Shown here: positions 1-59,310 of the stretch, piece after piece
Layout of the letters: every line of letters starts with the position of its first letter
Numbering within the stretch: the first letter of the stretch is position 1
Origin: Octopus bimaculoides
Taxonomy: Eukaryota
Length of the DNA stretch: 59,310 nucleotides
Assembly (NCBI RefSeq): GCF_001194135.2
Contig: NC_068984.1
Span: forward strand, 74,857,821-74,917,130
Reading direction: 5' to 3'
Program-made: the position numbers and the translations under genes
The notes under the pieces: generated by a model
Database searches by the model: none
What the model saw: the letters and a program-made list of their open reading frames with translations, nothing else
Told to the model about the DNA's origin: nothing

Positions 1-174
1 ATATATATATATATATATATATATACATACATACATACATACATACATACATACATACATACATACATACAAACATACATACATACATGCATGTATGTAT
101 GTATGCATGCATGTATGTATGAAAGCATGTATTTTGCTGAGATATATAAATCTACACTTCAATGTATATTTGCA

Positions 175-360
175 ATTGCGGCACGCCGTGCGAAATGCTT
201 AGCGGTATTTCATCTGTCTTTACGTTCTGAATTCAAATTCGTCCGTGGCCGACTTTTCCTTTCGTGGTCGATAAATTAAGTGTCAGTTGCGGATTGGGGT
301 CGATCTAATCGACGTGCCTCTTCCCCCAAAATTTTGTGCCTTGTGCCTAGAGTAGAAAAA
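175..360 (+). mobile_element. tRNA-derived SINE, family A (Octopus-type), 5'-truncated
   Basis: gaaatgcttagcggtattt...ttcaaattc...gtcgataaattaagt...ccttgtgcctagagtagaaa; matches other copies in the window. Confidence 0.8.
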
Positions 361-407
361 AAAAGCAAAAAATATATATTTGCACATATCTTAACATTTT
401 TCTTCAG

Positions 408-521
408 ATCACACCACAGAACATCAATCTATGCCCAATGGTCATGACTTTGGAGAATTTAGCACTGTCCACAAGGAAAATACTCACCATGGCGGTTCTG
501 GACATGATGCCCTTCAAGAAA
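408..521 (+). CDS. E1, 114 nt: xHTTEHQSMPNGHDFGEFSTVHKENTHHGGSGHDALQE
   Basis: catttttcttcag|AT...GAA A|gtaatc; phase 1-1; flanks paralogous to E2. Confidence 0.8.
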
Positions 522-1666
522 GTAATCGATGCTCAATTTTTCAATATTTTATGATTCTATACTGCCAGTGATTTTATTTTATCATTTAGTCAGAAAACGG
601 TCACGAACAATCAGAACAAAAATATTTTGAAAAATTATAACATTTTCCGGGAGTAATATAACAATTACTTACCATGAATCGATGTTATCCTCAGTTGAAG
701 TGTGTCAGTTGGTGCATATATGTAGGTTGCTTCATTCTCTTCCTTTCCATTTTATCTTTCCTTAACCAACACCAAGTCAACCAGAGACTATATATCTCCA
801 GCAAAACAGGCCTGTGTTGGTTTGTGACGGCGTAACTTTTATTGTTTAGTAAAATCGCTAAAAAGTGCGCAGTGAACATGCTGTGAGCAGGGAAAATTTT
901 CGGATAGAATCCTCCATCAGAAAATTTCGGATAGAATCTTCCATCAGAAAAAAGTTAACAGGAGGGAAATTAACGAAAACCAGCAGAATTTTACATCTTC
1001 TAAAAAAAAATGGCTTCTACTGTGAGGAACACAGGAAAATGGGAGCTTTAAACGTGAAGACGATGTCGTAGGAAAAAAGAGAGTGTGAGAGGTAGAAAGA
1101 AAAAGACATGCAATGACGATGAGAAGCGGATGAAGTCGAGAGTAGGGTGATGGGAGATGAGATGGAAAGGATGTTGAAGAATAAGAAAGGGTTTAGTGAA
1201 CCAAGAGGAATTGTAAGAGTAGAAGAAAATTTGTTCGTTTAAGCCTGTGGGTGACATATCACCAAATTCGAATATGAAGCGTTGTTCCATCCATTTCCTT
1301 GAGAATGTGGATCCATGGTGTTCTATTACTGATAAGTTACTACGGGAATGGCGTGCAATTTTGAAGTGAGTGGTGACAATTTGTCCTAGTAGTATGTTTC
1401 GAATGGGATGCTGAATGTGATCGGCAAGGCATCGGTAAGGTATCAACTAAACAACAGTAAATATAACGGTGGTACAGCTCTGGAATGGATTCAGTGAATA
1501 ATGCAAATATTTTTTTTTTCAATCCGGCCCACAACGAGGTTGACATATTTGGTATCCATCCTAGTTCCACCCCCACTGACTACTTTGTAAAACTTTGCAT
1601 TTTTCACTCTCCACGCCAAGTTCACTGTATTCGTTTTATAGATTTTACCATATATANNNNNNNNNN

Positions 1667-1700
<34 letters not shown>

Positions 1701-4700
1701 GAAAGTAAGCACATAAATACGAAACAAATTGGGGAAAAATAGTACTCGAATACCAGAGGTAGAGTAATATGTCTTATTATTAAAGCTGCGAAAACATCAC
1801 AAAAATATCACAAAAAACTGCCACTCGTAATTTCAGATTCCCGTTCGTCGGACAGTTTTGATTGATAATATACAATTTACATTGACAGATACACATTTGA
1901 AATTGGTTTCGTATAGTTGCTCCCTTCAACTAACATTTTTTAAAAGAAACGGTGATATACATAAAATTAAAATTAAGTCATTTAAAAATCATATAATTGC
2001 CAATAACGTGTGGCATCCTATATGGGACAGTGCTACTGACGTTTATAGCCCCAGGAAGACATCTCTTCCAGCTGGCTAACGACACACATTCTGTGTCGGA
2101 TTAGTATTTGCGAGGGGAGGTCATCACTCTCCTCCCTAGCTTTACGGACTCGAGTTTTTGGGTGGTTACCCGTCCTCAACGCGTGTTAATCACCAGCTAG
2201 TGATAAAACTCACTCCACTCGCAAAATACTATATGCTCTTTCCAGCAACGAACCTTCGCTGATCTTGAAAAAGGAAAAATAAGCTATATAAAATCTCTAA
2301 GCGAGAAGTAAACAGCAGTAATACGGGATCGTAACGTATAATTGCCAACCAAGTGCGGCATCCTGTACGGGACATTGCTACTGGCGTTAATAGCCCCAGG
2401 AAGACATCTCTTTCAGCTGACTAATGACACGCATTCTGTGTCCGAATAGTATTTGCGAGGGGAGGTCATCGCTGCCATAGCTTATTTCTCCATTTTCGAG
2501 ATCAGCGACGGTTCGTCGCTGGAAAAAGCATGTAATATTTTGCGAGTGGGGTGAGTTTTCATCACTAGCTGGTCATTAACATACGCTGAGGACTGGTAAT
2601 CACCCAGAAATTCCAGTCCCTGTGTATCACGTAAGGCTAGGGATGGGAGTGATGACCTCCCCTCGCAAATACTAATCGGACACAGAAGGTGTGTCGTTAG
2701 CCAGCTGGAAGAGATGTCTTCCTGGAGCTATAAACGCCAGTAGCACTGTCCCGTATAGGATGCCACATTTGGTTGGCAATTATGTGTTACGATTCGGTAT
2801 TGCTACTGTTTACATCTCACTCAGAGATTTAATATAGATTTAAATATCATATTATGTAAAATCGAAGAAACCGTTAAACTAAAAGTTGACTTTAGATAGA
2901 AAGACATGCATAATTAGAGTAAATTAATTGATGGTAAAATAAATTTAATTAAAATAATATAAGTGTTTATAACAAAATATTCACTTACAGAGATCTAACA
3001 GCATAAAAATAAACACACGTTGATCACGTACAAATGTATAAAAATATTCACTTATACATACACACACACAAAAAGAAAAACATATACCTACGTATATGCT
3101 CTAAACCTCTAAACATACAAACGTTAACGCATGCATACATACATACAAATATATAGGCAAAATGTAAATATGAATGTATATAGTAATGTATATATAGGTA
3201 TCTACATACATATATATATTCATCATACGTCTCCGTGCGTCTGTTCTAAATGCACAACTTTGTTGCTACAAATTAGGAAAAAGAATCAGAATAAGTAGTG
3301 ATGGGAGGAAGTTCTATAGAATTTTTAATAGGAGAACGCTGAAGGTTAGCTATTCTTGTTGCAAGAGCTTTGCCTCTTTAATTAAGCAGCATAACAGGAA
3401 AATCATTCGAAGCAACTACAGTGCCGGAAATAACCAGAAGTATTGTTATTCAATGATCAAAGTTGCTGTCCGTTAGAGGGAAATTGTCTTGAGAAAGGAA
3501 TAGTCTATAGAGATAAGGTACAAATAGACGGCTCACAAGAATACAAAACATATAGTGGAGCTTCGTAAAATTCCTTTAATATTAGATTATATTCCCACCA
3601 AAATTCATTTCGATACCCCGAAAATAGGACAGCAATAAATTACGCTAAACATATCTAACAACTGAAAGAAAATGATGCTCGACCTTTCAAAATCAGCTGG
3701 ACAATCTTGGAGAAAGCAAAACCATATAAACATGGAGCATATAGGCGCCCAATGAGTTGCAGTTTGTGCCTGACTGAAAAGCTCTTCATCCTGTTCCAGC
3801 ATAAATACGCACTGAACCAAAGACGGGAGCTTTTAAATACCTTCAGACAAGCTACGAGGTATAAAAAGTGGAATGAAAAAATACCGTACGGATAATATTG
3901 ACTTTCTCATTTGATTTTGGCTTTTCACCTAAATACATGCATCATTTAGTATTACATTCATTGTACATTTTTTTTGCCTTTTACATTTTACATTTTTCGA
4001 CTTTCAAGTAAACCTTCGACTGTTTATGAACTATTATTTTACTTTATTTCATTATTTCATTACTTTTATAATATTCTAATTTTATTTTTATTGTTTTATT
4101 GCTGCTATTGCTTTTATATTCACAGTTTTTAGCCATATGATCGTTCTTTCATACTGCAATTTAGCCCAAAATATACCTCAATTTTGATTTTTAATGCATA
4201 TCTTTAAAAGTCCATTTACAATCGCCCAAAATATTTTTTAAGATATCAAACACCCGAATGGATGTTTCCTTTTTTTTATTATACCTTCTTTTTATTATTG
4301 TTATGATTTTTTTTTCTTATTTACTTAATCACTTGCATTTATTTATCTGCTGTTAAGATGATGGTGCAGAGCTTTAGTGAGCTGAACAAAATATTTGACG
4401 AAAATTTAGCCAGTTGCTAAATTTCTGATTTAAATTTCGCAGAGGTCAAAATTTTAGAAAAGATTTATCATATTCATATTTATATTACATTAATTCATTG
4501 CGCTATTTTTTTTATTTTCAATATTCAATATACAAACAGTTTTAAATATAAACGTATGTGTATACACGTTATGGTGTATATATGTATATTTATGTGTATA
4601 TATGTATGTAGATACATATATGCGTATATGTTGATTTGTATATTTGAATGCGTGTATACAAGTGTGTTACTATTGTATATATGTATGTATTTTTGTGGAT

Positions 4701-4795
4701 ATGCATGTCTTTTCATGTGTGCGTTTGCAAGCTTATACAGAAGAGTTTTAACGTATGTCATTGTTAGATACTTTAAGAACGTTATTTTTCAAACC

Positions 4796-4829
<34 letters not shown>

Positions 4830-5489
4830 TTCTATTTTTCTCTATCTTTTACTTTTTTCTTCCTCCAGCCACTTCTTTTACTGATTTTTTTTCCTAATTT
4901 GTAGCAAGAAAGTTGTGCATTTAGAACATACGCACGGAAACGTATATGTATGTGTATATGTATACACACACACACACACACACACACNNNNNNNNNNNNN
5001 NNNNNNNNNNNNNNNNNNNNNNNNNNNNNNNNNNNNNNNNNNNNNNNNNNNNNNNNNNNNNNNNNNNNNNNNNNNNNNNNNNNNNNNNNNNNNNNNNNNN
5101 NNNNNNNNNNNNNNNNNNNNNNNNNNNNNNNNNNNNNNNNNNNNNNNNNNNNNNNNNNNNNNNNNNNNNNNNNNNNNNNNNNNNNNNNNNNNNNNNNNNN
5201 NNNNNNNNNNNNNNNNNNNNNNNNNNNNNNNNNNNNNNNNNNNNNNNNNNNNNNNNNNNNNNNNNNNNNNNNNNNNNNNNNNNNNNNNNNNNNNNNNNNN
5301 NNNNNNNNNNNNNNNNNNNNNNNNNNNNNNNNNNNNNNNNNNNNNNNNNNNNNNNNNNNNNNNNNNNNNNNNNNNNNNNNNNNNNNNNNNNNNNNNNNNN
5401 NNNNNNNNNNNNNNNNNNNNNNNNNNNNNNNNNNNNNNNNNNNNNNNNNNNNNNNNNNNNNNNNNNNNNNNNNNNNNNNNNNNNNNNNN

Positions 5490-5567
<78 letters not shown>

Positions 5568-8500
5568 ATATATGTATGCATGTATCAACATTTGTATGTT
5601 TCGTATATATATGTATGAATATGTTTTTCTTTGCTGTGTGTGTGCAAGTATAAGTGAATCTTTGTATTCATTTGTATGTGAACAACGTGTTTATTTTTAT
5701 GCTGTTAGATCTCTGTAAGTGAATATTTTATTATAAACAGACTTATATTTAAAATAAAGACTATTTGCCAACATAAGGTGGTTGTCCTAGATGGGACGAC
5801 TGTAACTGTTGCTTAGCTCCAGGAAACATCGTTTCCAGCTGGCAATACGACACAATATCTGTGTCCTTATATTTTCAACACAGGGATCCCAGCACCCCCA
5901 TCCAGCACAAAGCAACACCTGTAGATCGGTTTCTGAGTTATTGCCCTTTATCAGCACAGAGTAGCTGCTTGGCTATGTGGCGTTGTTGAAATCCCGTTCG
6001 AAAATATATAATTTTTAAAGTGACACACTTCACTGATCTAATAAATAGAAACATTATTATTTCTAAACCTCTCAAAGAGAAGTATTCAATAACAGTTCTT
6101 TAAAGTAAAAACTATTTGCCAACGTAATGTGGCTGTCCTGGATGGGATTATTGTTAGTGCTTTTTAGCCCCAGGAAACATTGTTTCCAGACAGCTATACG
6201 ACACAGTATTTGTGTCATTATATTTCCGAACAGGGAGCCCAGCACACTTATCCAGCTTAAAGCAACATCTGTTGACCGGTTCCTGGGTTATTGCCCTTTA
6301 TCGGCACAGAGTAACTGCTTGATTTTAATTAAATTTATTTTATTATTAATTAATTTACTCAAGGTATACACGTTTTCCTTCTAACTAAAGTTAATCTTTG
6401 ATTTAAGGTTTTCTTCAATTTTACATAATACGATTTTTAAATCTTTTAATTTTAATTATATATATATATATCACCGTTTCTTTAACAAAAACATTAGTTG
6501 AAAGGAACAATGAAATGAAGCCAATTTCAAATGTGTATCTGACAATGTAAATTGTATATTTATATATATAGCTCCAATTTTTCGTTCTATTCTCAATCAA
6601 AACTATTCAATGAACGGGAATGTGAAACTCTGAGTAGCAGTTTTAAAAAATATTTTTGTGATGTTTTTTGCAGCTTTAATAATAAAGTATATATATATAA
6701 TTACGCAAGCTACAAGGAATCTTGTGTAGCTCTGCGTCGGCAAGACATGAGAAAATATCGAAAGAAGCGAAAGGGGGGGGACAGTGAACTTGTAGTGAAG
6801 AGTAGAACATACAACGTTTCGGATGCAATCTTTCGTCAGGGGGTAGAGAAAAAGAGAAGTTGAAGAAAGACAGAGTTTTACATCATCTCAGCTTGAAAAA
6901 CTGACTACAACTGATAATGGACGCTGAATAACAAGGGCTGCAAACGTGAAATAGAAGTTATAGGAGAGGGCGTGCAGAAAGGAGGGGGAAAGGGTGATGG
7001 AAAGAGTAGACGTAAATAGGTACGAGAATGTTGCAGAGAAAAGATGGAAGGAGGATTAAAAAGGGTAAAAAGGAATTAAGAGGTGAAAGGATGAATGGAA
7101 AAACGTTCATTCACACCTGTCGGGGACATAGTGCCAACATAAAATATGAGACATTGCTCCTTTCCTTTCGTAGAGAATGGGTGTCTGTGGTACAAGGCCA
7201 TGCCACACACTGATAAATCTGCAATAGAATGATTCACAGTGTTGAAATGGGTGGCAACAGTTTGGCCTGGCATTCGTAGCATTATACTTCTGATGTGTTT
7301 GCGAATGCAATCCCCAAGGCGTTTTTCCTTTAATCCGTTCACCTCTTAATTCTTTTTTAGCCATTTTAATCCTCCTTTTACCCTATCTCTGCAACATTCC
7401 CGTATTTACTTAACTCTGCTCTCTCCATCACCCTTTTCTTCTTCCTCCTTTCTGCAAGCCCTCTCCTATAACTTCTGTTTCACGTTTGCATCCCTTGTTA
7501 TTCAGCGTCCATTATCAGTTGCAAGCAGTTTTTCAAAGTGAGAGGATGTGAAACACTTTCTTTCTTCAACTTCTCTTTTTCTCTTATAATTTACCCCCTG
7601 ACGAAAGATCGCATCCGAAACGTTGGATATTCTACTCCTCACAGCAAGTTCACTGTACTCTTTNNNNNNNNNNNNNNNNNNNNNNNNNNNNNNNNNNNNN
7701 NNNNNNNNNNNNNNNNNNNNNNNNNNNNNNNNNNNNNNNNNNNNNNNNNNNNNNNNNNNNNNNNNNNNNNNNNNNNNNNNNNNNNNNNNNNNNNNNNNNN
7801 NNNNNNNNNNNNNNNNNNNNNNNNNNNNNNNNNNNNNNNNNNNNNNNNNNNNNNNNNNNNNNNNNNNNNNNNNNNNNNNNNNNNNNNNNNNNNNNNNNNN
7901 NNNNNNNNNNNNNNNNNNNNNNNNNNNNNNNNNNNNNNNNNNNNNNNNNNNNNNNNNNNNNNNNNNNNNNNNNNNNNNNGTGTGTGTGTGTGTGTGCGTG
8001 TGTGTGTGTGTGTGTACACGTATATTATGTTTCACATTCTCATCTTGTCAAAGATATTTGTAACTCTCACCTGACTATAGAGTTTATATTATCAAGCGGT
8101 TGTTCATTTTTAGATTGTCAGAGGGAGGCACAGCTTTTCCACGTTTTGTTGTCTAGAATGTAGACTTGGACTCGCCAAATTACAATCCAGTGTCTGTAGA
8201 AAATTGTGTTATGAGGTCCAATTTCTTATTTATTTTTTTATTTGATCGATATTTGGCGTGTACAATTTCAGGTCGTCGACAAAGATGGGTGATAGTTCTG
8301 GATCGATTTCTATCATTACTATAATTTGTGTGTAGATATGATAATGAGTCCAATAATAATAAGAACAGCTTCACTGACAAGCTATCACTCTAAGAGATAC
8401 TTTTATGGTAATCAATGCTATCCGATTCAATTTGCTCCACATCACTCGTAAGGAGCAAAGTGATATACAAAGTCTTTGTCAGGCGTTCAACAGCACTTAC

Positions 8501-11500
8501 AATTAGTTGTGGGACTTTGACTAACTGTAATGCTTTGATAAGTTCCCACGTAATGCTTCGGTTAAGTTCTCACGTTGTTTTCTGATGTTTCTTTCCTGGA
8601 TCATTTTGTTAATTTGTAGCTGCTGTACACAGTCCCACACCTCCATTCTTCTAGCTTGCTCAAGTGTTATAATGCTGCTGGTAGCACTATGATAATGTGA
8701 GAAAAGATTGAGGCACCCAGTGTATGATTTATATGTGATGTTCTAGCAGGCTCTGAGGCGGTAAATTTGGCAAGGTTGGTTTGGCTATTCTGGGACATAA
8801 GGAGAGTCGATACAGTTGATAATCATTACGGCAGTTCTTATATGCTTTGATACATTCTCCATACAACCGTATGAGATCTCGTCGATAAATGGTGAAATTC
8901 TTCAGTCAGTAACTTGGTATGTGGTATGGGCCTGGAGGATTTCCTGTTCAATATTTTCCTTAGAACTGTTTCCATTATTTCGCCGTCTATTGCATATTGC
9001 TTTTGCTGGACATGCTGGAAGTATTCCTACTCCAGTTATTTTAGCCATACAGCTTGTTTGTTGAGTTGATTATTTGTTTCCCATACAGAACTCCAGTGGT
9101 CCTCAACCTGATATTTTGCGGGTGGGGTTTTAGTTTATGTTTTATAGAAGCGTTGACACCGTGATAAAATTACTTGAGATCCCTAAAATAATTTACTGAG
9201 CATTTGCCGTTTATATGCTGTAGATGTATCGTTTAGCTTTTCATTTGTAGCTGCAAGTTGTTGTTAAAGCTGGTCCAGTTTGAAGTTAAGGTTTTTGAAT
9301 CCTTTATCACCAAAATGTGTCTCTAGTTTCTTCTATGGTTTTCCTGTTGTCGTATGAAGTTGTTCTCTGTGTTACATTTCAACGATCTGTGAGATGTCTT
9401 CGCTGGAATAAATTTTATGTATGCGTGTACTTCGCTAAGATTTATGAATTTACACTTTATAATATATCTGCATATATCTTTACATTTTTTTTTTTCAGAT
9501 TACGGCAAAGATCGTATTATGGCCCATGATGTTCACGACGCTGATGAATCTCGAGGTTTTCACTTAGCACGTCCTCCTCACAGGGGCCTTGGTGGTATTG
9601 AACATAGTCTCACAAAACAAAGTAAGTATTTTGCTATACTGCCATTGATTTTATTTCCTTATATAGTCAGAAAACGGTTTCGAACTGGCAGCACCGTTAA
9701 AATGGTTCGCGGTTTTTCTTGCAGAAATTATGTCCTAGATTCTTATCTCGACGAGCTCAAACTTGCCTTTTATCGTTTCAGGATCAATCACATACAGTAC
9801 CAGTCAAGTCCTGTGGTCTATAGAATCGACTAAGTCCTCCTCCATAAGTTCTATCCTTATATCTAAATCAGAATCAATCACCTAGTGAGAAAGAAAACAT
9901 GCCTTGTATTTGATATATGTTTTAAGTTCTGAATGAAAATTTCTTTAAGGTTAAATTCTCTTCCTAGCTCTGAGTTAGAGATAAAGTAATGGCTGTTCCA
10001 ATCCACTAAATATTTGGCATTGTGTCTATGTAAAATAATACATTTTCATCCAAAAGGAATGGTCGAATGTTATAGCTCTATTCGTGTAATTTTGAAATCA
10101 CCATAGTTGACGTCCTATTTTATCTACTTGATCTTCTCAACGAATAGTGGACGAGGAAGAAGCTTCGAGTAAATGCATTTAGTGCATGATCTCTTAAAGA
10201 AAAATAGTATAGGAGTTGAGAATTACAAATATAAATATGTCGGATCTATATGCTAGTTTATAAACACGAGTGTCATTCTAGTAACTTTTTTCCTATTGAA
10301 TGGCAGGAAATCATAAAAGAGGCGGAAAGCGTGAAACGTTAATCAGAGCATTAGTTTATTCTAGCTCGATGTTTTTGTATCATAGACCCTGATCAATATT
10401 AATGAGTCGATAGATAAATTCCTATACTTTTGAATTGGCTATCCTGTTTATTTTCTTGTTATTTTTTTTTTTTTTGTTATATTCTGATATATTTATATTT
10501 ATGATTACCTTAAATGAAAAGAATTTTGCTTCTGTTAGCAATATTTCNNNNNNNNNNGGAATCCGGCCTGGGAGTCGTTTTCCGTAAGCGAGTCGAGGTT
10601 ATTCTGCTATTCGCTCTGGATATCGACATCGGTGTTAAAACGGTGACCTTTGAGCTGCATTTTCATCTTGGAGAAGAGATAGAAGTCCGTAGCTGCTAAA
10701 TCTGGTGAATAGTGTGGGACTGAAGTATTACTTTGTTGTTTTATTGCGAGAAACTCTTGAGTGAAGAGACCTCGGTGTTGAATCCAATTCTTAACCGCTC
10801 CACTTATTCGTTCGCTTTCCCTAAATGTCGTCCCTCAAACGCTTCAAAGCGTCGCAGTAGAACCCTCGATCGACGGTCTGGCTCTGTGTGACGAATTCTC
10901 AATGCACAATATGCACACATTTCCGATGGTAGCGCACATGCCATATCTTCCAGATCACTCATCGCCTTCCAGGGACGTTCTTCCGCTTTAGAAGCACCCG
11001 TTCCACTAAAAGACATTGCGTACGACCCATTATCTCGTCGCCGTCAGCCTGTTGAAGCATGCTCAATGTCTCTGTAGCAGACTTACCAAGTTTAACGCAA
11101 AATTTCACGTTGGATTTTTCTTCCTCTCTATGACAAAATCACACACTACAGCATACACATGATCACAAAAACTTAGATTTCACAACTTGCAAAGTAAACA
11201 CAGTGATGTCACTCGGCACACTGCCTCATAAAGATCACTGCTAGCTCTTACTGCGCACGGAACTATGTATTGCCATCTGTTGGCACGCTACACAACAAAT
11301 CCGGGAACTTTCTGACACCACCACGTGTATGTATGTATGTATGTATATATGTATGTCAAACAATTACTAAACATCCCCCTTTTTTATTTCGATAAATGTG
11401 TATCGATGCATCATGGAACGTATTTTCTTATTTCAAATTAAGGGAATTTGGTTTCTATTTCTAGGGAGTCATCCAAAGAAAAGCATGTGCGATCATGGTT

Positions 11501-11755
11501 CAAACAAGAATTTTTTGGGTAGGTGTATATCAAAGTAATTAATTAGATATATACTGTAATTTTAGACGATCTCAAAAATTGGGGTAAGTCGATTACATCG
11601 ATCCCAGTGCTCAAGTGGTTCTTATTTTATCGACCCCGAAAGAATAAAAGGCAATGTCGAACTGAATGGAATTTGAACTGAGAAATTAAAGATGGACGAA
11701 ATGCCGCTAAGCGTTTCTTCCAGCGTCCTAACGATTTTGCCACTTCACCGCCTTA

Positions 11756-11800
<45 letters not shown>

Positions 11801-14800
11801 TGAACAACAAAAACAACAACAACAATAGTAACAATAGCAACAACAACAACAATAATAATAATAACTGCCCTGAAGCAGTATCAGGCAATGGCTCTCATTG
11901 CTTTTGATCTTAACTGGTCGGAAGTGTTATTATGTACATTGTCTTGTCTCGCTATAAAAGATGGGCTACAACAAATAATCTGTTCAATACCACAGATTTG
12001 CTTGTCAGATGTTTTACCTTAACTAGTTGAGCATGTCCCTTAGTGACTGGCGATATGTTATCACAAGGAGAAGTAGTGGGGAAGTATCATAGCCAAGTGT
12101 TGAGAGGAATTCTTTGGGGTTTGAATAATTCATATTCTGGAAACATGGGTCTTTTGTTCATCGTCCTTAAAACAAATTTTGTTCAGGGAAATTTTGAGTG
12201 GAATGAGCGACTCGACCTGAAGAAAATTCTAACTGAGACCCATCTGCAAGGTTATGCGTTGTTAGTGTTAGATCATTTTTGATTCCGGTTGACGTAAGTC
12301 TTGTTATACTTTGTTGTACCTTTGTCGATGGTTCTCCCCGCGCGAGTGAACCATGTTTTGTTGAATTTGTTAAATACCGTTTCTGTTTTTGTTAAATTTT
12401 GTGTTTGTCTTCTTCCCTATTTTGGGGCGAAGTAAATGAAAAAATAAAATAAAATGGAATGTAAACCAGTTCCAGTACATGCCGGGAGTTATGCTTCAGC
12501 AGCTGGGAAAGGTGCAGATTCGCTAGAAGTGCGAAAAAATTAAAATTGAACAAAGGAAGCTAAAGCAATGCTACAGGCTGATTCAGAAGGAGGGATCAAT
12601 TTTAAAACTGACCCCTCCAGAAGAAGTGACAACAAGTACCAAGAAAAGAACAGTGGTGTACAGAACACTGTCTACAACCACAAAGAAAACAGAGATTGCT
12701 ACGGAAGAAGTAATTAAAGAATGTCTGAAGAAAATTAAGCACGGGACAACATTCTATACAAGAGGAAGAACATACGGCACGGTGGAGGTGAGATTTGCCA
12801 ACGAACAGGAAGTAATAAATCATTCCACTGTGACGCTAAATACAGAAAAATGGGTACTTGTGTGGCAAAAGGGTCGCTAGAATTAGAATAAGCAGAGTAC
12901 CACCAGAGATCAAAGAAGCATGGCTGGTGGCAGCCGTAATGCCCAAAACTGAGGAAGACGCCAAAATTCTAAAGGTAAATTGTTGGGGATACGGACTAGA
13001 AATGGTCATCCAGATCGGACAACAAGATCTAAATTAAATTGCTGAAGAAATAATACTATCGAAGGACATAAGGTTGAGAGTGGTGGTAGAAGGAAGGCCA
13101 CCAATTAGCTATTAGAGTAAAGTGTCGAAAGAGAGAAAATAAAAACGAGGAAAGCCAATAGGAGCAGAATGCCGAAATAGCGGACTTAGAAAATGAAAAA
13201 TGCACGAAAGAAGCGGGAGAACCATTTACGGAGGTAACCAAAACGAAAAGGAAAAGAACCAGTGAACTCACCTCCAGAGAGTTCAATAAAGAAAAAAAAC
13301 GTAGAGTGAAATAGACTGTACACATTTTCCACTAAATGAACCTCCACCAGCATCAACAACGAAGGAAAAAGAAAAGGAAACCATCACAGACAACTCAATT
13401 CCACTGCAGGAACGAACAGTCAAAAGACCAGGAAAAAACAAATGACATATGGTATACAAAAAACAAATGGCATATGGTATACAAAAAACAAATGGCATAT
13501 GGTATACAAAAAACACAGATATAGAAGGGGAAATCACCAAATTTAAATCGGTGATAAGAGTTAAATTACCAACGGAACATTACCCAGAAAGTACAACAGC
13601 CATAGTAATAGACAAAGAGAGATATGAGAAATTGAAGAAATGGCTTGGAAACAAAATAGACCCAATAGGATGAAGGTAGAGTTTGACGACCTACCGCCAG
13701 TTATATGTTACGACGACTTGTTGCCATATAATAAATGGTAGAGTGTGAGTAAGCTTAAAAAATTTTAAAGACTACACATACGATATTAAAGGGGAAAAAA
13801 GAGAAAAATAAAGAGAAAAAATTATATAAACACTTTGTACTGAAACAGTTAAATGGTACTGTTTGAGAGTGGGGTTCAAGCGGCTGTTACATCCTCATTT
13901 AAATATTATACATCTTTCATTCATTCGTGTCATTTTTTTGCGCCCATTGTGGTGTTCTGTTTGTCCTTGTGCCGTCCCCCTCTGTGTCATGGCTTGTGTG
14001 CCAAATATAGAAAACAGTCAGCGAAGTATGCCGTACTGGTCAGTCACGCAGACGACGAAATACGTCGTCATAATGCGGGACATATCAATATTTCAGTTCA
14101 AAGTAATCTCAAACATTTAAACATTACTAATTTTATAAACGCAGAAGACTTGCTAGTATGAACATAGTATATATTACTGAGAAATAAATATATCAAGTTA
14201 TATAAAAATATACCTTTGGCTCTTTTTCAGATTCCCTTCAAAGTTATTACCAAAATTACTATCAATTGGGATCCATGAGGCGTAACCCATTAAGAGGTAA
14301 ATATAATTAAACTACACAATGTTTTTTGATCATTGACAAACTACACTGGATTGTAATTGGCTATTTCATCTAAAAGTCTGAAGCAAGTTTATGATTTTTC
14401 ACGATATACCACAGTGCTGAAGGGAATATACTTGGCTTTCTGCTTGATCTTCCTTAGAAACGTATATCTATAGGAAAAAGTGGATAAGAAAAGTGGTCCA
14501 ATGTGCTTTAGTTCCGCTGGAGTACGTTTTCTTTGAAACGCATTCAGTGTAGTGTCTTTGAGAGAAGAAGAGTAAAAGAGATGAGAATTAAAGGCGTACA
14601 TATATCGGATACACATACACACATATATGCATACGCACATATACACATACATAAATGTAAATATGTATCTATTTGTGTGTGTGCGTGCGTGTGTGTTTAT
14701 ATAAGATATAAGTATATTAATACTTATTTTTTAACATCTACTCCTATTTGAAACGTTTAAATATTCTTAATGTTAAAAATTCAGAAGAGGATGTGCTATG

Positions 14801-16219
14801 ATTACAAGTAGATCGGTGGTGCTCAAGACGTTGTTGGCACTCCGTCGCTTACGACGTCGAGGGTTCCAGTTGATCCGATCAACGGGACAGACTGCTCGTA
14901 AAATTAACGTGCAAGTGGCTGAGCACTCCACAGACACGTGTACCCTTAACGTAGTTCTCGGGGATATTCAGCGTGACACAGTGTGACAAGGCTGTCCCTT
15001 TGAAATACAGGTACAACAGAAACAGGAAGAAAGAGTGAGAGAAAGTTGTGGTGAAAGAGTACAGCAGGGTTCGCCATCATCCCCTGCCGGAGCCTCGTGG
15101 AGCTTTAGGTGTTTTCGCTCAATAAACACTCACAAGGCCCGGTCTGGGAATCGAAACCACGATCCTATGACCGCGAGTCCGCTACCCTAACCACCGGGCC
15201 ATTGCGCCTCCACTGGTGTCCAAGATACAGCAGGGCTAAAAGTAAAACATGTCAAACCGTGATCATAATCGATAGTAGCTACCATATATATAAGTGAAAC
15301 TTGAAGTAGATAGAGCTACAGATAACTCAATATTGGACATTTTCCTTAACTGGGATTTGTAACTTAATATTTATTTATCTATTTTGAGTTCAACCGTAAA
15401 AATATTTTAATTCTCACAAAGTACTATTTTCATATTTTCATATCTGATTCAGTTGTTTTAGATGAATGTATGTCCAAATGTCTATTTGTACTCGTACGTG
15501 CGTGTCTATAATTGTATATTGATGTGTTGTTATATGTATACATGAATGTGAATTATTAGGTGTAAGAATGCATACACACACAAGCACGCACACACACACA
15601 CACACACATGCACGCACACATACTCATACACACACACACATATATATATATATACTTGTATAGGCAAGTATATATATGCATCTACACATACATGTATACG
15701 TATATACATATTGATATGCATATCTTCGTACCTGTATAAGTCACTATNNNNNNNNNNATATAAGAGCACTCATGTACATATGTAGGTGTCTGCTTTTATC
15801 TTTTTGTATGTGTATATATACACGTGTATGTGTATTTTTCTTGGTGTTATATATATAGCTCAGAAAAAGACCCCATTCCATATGTGTGTGCGTGTGTGTA
15901 TAACCCAGTAAAAGACTCCATTCCATAAAGATACACATATGTATGTATGCATATATGTATCAGTCTCTAAGCGGGTTTTCTCTCTCTCAATTCCATGAAG
16001 ATGTTATATTATATTTGATTGCGCATGTAACCAACTGTATGAATTCAAAAGCTTTCCCCATAGACATGACCTTCATTTAAATGACTCTGAGGAAGCTATA
16101 AATGTTTCACTAGTACTCAGCTCGAACAGCAAGCTTCTTGTTTCAGAAGCAAATGTAAACTAATGAAAGAAATTACGTAACTCCTGTTCTTTTGTATTTC
16201 ATTAAATTATATATCTATA

Positions 16220-16271
<52 letters not shown>

Positions 16272-16701
16272 GGAAAATGACAAGTTTTAACAGAGAAAAT
16301 ATCAATTTATTTATATAGTAGCCAATTTCATATCGCCTACGTACGTTTCAATTTCTTACCTTCATTCATATTTTAGAATTAATATTGCATTAAGCATTTA
16401 AATGTTAAAAAATCTCTTCAGGGCAAAAATTGACAAAATATATCCTAATGAATGGAGAGTTGCTTTACCGACTGAAGTAACAGCATACGCGCGTGCGGGT
16501 GCATATTTTGGCACAAGGCCAGCAATTTTAGTAGGACCGGTTAGTCGATTACATCGATTCTAGTACTTGATTGATGACTATCTCATCGACCTCAAAAGGA
16601 TGAAAGCAAAGCCAATATCAGCAGAATTTGAACTCAGAAAATAAAAGGCCGGATGAAATGCCGTTAAGCAATTTTGTCAGGTGTGCAAATGACTCACCGC
16701 C

Positions 16702-16732
<31 letters not shown>

Positions 16733-18702
16733 CATACATAAATACATACTAATCAGATGTTGATATTTCACAGAAATATCTAAAGATTAGATTTTTATCT
16801 TGTAATTATTTATAATGTGTATAACAATATAATTCTATAAAATATATCATAAATTGCTTTCTTTTTAATGATTTCAGATTTACAAACATTGGCATCGTTT
16901 GCTTCAAATGGTAATGGTGAGAGGATACATTATTTATATGAGATTTGGTTTTTGGCGTATAAGGTGTATGAAGTGATTGACTCTGTAGAAAGTATTAGGG
17001 TTACCGAGAAGTAATTTCATATTTTCAAGCTAACAGCAACTGAAAAAAATCGGTGTCAAAATTATCTGGTACTTAGAGTGGGAAAGAAAATTAACGTCAC
17101 AATATCTGGGATATTTAGAGTGGGAAAGTGTATAGATATGGGAATTGGAATACCTCATGATCTATCCCCCGAGAATGAAACAGTATGTTAAACAATTTGC
17201 TAACCAGGAATGAACAAACACCTTTTCTGATGAGAAATAGACAGTCCATGCCAATAATAAACGTAAGAAGCACTGACTATCGCCAAATGAAAATCCAGTT
17301 CCGACACTCAAACAAGATACTACTGTGTGTTTGGTAGAGTACGATAGGTGTTGTTCACTTCGAATAATTGGAACAAGGAAAAAACATTACCGTAGAAATT
17401 TATTGTCAACAATTTGAAAGTGTCGATCAGGATTTGTTCCAAAACAACCAGCTCTTGTCAACAGGGAAGGGATCATCGGGCAACATTCAGCAAAGATAGT
17501 TCAAGAAAAGGTAAATTCATTTGACTGAGAAACTCTTCCTCTTCTTCCCTACTCACCAGATGTAGTCCCATCAGATTTTACTTCTGATGAATAGAGCTTT
17601 GGATTTATTCACCAGAAGATACGCATATACGGCTATTGCCGTGGAATATTAATGCAATGCTGTGCATAACGTATGTAACATTCAGAAAGGAATAGCTGCT
17701 ATATTTCATTCAATTTGCCATCAAGTAGCTTCGGGCTGGACAATAACATTAATGAGATGAATAATGAAAAAATGGTATTAATGAGGGAAGGCAGAAGACG
17801 CCCGCCTATCTCTACCTCTTTAAAACATTGTTCTTTTACAAACATACAATTTGAGGTAATAGACCTCTTACTAATGTTCCATTTGGACACAAGATCCTTA
17901 CAATGAGGTACTAAGCCTCTTACCAAAAATAACATAATGTCCTTACAAATGAGACACTAGGCTTCTTACATTTTCTCTTATGGGCCATATGCCCGTTCAG
18001 TATGAGGCATTCAGCCTCTTAATTTTACTATTTTCCGCCCCGCCGGCACCCGACCAGGCTCAAAGCGTCATTCAAGCACTCCGATAGTGCCAGGTCAGCG
18101 GAAGCGGAATACATCTTCTGGGAAGGAGTCCATTACCTTAACAAGATCCGTGTCTGAGATGACCTGCGGAGGCCATCCAGGATCCTTAATGCAGGTTATG
18201 TCTCCACCCCTGGCAAACTTTTTAGTAAACTTTCCCACCACCTCTCCCCTTCGGGAGAAGACCAAATATTCTTCCTCCATTGGGCCGAGGCCACAATTTT
18301 TCACTGCCCCATTTTTCTTCTTTTTTCTGCTCTTTGCTACGGGAGGGTGTAGTTCCTCCGCTTTAACCGGGAGATCTTCCCTCCCTCCCGCATCCTTGGG
18401 GTCCTTCGGTGGGCAACCATTGTTGCCCACCTTTTTCCTTTTTTCCCCTTTTTTTCGGGGGTGTTTTCACTTCCTCCATCTCTCCCTCCGAAGGAGGAGG
18501 TGGGGATTCTTCCATCACTGACTGTTCCAGGACTATACTTTGGTCCTGTGGACAGTTCTTTTTAATGTAGCCTGGTTCCAGGCACAGGTGACACTTGGGG
18601 GGCGTCCCTCAAGAGTCACCGGATATCTAGAACCGGCCATTTTAAGAATATCTGGAAACACCAGATTCTTGGCTAATTGGGTCCACAGGGTCAAACTATC
18701 TA

Positions 18703-18799
<97 letters not shown>

Positions 18800-21700
18800 G
18801 TAGGTACATACATATATACACACCCATATATGGGTGTGTACATATACGCACCCATACACATGCGCGCGCGCGAACACACACGCACGCACACACACACACA
18901 TGCACACACATGCACACACAGAAATAGCGGCTACACATTTTTTCATCTGAAAAATTACACCCGATGATTACTTCCTTCTTTCCTTCTCTAGTCCACGAAG
19001 CCCTGAAAAACAAAAGAAAAATATGAGGAGCCCTTTCCCTTTGTCTCTAACTAAAACCGTTAAAGCATCATCTCATAAAAGTTTCGTGCTATAAAACCAG
19101 TGTTAAGCATCATCCTTCATCTTCTGTTTGAATCACCTTGGCACATAACGTTAGGAGTGAATGTGATTTTATCTGCACTTATCAGTATGGAGTCACTAAT
19201 ATTGGAGCTTGATAAAAATTTCTCCGATAGATGAATTCAAATTTCTATATACATTGGTAAGAAGTCTTCGAAATGTAATGTATTTTCTAAAATGTCTTCT
19301 ACTCTTGTTTTGTTTTTGTTTTGTTTTTTCTTTTGTTCTTGTTTTCCTGCTTTCCAGAATCGTACAAAAATGCCAGTTTCTTTTCGTTAAAAATAGTAAA
19401 GTGATTTATCATTTCAAGTATATATCAGTTTCTGTGTAGAGAGATATAGAGCGGAAAGAATTGTGCTCTTCTGAATATGAAGATATTCTTTTTATATTAT
19501 TTTCTTTTTGTAGTTTCAATCTTGTTTCTTTTAGTTTCAGTGTTCATCCTAAATATGCCTAAGTGGAAAACTGGCAGATCTGTTAGAGCGTCGAGTAGAA
19601 TGCATGGCGGCATTCCTTCTCATTCGCTGAGGTCTCTATCCAAATCCTGCCATGATTAACTTTGCCCTTGGTCTTTTGGGGATCAGCCGATTTGCTCTCT
19701 CTGTTTCCTTTCCTGGTGGAAATCAAACATAAAGATGAGCTCTGCCAGGTTGCAATGCGCAAGATACACAGTATATCACGACGACACCCCTACAACTTCA
19801 TCAAGAAGGCAAGGCATTTATGTCTACTCTGAGTGAGTAGACGTCGGAGTGATTTCATTTTAACAAAAATGCAAGGAGCTCGGTTGCATATAATCACCCA
19901 TTGATACAGTGTGTCTTCTTCAGTGAAGAACACTTAACTTTGAAAATCCATCTAGAAAATCCTATGTACGTATCTCGTGTGGTATTACAAAATATCTCAC
20001 TGTAATCAGCACAATGATTTGTCGGTTTTTAATACCACGATCAATTCATACGAAACGAAAAGTTATTTATGGCCCGATATTTATCAAATTGTCAGAAGAG
20101 AAACGAACAATGACTGTATTTGCAGGTTGTCCCAGAAGTATAAGACAGATAAGCAAATATCGAGACTTGTCGCCTTTAGTTCGATATATACTGGCAGCTC
20201 AGCTTCCTAAATGCGAGGAAAATTCTCTATATTCTGCTTCATTAGTATAAATTATTTCAGACGAGTTGCTTTTTCGGAAGAAATATCAATACAGATTTTT
20301 TACCCTTAATTTAATAGTTTAAGCTTTTTTTGATATTACATTTTTACTGTTTGACAAACCAAAAAGTATATCCGATACATGAATAATATTTTAATATCAT
20401 TTGTTGTAAGCAATTCCAGAACCCACATTCAACGCGTGGAGGAGTAATGTGAACAGAGGTACGTATATATCACTATAACATATCGAATTGATTTAAAGAT
20501 ATATAAATAGAATAAAATAGAAAACAACCAATGAGCCTTTAAGTTTGCTTCCCATGAACAACATACTACTTCATGTTTTGTTATATGAAGTACTAAAATG
20601 TACATACATTCATTCACGTACAAATACTCACACAGACTCACACAACTCATGCAACTGCGGTCTTAGATGTTCGTCTGATTATCCTGCACGAAACGGAGCA
20701 AATGTACATCGCATACATTTGATCACTATAAACAAATCTTTTGTGCAAGTCATTCGGTATAAAAGCTGAATATTTATACGTCCTCTTCGACGAGAAAGTC
20801 CATCATATTCAAAATAATTAAATCGAGTGAATTGTGAACATATTTCACCGGAACTCGCAGCATCGCGCGACAGAAATATGCTTTGCTGCACTGCATTTAA
20901 AAGTTTAATATAAACTCTTACATCTGTAAAACAAAATTACTGATGCTAAAAGCATTAAAGTTAGTGTTAGCATATTTAATGAGCTGGGTCTTAAATATTT
21001 AAGTAGGAATATATATTCGGTGAAGAAAAAACAAGAGCTCAACAAATAGTATAATTTCCATCGTCTTGTAAAAAAGGGGAGACAAGTCTGGAACTGACTC
21101 GGCTTTTCTCAGAGCAGATTAGACTTCATTGCACTAACCGAAATCATGATGGAACAAGTACTAAGCAGCAATTCAGCAGTGTACACGAACAGGCGTCAAA
21201 AATTACCTTTCAAAAGCAAATCAGTTAGGTTAATTACCTAGAAACGCCATCTGCACTACAAAACATCTATTAAATTGGTCCTAAAACATTTAATACAATT
21301 AAGTATTAATAATCTAATTAGAAATACTTATTTAGTGCGGGAAAACGTTGCTGATATTATTTTAATCGTTTTAATAGGTTAAGGAGAGACTCGAACGTAT
21401 TATGATTTCCTTAAGCCACCTCAACGAAATGAAGATTTTATCGTATTTTTTACATGTATACTAGGTTTTCAGCATGTTATATTCATGACATGGATTCAAT
21501 TCAAAGCGGAAAGTGATCGGTTAATTAGATCTACATTGCTGACGTTCTTTATAATAGCACGCAAAACCCAATTTCTTGCGTACAGAAGTCTAAAGTTTTA
21601 AGTATAAGTAAGAAATATTTCAAATCAATTAATATGATTTGTTTTTCTTTATAAAAATGTTTAATGTTAATTCTTCCTCTTGTTTATATTCCACAGACTA

Positions 21701-23142
21701 TGGTGGCGTGGCTACACCTGCAAGTAAGTCGATTATATATATATTGTTGTTAAATATGAATATCCAACCGTAAGATAAATTTTATCATAGTATATTTCTT
21801 TCCTTACTTATAATTCTCTATTCTCCTTAAGATTTTCTTTTTGTATCATACTATATATTCTATGTGTTTTTTAGAATGATACATTAAGGATCTGTTTTAT
21901 GAATACCACCGGGTTAGTTGAATCACTATATTGTAACTTAAGTTTATATATTCATTTATTTAATTTTATATTTCTCTCACTATTTCAATGTTAATTCTGA
22001 AGTTTGTTTAAAAGTTTTAGTGTCTAGTATTTCAGTGCCTAAGTACGTAAGAGGTAATTTTGTCGGGATGTTTGTTGAGAGTTGGTGGTCTTGGCGTAGA
22101 GTATTTCTAGATTCCTAGCTGTGCAAATTTGCTCAGTGTGTTAAAATCTACATAAGAGAATGCCTTTACTATGTTCGAACTCAAGCAGTAAGAGATGTTC
22201 CTGCTCTGCATTCGTAGACGAAGCTTGCTAATGCAGTAGCATTTTTTTCTAAAAGGTTTAAGAGCACGTGATTGTTTTGGTAATAGCGAACCATAAAATT
22301 ATTAGGAGTATGGCTAATACTATATGTATTTTGGATATTTGGCTATTTTGTAGTAAGTACTGGTAAACTATACTTTTTGCGAAGTATCTGCAGTAATTTG
22401 GAATATTCAGATTCTGATAGCTGCAATTCTTAATAATAGCGTCTCTTTCGGTTGGATCAATTTGGAAAGATTAGAGGAAGCGAAGGTTTGAAAGAAATGA
22501 GGACTGATGAAATTTCAAAATGATCACATTATGATTAAATCTAAAGCATTAGGTCTAATCTTGCAATAATCATTTTAATACAATTTGCTTTGGGTCCGAA
22601 ACTGAAAAATAACACTTAGTGGAAGCTATATCTTCCCTCTACGTCACATCATACACTCTTTTCCCGTCTTCTCTGTTTACTGCTAAGCATTATACCCACC
22701 TCCTTAACCCCTGTCTCTTGTCTAAATAAATATATATATACATATTTAGTGATGCTGAATGTAGCCATTTGCTGTGGACATGATCAATAAGTATGGAAAC
22801 AGGACTAACTCTGTAAAAAAGTGACTTATACAATAATATGCTATTCTATACATCTTGATGTATTGAGTGTCTCCACTGTCCTGTTTTTGTTCCCAACTTT
22901 GACCCTCCATAAATCCAGAATTTATTTTGGCATTTATCGGAACAGCTGTTTTCGAAGACTCAAATGGTCGTTGAGTGCCTGAAATGAGGAGTAGATAGAC
23001 AGCCGACAACTGATGAAGAGTCGTTCTTTGTGTTACTTGTTTTCTCTCTCGTTGTTTGCGTATTTAACTCATTTGTTTTTGTACTTCATGTTGTTTACTG
23101 TTGTCACCAACACTGTACTCATATATAAATATATATATATTT

Positions 23143-23184
<42 letters not shown>

Positions 23185-23997
23185 ATCTCAAAAGTGATTC
23201 GGTATCTAGTCGCGAAACCAGTTTATGTAGTAGAATTGTAGTTTCGATTTGCAGGTTGACTTCCTGCGTCGATATCGCTGAGATCCTATTTAACTAGTCA
23301 CACAAGTATTTTACAGGAAAATATTGAAACTAAAGGAGGTTAAAAAAAAGAAGCTTACTTTGATTAAATTCCCCAAAGGGTTTTATATTTTTATAGCTGG
23401 TGGAATTTTGATATTGTCTCGTTTAGGATCTCCACATGAGAAAATAAATGGCATGAACTTTAATCAATGTCTAACCGAAGCCGAAACATGATCTTTTCTT
23501 AACCAGGCTACGTGTTGTATGAGCACAATATAGTCGATTGATATTGATTCTAGTGGGCTAAAGATGGCTGTGTTGCAGTACGATCTCAAAATTAACAAAT
23601 ACAAAATTTAATACTATAACGCATTTAAACATTTATCTTTTGCAAAAACCGGAAAACTGGAGATATATTTTGCACGTGATCAGCTATCCACTATCCATAT
23701 TTGTACAATCTCGTGTTAGTATGATATTGATCAACCAGCTTATATTTAACAGCTCAAATCATTTATTGTAAGCTTTTTATAAATCTGTCATCTAGGTTAA
23801 ACGACACACGAGAAATTTATTTTAGGGAAGTAGGCGCAGGAGTGGCTGTGTGGTAAGTAGCTTGCTTACTAACCACATAGTTCCGGGTTCATTCCCACTG
23901 CGTGGCACCTTGGGCAAGTGTCTTCTACTATAGCCTCGGGCCGACCAAAGCCTTTTGAGTGGCTTTGGTAGAGGGAAACTGAAAGAAGCCCATCGTA

Positions 23998-24073
<76 letters not shown>

Positions 24074-26680
24074 TGTCTGTATATGTTTGTGTGTCTGTGT
24101 CCCCCCCAACATCGCTTGACAACCGATGGTGGTGTATTTAGGTCCCCGTAACTTAGGGGTTCGGCAAAAGAGACCGATAGAATAAGTACTAGGCATCCAA
24201 ATAATAAGTCCTGGGGTCGATTTGCTCGACTAAAGGCGGTGTTCCAGCATGGCCGCAGTCAAATGACTGAAACAAGTAAAAGAGTAAAAGAGTATAGATA
24301 ATTTGAATCAATCACATTAAATTTCTGATGTAGTGCTTATTGAATGGGGACTAACAGACTAAGTAAACTCAGGAAAGTACTGTATTCACCATAAGACATT
24401 TAATCCAAGCTTTGGATGTTTCTACCACTTTACCTACTTAGTAGTATACAATATTGGAACGTATTAAGATACAAACGCTATATATCTTTAGTTACAGGAA
24501 ATGTGGTGTGTCATACTCATGCTTGAGTCTTTTAGTGACGTAATTCAAATGGATAATAGTTTCAAATGCGTTGTGTAGACTTACTTATTCATGTATTAAT
24601 GTAAGGCAACAACTAAAATATGGATTATCTTTTTCCTAAATTACGTTTTCCATATGTAAAATCTTTACCGTATATTTAATTCACAGCAAGACGAGGTGAC
24701 TTGTTATATATTGCAAATGCTCTATTTGTCTTACGCTTAAATTACCAAAATCTCACAACTATCAAAGAAATTTTCACTATATAGATGATCTATTTTAACT
24801 ATACAATCATGTAGAAACTTGTATTTTGCATTTCCTATTAATCTTCCACTGAAATTACCTAGATACTTTGACTATTTAAAACCATTTGGGTATTAAATAA
24901 CTACGATAATACTTAATAAGAAAATTAAGAAAATGTTTTTATACTTTTTCTTTCAAATGTTTTATACCATCACAGAAAGTGCTGAAATGTTTGCAAAGAA
25001 AGAGAACGGTAAGTTGATATACATTTCTCAAAAGACATAATTTTCTATCACAAAATAATATTTGGGGGGTCACTTCCGATCATTTGGTATTCATTTGCAA
25101 AGCGATACAATTGATGTGGGTGACCTTGCTGGTGGCCCTTAAAACTCATGTAGTCAGACTAGATATTTACTAAATGGCTGTTCAATACAAGATGGTTTTA
25201 CAACAAGATGTACATAATAACTATTATAACACAGTCCTTAATTTGAGTTATAGAATATACATTTACAAGTACTACCTGTTCCATGATTGAGTGGTCGGCA
25301 ACTAAACCGACTTCCCCACCTGAGTTGGTTGCTATTCTTGAGAAGGGTGTCTAGACACCCAGCAGTACTAAAAGTAAGACATGTCGAAGGACAAATGAGC
25401 TCCTTGTGGGCCAACGGCCATCGAGTTGAGGAAAGCCATGGAAAACCATCTCAATATCTTTGAAAAGAAAGCACTATAAGAAAGTCAAAGTTTTATGGCT
25501 TCATCCGATGGGAGAAGACGCGCTTAATCAGGAAAACTCTTACCTTAGCGTCATTAACGCGCTGCAAAAGCGTACGATACATGGCGACGACCATGATGAC
25601 ATTTACAACAATTATAAACAGAAGAGCCGAAATGCAAAAGCAAAATAATAAAGATGAGTTAGGACTTCGGTGTGTATCCTAAACATATGTACGTAAGTTG
25701 TACATCATAATTAAAAACATGTATATCAAATGTACAACAGATGGAATATGCATGCCAGCCTCAACCAGTAACAGTTACTGAATGTAGCTAGCATATCCCG
25801 TCTTTTATTCTCTAATGGTATTAGCCATCGGACAATCGTCATTCCTGAACACTGTCTTCAAAGGTTTCTGGGCAGTTACATTGATTCTTGTATGTTTTTC
25901 TGCTGCTTACTTAGAAAAGATATAGACTACAAAGTGAATGTTGCTTTGTGTGGTAGAAAAGTCAGATATATATACCGCAGAGTATGTGATCGAATATATG
26001 ATCGAATATATCAGTTTCCCACATGAAGATATATCATAACATTTACTCGTGATGATGGAGCCTCAGTTCGATGTGTAATTTAAATATAGCGCTGACCGTT
26101 TCTTATAGTCAATTAAAGATCCATATACTATGCATGTTATGTATAAATGAGTTGGGGGAAGAAAACGGAGACGTTTGAGTGTACTTGAAAAATTTTCGTA
26201 AACTATATCTGCTAAATTGCCTAGGCAAGAACAATGCTAAATTGATAAGCAAAAATCGGGTCTACGTCCACAGCAGTGCTTCAGTTTCCAATTTTCCTTA
26301 AACGTGTTAATTTACTTCAATTTATTCTTCATTTCTTGAAAATACTTCCACTTCTTATTCAGAGCATTTAAAAACTATCGTTGGGCTTCTGTTTATTCTC
26401 TTTTCTGTCAGTTATCCAAAATTTTAACAAATGTAAAATTATCATATGTACGTCTTTCAGTGCATCAATTTTAGCTTCTAATGCAAATTCATATCACTGG
26501 CTACTTTCAGCCGTTGCCTTTTAGCACGCACACACGCACACACGCACGCACACACACACACACACACACACATACACACACGAAACACAGACACACACAC
26601 ACACACACAAAACACACACATTAACTACAATATGTATATATATATTGTTTAAAATATATGTACATATTATACACATATCA

Positions 26681-26755
<75 letters not shown>

Positions 26756-27069
26756 NNNNNNNNNNNNNNNNNNNNNNNNNNNNNNNNNNNNNNNNNNNNN
26801 NNNNNNNNNNNNNNNNNNNNNNNNNNNNNNNNNNNNNNNNNNNNNNNNNNNNNNNNNNNNNNNNNNNNNNNNNNNNNNNNNNNNNNNNNNNNNNNNNNNN
26901 NNNNNNNNNNNNNNNNNNNNNNNNNNNNNNNNNNNNNNNNNNNNNNNNNNNNNNNNNNNNNNNNNNNNNNNNNNNNNNNNNNNNNNNNNNNNNNNNNNNN
27001 NNNNNNNNNNNNNNNNNNNNNNNNNNNNNNNNNNNNNNNNNNNNNNNNNNNNNNNNNNNNNNNNNNNNN

Positions 27070-27147
<78 letters not shown>

Positions 27148-28895
27148 ATGTATTGTTTTATGCATGAATATAAGTATATATGAATTTAATATAATCTTAA
27201 GTTTAACATTTTCAGGAAACATATTTATGCACATGAATGTATGGCTGAACGTAAATTTAGGTATGTACAATTTCGTGATTACTGCTTTCTTGTTTATTAA
27301 ACTATAACAATAGATGCAAATATGATGATTATGAATCATTTAAATACTAACATTCATATATAAACGACACTTGCCATTATGAACACTGATTTGACACAAG
27401 ATAGCGAAACGGAATCATTGACCAAGTCGGGAAAAAATATATGTCACTTTCCGGGTGAACGTGTTACTATTTATTTTGTGTACAGAAGGCTTGCCAATAT
27501 TTATTTAAAACGATTTTTCTGTTATTATATGGTGGTCTTGATATAATTTGGCTGAAATGGATGGTAATGGCTTTTTTATTGCTTTTGTTTCGTTTCGTTT
27601 TGTTTTTTCGGACTCATTCCGATAGTCATCGAGAGAGAAGAGATAAGATCGTCACCAACCATCTTCAAAAGATTACAAACAAAGTAGTATAGATTCCAGG
27701 AGTAAGTTGGTCCAGCAACCAACCAGAAATGACACGTATAATGGTTTCTGATAAGGTTAACTATTTTAAGAGGATGCGTTAGTTTATAGCACTGACTCCA
27801 GTACTTGACTGGTTCTTTATTTTATCAAACCTGAAAAGAAGTGATCTGGGCTGCATTTGAAGTTAGAATATAAAAAGTCGGAAGAAATATTGTAAAATTT
27901 TTTGTCCGACACTCTAATGATTCTGCCCATCTAGTGAAAAGTAAGCAAAAACATTTGCACCTTAATTTTCACCAAAATGACAAGAAAGTCAAAGAACCGT
28001 CAACAGTGAAAGAAGTGCTCAACTCTGGAGGAGATGCCATCACGACCTGAGCACAGCTTTAGTCGAAATGGCTAATGCAAATTAAAAAACTAAACCAAAA
28101 AATACATAAGGAACAAACATGTGTATGTATGTGTGTGCATGAATATTAACTGAAAAACGAACTCAAAAAGTGACAGTGATTTCAAAGTTTCGCTGGCCTT
28201 CTGTATGTAAAAGTTTCACTGGACTCACAAAAAAGGACAGTGATTTCAAAGTTTCACTGGCCTTCTGTATGTAAACATTCACCTTCTTTAGGGCAATGTA
28301 TCTGCTTACCAGAGAATTTAGTTACAAACGTTGAGATACCTTAAAACTTGGTCTGAAATAGCCGTGTTATATCCTTTTCCCTATGGCGTTTGGAAATGTT
28401 ATTACAAATCTTATAAAAGTATTTCGGTGTATAAATTCGTTTGTTTAAATTTAATTATTAGCTGTAATATTCATATTTCATTGCAAATATAAATGTCAAT
28501 GTTAGTTCAATTTTCAGTTTCATTTATAATTTCTATGACTGTCACAACTTTTCCTCTGCCAACATTTGAAAGTAATGTGTCATGTAAGTTATGAGAAACC
28601 AAGTTCATATCCTACGGATAATAGATTTTCGCTTTATGTCCTCGGGGTTGATTTGACATGTACCAGTTAAGTACTGTTGTAGACTTACTAAAATTTCTCC
28701 TTTATAAGTACAAATCAATTTTTCATATTTTAAGTCCTCATAATTTATCTTAAACACCAGAAATGACTCATGTTATTTATTTTAATTACAGATAAGAATA
28801 ATAAAGCATCTTCCAGTGGTGGTCATCCAACCAGTAAGTATATATATGTATGTGTGTGTGTATGTGTGTGTCTGTGTTTGTGTGTTTGTGTGTTT

Positions 28896-28934
<39 letters not shown>

Positions 28935-30997
28935 TGGTCCGATGGTAATCAAGCTGACCCAAAACAGCGAAAGAGATTAAAATGGACAAAAGAGAACAAC
29001 AAATTGTTGTTTCAATGTTATATTAGGAGTGAGTCAGAGAAAAGGGACTATATGAAAAGGTTACTGGAACTCTGGGAAAAAATATTATCCATATGATGAG
29101 CTGAAGGACGTGAATGAGCAAAGGTAGGCTGATCAGATAAGAAAAATTAAGATCAAAAAGTGGTTAGATAAGATAGAACAGGAGGAGATTATAATGGAAG
29201 TGCGAACGGGACTGCAGGGGACTACCTATCCAGAAGAAATACCCATGGAACAGGAAAATCTACAGAGCTTGGATAAGGAGGGAAGAAATCTGCAATGTAC
29301 TGAAGACATTAGTGTACCTTCAACTAGAGAATCGCTGGAAGAAATTAACCCAGAATTAGCTATTCTCCACGACAAAATTCTGCAAGTAATGTTTCTTGAG
29401 GAGAGGAAAAGGTTACCATCATTGAAGTCATGTGATAGGGTAAAGCTAAGATCAGAACTCAGAAAAGCGAACGAAATTGTCATGAGAGTTCCATTTAAGG
29501 ACATCACCAAGTTAGATTCCTTGATGTATGTTGCTGCTTATGTCATCATAGAGAAGATGGGAGGGCTTACAGAAAATAAACTACAGTGATACAAAGAAAC
29601 ATTCTGGAAAAAGAAAAGAAAAGAAATCATCGATACATGGTGGAAGGATTTAAATAAGATCGAGGAAGTAAGGAAAGGAAATATGAGGCTCAACGAAAGA
29701 GAACAGAAATAAATGAATAAGAAATGCCACCTGGTGGATCAGGTCTCTCCATTTATATCGGAGACGTTAAAACAAAAGAGCAAAGCGTTTCCTAACCCAG
29801 GATGAATATTGGCTTCATCACTTTGAGCCCAAAACAAAGAGATAATTCGTGCAGTAGTAACACCACTCCTCACCTACTCCAAAGAAGGCCATGTCCATTT
29901 CATCTGAAGGGAAGGTGAACTCAGTTTTTTGGAATGCAGATGCAAATGGCATTGTTTTTATTGACTATCTTCAAAAGGGTCATACCATCAATGGAGAGTA
30001 CTGTGCCAACTTGCTGAGGCAGTTACGAAAGGCTATCAAGACCAAATACCCAGAAAAACTGATGAAATGGGTCTTGTTCCATCAGGACGATATTACTGCA
30101 CACAAATTCTTGGACTGAATGGCCTCTGTGCGTAACTGTGGCTTTGTACTGGTTGATCATCCGCTTTGTTCTCCTGATTTGGTCGCCTCTGACTATCATC
30201 TGCTCCCCAGCATGAAAAAAAAAACACTTGACTAGGAGCCAATATCGCAGTGATGGTGAGTCACATCTGCTAGTGATGACTTTTTTGACCAACTTGATGA
30301 AACCTCGTCACCAACGCGATCCAAGAACTGCAATATCGTTGGAAGGAGTGTGTGAACTGCAAGGGGGACTATGTTGAAAAATAGACTTCATTTGATCACA
30401 TTCCATGAGAGTATCTTAGTCAGCCTTTAAACCTTTCAGTCGGCCCTCGCAGAACTTAGTTCATTAAATAACCAACCCTGACTTGCTTCAAGCCTTATTG
30501 GATTTCTTGAAGTCAATTTTATGTATCGGCAATAGACCCGTTAGATATAAGCCACTCCCGCTGTATTAAAGAAGAGATGGGTGATGTCCAACACAAAGGG
30601 TATCCTTGAAAATATTGAATCAATTATATATCTCCGCTATAAATATGTCCCGATTTTGCATTACTTAAAACTTATCATAAATTGTCTTAAACATCAGAAA
30701 TGGTTAATGTTATTTTTTTTTAATTACAGAGAAGTATAAACAAATCGCTGCCGCCGCTAGAAACGAAGCCGGTAAGTTGACATATCTTTATCTTTTATCT
30801 TTTACTTGTTTCAGTGAGTAGACAGTGGCCATGCTGGAGCACCACCTACAAAGGTTTACTCAAGCAAATCGGCCCCAAAACCTAATTTTTTAGGGCTGAT
30901 ACGTATTCTATCGGCCTCTTTCATTATGTGTGTGGGTGGGGAGACAAACACACACACACACACACACACAAATTTGTGTGTGTGTATGTGTCTCTGT

Positions 30998-31045
<48 letters not shown>

Positions 31046-34000
31046 ATTTGCGCGCGCGCGACGGGTTATGCTCAATTTCCGTAGACGCAATCCACTCATG
31101 AGGCTTTGTTCGGCCCGAGTCCAATAGCAGAAGACTTTCCCAAGGTGCAACGCAGTTGGACTGAACTCGGAGCCATAAGATTGGGACGCAAAAGTGTTTC
31201 CATACAGCCACGCCAGCACCTGTGTATATGTTTCACATAATCTAACATTTTAACATATCGATAGAAAAAAAAGATCAGTAATTACATGAGAGTACGTACG
31301 CTTGAATGCTGAAAATGACCTTCCTCTGTCTATCTTGGCACAGACAAAGATCCAGTGCACACAATTAATCATCGTGCATTCCTTTGAAATTTAGTGATAT
31401 AGAGTCACCATCATTAACTTAGTGCATGATGACGTAGTAGTCTGTAATTAAACCTTTTACCTTCGTTCAATATGGATGAAAAGAATGAGAAGAAAATTCA
31501 TTAGCGTTGAAGATTGTTCAGAAAAGTAAAGGCTACAACTAGGAAATCTAAATTGAATAATAATTGAGCATATAACCAATTGTTGCAGATTCCCGATTCT
31601 CGCTTTTTTTTCTTTTTACAACCTAATTAACAAATAAGTTCTTAGTAATTCTTTAGTTTTAACTACTCTTTACTAACCTCGGTCCTTTGCTAACCCATTT
31701 TCTTTTCCTCCTCCACCCACTGCCTAAATTTATTGAATGTTCATCTGCGTTGTTGCATAATGCCTCTGTTGCCCTCCTTTCTCACTCATCTCCGTCCTCC
31801 CATGACCTAGCCTTCAACCCGTTCTTCTATTTCAACTTACCTAGAGAGTGTTACAAATGTTGATTATCCTTCCCTCACAGTTTACTTCCTCTCATATCGT
31901 ACTGCCCACCGACAACTCAAATCATCTGCTACACCAATCATACCTCTTCTCATATTACTTATTCAAACTCCCACTTTATTCACATCACCTCCCAAAATAC
32001 TTGCATCCTATCACATTAGCTTTCCCCATTCTCTATTCGCATCAACCTTTTCACTCCTTCACTTCGTTCATTTTGTTTGCTTATTTGAAGTTCTGCAACT
32101 TAGGCGATAATGCAGCTTCGTTCTTTCTCTCCAAAATCTTCAAGACTCCAAAACATTGGATCTTTTTACTCCCCATCATGACAAGTCAATTCATTGGAAC
32201 TCTTCTACAATTTTTTATTCAATATAAGTTGCCTTTCTTTTTATAAATAGCATATATCTTCCTCTTTTAGGTTCTTCCAGACAAAAGGGAAAGAGAAAAA
32301 GTAAGTTGATATATTTATATATGTATACAGAGAGATAGACAGATATGAATGCATGCATATATTAATGTGCATACACACATACATGAAATTTGATAGTATT
32401 TTAGAATGTCTAATGGAATTTAAAATTATTTTTAAGCATTTGTGTACATTTTTTCCATATANNNNNNNNNNNNNNNNNNNNNNNNNNNNNNNNNNNNNNN
32501 NNNNNNNNNNNNNNNNNNNNNNNNNNNNNNNNNNNNNNNNNNNNNNNNNNNNNNNNNNNNNNNNNNNNNNNNNNNNNNNNNNNNNNNNNNNNNNNNNNNN
32601 NNNNNNNNNNNNNNNNNNNNNNNNNNNNNNNNNNNNNNNNNTTATATATATATGTGTATATATATTTTTATATACATATATATACCGGGTGGTCAAAACT
32701 CACTTGACAGTAAATCAAAATTCCAAATATACTATCGGTAATTCTGTATTGACTCGAATGGGGAAATGTGTCGCTCAAGAAGGACTTCAGTTTGAACTAT
32801 TTTCATGATGTTTCATATTTAGACGCTTTTATTAAATTCATTCAGTTGTTAATCATAAATAAATTTTGGAATTAAATGGTTTTGATTTACTGTCAGGTAT
32901 ATATCAGTTCATGCCATAAGTTCTGTCCGAGTTTACCTTTTATAAAATTGAATGAAATTTAATAGTATTTTAGAATGTCTATTGGAATTAAAAAATATTT
33001 TTATGCATTTGTGTACATTTAAACTAATTGAATATTATTTTACAGAATAATAGAATTAAAATTCTTTTGATTAAAACCTTTTCTAACATGGAAGTATCCA
33101 AAGAGTATTTAAGGCACATACTGCTTTATGAGTACAAAAAAGGAAACTCTGCAGCCAAAGCAACTCTAAACATACACTTAGTTTATGTGAACGAATGTTT
33201 GAATGAAAACTTGCAGAAGATGGTTTGCAAAATTCAGAAGTAGAGATTTCAGCCTTGAAGATTAAAATCCAGTTGAGTTTGATGATAAGCTCCTTGAGGC
33301 ATTACTTGAAGAAAATCTTGCATTATCAGTTGAAGAATTGGCAATAAGGCTCAGTTCAAACCATACAACTGTTCATCGTCATCTTCAACAACTTGGAAAG
33401 GTTCCTAAACTTGGAAAATGAGTGCCTCATGAATTGTCCGAAAGCAACCGCAAATCTCTAGTTGACATCTGCTCTTCTCTCCATTCTCGCGAACACATTT
33501 CACCCTTTTTGGATAGACTTGTGACTGGTGGCGAAAAATGAATCTTCTATCGAAATGTAAAATGACGTAGACAGTGGCTTGGTAAAAGGGAAAAACTCAA
33601 CCACAACCGAAAAGGGAACTTCATGAGGAAAAGGTTCTTCTCTCTATCTGGTGGGATTGCAAAGGAGTAATTCATTTTGAACTGTTACCACCTAATGCAA
33701 CAATCAATGCTCAAGTCTATTGTCAGCAATTAGAGCGACTGAACCAAGCTTTGAAGGAAAAAAAACCCGCTTTAGTGAATCGAAAAGGAGTGATGTTTCA
33801 TCAAGACAATGCACGGCCGCACACTGCAAAGATCACATCACAGAAGATCGAAGAGTTCGGTTGGGAAAAATTTCCTCATCCACCTTATTCTCCCGACCTT
33901 GCTCCTTCAGACTACCATTTGTTTCGTAGTTTACAGAATCATTTGGGGGACATAACTTTCCCAGGAGGAGGTCGAAACTGACATTTCAGAGTTCTTCGCT

Positions 34001-36015
34001 TTGAAACCAAAAGAGTTTTACATTGATGGGATTAAAAAGCTTGTAAATAGATGGAAGGAACTCATAGATAATCAGGGAAAGTACATTGATGATTAAATTT
34101 CAATTAAATATAACATTTGATCACTTGTTTTCTTTATTCAAAATTCGGACAGAACTTATGGGATGACCTGATATATAAGTGCATTTCAGATGTTTTGAGG
34201 CGTTTTTTTTTCTTTTTATGAGAGACAGGTATAACTGTCCTAGCCTAGATTATTGTAATTTTAGTATATCATTAGTATACATCTAATAAGATGGCATACC
34301 ATCTTTTGTTATTCCAAATTGAAGGAGATAGGTGTAATACTCCCTACTAGACACTGCTTGTCACGGCTCACTAGTTTGCAGAATGCAATCGGGACGTATA
34401 GAAGGTCATGATGTATTAGAGTTTTGTATTAAACTGGCCAAAAATGCTACAGAAACTTATGAAATGCTCCGGAAACTTGTTAAATGCTCCAGACTGCTTA
34501 TGGATTAATTTTTGCATTGTTACAAGAGGCTCAAGGTCGGCAGGTAGGAGGTGAGAGACGATGAGGCGTGTGGGAGGGAGAGAGATGTCACAACATCAAT
34601 GGTCGTTGAGACAATTCACAATTTCCTGCTTGAAGACATTTGCGAGTCTGTAAACTTATGAAAAGTTTTGTTTCCAGGGTGCTCAGTGATGAGCATCACA
34701 AGTGCAGTGAAGTCGGAGGATGGTAATTCGAAGGAGACTAGGGACTTGTACTTCTTTGAAATTAATAAATATCTCTCATTAAAATGTTTAAAAACTTCTG
34801 GAATGCACCCCGTGCACATGTGTGTATGTGTGTGCATGTGTGTGTGTGTGTGTGTGTGGGTGTGGGTGTGGGTGTGGGGTGTGTGTGTGGGGGGGGTGCC
34901 CTCATATATCATCTGAGTGGCTGTTCAGCAAGAAATTGCAGAATCCTCATCCGTCGTCTAACGGTAAGAGAGTCCCTAATAATATGTGTGCATGTATGTA
35001 TATACAGGGCCAAAATTAGCGCCCCAATTTATATGTGTCTGTTAGTTCTGTCGTTTTTTGATGCATACTGTTATTATTTCTATATGTCATTGATTATTCG
35101 ACGTGTCGAATTTTGTGAGAGAATGCTGGCAGAAGCCAGAGATTTCAGATTTTTTGATCGAATTATTTTCTCTGATGAAGCAACCGTCCATGTTTCCGGT
35201 CACATCAACCGCCATAACTGCTTCTGTTATTCAGAAGATGACCCTGAAGTGGGGGAAAAGCAATTCACCTTCTCTTGTCATTTGGGCGGCGATATCATCT
35301 TTAGGAATTTGTGCATTCCATATTCAGCGAGAGACGATGAATGGTGATCGTTATCTGGCGTTGTATTTTCGATATCGTCATTCCAAAATCTTTGTGCAAG
35401 ATAGAGCACCTCTTAATTATGACAAACGTGTGAGAAACTTCCTCGATCAGCACCTACGAAATCGTTGGATTGGACGTCGTGGCAACTTTTGTGAATATCC
35501 AGCAAAGTCTCTGGACTCAACTCCGTGTGACTTTGTTCTCTGGAGATACCTCAGAGATCAAGTCTACAAGGAAATGGTCCATATTTTGAACCAATTGGAA
35601 CAAGTAACTGTATTTCTCAGTCAACTATCTGAACAAATGTGTCGAAATATATTCGCTAGTTTGGCCAGACGTTACGAAATACATTCGCTAGTTTGGCCAG
35701 ACGTTAGCAACGAACGGACGTCACTTTGAATGACATGTCAAATTGTTCTCTTCGTGCTTCATGTAAGATTTATGGGTGTATTATATGTTAATTTTTTGTT
35801 TTTTTCATTTTCATTACATTTCATGTATTTTTTCAAAAACTCAAGTTGGGACATTAATTTTGGCTCACCCTATATATATTCACAATTTAGGTAAGTTGAA
35901 ATATGTTTGTCACATATTTCAACTGCTAAAGGCAAATACACTGCAGTTACCGCGGAGAAGCATATTTCAACTAACCTAAATTGTGCTTATACGTAAACAC
36001 TGCTTAGCGACTTTT

Positions 36016-36096
<81 letters not shown>

Positions 36097-39000
36097 TATG
36101 TGTGTGTATACATACATATAAGATATAGTATGTGTGTATGGGGTGAGAGAGAGAGTGATTGAACTGTGTTCGCAGATTGTCTTAAACTGTAAATATCTTG
36201 CCTTGTTATACAATATCTTTATGAACAATAAAGAAAGAAGGATCAGCCGGTCTTATTTCAGTTTTTCCATTGGTATCTCATCAGTGTCTGCGAAGTAAAT
36301 CGATTATTCTGATTCGGATATAATAATGCATTCTTCGCTGCTAATTCGATTAATAATTATTGACATGTTAACACTTTTTTAAATAATGCTTTAATGTACT
36401 TCTACAGAATAACACCAGAATTTTTTATGTGAGGTTTGTTTTGGGTCAACTCTTTGGGTGTAATAGAAATTAAATTGGTGTTCCAAACCGATTGAAACTA
36501 CTTAGGATGACTCCACTCCGATTGGACAATAGATATTTTATTTGATATATAAGTAATTCTTAAAGCAGCGAGCTTTTAGAATCGTTACTGCGCTGGACAA
36601 AATTTTAGCGGCATACCCTAAGCACTAAGTCACGCGCCTCCAACATGTATGCATTAGGTAGATGTAAAGATTACATAATGTAGATTTTTGCATCTTTCAA
36701 CGATATTTTGATCCTCTAAACCTGCGCCCTCGTTTCGTATAATTTTGTAATTCACGGCAAAAATAGTTATCAATCGATATATGTTGAGAGTATATGAACG
36801 TTCAGCTTTATATTTTCAAGGTAAGTGTGTAGTGAAGATATAATTAGGTTCGCTGGGAAGAATAAGCGACTGTAAATACCACAGGTTTACAATCAAGGAT
36901 ATATGAATGTTCAACGGCAATATTCTCATGTGGATTGTACGTTAGTAACATAATAGGATCAACAACTATTTTCTCGCCATGGAAATATATTATATCCGAA
37001 GCGATTATGTTATGTTGTGATTGTGTTATGCGATTGTGTTATGATGCTACGAAAGATAACTAAATAAGCACGTCCCCACTGGAAAGTATTTTCTAAGTCC
37101 TAAGAGTTCGTACTAAATATAGTTTATAATAAATAAAGTGTATAAAATATACAATAGTGTTTATGATCTATAGTTGGTAATTACTTTTATCAAAGTTATT
37201 AAAGGTTCATTTTATGTTTAACAATTGTTAGAGCGCCGGAAAATGCTTTGCAGATTTGTTCCAGTTCTTCACATTCTGAGTCAACTTCCTTCCAAATGAG
37301 TACCAGGACCGATTTAACCAACAACGCCATTCGCCCTCAAAATTTCAGACTCTGTCCCTGTGTAAACTATCATTATTTACCTAGAAATGGTAAAACTCAT
37401 GATTAGAGTTGCTTATCAGCATTAGCTCCCAAATATTATGCTGTATTCTTAATTTACGTCTCAACGCTTGTTCTTTCAATTTTCCACTAGCCTACAGAAA
37501 TAAATTTTCAGAAATTTATGAACATAATTACTTTACGCAAGCTGAAATCTAACAAATGTATAAATATAATCATTCTGATGAGTTTTACTTTGTAGTAGTT
37601 TTTAATCGAAACATATCTTCTGAAATAAAATAATTTTGCTTGCTATTTTTCAGTGTCCAAAACGGAGGAGTTCATTACTTCCAATGAAAATGGTATGCCA
37701 ATAAATCCATTTCTACAGTATTTATAATTGTATTCTGAGATGAAAAAGAATTTTCAGAAAATTTATCTTCTTCCCTGTAAAACCTAGATGCAACAATATT
37801 TTGTCTTATAAGTATTGATTAATAACATAGACAACAGTTTTTGGCTTTTAAGGCAATAATTCAGGCCGTCTTCTAATATAAACAAAACATACGTGTCTTT
37901 AGAAAGCAAAGATTTATGTTACCCAATACCTAAAGTACAAGTTCTCTAATTTTTCAGGAAGGGTACAGCTGACTATATGGGCCAGAGAATTTGGAAAGTA
38001 CTTATCTTATCCGGAAGTGATCATCCTGGTAGATTTTACTTTCATGTAGTCTTCATCAGTTCTTATTAAAACATTAAAAAATGCCTACTTTCTATTTTCA
38101 GAGCCCGAACGTGTGGGACAATCAACAACCAATGAAAATGGTGCGTTAATAATTCATTTATACTATATTTGTCATTGCATTCTGAGAGTAAAGAGAATTT
38201 GTAGAAAATATATCTTATAAAACCTAAATGCATCATTATCTTCTCTTATTGATATAGATTTGTAACTGACAAAAGATACTTGGATTTGTAAGGCAATAAT
38301 TCAAACCTATTTCTTACATAGGCAAAAACTTTGTCTTTGTAAAACAACCATTTGTACTGATTCATGGCAAAAAAACTCAGAATCTCAAACTTTCGAACAG
38401 GGTTATTGTCGATTACATCCCCTTGGCCAGTACTTTGATTTTAACGATTTCGAAATCATAAAAGGATTTGAATCAGAACTTAAAAGGCAATAATTAAATA
38501 TCAAAGCGCATTTTGGCTGACGATCTACCGATTTTGCGCAATTAAGGCTGGGGGATTACTGTGGATTTCTAACAATGACAAGATACTGATATATTTGTAA
38601 GGCAAGGATTAAAGTTGATTACAAATACAGACCTAACGTTGATGTCTTTGTAAGATAATAATAGATAATGTTATCTAACTCAAACACTAGCAACAGAGGC
38701 AAAGACCACCAGTGAATTGCTAATACTTGCTTCAGCTCACCCAGCGAAATTGGAACACAAAACCTACAGAGGTGAAGTTAAATACTGCAAACTCTCCTAT
38801 TAGGCAGATCTATCGGTTCCATCAACCAGAGCAGTCAGAGAAATACTAAATACTAGCAGAGTTACCCAGCGTTGCCTAGATGTCAAACATGTAGAAACAG
38901 TTTTGGTAAACTTGAACGGTTTAACTTCTGGACAATTTTACGTAGCGCTTTTTTGTGTTACCATGTTTGCATATATTTTTATTGTAATACAGATACATGT

Positions 39001-39900
39001 TTAAAGTTGAGCTTTTTATGATTTTTATGATGAAGAAACTTTTGAGACCGTCTATTGATAATTTTAATTTAGTGAGTTAGCATCTTTAAGTCTAACTTAT
39101 ATAGTTACACGACATAAAACAGAAGCAATTCTACGAGAAATGTCGGACGCTGACACTCGTTGATGCTGCATCGAAGAGGCCAGGGAATAGAAGAAAGAAG
39201 ACATGCACCCAACACCAGAGCTGAAGACACCTCCGAAAGGGGGGGGGGGGCGCCACGTCAAAACGGTAGAGGAGTAGGGGCCGAAACCGGACGTGGTTCC
39301 TCCTGATGATGTCTTGAGCTAACTGGATCCTATAAAGGAGCTGTTGTGGTAGCAGACCACGAAATATGGTTGAAATTCCTCAGCAAAGCCTACAAAAATA
39401 ATATGTCTTTATGCAGTTTGGTGCTCTGATGAAAAGATAACTGCTTTGAGGATCACATGAGCATGCAAGATAGTGTTGCACGTGAGAAAAATACGGACTC
39501 GTAAGTTCAACTCCAGAAACCTTGAGGAACTGCTTGTGAGACTCATTAATGGTCAAAAAAAATAAATCAGATATTGAAGCGCTATCGTTTTTTAAGTTCA
39601 TAATTCAAAACTTCATATCTTATAATGACAAAATTAAAATCATCAATAAAGATCCCCGAATGCATTATACATCATAGAAACCAGAAAATATTTAACCATA
39701 GACATGTGGATTCATTGAAAAATATGTGCAAATATAATCAAAAACAGATCCACTATATAAAACCTTTCTATAACTTAAGTCATTTAATTTTAATAAAAAA
39801 AACTTTTACACATTTAGCACCCAGGTATTGTCAGATACCCCAGTTAGTACATTTTAGATATGTAATTTTGAAAACGATAGTATATTTTTGGAACAACGCT

Positions 39901-39993
<93 letters not shown>

Positions 39994-41878
39994 AAACTTA
40001 GGGAATAATATGTATTCCAGGTTATCAGGACATTTATTATTTTACACTTTACTAATGCAATGTAAACAGTATCACTTATAATATTACAAATTTGGGCTTT
40101 TACCAATAGAACCACCACTCCTATTTCAGGACAACCTTATTGTCTGGAATACACATAGAAAGTTATATACTGATAAAATAATATAAGCATTTTAAAACCT
40201 ACTATGAAGTACAATATAATTATTTTAAAAGCTTATTTATGATATATTTGAAAAAATATATATACCTTACCTGTTATTAGTCTGTGGGGAAAAAAGATTT
40301 TTTAATCAACGCTACACGTGTTTCTGCGCTGGTGGTGTGTTTTTCCAGGCTATACCTATTACATAAATCCACCAGTGTGTCCTCAGGCTATTTATTTTAT
40401 TGTTATTATTATTAACGGGTCAAAGTTAAAACTACATATTCTAATACATAATAAATAGAAAAATAAGAATATGAATAAAAATATAATAAAAATATATAAC
40501 TTACAAATATATTTTTTTAAATTAAAAAATGAAATAATTAGAATATTTTTAAATTAACAAATTAGTAAAGATTAATAAAAATTAAACACTTAAAAATACA
40601 ATACCGATGTATCTAGAAAATGCTAAACATAAAGTAACCCTCAACGACTTTATTATAAGCACAACAAAATTCCACTACCTGTCTATATAAACATTACAGG
40701 AATTAATAATTTAGTGTAAGATTTACCTCTATCTATACAAGTATAAATTGCCATTTGTATGTCAAACGTAAGTTAATAGTAATTATAAATAAAAACCTCT
40801 ATATACGTTGTAAATTTATTGAATAAAACTACTAAATGAATCTAGTAAACCAAATTAACAAAGGAAAAATACTTATCGACATAATGTTTACTCCATCTCG
40901 TTCCTGTGCAAATGGTTGCTCCCTCTGTCGTGCGCTAAGTATTATGGGAATAATATCAATAAAATAAACTGCTCGGAAAAATTCTCTGAGACTAATAATA
41001 TTAGAGAGGTTAAATTCAAGGGGAGATTATAACAAGATACTCTACAATCTTGCTATAATTGGATTTTTTCTAGTGTTTAAGATATAGAGATTTATATTAT
41101 ATTAAATGTGGCCTGCCTATTCCTTTTAAGGTAATATTCTTTAAATATATTCTTGGTTCTTGGTATATCCATATCTAATACTATTATATAATTCTATTAT
41201 AACTACATTTAACTATCTTCCTCGTAATCGTTTAAGAGATTATATGCGAGGGGAGGTTATAATTTTATATATTTTTCATTTTATTATACGTAAATTTAAT
41301 CTTATGCCGGCATTTTAATTCCTCTATCTTCAATACTGTTCAGTAATACATCTCTCGACTGGAGTATTTTTATAAACTCAGTTGTGCATACTAAGCACAT
41401 TTTATTACCTATTCTATATGACTTCGCTCTACTAATGACATTCCAATTGAGGGTGTATTCTATTTTCTCAGATTTCAACTCCCATATGTATTTATTCAGA
41501 CTTATTTAATATGTATTAGAATATGTAGTTTTAACTTTGATCTGTTAATAATAATAACAATAAGATAAATAGCCTGAGGACACACTGGCGGATTTATGTA
41601 ATAGGTATAACCTGGAAGAGCACACCACCAGGGCAGAACAACGTGTAGCGTTGATTAAAAATATCTTCTTTCCCCACAGACTAATAACAGGTAAGGTATA
41701 TATATTTTTTCAAGTATATTATAAATAAGCTTTTAAAATAATTTTATTGTACTTTATAGTAGGTTCTAAAATGCTTATATTATTTTATTATTTTATAGGA
41801 TATAACTTTCTGTGTATTCCAGACAATAAGGTTGTCCTGAAATAGGAGTGGTGGTTCTATTGGTAAAATCCCAAATTT

Positions 41879-41910
<32 letters not shown>

Positions 41911-41914
41911 TATA

Positions 41915-41971
<57 letters not shown>

Positions 41972-43285
41972 TGTATAAAGAATCGTGGGTAAGGCAAAAA
42001 CAATGCGAAGTAAATGCAAGGTAAATCACTAGAAAACAAATATGTGAATAAATGCAGACTTACCTTGTATTCAATATTTCGAGGTTATGACCACGTTTTC
42101 AAGAAATTGACGATTGTTGCCTATGTGCGTGTGTGTGAGCGTGTGCGGAGTGGAATGCGCGGAGAGGTGTTGCTACAACAACCAGCCAGCTTCCTGTAAC
42201 TCTTTTGCTATTGTTGATCTTAGGTTTTTTTTTTGGGGGGGGGGGTATGAGGATGGCCTCAGAGATGTGCACTATGAACTCTCGGGTCTGGAATTTCCGT
42301 AGATGTTTCTTCACGGAAGTGCCTGCAATTCTTGTTTATATCTCGTTTCTCAAAGCAATCTCGTTTCTCAAAACCGCATTCGTGAGAAATGAGATTGCGC
42401 GTATAAACAACAATTGCAGCAACGTGAGCGACAAAGCCACCAACACCAAACTGTTCCTCAGAGACCTAACCCTGAATGGCTACCTGCCATCATTAGTTAA
42501 ACAACGGCGCCTAAAGAACATCAAGGTCAATAAAGCCCGGAAGAACCATCATACTCCTAAGTCCAGCACGGGCTTTCTAAAGCTACCGCTCTTTGACGAC
42601 AGAACTACTGCAGTGGTACAACACTCAGTCCGCAGGGAAGGACTCGACATACAGATAGTGCACACCAGCCCTTCCCTGAGAAAAGCTCTGTCCAAGAACA
42701 ACACCTCTCACTACTCCGAGGAGTTCACATTATCGAACTGCCCCATCAATAACCCTGAATTGTGCCAAGGGACCTATGTTGTGTAAGAGATCACCTGTGG
42801 AAAATGTGGCGCATCTTACATACGAAGCACGACAAGAAAACTGCATGTACATATNNNNNNNNNNNNNNNNNNNNNNNNNNNNNNNNNNNNNNNNNNNNNN
42901 NNNNNNNNNNNNNNNNNNNNNNNNNNNNNNNNNNNNNNNNNNNNNNNNNNNNNNNNNNNNNNNNNNNNNNNNNNNNNNNNNNNNNNNNNNNNNNNNNNNN
43001 NNNNNNNNNNNNNNNNNNNNNNNNNNNNNNNNNNNNNNNNNNNNNNNNNNNNNNNNNNNNNNNNNNNNNNNNNNNNNNNNNNNNNNNNNNNNNNNNNNNN
43101 NNNNNNNNNNNNNNNNNNNNNNNNNNNNNNNNNNNNNNNNNNNNNNNNNNNNNNNNNNNNNNNNNNNNNNNNNNNNNNNNNNNNNNNNNNNNNNNNNNNN
43201 NNNNNNNNNNNNNNNNNNNNNNNNNNNNNNNNNNNNNNNNNNNNNNNNNNNNNNNNNNNNNNNNNNNNNNNNNNNNNNNNNNNNN

Positions 43286-43323
<38 letters not shown>

Positions 43324-44623
43324 TATTATACATACATACATACTTGCATTCATGCATGCATTCATACATACATACATACATACATATATACATACATACA
43401 TACATGTACTTTCTCCTATACATATACGAAGGAGTGCTGAAAAATTTCTGACTTTGGGTAAAAGAAAATACAGGTGGATCAGTTAATTATGATTCTGTTC
43501 AACATACTCCCCTCACAGATTTCCGCGCTTATTGCAGCGGTCTTTCAGTTTTTTAAGCCCTGTAAAAAAGAAATCAGTACCCCCCCTCGTATGCGTATAA
43601 GTATGTAAAGGAGGAAGGGAGAGAGAGATTAAGACTGAAGAAACAAATCAGTTTGGCCTACAAACGGCAGTGATTCTGTACTTCACACTAATTCTCCTAC
43701 TAACCTACTTCTCAACTGCAATTCTTATTCTTTCTGCATCATTTTCTATCTCTGTAAAACCCCCAAGTTGTCTTCACCCGAATTATTCTGCTTCATGAAT
43801 TATTCTGAGAAACATGAGAATACTTCTGAGAAATTTCACAGAGGTTCGTTAAGATATAGTGATGATATTTCAAGACAAACTTTAAGAAATCTTGTCACTG
43901 CGATATCATCTATTATAGGTTGTCTTTGTTTTCATAATTTACCATGTTATTTCTTTTATACCTAGGCACTGATACCAATCACACTACACATGCAAACGGT
44001 ACTGCGCATGCAAACAGTACCACACATACAAAAGGTACTTCACCTATGAAAGGTACTTCACCTATGAAAGATACTTCACCTATGAAAAGTACTTCACCTA
44101 TGAAAGGTACTTCACCTATGAAAAGTACTTCACCTATGAAAGGTACTTCACCTATGAAAGATACTTCACCTATGAAAAGTACTTCACCTATGAAAGGTAC
44201 TACACATGCAAAAGGTTCTGCACCTACAAAAGACAGTGCCGATACAAAAGGTAAGATCNNNNNNNNNNNNNNNNNNNNNNNNNNNNNNNNNNNNNNNNNN
44301 NNNNNNNNNNNNNNNNNNNNNNNNNNNNNNNNNNNNNNNNNNNNNNNNNNNNNNNNNNNNNNNNNNNNNNNNNNNNNNNNNNNNNNNNNNNNNNNNNNNN
44401 NNNNNNNNNNNNNNNNNNNNNNNNNNNNNNNNNNNNNNNNNNNNNNNNNNNNNNNNNNNNNNNNNNNNNNNNNNNNNNNNNNNNGCATAGAGGAATATAC
44501 TATTTAAAAGAGTTCCAACTCTGTTTTTTATGTTTTATTTATATTCTTATAAGATTAATGTGGGATATAGAATATGGAATATATAATATAAATGGTAAAA
44601 TGAAATGAAGTATTGAATGTCTT

Positions 44624-44661
<38 letters not shown>

Positions 44662-44881
44662 TATATATATATAGTTCAAATTTACAGAACATAAAAGACG
44701 AAGACAGGTGAAGGAATAACAAGCAGGTGCATTAACTTGACGCTCGTGATGAATGGAAATGTCTTTGACGTTTCGAGCTTATGCTCTTCAACAGAAAGGG
44801 ATGAGAAGTAAAAAAGTGGAGAACGAAAACTTGGGGAGAGAAAAAATTGTGTAGGGATTAACATATGTATGAGTGTGTGTA

Positions 44882-44912
<31 letters not shown>

Positions 44913-45091
44913 ACATACATACGTTTGTGCAACTGATTCCTTTCAGTTTCCGCGAAGGAAATCCACTCACAAGGCGTCGGACATCCTGAGACTATAATAA
45001 AAGATACTTTCCCAAGGTGTCACGTAGCGGAGATGAACCTGGACTCATGCAGCTGGGTAGCATAACGTCTCACCACACAACTACGCCTGCG

Positions 45092-45139
<48 letters not shown>

Positions 45140-45937
45140 TGTGTGATTCTAACAATTAAAATTGACACATTGAAAAACTGTATTTAATCACGTGACATTC
45201 GTATTTCAAAGTCATATATGCTTGTTTTCTCTCTCGTCATTGCTGTCTTGTATTTGTCGTTGAATTGTCGCCGTGATTTAGAGATTTCTTGACTTTTTGT
45301 TCACTGGACAAGTGTGTGAGTGGGTGTGTGTATGTGTTTGTGCGTGCGCGTGCGCGTGTGCTTGTGTACGTGTGTGTATGAGTGTGGTACAGAGTTAATG
45401 TATTAGTAAAGAAACTCTGCTTTCGCTAATTCATTAGCTCTTTTGAAAGTAAATTTATATTTTGCAGATATTTACGGATATTTAGGATATTTCTTTATGT
45501 TGCTATCGTTCGAGATAAATTTGATTCATACAGCCACTATAATATATTAATTTCTGACATAAACACAACACAACACAATTTGGAGCGAGAAATTATCAAT
45601 GTTGTTGACGCTAATTAATTAAGAGTTCAGTCGTAATCTTGTCATCCCTAGAAGAAAGAAATGCTAAAAATATTGACTCCGATGTGGCTGAAAATCAGAG
45701 CTTAAAAGGTGTCTAAACATCAGATAATATTTGCGCTGCACCGCGCTTAAAAGACTCCTTCGATTTTATTATTATAGTTTTTGTTTTCAAACGTCACGTG
45801 TGTTATTTCGTATAATTTCAGATCCTTCCAAACCATCAGATCCTTCCAAACCATCAGATGCCATTCCTATACCAGCGAGTAAGATGACATATATTTATTT
45901 ATTTATTTATATTCATTATACGGAACATTTGTGTGTG

Positions 45938-45992
<55 letters not shown>

Positions 45993-47648
45993 ATGTATGT
46001 ATGTATGTATATACGAGAAGGTACCCAAAATAACCGGAAACGTTCTCTGTAGGACAAGCCCATTGTAATTCAGGATTCCGCCACCAATTGCGCACTGGAG
46101 TCGATGTAATCGACTAGTCCCCTCTCACTAAATTTCAGGCCTTAGGTCTACAGTGGAAGGGTTATGTGAGTAGATCGGCAGATTAGAGTATTTGGCAAAA
46201 TAACTTTCTATATTTAGTTACAACTTTTAAGACAGCGAGCTGCCAGAATCGTTAGCATGCCGGGCGAAATGCTTAGCAGTAATTTTTCTGCTGCAACGTT
46301 CTGAGTTGAAATTCCGCCGAGGTCGACTTTGCCTTACATCCTTTCTAGGTCGATAAATTAAGTACCAGTTGAGTACTGGCGTCAATGTGATCGACTGTCC
46401 CCCTCCCCACAAATTTCAGGGCTTGTAGAAAGGATTGTTATTCTTATCATTATTACTATTATTATTATGGCGGCGAGCTGGCAGAATTGTTAACACACTG
46501 GATGAAATGCTTAGCGGTATTTCGCCCGTTGCTACGTTCTGAGTTCAAATTCCACGGAAGTCGACTTTGCCTTTCATCCTTTCGGTATCGATAAATTAAG
46601 TACTAGTTGCGCACTGGTGTCGATCTAATCAACTGGCCCCCTCCTCCAAAATTTCAGGCCTTGTGCCTATAATAGAAAGGCTCATTATTATTATTATGGA
46701 TCTTTTTTAAAACGGGGGCCACATTTTTCATTAACGAAACACTTTGAAACTTGGAACACTGGTAGAATGTGTCATATAAAACATCTTTTTCTCTTAGTCT
46801 TCTTTAAAAAAAAAGAAATCCCTAAGTTATTCCATGTTAAAGTTGTCNNNNNNNNNNNNNNNNNNNNNNNNNNNNNNNNNNNNNNNNNNNNNNNNNNNNN
46901 NNNNNNNNNNNNNNNNNNNNNNNNNNNNNNNNNNNNNNNNNNNNNNNNNNNNNNNNNNNNNNNNNNNNNNNNNNNNNNNNNNNNNNNNNNNNNNNNNNNN
47001 NNNNNNNNNNNNNNNNNNNNNNNNNNNNNNNNNNNNNNNNNNNNNNNNNNNNNNNNNNNNNNNNNNNNNNNNNNNNNNNNNNNNNNNNNNNNNNNNNNNN
47101 NNNNNNNNNNNNNNNNNNNNNNNNNNNNNNNNNNNNNNNNNNNNNNNNNNNNNNNNNNNNNNNNNNNNNNNNNNNNNNNNNNNNNNNNNNNNNNNNNNNN
47201 NNNNNNNNNNNNNNNNNNNNNNNNNNNNNNNNNNNNNNNNNNNNNNNNNNNNNNNNNNNNNNNNNNNNNNNNNNNNNNNNNNNNNNNNNNNNNNNNNNNN
47301 NNNNNNNNNNNNNNNNNNNNNNNNNNNNNNNNNNNNNNNNNNNNNNNNNNNNNNNNNNNNNNNNNNNNNNNNNNNNNNNNNNNNNNNNNNNNNNNNNNNN
47401 NNNNNNNNNNNNNNNNNNNNNNNNNNNNNNNNNNNNNNNNNNNNNNNNNNNNNNNNNNNNNNNNNNNNNNNNNNNNNNNNNNNNNNNNNNNNNNNNNNNN
47501 NNNNNNNNNNNNNNNNNNNNNNNNNNNNNNNNNNNNNNNNNNNNNNNNNNNNNNNNNNNNNNNNNNNNNNNNNNNNNNNNNNNNNNNNNNNNNNNNNNNN
47601 NNNNNNNNNNNNNNNNNNNNNNNNNNNNNNNNNNNNNNNNNNNNNNNN

Positions 47649-47679
<31 letters not shown>

Positions 47680-47996
47680 GCAATGTTAATTCTCTAAACG
47701 AGGTATTAACAGTAACTGCACGATAAAGTGAAGTATATTGCCACTTAAATGTAGCTGACCCCTAGGGATGGATGTCACTGTTGCTTTTAGCCCCAGGAGG
47801 ACATCTCCTCCAGCTGGCTTATCGACACACTTCTGTGTCCTGTTTGTTTTGCCAAGGGAAGTTATCCCTCTCATCGTCATCTGTAGCACGAACGGACTCG
47901 AGTTTCAGGGTTATTTCCCATCGTCAGCGTCCGATAGCCACCGATCTGCGATGAGAAAGATAATTCTTGGCAAACTTATGTATCTTTTTCCATGTA

Positions 47997-48029
<33 letters not shown>

Positions 48030-48806
48030 TGCTTGTAGAGTTTATTATATAGTATAATGTTTTTTCCTTTCTCTTTGTAGGCGCTTATTCATTCGGAAGA
48101 TTTGCTTCTGGTGGAAATGGTACGTCGTTAACTCATATATACAATATTCATGTCGTTAATTTGTGAGAGAGATCTAGAAAATATATTTCCCTTCCAAAAT
48201 CCATAATGCATATTATTCCGAAATCTGCCTGCGACAGGAATATATATACATACATTTGCGGGATCTTTTTTAAAACAGGGGCCACATTTTTCATTAACGA
48301 AACACTTTGAAACTTGGAACACTGGTAGAATGTGTCATATAAAACATCTTTTTCTCTTAGTCTTCTTAAAAAAAAAACAGAAATCCCCAAGTTATTCCAT
48401 GTTAAAGTTGTCGTATTTCTGTAATTTCAACCAATCACTGACGTCCATTCAGCCCATATACATTAAGTGCCGACTACATAAACAAACGATTCTGAAACAA
48501 TTCTATCGGTGATAGCAAATTTAAAAAGAAAAAAGAAAAACGAAGCTATCGAAATTAAATACGCTTTACACCGCTTAATCAGCCAAAGGAGTAAATGTAA
48601 ACAACTGAATACTTGTCAGTGATTGGTTGAAATTATCGAAATAAGACAATTTTTTACATGAAATAAATTCGAATACAAAAATATTTTTCTGTTCTATAAC
48701 ACAAAATAGATAAGTATACGAAGTTTGAAAGTCTTTCGGTACCAAAAACACTACGTAAAACATTAATGAAAAATGTGGCCCCCGTTTTAAAAAAGATCCC
48801 ATTTGC

Positions 48807-48847
<41 letters not shown>

Positions 48848-49449
48848 AATGATAGAAAATGGAATGAATGATATTCATTATTGAAAAACTGTTTCGATAA
48901 ATTTTTACACATGTAGTACAGCACTAAGATGCTGTGTAATCATTATTACGCGTCCAAGGTGTAAAATATGCGATCATTAGATCTAACCGTCATCGACTCA
49001 GTGTGAGGATGCATACACCAAAGGATGTATCATTTTAACTTATTTCAGCGCATTTCGCTGTTTTGTAAAAATAATTTATGTTTGAAACTTTATTGATACT
49101 ATCTGCTTATTTTACTTTAATCTTTATCATATTGGGTGTATTTATTTCTGGTTCTTAAAAGAAGTTACATGTATGTAAGAAGCATATGTGTGTGTGTATA
49201 CCAAACTATATGCATTACCTGATATGTGGGTTCGACCTAAGCTAACAATTATGTCAGAAGTGTATATGTACCCATATATATAAATAAATACGTGAACATA
49301 TTCTATCTCCCCTCGTAGCTCATAACTAATAATAACTCAATATAGAAATTATTTAACTATGCAGGAAGCAGGTTGGATTTGGATAATATACGTTGAACAT
49401 AACGGTAGCAGTCGTACATCTAAACGCAAGCACAATTTCTACTATATAA

Positions 49450-49537
<88 letters not shown>

Positions 49538-49538
49538 T

Positions 49539-49584
<46 letters not shown>

Positions 49585-51509
49585 CTGTTGTATAATATGC
49601 GAGAGTGAATGTATGTTTTGTCTTCTTACATGTCTGTTTATTGAATAGCTAGAATACATATTTGACATAAATATTTGCATAACGTGACACGAATTACATT
49701 TCATGATCCTGTATCAGATTTATTCTCTGTGATAACTGCGTTGTTATGCATTTTTAAAAATCTATCAGGAAGATATAATAGTTTCAAGTACATAATGCCC
49801 TTACATTTTAGGATGTTCGAGATTCCTGTCTTTGTAAGGCAAAGATTACCGATTATATCGTAGACAAACAGTTCTGTAACCGTGGTGTGCGCAGATGAAA
49901 TATTTTCGTTAGCGAAAGACCAATTTGATTTGTTGGTCCGGACAAGTTACCCGATTAAGATGATGAAGGTATTGCAGAAACGTCAGAACTTCGGACAAAA
50001 TACAATCTCAGTTCAAATCACACCAAGATCATTTTTGCCTTTTATTCTTTCGGTGTCGATAAAATGAAGTACTGGCCATGAACTGGGAGTTGTTGATGTT
50101 GCAGTAAATTTGAAACAATATTGAACCTCTACTATAGACAAACGATTCCTTTATCTATAAGACATTGGTTATAACTGATTTCTAGCATTGCAAAAAAAAA
50201 TGGTTTTAATTATTGTGACAACAGAGTTAATGAGACACCGAGTAAGTTACAGAAAACTACATGAGCTAATACGGCAAGATTCAGACTCAAACTGTAAAGG
50301 AAGATTAGCTTGTTGTTGGCACTCCGTCGCTTACGACGTCAAGGGTTCCAGTTGATCCGATCAACAGAACAGCCTGCTCGTGAAATTAACGTACAAGTGG
50401 CTGAGCACTCCACAGACACGTGTACCCTTTACGTAGTTCTCGGGGATATTCAGCGTGACACAGTGTGACAAGGCTGACCCTTTGAATTACAGGCACAACA
50501 GAAACAGAACGTAAGAGAGAAAGTTGTGGTGAAAGAGTACAGCAGGGTTCGCCACCATCCCCTGCCGGAGCCTCATGGAGCTTTCGGTGTTTCCGCTCAA
50601 TAAACACTCACAACGCCCGGTCTGGGAATCGAAACCGCGATCCTATGACCNNNNNNNNNNNNNNNNNNNNNNNNNNNNNNNNNNNNNNNNNNNNNNNNNN
50701 NNNNNNNNNNNNNNNNNNNNNNNNNNNNNNNNNNNNNNNNNNNNNNNNNNNNNNNNNNNNNNNNNNNNNNNNNNNNNNNNNNNNNNNNNNNNNNNNNNNN
50801 NNNNNNNNNNNNNNNNNNNNNNNNNNNNNNNNNNNNNNNNNNNNNNNNNNNNNNNNNNNNNNNNNNNNNNNNNNNNNNNNNNNNNNNNNNNNNNNNNNNN
50901 NNNNNNNNNNNNNNNNNNNNNNNNNNNNNNNNNNNNNNNNNNNNNNNNNNNNNNNNNNNNNNNNNNNNNNNNNNNNNNNNNNNNNNNNNNNNNNNNNNNN
51001 NNNNTATTATTACTGTTGCCTTTGCACAGCTTCTAACGCTGGAGATGTACTACAGTGTCAGCTGTTCACTTCCAGTGAACTAAGGTAAGACCTCTTATTT
51101 TTCGAGCACCATCCGGAGTATTCGAGCGGTTCCAAGTAGTGCTGTTTTCTGCAAGTGCTCCACTCTTATTGCATCCCCTATTTGTTCCATGTACTTCTCG
51201 AGATTTTTGCTCACTGTTCCTAGCGCTCCGACAATTATTGGTATTACTGCTACCTTTTTCATCGACCACAACTGCCTAACCTCCCAAGCTAACCTGTCAT
51301 ATCTATCGACTTTTCTTTCTTCCTTATGGGGATAGTCGATTACATCGACCGAAAGGAAGAATGGCAAAGTCGACCCTGGCGGAATTTGAACTCAGAACGT
51401 AGCAGCAGACGAAATACCGCTATGCATTTCGTCCAACCTGCTAACGATTCTGCCAGTTCGCCGCCTTCTAATAATTATTTATCATTATTATTATTATTAT
51501 TATTATTAT

Positions 51510-51580
<71 letters not shown>

Positions 51581-51747
51581 TTTCTACTCTAGGCACATGG
51601 CCTTGAAAATTTTGGGGCAAGAGAGCTAGTCGATTATATCGACTCCAGTGTGTAACTGGTACTTATTTAATCGACCACGAAATAGCAGACGAAATACCGC
51701 TAAGCATTTCGCCCGGCGTGCTAACGATTCTGCCAGCTCGATGCCTC

Positions 51748-51790
<43 letters not shown>

Positions 51791-52982
51791 TCTTTATTCA
51801 CTGCAAAGTGTTCACAATTAATAACAATAAATTTTTCAATTTTAGATACTGCCATGAACACAACAGTTCCTGCTGAAGATGCAAAGAGTGAGTTGACACA
51901 CAAATCATTTATCTTCTATCTTGCACTTGTTTCAGTCATTGGACTGCGACCATGTGGGGACACCACATTGAAGGGTTTAAACAGAACAAATGGGCACCAG
52001 TGCTTATTATTTGTTTTTAAGTCTGCTACTAAGTCTATCGGTTTCTTTGGCCCTACCGCTAAATTACTCGAGCGTAAGCAAACCAACATCGGTGTCAAGC
52101 GGTGGGGGGGGGGTACAAAGAGACACAAAGACACACACACACACATATATATGTCAAGTGGTAGGGAGACAAACAGACACAAAACCACACTCACACATAC
52201 ACACACACATATGACGTTTTATATATATATCTTTGTGTGTGTGTGTATGTGTGTGTCTTTCGTGTGTCTGTTTATCCCCTCCCCCACCGATTGACACCGG
52301 CGTTGGTTTGTTTGCCCTCTCGTAACTTAGCGGTAGGGCTAAAGAAACCGATAGAATAAGTAGCAGGTTTAAAAACAGATAATAAGTACTGGTATCCATT
52401 TGTTCCGTTTACAAATATACATATTTATAATACAGAAATGGCAATTTCTGTCTGTCGATCTGTCAGTTACCACCCTGCTGCCTACACCAGTGAACCAAAC
52501 TTGACGAAACTTTGCATACATGTTAAACAAACATCCAGTTCAATTTTAAGCTAATTGGATTTCAATAACAATCTATAATGGGCCCCCTAGTTAGGGTTGG
52601 GCTAACATTTGATAAAATTGAGAAGGGTGCAAGAGTGTTAATATGAGGGAAATGTCATAGCATAGTGAATGTGGCTGATATCAGGGAAGGGGATAACAGC
52701 GTTGTGTAAGCGACAAATATGGAGTGACGGTGGGATGATAACGTCAATGCAGCTGTCATAAGTAACTTTTAAAACGCCGAGGAAGGGAAAGAAAGGTTGG
52801 TATGAGGAATACGTAGCTTTAAGAAGAGGTGGCTTTTTCTGCTGTCCATCGCAAAGAAACACTCACACACAGAAACACACGCACACATATACACATATAT
52901 ATATACATACATAAATACGAACATACTCATGATTACCTATGCAAGTTTGTAAATGTGTGTGTGTTTCAATACGTGTGTGTGG

Positions 52983-53026
<44 letters not shown>

Positions 53027-53701
53027 GAGAGACGTCCTATGCCTGTCTCTCTATTCTTGTAGTGTCTTCCTTGTTGTTGTCACATTGTGAAATTTTAAAA
53101 TTACGTCAAAATTTTCAAATTTGGTAGATTGAAATAATTTTCCACGTTAAATCCGATTTCATTATTTCTTTGCTCCAGAAAAATTTCAGAAAAATGTTAC
53201 TGAGGTTTAAAGTTTAATCAACTTTACCTATTCAGAAAATAGGAGTTAGAAACTAGCATTTTTTGCATGATAGTTGTCTATCACAAAATGAAAGCAAAAT
53301 CATAACGAGAAAGAATTTTTATTAAACAAAGAAAGCAAAGCATTACGACGACCAAAGTTGTAANNNNNNNNNNNNNNNNNNNNNNNNNNNNNNNNNNNNN
53401 NNNNNNNNNNNNNNNNNNNNNNNNNNNNNNNNNNNNNNNNNNNNNNNNNNNNNNNNNNNNNNNNNNNNNNNNNNNNNNNNNNNNNNNNNNNNNNNNNNNN
53501 NNNNNNNNNNNNNNNNNNNNNNNNNNNNNNNNNNNNNNNNNNNNNNNNNNNNNNNNNNNNNNNNNNNNNNNNNNNNNNNNNNNNNNNNNNNNNNNNNNNN
53601 NNNNNNNNNNNNNNNNNNNNNNNNNNNNNNNNNNNNNNNNNNNNNNNNNNNNNNNNNNNNNNNNNNNNNNNNNNNNNNNNNNNNNNNNNNNNNNNNNNNN
53701 N

Positions 53702-53761
<60 letters not shown>

Positions 53762-54009
53762 TACGACGGCTTCTTTCAGTTTCCATCTACCATATCCACT
53801 CAAGGCCTTGGTCGGCCCCAGGTGATAGTAGAAGACACTCACCCAAAGTGTCACACAGTGGGACAGAACTTGAAGACAAGTGGTTGGGCAACAAGCTTCT
53901 TATCTCATCGCCACGCCTTGTTGAGATTTGAAGAAATTTGTCAACAAACCTGAAAATAAAATGAAAATGCATGCTACCTAAATGAGCATGCACTAGCGTA
54001 GTAATAATG

Positions 54010-54077
<68 letters not shown>

Positions 54078-54156
54078 AAGAAGAAGAAGAAGAAGAAGAA
54101 GAAGAAGAAGGACAACAACAACAACAACAACAACAAATAACAACAACAACGATAAC

Positions 54157-54193
<37 letters not shown>

Positions 54194-56606
54194 GAACTTG
54201 AGCAGGAACAAACTTATAAATACCTCGGAATAAATAAAGGCTCGGAATAAACAACTGACTGAGAGGTGGGAACCTCTGCATGGCAAATATGTGGCCCGTA
54301 GTAAACAAGCTGATGTAGACCAGAAGCACACTCATCAGTGGCTACTGACCTCAAGGCTAAAGGCAGAGAGTTTATTGACCCGCATCTACCAAGCCAATGT
54401 GATGAAAATTGGAGTAGACTCAAAGTGCCGATACTGCAACGATGGGATTGAAACAAGGGACCACTTAGTTACAGGGTGTAGAATTTTAGCACTTCTAGAG
54501 TATAAATCAAAACATGACAGACTTGACCAATATTTACACTAGAAAATATGTCGGCATTATAAAACCAAAATTGCTGACAAATTGTATAAGCACCACGCTG
54601 AGGTTGTAACTGAGGGAGAAGGTGTATCGATTCTCTGGGACTTTCCAGTACATACAGACCGGATCATCAAAATTAATAAACCAGATATTGTTGTGAAAGA
54701 CCAAAACAATAAAGTTTGTTTATTGATTGACATGAGCATACCTTGTGATCATAATATCTCGGCAAAACATTTCGTAAGCTCAGGAAATATAAAGAATTAT
54801 AAACTGAAATCGAATAATGTGGCATCTCAAGATGGTTACAATATTAGTCATTGTAAGAGCACTTGGAATTATCAAAAAAGGAACTGAAAATTATTCGAGA
54901 ATGAACCCTAGCTTACAATCCATGCAAGAAGTGCAAAAGATCGTTTGACATGTCATAAATATTGCGAAGTGCATTGTCACTGTGGATTTGTTTTTCTTTT
55001 TTGCCCCTTTATTTTCTGTTTTCTTTTTCTTTCCATGTTTTTCCTATTTTTTTCGTTTTCCTGCTTCCTTTTTTTCTTTCTTTCGTCTTTTTTTTTTTCT
55101 ATCAGTTAACTTGACGTTGAAAATGGACAATCTGGTGTGTTTATTTTAGTAGCAAATGCATACATAAGGTTTCCTTGCACTAGGTGTCGGAAAGACACTC
55201 AGAAAGAAATGGAAACAAAATAATAATAATAATAATAATAATAGTAATCTTTTCTACTCTAGGCACAAGGCCCGAAATTTTGGGGGAGAGAGCCAGTCGA
55301 TTAGATCGATCCCAGTACGCAGCTGGTACTTAATTTATCGATCCCGAAAGGATGAAAGGTAAAGTCGACCTCGGAGGAATTTGAACTCAGAACATAAAGA
55401 CAGACGAAATACCGCTAAGCATTTCGCCCGGCGTGCTAACGTTTCTGCCAGCTTGCCGCCAATTATAAATGCTCTGATACAATCCCAGACACTGGCTCAC
55501 ATGGTCTCTGATCTTAACTAATTGGAAGTGCTATCATGTACATGTTTTGTTTACATATAAAATATGGCGTACAGTAAATATTCTGCTCAATACCACAGAT
55601 TTGCTTGTGAATTGCTTGGCCTTAACCAGTTGAGCATGTCCTTTAGTGGCTGACGATATGTGCAGCCACTTCTGATCATGAGTAGAAGTAGTCGGGGAGC
55701 ATCATAGCCATGTGTTAAGGGGAATTCTCTGAGGTTTCAATAATTCACCTCTGGAAACATGGGTGTTTTGTTTAACATCCTTAAACATTATCAAGGACGT
55801 TTTGAGAGGGATGAGGAACTCGACCTGAAGAAAATTCTGAGACCCACCTACAAGGTCATGCACTGTGTATACTGATATGATATCACCATGTCACGTACAT
55901 ATGGTTGTGATACATGTGTCTGATGTAATCTTAGCAGATGGGTAGTCATGATGTGTATACTAGGCTTCGTATAGTTGCACTCCAGTGTCACTTTGACGGC
56001 ATTCGCTACTCTCACATTCAATAACAACAATAATGCACACCTCTGTAGCTGATTATGCACTTCATATTCTTTTCTACTCTAGGCACAAGGCCCGAAATTT
56101 TGCGGCTGGGGGCCAGTCGATTAGATCGACAACAGTACGCAACTGGTCCTTAATTTATCGACCCCCAAAGGATGAAAAGCAAAGTCAACCTCGGCGGTAT
56201 TTGAACTAAGAACGTAAAGACAGACGAAATACCGCTAAGCATTTCGTCCGGCGTGCTAACATTTGTGCCAGGTCACCGCCTTATACACTCCATATTAGAA
56301 ACGCAATTGTTTCTTGAATGTAAATAATATCATTTCTTCTACTTTTAGATACTACTACAAACGCAACAGTTACTGGTATGTATGCAAAATGTAAGTTGAT
56401 ATACAAATCATTTATTTTTATCTTTCACTTGTTTCAGTCATTGGACTGTGACCATATTGGGACCCCACTTTAGAGGGTTTTATTGAACAAATGAACACCA
56501 GTACTTATTATCTGTTTTTAAGTCTGCTACTTGATTTCTTTGGCCCTGCCGCTAAGTTACGGGAGCGCAAACAAACCAGTACTCGTTGTTACGAGGTGAG
56601 GGTCAA

Positions 56607-56651
<45 letters not shown>

Positions 56652-58641
56652 NNNNNNNNNNNNNNNNNNNNNNNNNNNNNNNNNNNNNNNNNNNNNNNNN
56701 NNNNNNNNNNNNNNNNNNNNNNNNNNNNNNNNNNNNNNNNNNNNNNNNNNNAGATAGATAGATAGATAGATAGACAATTATTTTATATCATTGGTGTGAC
56801 ATTTTAACCAAAGTATATTGACAAGACAGGATGACCTTGTTTTTAAAAATGTCATTAGTTAGACCACGAGACAAAGAAATGCTTTATGTCCATATAAGGA
56901 TAATGTGTAAATATATTTCGATAGAAGAATGTTTTATATTCTTTCTTCTACTTCCAGATACAAACCCGGTGTACTAACGACAGCATCAACTTGTATAAAG
57001 ACGACATTTCACACCCACACACGCACACAGTGCACACGTGCACGTGCGTGTTCACGCAAACACACACTAATACAAAACAACAGTTATCTATTTGTTCTGA
57101 TCTAACCGACTATATACCCTCTCTTCCTATAGTTTTATAGACATCTATTTTTGTCATGGTTATTGTCATAGTTGTTGTCATAGCTGTTGCTGTTGCTTTC
57201 ATAGTTGTTGTTGTTGCTGTTGATGTTGATGTTTTCGTTTAATCGCAGTTTAGTCCTGATGAAGCACATCTAAGATCACACAGACTTCCAGCAATAATTA
57301 TCCCGTATTTTTTCTTTCAATATATCAAGATCTACATGAACAAGTTTATCTTTATTTTAATATGGTAGGGTTGTGATTTCCAGTACGCTGCCATATAGGG
57401 ATTCACTCAATAGGCATACACCTGAACTTCTAACTTCAACTAGTAAAAAAGTATTTCTTATTAATTCAATAAATGTAGAGTTTACTTTAACAAATATTTT
57501 GGTTCTTTTCTTTTTCTTTTACCATTTTCAGCTAGTTCCAGCGATACAGCTTTTAACCCTGAAGCCTCCGAAGGTAAGTTGGTAAACATACATATATAAG
57601 TATGCGTGTGTGTATGTGTGTATAAATCTATGCTTAAAAACAAATTTCACTGTAAAAATAATTTCACGTGTTCATCACAGAATCCATTTTATGTTACTTA
57701 ATGTAGTGGTTATAACGAAAACTACAAAAGACAAACGAGAGTTTGAGAAACAGACTCAGTATTCATAGGCAACAAATACGAGATCCTAATACTGGACAGA
57801 TTCCACTAAGTGAACATTTAAACTTATGAGCAACAAAAATCACCGAAATTCCTTCTCACTTAACTTTTGCTCTGTGAAAAACAAGATCAAATACACACAC
57901 ACACACTCATATGTATATATACATGCACGCCCACACACAAACACACACATATACACACACACACACACACAACCAACCTGCATGCGCATTGGTCAAAACC
58001 ATATTCCAAAACTTTAGCTTGCTGGAGCGTTCTAAGAGGTAATGCAGTTGTCAAGAACTCAACTGGCAATTAAATACATTTTGAAATCTGATGATTGTTA
58101 CGAACGTATGGCGTCGCTAATTGATCTTTATGTACATTACAAAATATTATTTTAATGTTAAAATTCCATAATCAAAAAGGTGAAAACCAGGCCATGTTTT
58201 AACGTTATTCAACTGATATATTATTCTATACACATTCACGCAAATTTGGAAAATATGTATATACATATGCACATGTATATATATATACACACATACACAC
58301 ACGTATCATCTTCCAGCTTTTTACGCATTTGAGATGAATGAAAAGTAGAAAATGGCCTTGATTTCATAATGGTCAATAGCTATAAAACGAGACAGTCAAT
58401 TATATCAAGATCTAGTTTATATTTATTTTAATATGGTAGGGCTGTGATTTCCAGTACGCTGCCATATAGGGATTCGCTCAATAGGCATACACCTGAACTT
58501 CTAACTTCAACTACTGAAAAAGTATGTCTTATTAATTCAATAATTGTAATCTTTACTTTAAAAAATTTTTTTTTTTTTTTCTTCTTTTACCATTTTCAGT
58601 TAGTTTCAGCGATACAGCTTTTAACCCTGAAGCCGCCATAA
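408..58641 (+). CDS. Partial multi-exon gene built from symmetric phase-1 micro-exons (E1-E19); unknown low-complexity, probably secreted or mucin-like protein; 5' and 3' ends lie outside the window
   Basis: 18 clear exons plus 1 tentative exon, each with pyrimidine tract+AG and GT donor, length divisible by 3, open in phase 1; concatenation gives an uninterrupted frame of 381-396 codons with no Cys. Confidence 0.8.
1081..1450 (-). mobile_element. Penelope-like element fragment (GIY-YIG endonuclease C-terminus plus 3' region)
   Basis: ORF 1048..1446: LADHI..VTTHF..HSRSNLSV..EQRFIFEFGDMSPTGLNE. Confidence 0.7.
2000..2840. repeat. Fold-back of an unclassified ~340-bp dispersed repeat (family E): about 1.4 direct units followed by one inverted unit
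   Basis: 2005-2130 matches 2345-2470; 2475-2840 is the reverse complement of 2000-2360. Confidence 0.85.
3400..3880 (+). mobile_element. Penelope-like element, decayed GIY-YIG endonuclease
   Basis: CPLEGNCLEKGIVY..Y..HQNSF..KISWTILEKAKPY..CSLCLTEKLFI..LNQRRELL. Confidence 0.8.
5709..5714 (+). CDS. Candidate 6-nt micro-exon (AT CTC T)
   Basis: ttatttttatgctgttag|ATCTCT|gtaagt; symmetric phase 1; starts with AT like most exons of this gene. Confidence 0.3.
5760..6325 (+). repeat. Two tandem copies (period about 351 bp) whose head belongs to repeat family E
   Basis: ctatttgccaac..gatggga..ttag.c.ccaggaaacat.gtttccag..ttattgccctttatc.gcacagagta.ctgcttg occurs twice. Confidence 0.85.
6775..7663 (-). 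mobile_element. 5'-truncated Penelope-like element: endonuclease C-terminus flanked by inverted pLTR-like arms
   Basis: ORF 7076..7342 (VATHFNTVNHSIADLSV..EQCLIFYVGTMSPTGVNE); arms 6780-7108 and 7320-7660 are reverse complements. Confidence 0.8.
7593..7630 (+). ncRNA. Degenerate minimal hammerhead-ribozyme-like motif (second copy on - strand at 6811-6843)
   Basis: ccCTGACGAaagatcgcatccGAAAcgttgg: CUGANGA/GAAA core, short stem II, palindromic stem III, located in a PLE terminal repeat. Confidence 0.5.
8150..9250 (-). mobile_element. Decayed R4/NeSL-type (RLE) non-LTR retrotransposon, RT region
   Basis: Minus-strand translation WELIKALQLVKVPQLIVSAVERL..SDSLSVKLFLLLLDSLSYL..ITHL; stops and frameshifts. 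Confidence 0.6.
9499..9621 (+). CDS. E2, 123 nt: xYGKDRIMAHDVHDADESRGFHLARPPHRGLGGIEHSLTKQ
   Basis: ttttttttttcag|AT...CAA A|gtaagt; phase 1-1; paralog of E1. Confidence 0.85.
10558..11330 (-). mobile_element. Internally deleted mariner element
   Basis: TIR-like end tacacgtggtggtgtcagaaagttcccgga; N-terminal FCVKLGKSATETLSMLQQA; C-terminal PDLAATDFYLFSKMKMQLKGHRF. Confidence 0.75.
11572..11752 (-). mobile_element. SINE family A
   Basis: Reverse complement of the family A body. Confidence 0.75.
11880..12250. mobile_element. Dispersed repeat family D (second copy at 55480-56015)
   Basis: Shared tgatcttaact..ggaagtg..caataccacagatttgcttgt..actcgacctgaagaaaattct. Confidence 0.75.
12450..13670 (+). 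mobile_element. Decayed L1/Tx1-like LINE ORF1 fragment containing a 3 x 25-bp internal repeat at about 13435-13515
   Basis: RTVVYR..YGTVEVRFANE..RVPPEIKEAWL..LRVVVEGRPP. Confidence 0.55.
14231..14296 (+). CDS. E3, 66 nt: xSLQSYYQNYYQLGSMRRNPLR
   Basis: tctttttcag|AT...AGA G|gtaaat; open in phase 1. Confidence 0.75.
14830..15213 (-). mobile_element. tRNA-derived SINE, family C, full length (second copy at 50311-50650 runs into a gap)
   Basis: Minus-strand head gtggaggcgcaatggcccggtggttagggtagcggactcgcggtcataggatcgtggtttcgattccc with A/B-box-like motifs; two highly similar copies. Confidence 0.85.
16506..16701 (-). mobile_element. SINE family A, diverged
   Basis: ggcacaaggcc..gtcgattacatcga..atttgaactcagaa..gaaatgccgttaagca. 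Confidence 0.7.
16878..16916 (+). CDS. E4, 39 nt (or 33 nt using the inner donor): xLQTLASFASNGN
   Basis: atttcag|AT...AAT G|gtgaga; alternative donor G|gtaatg after 16910; ends FASxGNG like E15. Confidence 0.7.
17150..17590 (+). mobile_element. Heavily decayed mariner transposase fragment
   Basis: Remnants of GVVHFE..TI..YCQQ..PALVNREGII..PYSPDVVPSDF. Confidence 0.6.
18020..18700 (-). mobile_element. L1/Tx1-like ORF1 fragment
   Basis: FPDILKMAGSRYPVTLEGRPPSVT followed by a basic low-complexity linker; same motif as the element at 12450-13670. Confidence 0.55.
21697..21723 (+). CDS. E5, 27 nt: xYGGVATPA
   Basis: ttatattccacag|AC...GCA A|gtaagtcgat. Confidence 0.8.
22030..22480 (-). mobile_element. 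Possible decayed Penelope-like endonuclease fragment
   Basis: Minus-strand ..QICTARNLEILYAKTTNSQ.. resembles the GIY-YIG C-terminal motif seen at 3400-3880. Confidence 0.35.
23833..24292 (+). mobile_element. tRNA-derived SINE, family B, full length, with internal (TA)n(GA)n microsatellite
   Basis: ggcgcaggagtggctgtgtggtaag..ccgggttcattcccactgcgtggcaccttgggcaagtg..tgactgaaacaagtaaaagag. Confidence 0.85.
24976..25008 (+). CDS. E6, 33 nt: xSAEMFAKKEN
   Basis: ttttataccatcacag|AA...AAC G|gtaagttgatatac. Confidence 0.8.
27216..27260 (+). CDS. E7 (tentative), 45 nt: xNIFMHMNVWLNVNL
   Basis: aacattttcag|GA...TTA G|gtatgt; open in phase 1, but the composition is atypical for this gene and it has no paralogous flank. 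Confidence 0.4.
28172..28275 (+). repeat. Two ~40-bp direct repeats (gacagtgatttcaaagtttc.ctggccttctgtatgtaaa)
   Basis: Direct reading. Confidence 0.85.
28792..28833 (+). CDS. E8, 42 nt: xKNNKASSSGGHPT
   Basis: ttttaattacag|AT...ACC A|gtaagt; upstream flank paralogous to E9. Confidence 0.85.
28935..29790 (+). mobile_element. R4/NeSL-type non-LTR element, N-terminal region (Myb-like), decayed
   Basis: RKRLKWTKENNKLLFQCY..YMKRLLELW..DQIRKI..KRLPSLK..LMYVAAYVI. Confidence 0.6.
29790..30450 (+). mobile_element. Mariner 3' half (catalytic domain remnant plus TIR)
   Basis: GIVFIDYLQKGHTINGEYCANLLRQLRKAIK..VLFHQDD..SPDLVASDYHL. Confidence 0.85.
30730..30771 (+). CDS. E9, 42 nt: xKYKQIAAAARNEA
   Basis: ttttttaattacag|AG...GCC G|gtaagttgac. 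Confidence 0.85.
30786..31220 (-). mobile_element. SINE family B, full length, starting about 15 nt after the E9 donor
   Basis: atcttttatcttttacttgtttcagt...ttcccaaggtgcaacgcag..cagccacgccagcacc. Confidence 0.8.
32271..32300 (+). CDS. E10, 30 nt: xSSRQKGKRK
   Basis: atcttcctcttttag|GT...AAA A|gtaagttgatat. Confidence 0.75.
32684..32897. mobile_element. Small MITE-like element with short TIRs, abutting the mariner downstream
   Basis: cttgacagtaaatcaaaa ... ttttgatttactgtcagg. Confidence 0.45.
32902..34173 (+). mobile_element. Near full-length mariner (about 1.27 kb); transposase pseudogene at 33088-34096
   Basis: TIRs tatcagttcatgccataagttctgtccga / tcggacagaacttatgggatgacctgata in TA context; MEVSKEYLRHILLYEYKKG..*VPHEL..HQDNARPH..YSPDLAPSDYHLF; stops and frameshifts. 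Confidence 0.95.
34380..34620 (+). mobile_element. Decayed mariner 5' fragment
   Basis: FCIKLAKNATETYEML-like translation. Confidence 0.45.
35000..35873 (+). mobile_element. Tc1/mariner element of DD41D (rosa/VS)-like type, internally deleted and frameshifted
   Basis: FSDEATVHVSGHINRHNC..QDRAP-(42 aa)-PCDFVLW; degenerate TIRs sharing gccaaaatta. Confidence 0.75.
37654..37692 (+). CDS. E11, 39 nt: xSKTEEFITSNEN
   Basis: tgctatttttcag|TG...AAT G|gtatgc; flanks paralogous to E12 and E15. Confidence 0.8.
38102..38140 (+). CDS. E12, 39 nt: xPERVGQSTTNEN
   Basis: tttctattttcag|AG...AAT G|gtgcgt; lies 448 bp downstream of its paralog E11. Confidence 0.8.
40082..41884. mobile_element. Non-autonomous fold-back element with ~380-bp TIRs and an AT-rich ~1.05-kb core
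   Basis: 40082-40458 is the reverse complement of 41503-41884 with scattered mismatches. Confidence 0.9.
42330..42840 (+). mobile_element. Penelope-like element fragment (RT C-terminal linker into GIY-YIG)
   Basis: EIARINNNCS..LNGYLPSLV..LKLPLFDD..CPINNPELCQGTYVV*EITCGKCGASYI. Confidence 0.8.
43966..44250 (+). CDS. E13, 285 nt repeat exon: xTDTNHTTHANGTAHANSTTHT-(K[G/D/S]TSPM)x9-KGTTHAKGSAPTKDSADTK
   Basis: ttcttttatacctag|GC...AAA G|gtaaga; overlaps supplied ORF 43944..44507; 18-bp periodicity in frame. Confidence 0.85.
43977..44246 (+). repeat. Coding minisatellite, 15 x 18 bp; 9 near-perfect core units aaa(g/a)(g/a)tacttcacctatg at 44031-44192
   Basis: Direct reading of the tandem units. 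Confidence 0.95.
44940..45094 (-). mobile_element. SINE family B, 5' half
   Basis: ctttcagtttcc..atccactcacaagg..cccaaggtgtcacg..acgcctgcgcct. Confidence 0.7.
45822..45878 (+). CDS. E14, 57 nt: xPSKPSDPSKPSDAIPIPA
   Basis: tataatttcag|AT...GCG A|gtaaga; internal 18-bp duplication. Confidence 0.8.
46231..46680 (+). mobile_element. Two tandem SINE family A copies (46231-46433 and 46469-46680)
   Basis: g(g)cggcgagctggcagaat heads with complete bodies. Confidence 0.85.
46698..46847 (+). mobile_element. Left end of a second copy of the GGATC-terminated MITE, running into a gap
   Basis: Near-identical to 48261-48410. Confidence 0.85.
48081..48119 (+). CDS. E15, 39 nt: xAYSFGRFASGGN
   Basis: cctttctctttgtag|GC...AAT G|gtacgt; downstream intron resembles that of E12. 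Confidence 0.8.
48261..48799. mobile_element. Complete ~540-bp MITE with GG termini and an 8-bp TSD (CATTTGCG); Merlin-like
   Basis: TIRs ggatcttttttaaaacaggggccacatttttcattaa / ttaatgaaaaatgtggccccgttttaaaaaagatcc; catttgcg at 48253-48260 and 48800-48807. Confidence 0.8.
51005..51325 (-). mobile_element. R4/Dong-like element 3' end (RLE C-terminus)
   Basis: EERKVDRYDRLAWEVRQLW..VIPIIVGALGTV..LQKTALLGTARILR; ends in (TAA)n. Confidence 0.8.
51328..51745 (-). mobile_element. Two partial SINE family A copies separated by (TAT)n(TAG)n
   Basis: Reverse-complement family A motifs. Confidence 0.7.
51846..51887 (+). CDS. E16, 42 nt: xTAMNTTVPAEDAK
   Basis: tttttcaattttag|AT...AAG A|gtgagttgac; paralog of E17. 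Confidence 0.8.
51908..52400. mobile_element. SINE family B 3' half (- strand) plus a second copy (+ strand), forming an inverted pair
   Basis: 52010-52150 is the reverse complement of 52235-52390. Confidence 0.8.
53762..53915 (-). mobile_element. SINE family B, 5' half
   Basis: acgacggcttctttcagtttcc..ccttggtcggccc..atagtagaagacact. Confidence 0.75.
54000..54190. repeat. Compound trinucleotide microsatellite (AAT)n(AAG)n(AAC)n(AAT)n
   Basis: Direct reading. Confidence 0.95.
54191..55220 (+). mobile_element. R4/Dong-like non-LTR element 3' portion: CCHC zinc knuckle, RLE endonuclease and 3' UTR
   Basis: CRYCNDGIETRDHLVTGC..ILWDFPVHTD..KPDIVV..LIDMSIP; (TAA)n on both sides. Confidence 0.85.
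55251..55460 (-). mobile_element. SINE family A, full length (another copy at 56068-56280)
   Basis: cttttctactctaggcacaaggcccgaaatttt...ctgccagcttgccgcc. Confidence 0.85.
56349..56390 (+). CDS. E17, 42 nt (or 27 nt using the inner donor): xTTTNATVTGMYAK
   Basis: tttcttctacttttag|AT...AAA T|gtaagttgatatac; inner donor G|gtatgt after 56375. Confidence 0.8.
56410..56610 (-). mobile_element. SINE family B 3' half directly after E17, at the same position as the copy after E16
   Basis: cttgtttcagtcattggactg..tttttaagtctgctact shared with 51908-52060. Confidence 0.8.
56958..56977 (+). pseudogene. E17b: duplicated acceptor leading to an in-frame stop (xTNPVY*); pseudo-exon or alternative terminal exon
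   Basis: tttcttctacttccag|ATACAAAC parallels the E17 acceptor; TAA at 56975-56977; no phase-1 donor before the stop. Confidence 0.4.
57532..57573 (+). CDS. E18, 42 nt: xSSSDTAFNPEASE
   Basis: ttttaccattttcag|CT...GAA G|gtaagttgg. Confidence 0.85.
58600..58641 (+). CDS. E19, 42 nt: xSFSDTAFNPEAAI
   Basis: ttttaccattttcag|TT...ATA A|gtaagttgg; tandem duplicate of E18. Confidence 0.85.
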   Translation, partial: LVSAIQLLTLKPP

Positions 58642-59310
58642 GTAAGTTGGTAAACATACATATATATGTATGCGTGTGTGCATGTGTGCGAAAATTTATG
58701 CTTAAAAAAATTTCGCTGTAAAAATAATTTCACGTGTTCATCACAGAATCCATTTTATGCTATTTAATGTAGTGGTTGCAACGAAAATTACAAAAGACAA
58801 ACGAGATTTTAAAAAACAGACTCAGTATTCATAGGCAACAAATACGAGAACCTAATACTGCACAAATTCTTCTAAGTGAACATTTAAACTTATGAGTAAC
58901 AAAAAATCACCGAAATTCGTTCTCACTTAACTTTTGTTCAGTAAAAAACAAGATAAAATACACAAACACATATATATGTATATACATACACGCAAAGACA
59001 CGCATACACACACACAATCAAGCCGCATGCGGATTAGTCAAAACCGTACACTAAAACTTTAGCTTGTTGGAGCGTCCTAAGAGGTACTACAGTTGTCAAG
59101 AACTCGATTGTCAATTAAATACATTTTGAAATCTGATGATTACTACGAATGTTTGAAGGCGCTAATTGATCTATATATACATTACAAAATATTCTTTTAA
59201 TGTTAAAATGCCATAATAAAATAGGGGGAGAAGGCCATGTTTTAATTTTATCCAACTGATATATTATTCTATACACATTCACACAAATTCGCAATATATA
59301 TATATATATA

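Follow-up and report, generated by a model that had tools for sequence, protein, structure and literature searches.

An apparently Octopus-restricted gene built of short symmetric exons that diverge faster than their introns

What kind of gene, if any, lies behind a string of short exons, all in one phase and each a multiple of three nucleotides long, strewn along a 59,310-nt stretch of Octopus bimaculoides DNA? This stretch (the window hereafter; G+C 35.5%, with 13 runs of N) had been read in an earlier note, from its letters, as a hidden gene analogous to the micro-exon genes (MEGs) of Schistosoma and to tropoelastin. The combination of symmetric cassettes with rapid change has been described as a flatworm trait tied to host-parasite conflict, and MEGs as restricted to platyhelminths (PMC4350168). 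A non-homologous gene of MEG design in a free-living cephalopod would mark the architecture as one that arises convergently and serves generally to make proteins variable, and would provide a workable study system in an animal for which genomes, Iso-Seq data and tissues are available. Our analyses show that the window holds the middle part of a real octopus protein-coding gene, which extends beyond the window end, and they bear in differing degrees on how that gene is spliced, how it evolves and what it may do.

The + strand was scanned for AG...GT segments measuring a multiple of three and free of stops in the phase 1-1 frame (the first two exon bases complete a codon and the last base begins one), and these were ranked by a simple acceptor plus donor score. 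From 2791 raw open candidates, 18 + strand exons were recovered, all AG/GT-bounded, all multiples of three and all phase 1-1, with lengths of 114, 123, 66, 39 (four exons), 27, 33, 42 (six exons), 30, 285 and 57 nt. Most measure 27-66 nt, with a mode at 39-42 nt; three are longer (114-285 nt), and three of the 18 are 36 nt or less (27, 30 and 33 nt). Microsatellites and transposon remnants are abundant in the window, and the introns between the exons (409-8977 nt) are packed with both. When joined, the exons form 1143 nt whose phase-1 frame is free of stops, while the two remaining frames contain 14 and 29; not one of 20000 nucleotide shuffles of the joined exons left the frame open. At the same splice-score thresholds, symmetric candidates open in the exon frame number 24 on the + strand and 3-11 per frame on the - strand; given this excess, and an independent O. 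vulgaris annotation of equal architecture (below), the array exceeds chance. The earlier note's AG/GT-bounded phase 1-1 exons, its introns of 0.4-9 kb and its open, Cys-free joined frame therefore stand, as do 18 of its exon lengths, which match exactly; its additional 45-nt exon is not corroborated. A candidate for the latter at 35846-35890 was rejected, the O. vulgaris sequence having an AA acceptor and a length of 49 nt, which is not a multiple of three. A second 45-nt AG/GT segment (27216-27260, + strand) is doubtful, being 100% identical in O. vulgaris, hydrophobic unlike the other exons, and not accelerated in its divergence. Also doubtful is a 66-nt hydrophobic phase 1-1 candidate on the + strand (28518-28583), whose O. 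vulgaris equivalent (55640-55708) is a 69-nt open AG/GT segment that differs by one 3-nt indel and two substitutions, an intron-like rate.

A search with the joined peptide against 5.8 billion clusters returned a single protein, P0001, a 307-amino-acid O. vulgaris 'Hypothetical predicted protein' that is collinear with the window exons at 9499, 16878, 21697, 24976, 43966 and 48081 and with those encoding the DTAFNPEA motif. HMMER against 1.84 billion representative proteins gave only P0001 and one weak match (P0002), and no match to any MEG family. P0002 (E = 4e-4) was rejected as a homologue, since it is an uninterrupted reading frame from a metagenome contig whose product combines a trypsin-like domain with repeats of 15 residues, and its resemblance is a repeat-driven chance one. 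A word-indexed search with P0001 as query found only itself and no isoform proteins, and Pfam gave nothing above threshold, only sub-threshold DUF matches. The gene is thus an orphan that, on present sequence databases, appears restricted to Octopus; of the octopus proteomes covered by the searches, only that of O. vulgaris carries a model of it. These results agree with the earlier note in that the gene had effectively been hidden and that it comes from a cephalopod. The further suggestion that no cephalopod gene of such design was known must be qualified, in that GenBank already holds the O. vulgaris model, where it passed unremarked. In the literature we found no relevant report on micro-exon genes in octopus, cephalopods or molluscs, nor on four peptide motifs of this gene, which can be called essentially undescribed before.

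The genomic locus of P0001, a 105.7-kb segment of O. vulgaris chromosome record OX597817.1 (L001), aligns collinearly and on the same strand with the window over L001 19,050-85,839. The aligned blocks total 36.9 kb, with a mean identity of 87% (88.6% per window base), and the O. vulgaris gene is some 85 kb to more than 95 kb long. Re-derivation of the P0001 structure on L001 gave 16 exons; each of the 15 introns is in phase 1, and the 14 internal exons are without exception phase 1-1 (66, 114, 30, 30, 33, 150, 39, 42, 42, 42, 42, 42, 48 and 42 nt). The model takes its ATG from the interior of an AG-bounded exon of 66 nt (L001 9969-10034), which indicates that it is 5'-truncated. Downstream of the exon at 84491-84532, L001 contains six further exons, the last ending in a stop at L001 95656. 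Between 28.5 and 95.3 kb of L001 we count 24 phase 1-1 exons, 14 of which are included in the one isoform annotated for the gene; the model leaves out about ten exons that are conserved as coding. The two species are reported to have split approximately 34 million years ago, and the O. bimaculoides assembly is extremely fragmented (PMC10700109); both points, like the degree of divergence between the two loci, fit O. bimaculoides as the source of the window.

Taken along the window (all exons phase 1-1 and on the + strand, orthologues by L001 coordinate, 'in the model' meaning included in P0001), the array begins with a 114-nt exon at 408-521 (HTTEHQSMPNGHDFGEF...), a diverged paralogue of the unit that carries the exon at 9499. 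The peptide of this exon and the stretch 557-629 of the intron downstream find their match in the O. vulgaris 28518 unit, and the L001 alignment holds no collinear orthologue of the exon. The His/Gly-rich 123-nt exon at 9499-9621 has its orthologue at 28518-28631 (114 nt, AG/GT), in the model, with an identity of 0.67-0.69 against 0.92 in its flanks. A Tyr-rich 66-nt exon (14231-14296; YYQNYY) corresponds to 38338-38403 (66 nt, AG/GT, open), which is not in the model, and shows an identity of 0.76 against flanks of 0.95. Three short exons that are all in the model follow: 39 nt at 16878-16916 (43008-43037, 30 nt, a change of -9), 27 nt at 21697-21723 (47336-47365, 30 nt, +3) and 33 nt at 24976-25008 (50455-50487, 33 nt). 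The next five have orthologues that the model omits, namely 42 nt at 28792-28833 (55921-55968, 48 nt, +6, AG/GT), 42 nt at 30730-30771 (60054-60095, 42 nt; identity 0.83 against 0.95 in the flanks), a basic 30-nt exon with SSRQKGKRK at 32271-32300 (61516-61548, 33 nt, +3), and two of 39 nt at 37654-37692 (65909-65947, 39 nt) and 38102-38140 (66356-66394, 39 nt).

The largest exon (285 nt, 43966-44250), which carries N-x-T sequons, has an orthologue in the model that is 135 nt shorter (71542-71691, 150 nt); an 18-nt repeat encoding TSPMK[GDS] runs for 9.7 copies at 44031-44205 within it, and O. vulgaris has one unit only. Beyond it lie a 57-nt exon with PSKPSD twice (45822-45878; orthologue 72936-72974, 39 nt, -18, not in the model) and a 39-nt exon with FGRFASGGN (48081-48119; 75539-75577, 39 nt, in the model). 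A 42-nt exon at 51846-51887 (80178-80219, 42 nt, not in the model) is the sole exon that matches its flanks in conservation (0.95). Its 42-nt paralogue at 56349-56390 aligns with an AC in place of the acceptor in O. vulgaris, where an AG 6 nt upstream yields a 48-nt in-frame exon (82037-82084). Last come two 42-nt exons that are DTAFNPEA repeat units, at 57532-57573 (83397-83438, not in the model) and 58600-58641 (84491-84532, in the model); O. vulgaris has five exons of this type.

None of the 18 window exons contains N, and 12 of the 13 assembly gaps are flanked on both sides by collinear, same-strand O. vulgaris anchors, so that exon order and orientation hold at those gaps. The one unbracketed gap is at 1657-1666 (10 N), positions 1-2035 of the window having no collinear O. 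vulgaris match; as a result, the exon at 408-521 is linked to the others by scaffolding alone. The gap at 44259-44484 begins 8 nt 3' of the donor of the 285-nt exon, and the donor itself was read; the true length of this exon could differ, in multiples of 18 only. One O. vulgaris model exon, 42 nt at L001 77174-77215 (ASKAANATTEHEM), is matched nowhere in the sequenced part of the window. Because it falls between the anchors that flank the gap at 50651-51004, one more 42-nt exon may be hidden in that gap.

With exons and flanks aligned to their O. vulgaris counterparts, 17 exons could be tested. In O. vulgaris all 17 retain AG at the acceptor, GT at the donor, a length that is a multiple of three and an open frame, the exon at 56349 being counted by way of its acceptor shifted 6 nt. 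All eight length changes between the species (-9, -9, +3, +6, +3, -135, -18 and +6 nt) are multiples of three, whereas only 69 of 301 indels in the aligned introns (23%) are. Unconstrained substitution at the exon rate would be expected to create 4.2 stops, and none is seen (P = 0.012). Splice sites, length in threes and frame are therefore kept despite an intron difference of about 9-11%, and on this comparative evidence the array consists of genuine coding exons.

The sequences also record how the array grew. Units of exon plus intron are paralogous within the window: 408 with 9499; 28792 with 30730, and 30730 with 51846 and 56349; 37654 with 38102 and 48081; and 57532 with 58600, the last pair being 90% identical over 439 nt. 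In O. vulgaris, three 5.2-kb tandem repeats, each with two phase 1-1 exons (at least six more), lie upstream of the P0001 start. Judged from these similarities, the gene has expanded by tandem duplication of exon-plus-intron units, and serial duplication of one kind of unit accounts for the uniform phase 1-1.

Would the cassettes also be skipped? All 153 possible forward exon-exon junctions have a sense codon at the join; as all exons are symmetric, any pattern of skipping keeps the frame, as the earlier note had supposed, and combinatorial exon skipping is a plausible property of the gene. There is an indirect sign as well: P0001 jumps 21 kb, from L001 50455-50487 to 71542-71691, past five conserved and well-formed exons. 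The O. vulgaris annotation was built from Iso-Seq and RNA-seq junctions via PASA and EVM (PMC10700109), and the model chains 30-nt exons over introns of up to 21 kb, so that P0001 is likely of transcript origin. Since the five jumped exons are conserved as coding yet omitted by a probably transcript-derived model, we think that at least some cassettes are alternatively included. We accordingly favour, with reasonable though far from full confidence, a reading as one large, Octopus-restricted gene of short phase 1-1 exons in tandem-duplicated units, whose residues change fast under a constraint on frame and whose cassettes are partly alternative.

In this gene the coding sequence is a string of short symmetric exons, mostly of 27-66 nt, grown by unit duplication, in which selection keeps frame and splice sites and lets, or most likely favours, residue change. 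The 18-nt repeat within one exon has expanded to about ten copies in O. bimaculoides, and skipping could add or remove modules of 9-40 residues (95 for the 285-nt exon) harmlessly. Variation could then arise on four levels, namely substitution, indels or repeat changes in multiples of three, duplication or loss of exons, and exon skipping.

Among the alternatives, the strongest is a constitutive structural or mucin-like gene in which all cassettes are always included, the O. vulgaris model being incomplete and the shared phase a by-product of duplication. A uniform phase does follow automatically from tandem duplication of one unit, and the splice sites look strong at all exons. The extra conservation of intron flanks that usually marks regulated cassettes was not seen in the window-L001 comparison, the flanks being not markedly above deep intron, and one annotated isoform with no isoform proteins found is also what such a gene would give. 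Moreover, micro-exons are often missed by annotation, and this common failure might account for the omitted exons. On the other hand, a 21-kb jump over five conserved exons is unlikely to come from an ab initio predictor working without junction evidence, and the O. vulgaris pipeline drew on both RNA-seq and Iso-Seq junctions. We regard the constitutive gene as a serious contender that is nonetheless unlikely to be correct.

The rate at which the exons change bears on a second alternative. Exons are 77.9% identical between the species (793 nt), compared with 88.8% for the 35,308 bases aligned outside exons (p = 7e-18 by Fisher's test), and counting substitutions only, the values are 81.7% and 91.4% (p = 1.6e-16). 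By codon position, identity is 73.9%, 77.0% and 83.0% for positions 1, 2 and 3; positions 1 and 2 thus diverge above position 3, the reverse of the pattern of purifying selection. Nei-Gojobori estimates over 269 aligned codons gave dN 0.22 (bootstrap 0.18-0.27) and dS 0.18, with dN/dS 1.22 (0.85-1.89), an interval that includes 1. Against an intron divergence of 0.09-0.12, dN is 1.8-2.4 times higher (p = 6e-9), in a comparison that covers two species and takes its intron rate from alignable sequence only, which may underestimate it. The ten exons omitted by P0001 are accelerated too (80.7% identity, p = 1.6e-6), in our view the strongest indication at present that they function as exons under a shared regime. 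These comparisons indicate that the encoded residues change about twice as fast as the introns, and that exon lengths drift by multiples of three only. Selection thus guards translatability and not residue identity, and most likely it favours residue change. The earlier note had missed this feature, the strongest at the locus: exons at about twice the intron rate, with frame and splice sites strictly kept.

The alternative is relaxed constraint in place of positive selection, with the protein a disordered spacer that needs only an approximate composition and is free to drift neutrally in its residues as long as frame and splice sites persist. It draws on the dN/dS interval, which spans 1, and on the low-complexity composition and predicted disorder of the product (below). 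Neutral drift, however, predicts the intron rate, which the observed dN clearly exceeds, and it does not predict that codon positions 1 and 2 should diverge above position 3. We therefore judge relaxed constraint improbable as the whole account. At 0.18, dS too surpasses the intron rate; a local rise in mutation or gene conversion, or neutral residue drift under frame constraint, could explain part of the signal.

The joined product has 380 amino acids, among which S, T, A, K, G, P and N are the commonest (S 48, T 43, A 36, K 32, G 31, V 7) and Cys and Trp are absent. At 0.38, its mean normalised hydropathy falls short of the Uversky boundary (0.417). In AlphaFold2 the mean pLDDT was 44, and no part but two C-terminal helices reached 64-70, though low confidence in a single-sequence run is weak evidence of disorder. 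By these predictions the product is a Cys-free, low-complexity and probably intrinsically disordered protein. It would probably also be extracellular and glycosylated; N-x-S/T sequons are not significantly enriched beyond what its composition gives (8 observed, 5.5 +/- 2.0 expected). Outside the window, the gene is inferred to encode an N-terminal part that is acidic and rich in Ser, and a C-terminus that is short and helical.

What lies upstream matters for a third alternative, that the array is the linker or stalk of a larger gene whose folded domains are encoded upstream of both the window and L001. The 5' end is indeed outside the data, the P0001 ATG being internal to an exon, and the 5.2-kb repeats place at least six more phase 1-1 exons upstream of that ATG. 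Yet the 10 kb 5' of the annotated O. vulgaris start consists of micro-exon repeats only, no neighbouring gene was called within the 105.7 kb of L001, and no other protein with these exons was found, all of which makes a stalk with distant folded domains rather doubtful. Finally, that the array is no gene at all and represents chance AG...GT segments, a pseudogene or a non-coding transcript is extremely improbable, for although short open segments are frequent by chance (the 2791 raw candidates) and a known domain was not found, 380 codons stay open where no shuffle did, splice sites and lengths in threes are kept in 17 of 17 exons with eight of eight length changes in threes against 23% in introns, no stop is seen where 4.2 are expected, substitution depends on codon position, and a second species has a collinear annotated protein.

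How does this gene compare with known systems? It is like the Schistosoma MEGs in placing most of its coding sequence in short symmetric exons (18 of 18 in the window and 14 of 14 internal exons of P0001), and in being a lineage-restricted orphan with tandem expansion in transposon-rich DNA. MEG micro-exons reportedly measure about 6-36 nt, in contrast to the octopus exons, which are mostly of 39-42 nt, with only three of 18 within that range. The octopus gene also lacks sequence similarity to any MEG family, and its protein far exceeds the small MEG products in length. MEG-1, -9 and -15 reach dN/dS values of 1.10-1.14, and a ratio near or above 1 is shared by the octopus gene at 1.22 (PMC4350168 for the MEGs). 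For MEGs, signal peptides, secretion and isoforms that arise by skipping have been documented (PMC4015677). By this analogy, the octopus gene is best described as a convergent analogue of the MEGs, to which it would be functionally closest, and not as a member of their class.

Other fast-evolving or modular genes are more distant. In conotoxin genes, exons diverge above introns and trinucleotide indels occur (PMC3862624); the octopus gene resembles these and snake-venom genes in exons that evolve faster than introns and in indels that are multiples of three. It differs from them in having no Cys framework (no Cys in 380 residues), no visible pre-pro-mature organisation, and many exons as opposed to two or three. 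The internal exons of tropoelastin are all symmetric and phase 1, modular and repetitive, and tolerate skipping. With tropoelastin and other extracellular-matrix cassette genes the octopus gene shares the uniform phase 1-1 exons and the modular, repetitive structure; unlike tropoelastin, it has only 7 Val in 380 residues, no alternation of hydrophobic (G/V/P) and Lys-Ala cross-linking segments and no homology, and it evolves rapidly and is not conserved. The MEG and tropoelastin analogies drawn in the earlier note are thus sound as to the symmetric phase-1 design and fail as to exon size, which is above that of classical micro-exons, and as to any sequence relationship. SmPoMuc genes carry tandemly repeated small exons, and the Ser/Thr/Pro-rich TSPMK repeat (9.7 copies), which differs in copy number between the species, recalls them and the PTS domains of mucins. 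Unlike in mucins, this repeat makes up 175 nt of one exon, its array is not in O. vulgaris, and outside it the protein does not resemble a mucin.

A bolder proposal can be made from these likenesses, namely that octopus independently evolved a MEG-like system in which a single orphan gene, by combinatorially skipped and duplicated cassettes under positive selection, yields secreted disordered variants at a contested interface. We advance it tentatively, as a possibility against which the balance of evidence presently leans. The interface driving such change could involve reproduction, pathogens, saliva, or adhesive or cuticular material; if the proposal is true, gamete recognition, contact with pathogens or symbionts, saliva and an adhesive surface would be candidates, and the gene would be the first such variation system outside flatworms.

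Standard annotation leaves genes of this kind unannotated or truncated. Unbiased exon finding by dips in interspecies identity was not discriminating in the window (exons lie at three of 20 dips, most of which are microsatellite or indel sites). Exons that diverge faster than their introns and change length only by multiples of three form a joint signature that could be used as a genome-wide screen for similar genes.

In O. vulgaris, the locus L001, which is orthologous to the window, holds three tandem repeats of 5.2 kb upstream of the annotated start (L001 1-16000), each contributing two additional phase 1-1 exons. The first exon type is 51 or 72 nt long (SSENLSDNHGDDDSSE) and the second 66 nt (SSENPHRNMHMFNNRDDGSSE); both are acidic and carry recurring S-x-E motifs, a composition reminiscent of secretory phosphoproteins. 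As the ATG of the annotated O. vulgaris model lies inside one of these upstream-repeat exons, that model is 5'-truncated. P0002, a protein encoded on metagenome contig ERZ25072999 (L002), joins 15-residue TEDKAAINPEVDLR repeats to a trypsin-like peptidase domain. Its match to the DTAFNPEA repeats of the octopus gene was weak (E = 4e-4); its coding sequence is a single uninterrupted ORF, and we judged it unrelated.

Synonymous divergence of the exons (dS = 0.18) exceeds the divergence of the introns (0.09-0.12; window, whole gene), which hints at mutation targeted to exons, gene conversion among exon paralogues, or low-complexity codons that were wrongly aligned. Within the 285-nt exon, an in-frame 18-nt tandem repeat encoding TSPMK[GDS] (window 44031-44205) reaches 9.7 copies, as opposed to one unit in O. 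vulgaris; the array adjoins an assembly gap (44259-44484), and thus this copy number may be an assembly error.

Two further exon candidates are doubtful. At window 27216-27260, a 45-nt open, AG/GT-bounded segment (NIFMHMNVWLNVNL) matches O. vulgaris at 100% identity, compared with 94% for its flanks, so that it is more conserved than its surroundings, the reverse of the pattern in the gene's exons. The other, a hydrophobic 66-nt phase 1-1 candidate (28518-28583, SFIISMTVTTFPLPTFESNVS), lies 208 nt 5' of exon 28792 and corresponds in O. vulgaris to an in-frame AG/GT-bounded segment of 69 nt; its divergence equals the intron rate.

Three intronic segments, all on the + strand (window 33586-33978, 29861-30115 and 54234-54539), gave Pfam matches: mariner-type transposase fragments (Transposase_1, E = 3e-25 and 5e-12) and a sub-threshold match to zf-RVT, a reverse-transcriptase zinc-binding domain (E = 1.5e-4; it scored 22.8 bits, where 27.5 is the cut-off). 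Long + strand intronic ORFs at 12259-14828 and 29128-29586, Lys/Glu-rich and of 117-153 aa, had no Pfam match and are probably retroelement remnants; the former region aligns to O. vulgaris at ~83% identity, and the insertion is therefore old and common to both species. A short interspersed repeat at 181-362 has at least 15 copies in the O. vulgaris locus, on both strands, at 70-85% identity. Finally, several exon donor sites have (TG)n or (TA)n microsatellites within ~10-20 nt downstream (28834-28940, 45879-46030, 57574-57620 and 58642-58690), which appear to be a component of the duplicated exon-intron unit.

What the first reader, a model, noticed from the sequence alone, without database searches (positions are those of the whole stretch)
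37654..48190. A 39-nt '..N-G' exon family (E11, E12, E15, probably E4) with a fixed 3' end and variable 5' two-thirds
Seen: E11 and E12 share AAT GAA AAT G but match at only 10 of the first 26 nt (22/39 overall), while about 78 nt of downstream intron are about 77% identical by hand alignment. E15, 10 kb away, keeps the same downstream intron motifs (tcat.tatac.atatt..tgagag..tagaaaatatat). E4 ends FASNGN|G and E15 ends FASGGN|G. Inference: dispersed as well as tandem exon duplication, yielding interchangeable 13-aa cassettes that are candidates for mutually exclusive use.
Basis: partly seen in the sequence, partly recalled or inferred. Interest (0 to 1): 0.7.

Follow-up and report, generated by a model that had tools for sequence, protein, structure and literature searches.

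The report
Duplicated tiny exons in octopus gene
Three (perhaps four) 39-base exons of an uncharacterised octopus-only gene are old copies of one another whose coding parts have changed faster than the surrounding introns; this is ordinary exon duplication in a fast-evolving repetitive gene, and nothing indicates that the copies are used one at a time.

Summary
E11 (37654-37692) and E12 (38102-38140) match at 22/39 nt, 10 of the first 26, and share a 14-nt block across the donor. Their flanks align over about 350 nt (68.7%, E=4e-40). E15 (48081-48119) shares its 3' end plus about 105 nt of downstream intron with E12; no shuffle or real control window reached that score. E4 (16878-16916) resembles E15 only within the exon; its flanks are at background.

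The window is octopus DNA. The gene is built from small phase-1/phase-1 exons. Its only relative is an Octopus vulgaris hypothetical protein with no Pfam domain. The gapless O. vulgaris locus is collinear across all three assembly gaps, which are intronic.

Both species carry E11 and E12, so the tandem duplication predates their split. The O. vulgaris mRNA model joins the E4 and E15 orthologues in one transcript and omits E11/E12.

No exclusivity mechanism was found: lengths are divisible by three, the intron is 409 nt, all sites are GT-AG, and no docking complement exists.

Exons differ between species at 13-26%, against 8.5% for introns.

Verdict: duplicated, probably additive cassette exons. 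Mutually exclusive use is unsupported and needs RNA data.

The parts
16878..16916 (+). E4, a 39-nt phase-1/1 exon (LQTLASFASNGN|G). Possible distant member of the family.
   Evidence: Splice sites and ORF. Its orthologue is exon 4 of the O. vulgaris model, but only 30 nt long. It resembles E15 only inside the exon. Flanks are at background. nhmmer E=6e-4.
24976..25008 (+). 33-nt phase-1/1 exon (SAEMFAKKEN|G). It is the orthologue of the O. vulgaris exon 'NAEVISKKEN|G' and shares the ..EN|G ending. Possible further relative, not demonstrated.
   Evidence: tblastn hit. Orthologue alignment. Coordinates fixed. Flanks are not similar to E11, E12 or E15.
37569..37915 (+). E11 duplication unit: upstream intron, exon E11 (37654-37692, SKTEEFITSNEN|G) and downstream intron.
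   Evidence: Aligns to 38020-38353 at 68.7% over 351 columns, E=4e-40. The orthologue at L001 65909-65947 has an intact ORF and AG/GT sites. It is absent from the O. vulgaris gene model.
38020..38353 (+). E12 duplication unit: upstream intron, exon E12 (38102-38140, PERVGQSTTNEN|G) and downstream intron.
   Evidence: The orthologue at L001 66356-66394 is intact; it differs at 7 positions in 5 codons, and all 5 codons change the amino acid. It is absent from the O. vulgaris gene model.
38555..38678 (+). Third, exon-less partial copy of the distal intron segment of the unit. It contains the motif TAAGGCAATAATTCA.
   Evidence: BLAST against E12 38248-38347 gives 68% over 106, E=5e-7. The motif clusters at 37849, 38289, 38483 and 38598.
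43966..44250 (+). E13, a 285-nt exon rich in His, Asn and Thr, with an 18-nt (GTSPMK) repeat array. It is the exon to which E12 (or the 33-nt exon) would be spliced, creating an N-G-T sequon.
   Evidence: Orthologue of O. vulgaris exon 7. TRF finds 9.7 copies of an 18-nt unit. Translation.
48081..48223 (+). E15 exon (48081-48119, AYSFGRFASGGN|G) plus the downstream intron element shared with E12 and E11.
   Evidence: BLAST 48112-48216 against 38133-38239 gives 71% over 114, E=1e-8. z=11.5, with 0 of 2000 shuffles and 0 of 7299 real windows reaching the score. The orthologue is exon 8 of the O. vulgaris model, 39 nt.
42855..43285 (.). Assembly gap 1, in the TE-rich intron between E12 and E13.
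   Evidence: The flanks map collinearly to L001 at about 69844 and 70395.
44259..44484 (.). Assembly gap 2. It starts 8 nt after the E13 donor, in an intron.
   Evidence: L001 is continuous here (71691 to 71700). The window carries about 400 extra bases, counting the gap.
46848..47648 (.). Assembly gap 3, inside a window-specific insertion upstream of E15.
   Evidence: Window 46698-47994 has no counterpart between L001 75441 and 75451. The gap is entered from a copy of a TIR element.

Best explanation
The gene. These are exons of an octopus-lineage gene on the + strand. It is built almost entirely of very small phase-1/phase-1 exons. The encoded protein is low-complexity, rich in His, Asn, Gly and Thr and in sequons, and is presumably secreted and glycosylated.

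How the family arose. The gene has grown by exon duplication.
- A segment of about 450 bp carrying one 39-nt exon was duplicated in tandem, giving E11 and E12. This happened before the split between the window species and O. vulgaris.
- A shorter segment (the exon plus about 105 nt of downstream intron) of the same ancestry sits at E15.
- E4 may be an older relative.

What happened afterwards (shown).
- The exon bodies diverged to near-random similarity.
- The donor-proximal 10-14 nt and the adjacent intron stayed recognisable.
- The same asymmetry appears between species: exons change 2-3 times faster than introns, mostly at amino-acid-changing positions.

Inferred steps.
- The peptide-coding bodies are under diversifying selection, or are otherwise unusually fast-evolving.
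- The purine-rich exon end and the proximal intron are retained because they carry splice-definition signals for such short exons.
- The copies behave as independent, additive cassette exons. E4 and E15 are included together. E11 and E12 are optional. They are not a mutually exclusive set.
For: Duplication.
- E11/E12 units align with E=4e-40.
- E12-E15 flank score is 36 against 12.0 +/- 2.1 in shuffles, and 0 of 7299 real windows reach it.
- An nhmmer profile recovers exactly E11, E12 and E15 in both species (E 1e-39 to 2e-49), then E4 weakly, and nothing else in 165 kb.

Age. Both copies are present and intact at L001 65909 and 66356.

Gene context.
- Phase-1/1 exon series.
- Single homologue, P0001.
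- No Pfam domain.

Co-inclusion of the E4 and E15 orthologues in one model.

Fast exons.
- Exons 64/318 (20.1%) against 150-nt flanks 156/2045 (7.6%), Fisher p=1.3e-10.
- Whole-window intron baseline 8.55% over 35,093 nt; exons 13-26%.
- Nei-Gojobori pN 0.214 and pS 0.111 over 89 codons; pN against intron p=2e-8.
- E11+E12 alone: 13/78 against 36/592, p=0.002.

Mild constraint on the proximal intron: 16/330 (4.8%) against 188/2308 (8.1%), p=0.036.

No exclusivity mechanism found.
Against: No transcript evidence was available for the window species.

The O. vulgaris model is a 'hypothetical predicted protein' from a pipeline that mixes Iso-Seq, RNA-seq, protein alignments and ab initio calls (PMC10700109). 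Its exon composition is therefore not proof of splicing. E11 and E12 are absent from it.

Per-exon acceleration is individually weak. The empirical probability for a 39-nt non-exon window is 0.12 for >=6 mismatches, 0.058 for >=7 and 0.028 for >=8.

pN against pS is not significant on its own (p=0.10).

The constraint on the downstream element is marginal (p=0.036).

The secreted or glycosylated status is inferred only from composition and N-x-S/T motifs. No signal peptide was seen, and the model's start lies in a repeated exon.
Confidence: 0.6

Rival explanations
1. E11 and E12 (only this adjacent pair) form a two-exon mutually exclusive cluster born by tandem duplication. One of the two 13-residue cassettes is chosen per transcript, and each gives the same ..EN|G-T junction with E13.
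For: They are adjacent, of equal length, in the same phase and homologous, with homologous flanking introns. These are the features used to nominate MXE candidates (PMC5740500; PMC6071210). Their donors (gtatgc, gtgcgt) are weaker than the gtaagt of most neighbouring exons. The O. vulgaris model has a single ..ENG exon before E13.
Against: Both lengths are divisible by three, and joint inclusion reads through. The intron is 409 nt, so there is no steric block. All sites are GT-AG. No reverse complement of any block shared by E11 and E12 exists in the neighbouring introns of either species, and no complementarity rises above background. That test has low power for short or G-U-containing pairings. 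Many similar neighbouring exons are not exclusive. There are no RNA data.
Confidence: 0.12
2. E11 and E12 are not used at all. They are decaying relics of duplicated exons lying in an intron, and only E4, the 33-nt exon and E15 are real.
For: They are absent from the only mRNA model. No protein or transcript-derived sequence containing them was found in 5.8 billion proteins. A 12-codon open frame in AT-rich DNA is not rare by chance.
Against: In both species the acceptor, polypyrimidine tract, donor, length and frame are intact, with no stop or indel despite 13 substitutions. Their divergence (15% and 18%) exceeds the local intron rate (4-7%), as in the exons that are in the model; neutral relics should match the intron rate. 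Several other good candidate exons (14231, 20411, 28792, 30730, 32271, 45822) are also missing from the model and also show elevated divergence, which suggests the model is incomplete.
Confidence: 0.2
3. The flank similarity is not exon duplication. It is either chance in AT-rich sequence or a dispersed repeat element that happens to lie next to the exons.
For: The sequence is AT-rich (31-34% GC) and full of transposon copies. The distal motif TAAGGCAATAATTCA recurs locally.
Against: None of 2000 dinucleotide shuffles and none of 7299 real windows reach the E12-E15 score. The similarity starts inside the exon and keeps the donor in register in all six sequences. The profile finds no exon-free copy in 165 kb on either strand.
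Confidence: 0.03

Closest known systems
Tandem exon duplication, and the clusters of mutually exclusive exons derived from it (Dscam exon clusters, human ATE1 7a/7b; PMC5740500, PMC6071210, PMC9013439)
   Same: The exons are adjacent, equal in length and phase, and homologous. Their flanking introns are homologous too, and the duplicated segment includes adjacent intron sequence.
   Different: The exon bodies are far less similar than the introns (38% against 69-77%), the reverse of typical MXE pairs, where coding constraint keeps the exons similar. No frame incompatibility, steric limit, U2/U12 mismatch or docking/selector complementarity was found. One family member is 10 kb away. Two members (E4, E15) are co-included in the only mRNA model.
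Accelerated evolution of exons with conserved introns, as first described for snake-venom PLA2 genes and later for other toxin genes (Nakashima et al. 1993, 1995, as reviewed in PMC7285919)
   Same: Coding parts differ more than introns between related sequences. Non-synonymous change is at or above synonymous change.
   Different: Here the protein is a low-complexity repeat protein of unknown function, not a folded toxin. The comparison rests on two species and 89 codons. No tissue or function is known.
Repetitive structural or matrix genes built of short symmetric cassette exons (elastin, titin PEVK, mucin-like genes). This comparison is from my own knowledge and was not tested here.
   Same: There are many short exons with one constant splice phase, so any exon can be gained, lost or skipped without a frameshift. 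Growth is by exon duplication. The product is low-complexity.
   Different: There is no sequence relationship. The exons here are smaller (27-42 nt for most), and they evolve unusually fast.

Membership tests
Tandem exon duplication | Neighbouring exons of the same gene are homologous, with homology extending into the flanking introns | tested here: met
   E11 and E12 units: 351 aligned columns, 68.7%, E=4e-40. Flank score 54 against a maximum of 24 in 7299 real windows.
Tandem exon duplication | Same length class and same splice phase, so that the copy is translatable | tested here: met
   Both are 39 nt, phase 1/1, open and GT-AG in both species.
Dispersed (non-adjacent) exon duplication | Significant homology of a distant exon and its flank to the tandem pair | tested here: met
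   E15 against E12: z=11.5, with 0 of 2000 shuffles and 0 of 7299 real windows reaching the score. nhmmer E=1e-39. For E4 the result is inconclusive: E=6e-4, exon only.
Mutually exclusive exon cluster | Candidate criteria: neighbouring exons, similar length, same reading frame, sequence similarity (Hatje et al. 2017) | tested here: met
   Met for E11/E12. Not met for E4 or E15, which lie 21 kb and 10 kb away with other exons in between.
Mutually exclusive exon cluster | Transcripts contain exactly one member of the cluster | not testable with these tools
   No RNA reads were available. The one mRNA model (P0001) contains the E4 and E15 orthologues together and neither E11 nor E12.
Mutually exclusive exon cluster | A mechanism enforcing exclusivity: frame incompatibility with NMD, steric hindrance (donor to branch point under about 50 nt), or U2/U12 incompatibility | tested here: not met
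   39+39 nt keeps the frame, and the joint translation has no stop. The intron is 409 nt, and all sites are GT-AG.
Mutually exclusive exon cluster | Competing RNA pairings: selector sequences next to each variant, complementary to one docking site | tested here: not met
   The best reverse-complement scores of the three downstream elements over 20-50 kb are 20-23, equal to the background maximum of 21-24. No exact complement of any shared block of >=8 nt exists in the neighbouring introns of either species. Power is low for short or G-U pairings.
Frame-neutral cassette exon | Symmetric phase and a length divisible by three | tested here: met
   This is true of nearly all exons of the gene.
Frame-neutral cassette exon | Observed skipping or inclusion in transcripts | not testable with these tools
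   The only hint is that E11 and E12 are intact in O. vulgaris DNA but absent from its gene model.
Genes with accelerated coding evolution (exon divergence above intron divergence) | Non-synonymous divergence exceeds the neutral proxy (introns, synonymous sites) | tested here: met
   pN 0.214 against intron 0.0855, p=2e-8. pN is above pS (0.111), but that difference is not significant (p=0.10), over 89 codons. Two species only.

The most novel reading that the evidence does not exclude
The donor-proximal exon end plus about 110 nt of downstream intron could be a conserved, portable 'exon-definition module'. It would have been copied at least three times and kept recognisable for several times the age of the O. 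bimaculoides/O. vulgaris-type split. Meanwhile the 8-9 codons in front of it are driven to diversify. On this reading the gene would be a cassette-hypervariability system in an octopus-specific secreted glycoprotein. The choice or number of optional cassettes (E11, E12 and other unannotated micro-exons) would vary between tissues or individuals.
Probability: 0.15. Interest if true: 0.6.

Novelty: new member of a known kind. Interest (0 to 1): 0.35.

Why it matters
This is a clean, checkable example of how a lineage-restricted animal gene grows by copying micro-exons.

It also shows an unusual evolutionary asymmetry: coding bodies change 2-3 times faster than the introns around them. Elsewhere that pattern marks genes in arms races or under strong diversifying pressure, such as toxin genes (PMC7285919).

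For cephalopod genomics the result flags three things.
- The gene is an orphan that is probably under-annotated.
- The O. vulgaris model seems to miss several exons.
- The locus is one where long-read RNA data could reveal extensive cassette-exon variation.

It does not reveal a new kind of splicing control.

Tried and rejected
Searches and tests that gave nothing.
- Homology search with a concatenated exon translation found only P0001.
- An exhaustive HMMER search with P0001 found only a spurious repeat match, P0002 (E=4e-4, to the 'NPE' repeats).
- Pfam gave nothing for P0001 or for the 193-aa ORF at 42205-42786.
- ORFs of 70 aa or more on both strands of 36-49.5 kb are only repeats, gaps, that ORF or E13. 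There is no overlapping gene.
- TRF did not report the 448-bp period, because identity is below its threshold.
It was replaced by reverse-complement local alignment and by an exact search for complements of shared blocks. Both were negative.
- Flank similarity of the 33-nt exon at 24976 to the family is at background, although its peptide (..ENG) looks related.

Ideas considered and rejected.
- A transposon origin of the shared intron element, because there are no exon-free copies.
- The 71-nt AG..GT stretch at 37958-38028 between E11 and E12 as an exon. It is not divisible by three, and its 9/71 divergence is not clearly above background.

A correction. In one search the 33-nt exon was entered 2 nt off. 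This was corrected, and the conclusion is unchanged.
Full report
WHAT THE WINDOW IS

The sequence is AT-rich eukaryotic DNA with 13 assembly gaps, microsatellites and transposon copies.
- E11: 37654-37692
- E12: 38102-38140
- E15: 48081-48119
- E4: 16878-16916

A crude scan for AG..GT intervals open in phase 1/1 shows a whole series of such small exons on the + strand:
- 9499-9621, 14231-14296, 16878-16916, 20411-20458, 21697-21723
- 28792-28833, 30730-30771, 32271-32300
- E11, E12, then E13 (43966-44250), 45822-45878, E15
- 57532-57573 and 58600-58641

HOMOLOGUES AND THE REFERENCE LOCUS

A search with their concatenated translation found one homologue among 5.8 billion proteins. This is P0001, a 307-aa 'hypothetical predicted protein' of Octopus vulgaris with no Pfam domain. 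An exhaustive HMMER search with P0001 found no further real relative.

The genomic locus of P0001 was fetched as L001. It comes from OX597817.1, is 105.7 kb long and contains no N.

The window aligns to L001 collinearly, with 8.55% substitutions over 35,093 nt. That level fits a congener such as O. bimaculoides. According to PMC10700109, O. bimaculoides split from O. vulgaris about 34 My ago and its assembly is very gap-rich. The species assignment is my inference.

THE ASSEMBLY GAPS

Window 36334-49496 maps in order and orientation to L001 64566-76486.
- Gap 1 (42855-43285) lies in a transposon-rich intron. It corresponds to about 550 nt of L001.
- Gap 2 (44259-44484) starts 8 nt after the E13 donor. 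L001 is continuous there, so the window has about 400 extra bases or an assembly artefact.
- Gap 3 (46848-47648) lies inside a window-specific insertion, 46698-47994. The insertion begins with a copy of a 541-bp element with 38-nt terminal inverted repeats. A complete copy of that element sits at 48260-48800.

No gap touches an exon. The gapless O. vulgaris intervals hold no additional family member. Because every exon is phase 1/1, the frame does not depend on the gaps.

CHECKING THE OBSERVATION

E11 and E12 match at 22/39 nt, 10/26 in the 5' part and 12/13 in the 3' part. The first 78 intron bases match at 59/78.

One alignment covers 37569-37915 against 38020-38353 at 68.7%, E=4e-40.

For E15, the 120 nt downstream score 36 against those of E12.
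- Dinucleotide shuffles give 12.0 +/- 2.1 (z=11.5), with 0 of 2000 reaching 36.
- None of 7299 real windows from this same AT-rich sequence exceeds 24.

An nhmmer profile built from the three units of both species recovers only these six sequences strongly. E4 follows as the best extra hit, at E=6e-4 in the window and E=0.15 for the O. vulgaris orthologue. E4's flanks are indistinguishable from background. Its membership rests on 'FASNGN|G' against 'FASGGN|G' alone.

WHAT THE ORTHOLOGOUS LOCUS ADDS

All exons of the O. vulgaris model are phase 1. One mRNA contains the following orthologues:
- E4, at 43008-43037, only 30 nt long
- the 33-nt exon at window 24976-25008 ('..KKEN|G')
- E13
- E15, at 75539-75577, 39 nt long

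E4 and E15 are therefore co-included in that model, not alternatives.

E11 and E12 orthologues exist in O. vulgaris DNA at 65909-65947 and 66356-66394, 447 bp apart. Their acceptors, donors, length and frame are intact, but they are not in the model. The tandem duplication therefore predates the species split.

From 31% divergence between paralogues against 8% between orthologues, the duplication is very roughly four to five times older than the split. This is an inference that assumes a clock.

The '3' end' is not invariant across species. O. vulgaris E11 ends ..ER|G, and E4 ends ..GK|G.

THE UNEXPECTED PATTERN: EXONS CHANGE FASTER THAN INTRONS

Between the two species the exons are more different than the introns around them.
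- For seven orthologous exon pairs, exons differ at 64/318 positions (20.1%) and their 150-nt flanks at 156/2045 (7.6%), p=1.3e-10.
- With the whole-window alignment, candidate exons range from 10% to 26%, and all except E4 (10%) and E13 (9%) lie at 13% or more, against 8.55% overall. Candidates not in the O. vulgaris model are included: 14231 at 24%, 20411 at 23%, 30730 at 17%, E11 at 15% and E12 at 18%.
- Nei-Gojobori counts over 89 codons give pN 0.214 and pS 0.111. pN exceeds the intron rate with p=2e-8. pN against pS is not significant (p=0.10).
- For E11+E12 alone, 13/78 against 36/592 in flanks gives p=0.002.
- Single 39-nt non-exon windows reach >=6 mismatches with frequency 0.12 and >=7 with frequency 0.058. 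Each exon is therefore weak evidence on its own, and the pair is suggestive.
- In E12 the 7 substitutions fall in 5 codons, all 5 change the amino acid, and there is no stop or indel.
- The 110 nt downstream of E11, E12 and E15 are slightly more conserved than background intron: 4.8% against 8.1%, p=0.036.

The exon body is at chance similarity, and the donor-proximal end and intron remain recognisable.

INTERPRETATION

Shown:
- tandem and dispersed duplication of a micro-exon with its adjacent intron
- conservation of both tandem copies in two species
- fast, mostly amino-acid-changing divergence of exon bodies

Inferred:
- There is diversifying selection on the peptide, or at least an absence of purifying selection combined with something that raises the rate.
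- The purine-rich exon end and proximal intron are retained as splice-definition signals.
- The exons are used additively as cassettes.

The protein is low-complexity. It has several N-x-S/T motifs and, in this species, an 18-nt repeat array encoding (G/S/D)TSPMK in E13. The E12|E13 junction reads N-G-T. I infer a secreted, glycosylated product, but no signal peptide was identified. The annotated O. vulgaris start codon lies in an exon that is itself repeated three times, about 5.2 kb apart, so the model is probably incomplete at its 5' end.

MUTUALLY EXCLUSIVE SPLICING

E11/E12 meet the nomination criteria used in the literature: neighbouring exons of similar length, in the same frame, with sequence similarity (PMC5740500). 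The same paper stresses that many similar neighbouring exons are not exclusive.

None of the known enforcing mechanisms is visible.
- Lengths are divisible by three, and the joint translation is open.
- The intervening intron is 409 nt, and all sites are GT-AG.
- No complementarity rises above background between the shared downstream elements and the surrounding 30 kb.
- No complement of any shared block of >=8 nt exists in the neighbouring introns of either species.
- The docking/selector model of PMC6071210 is therefore not supported. Short or G-U-containing pairings would escape my test.

The question can only be settled with RNA reads.

RIVALS

- E11 and E12 might be unused relics. Their absence from the model supports this. 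Their intact structure in two species and their above-neutral divergence argue against it.
- Chance or a transposon as the source of the flank similarity is excluded by the controls and by the register with the donor site.

COMPARISON WITH KNOWN THINGS

The mechanism of origin is classical tandem exon duplication. The evolutionary pattern resembles the 'accelerated evolution' of toxin genes, in which introns are more conserved than coding exons (PMC7285919). The architecture resembles repetitive matrix genes with symmetric cassette exons; that comparison comes from my own knowledge and was not tested here.

It is a new member of known kinds, in an unannotated orphan gene. It is not a new kind of system.

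Noticed in passing
window 9499-9621, 14231-14296, 20411-20458, 21697-21723, 28792-28833, 30730-30771, 57532-57573, 58600-58641 (and the family exons): Across the whole gene, exons differ from O. vulgaris at 13-26%, while their flanks differ at 4-10% and the window overall at 8.55%. Exons evolve 2-3 times faster than introns.
   Followed up: yes
window 14231-14296, 20411-20458, 28792-28833, 30730-30771, 32271-32300, 45822-45878: These are well-formed phase-1/1 candidate exons with strong splice sites and elevated divergence. They are not part of the O. vulgaris gene model, so that model (16 exons) is probably incomplete or represents a heavily skipped isoform.
   Followed up: partly
window 44031-44205 (inside E13): An 18-nt repeat (AAAGGTACTTCACCTATG, encoding G/S/D-TSPMK) is present in 9.7 copies. 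O. vulgaris has a single 'HTGPMK' at this place, so this is a species-specific in-frame expansion.
   Followed up: partly
window 48260-48800 and 46698-46847 (running into gap 3): A 541-bp element with 38-nt terminal inverted repeats (GGGATCTTTTTTAAAAC.GGGGCCACATTTTTCATTAA) lies 141 nt downstream of E15. A 98-99% identical left end lies upstream, at the edge of the gap. Both are absent from the O. vulgaris locus, which indicates recent MITE-like insertions or an assembly duplication.
   Followed up: partly
window 40070-40457 and 41503-41896: This is a long inverted repeat with arms of about 390 nt, 83-93% complementary and about 1 kb apart, in the E12-E13 intron. It is also present in O. vulgaris.
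   Followed up: no
window 42355-42820, next to gap 1: This stretch aligns to L001 69747-69281 on the opposite strand, and its first 140 nt also align to L001 69702-69844 on the same strand. The cause is a local inversion or an inverted duplicate partly hidden by the gap. It contains a 193-aa ORF with no Pfam match.
   Followed up: partly
window 57532-57573 and 58600-58641; L001 84491-91416: 42-nt exons encoding '..DTAFNPEA..' are repeated. There are two copies about 1.07 kb apart at the end of the window and four in O. vulgaris. This is a second exon family made by tandem duplication in the same gene.
   Followed up: partly
L001 4734-4808, 9968-10042, 15217-15291: The 66-nt exon 'ESSENPHRNMHMFNNRDDGSSE' of O. 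vulgaris occurs three times at a spacing of about 5.2 kb. The annotated start codon lies inside one copy, and no signal peptide is present. The 5' end of the model is doubtful.
   Followed up: no
window 37849, 38289, 38483, 38598; L001 66103, 66543 and 93646-93805: The 15-nt motif TAAGGCAATAATTCA sits about 195 nt downstream of E11 and of E12. It recurs twice more just downstream without an exon, and again as a small cluster upstream of a later O. vulgaris exon. Its function is unknown.
   Followed up: partly
window 38138-38140 / 43966-43970 (E12|E13 junction): Splicing any of the '..EN|G' exons (24976, E11, E12) to E13 produces the motif N-G-T, an N-glycosylation sequon. E13 itself carries NHT, NGT and NST. 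This may be a reason for the conserved Asn-Gly ending, but that is speculative.
   Followed up: no
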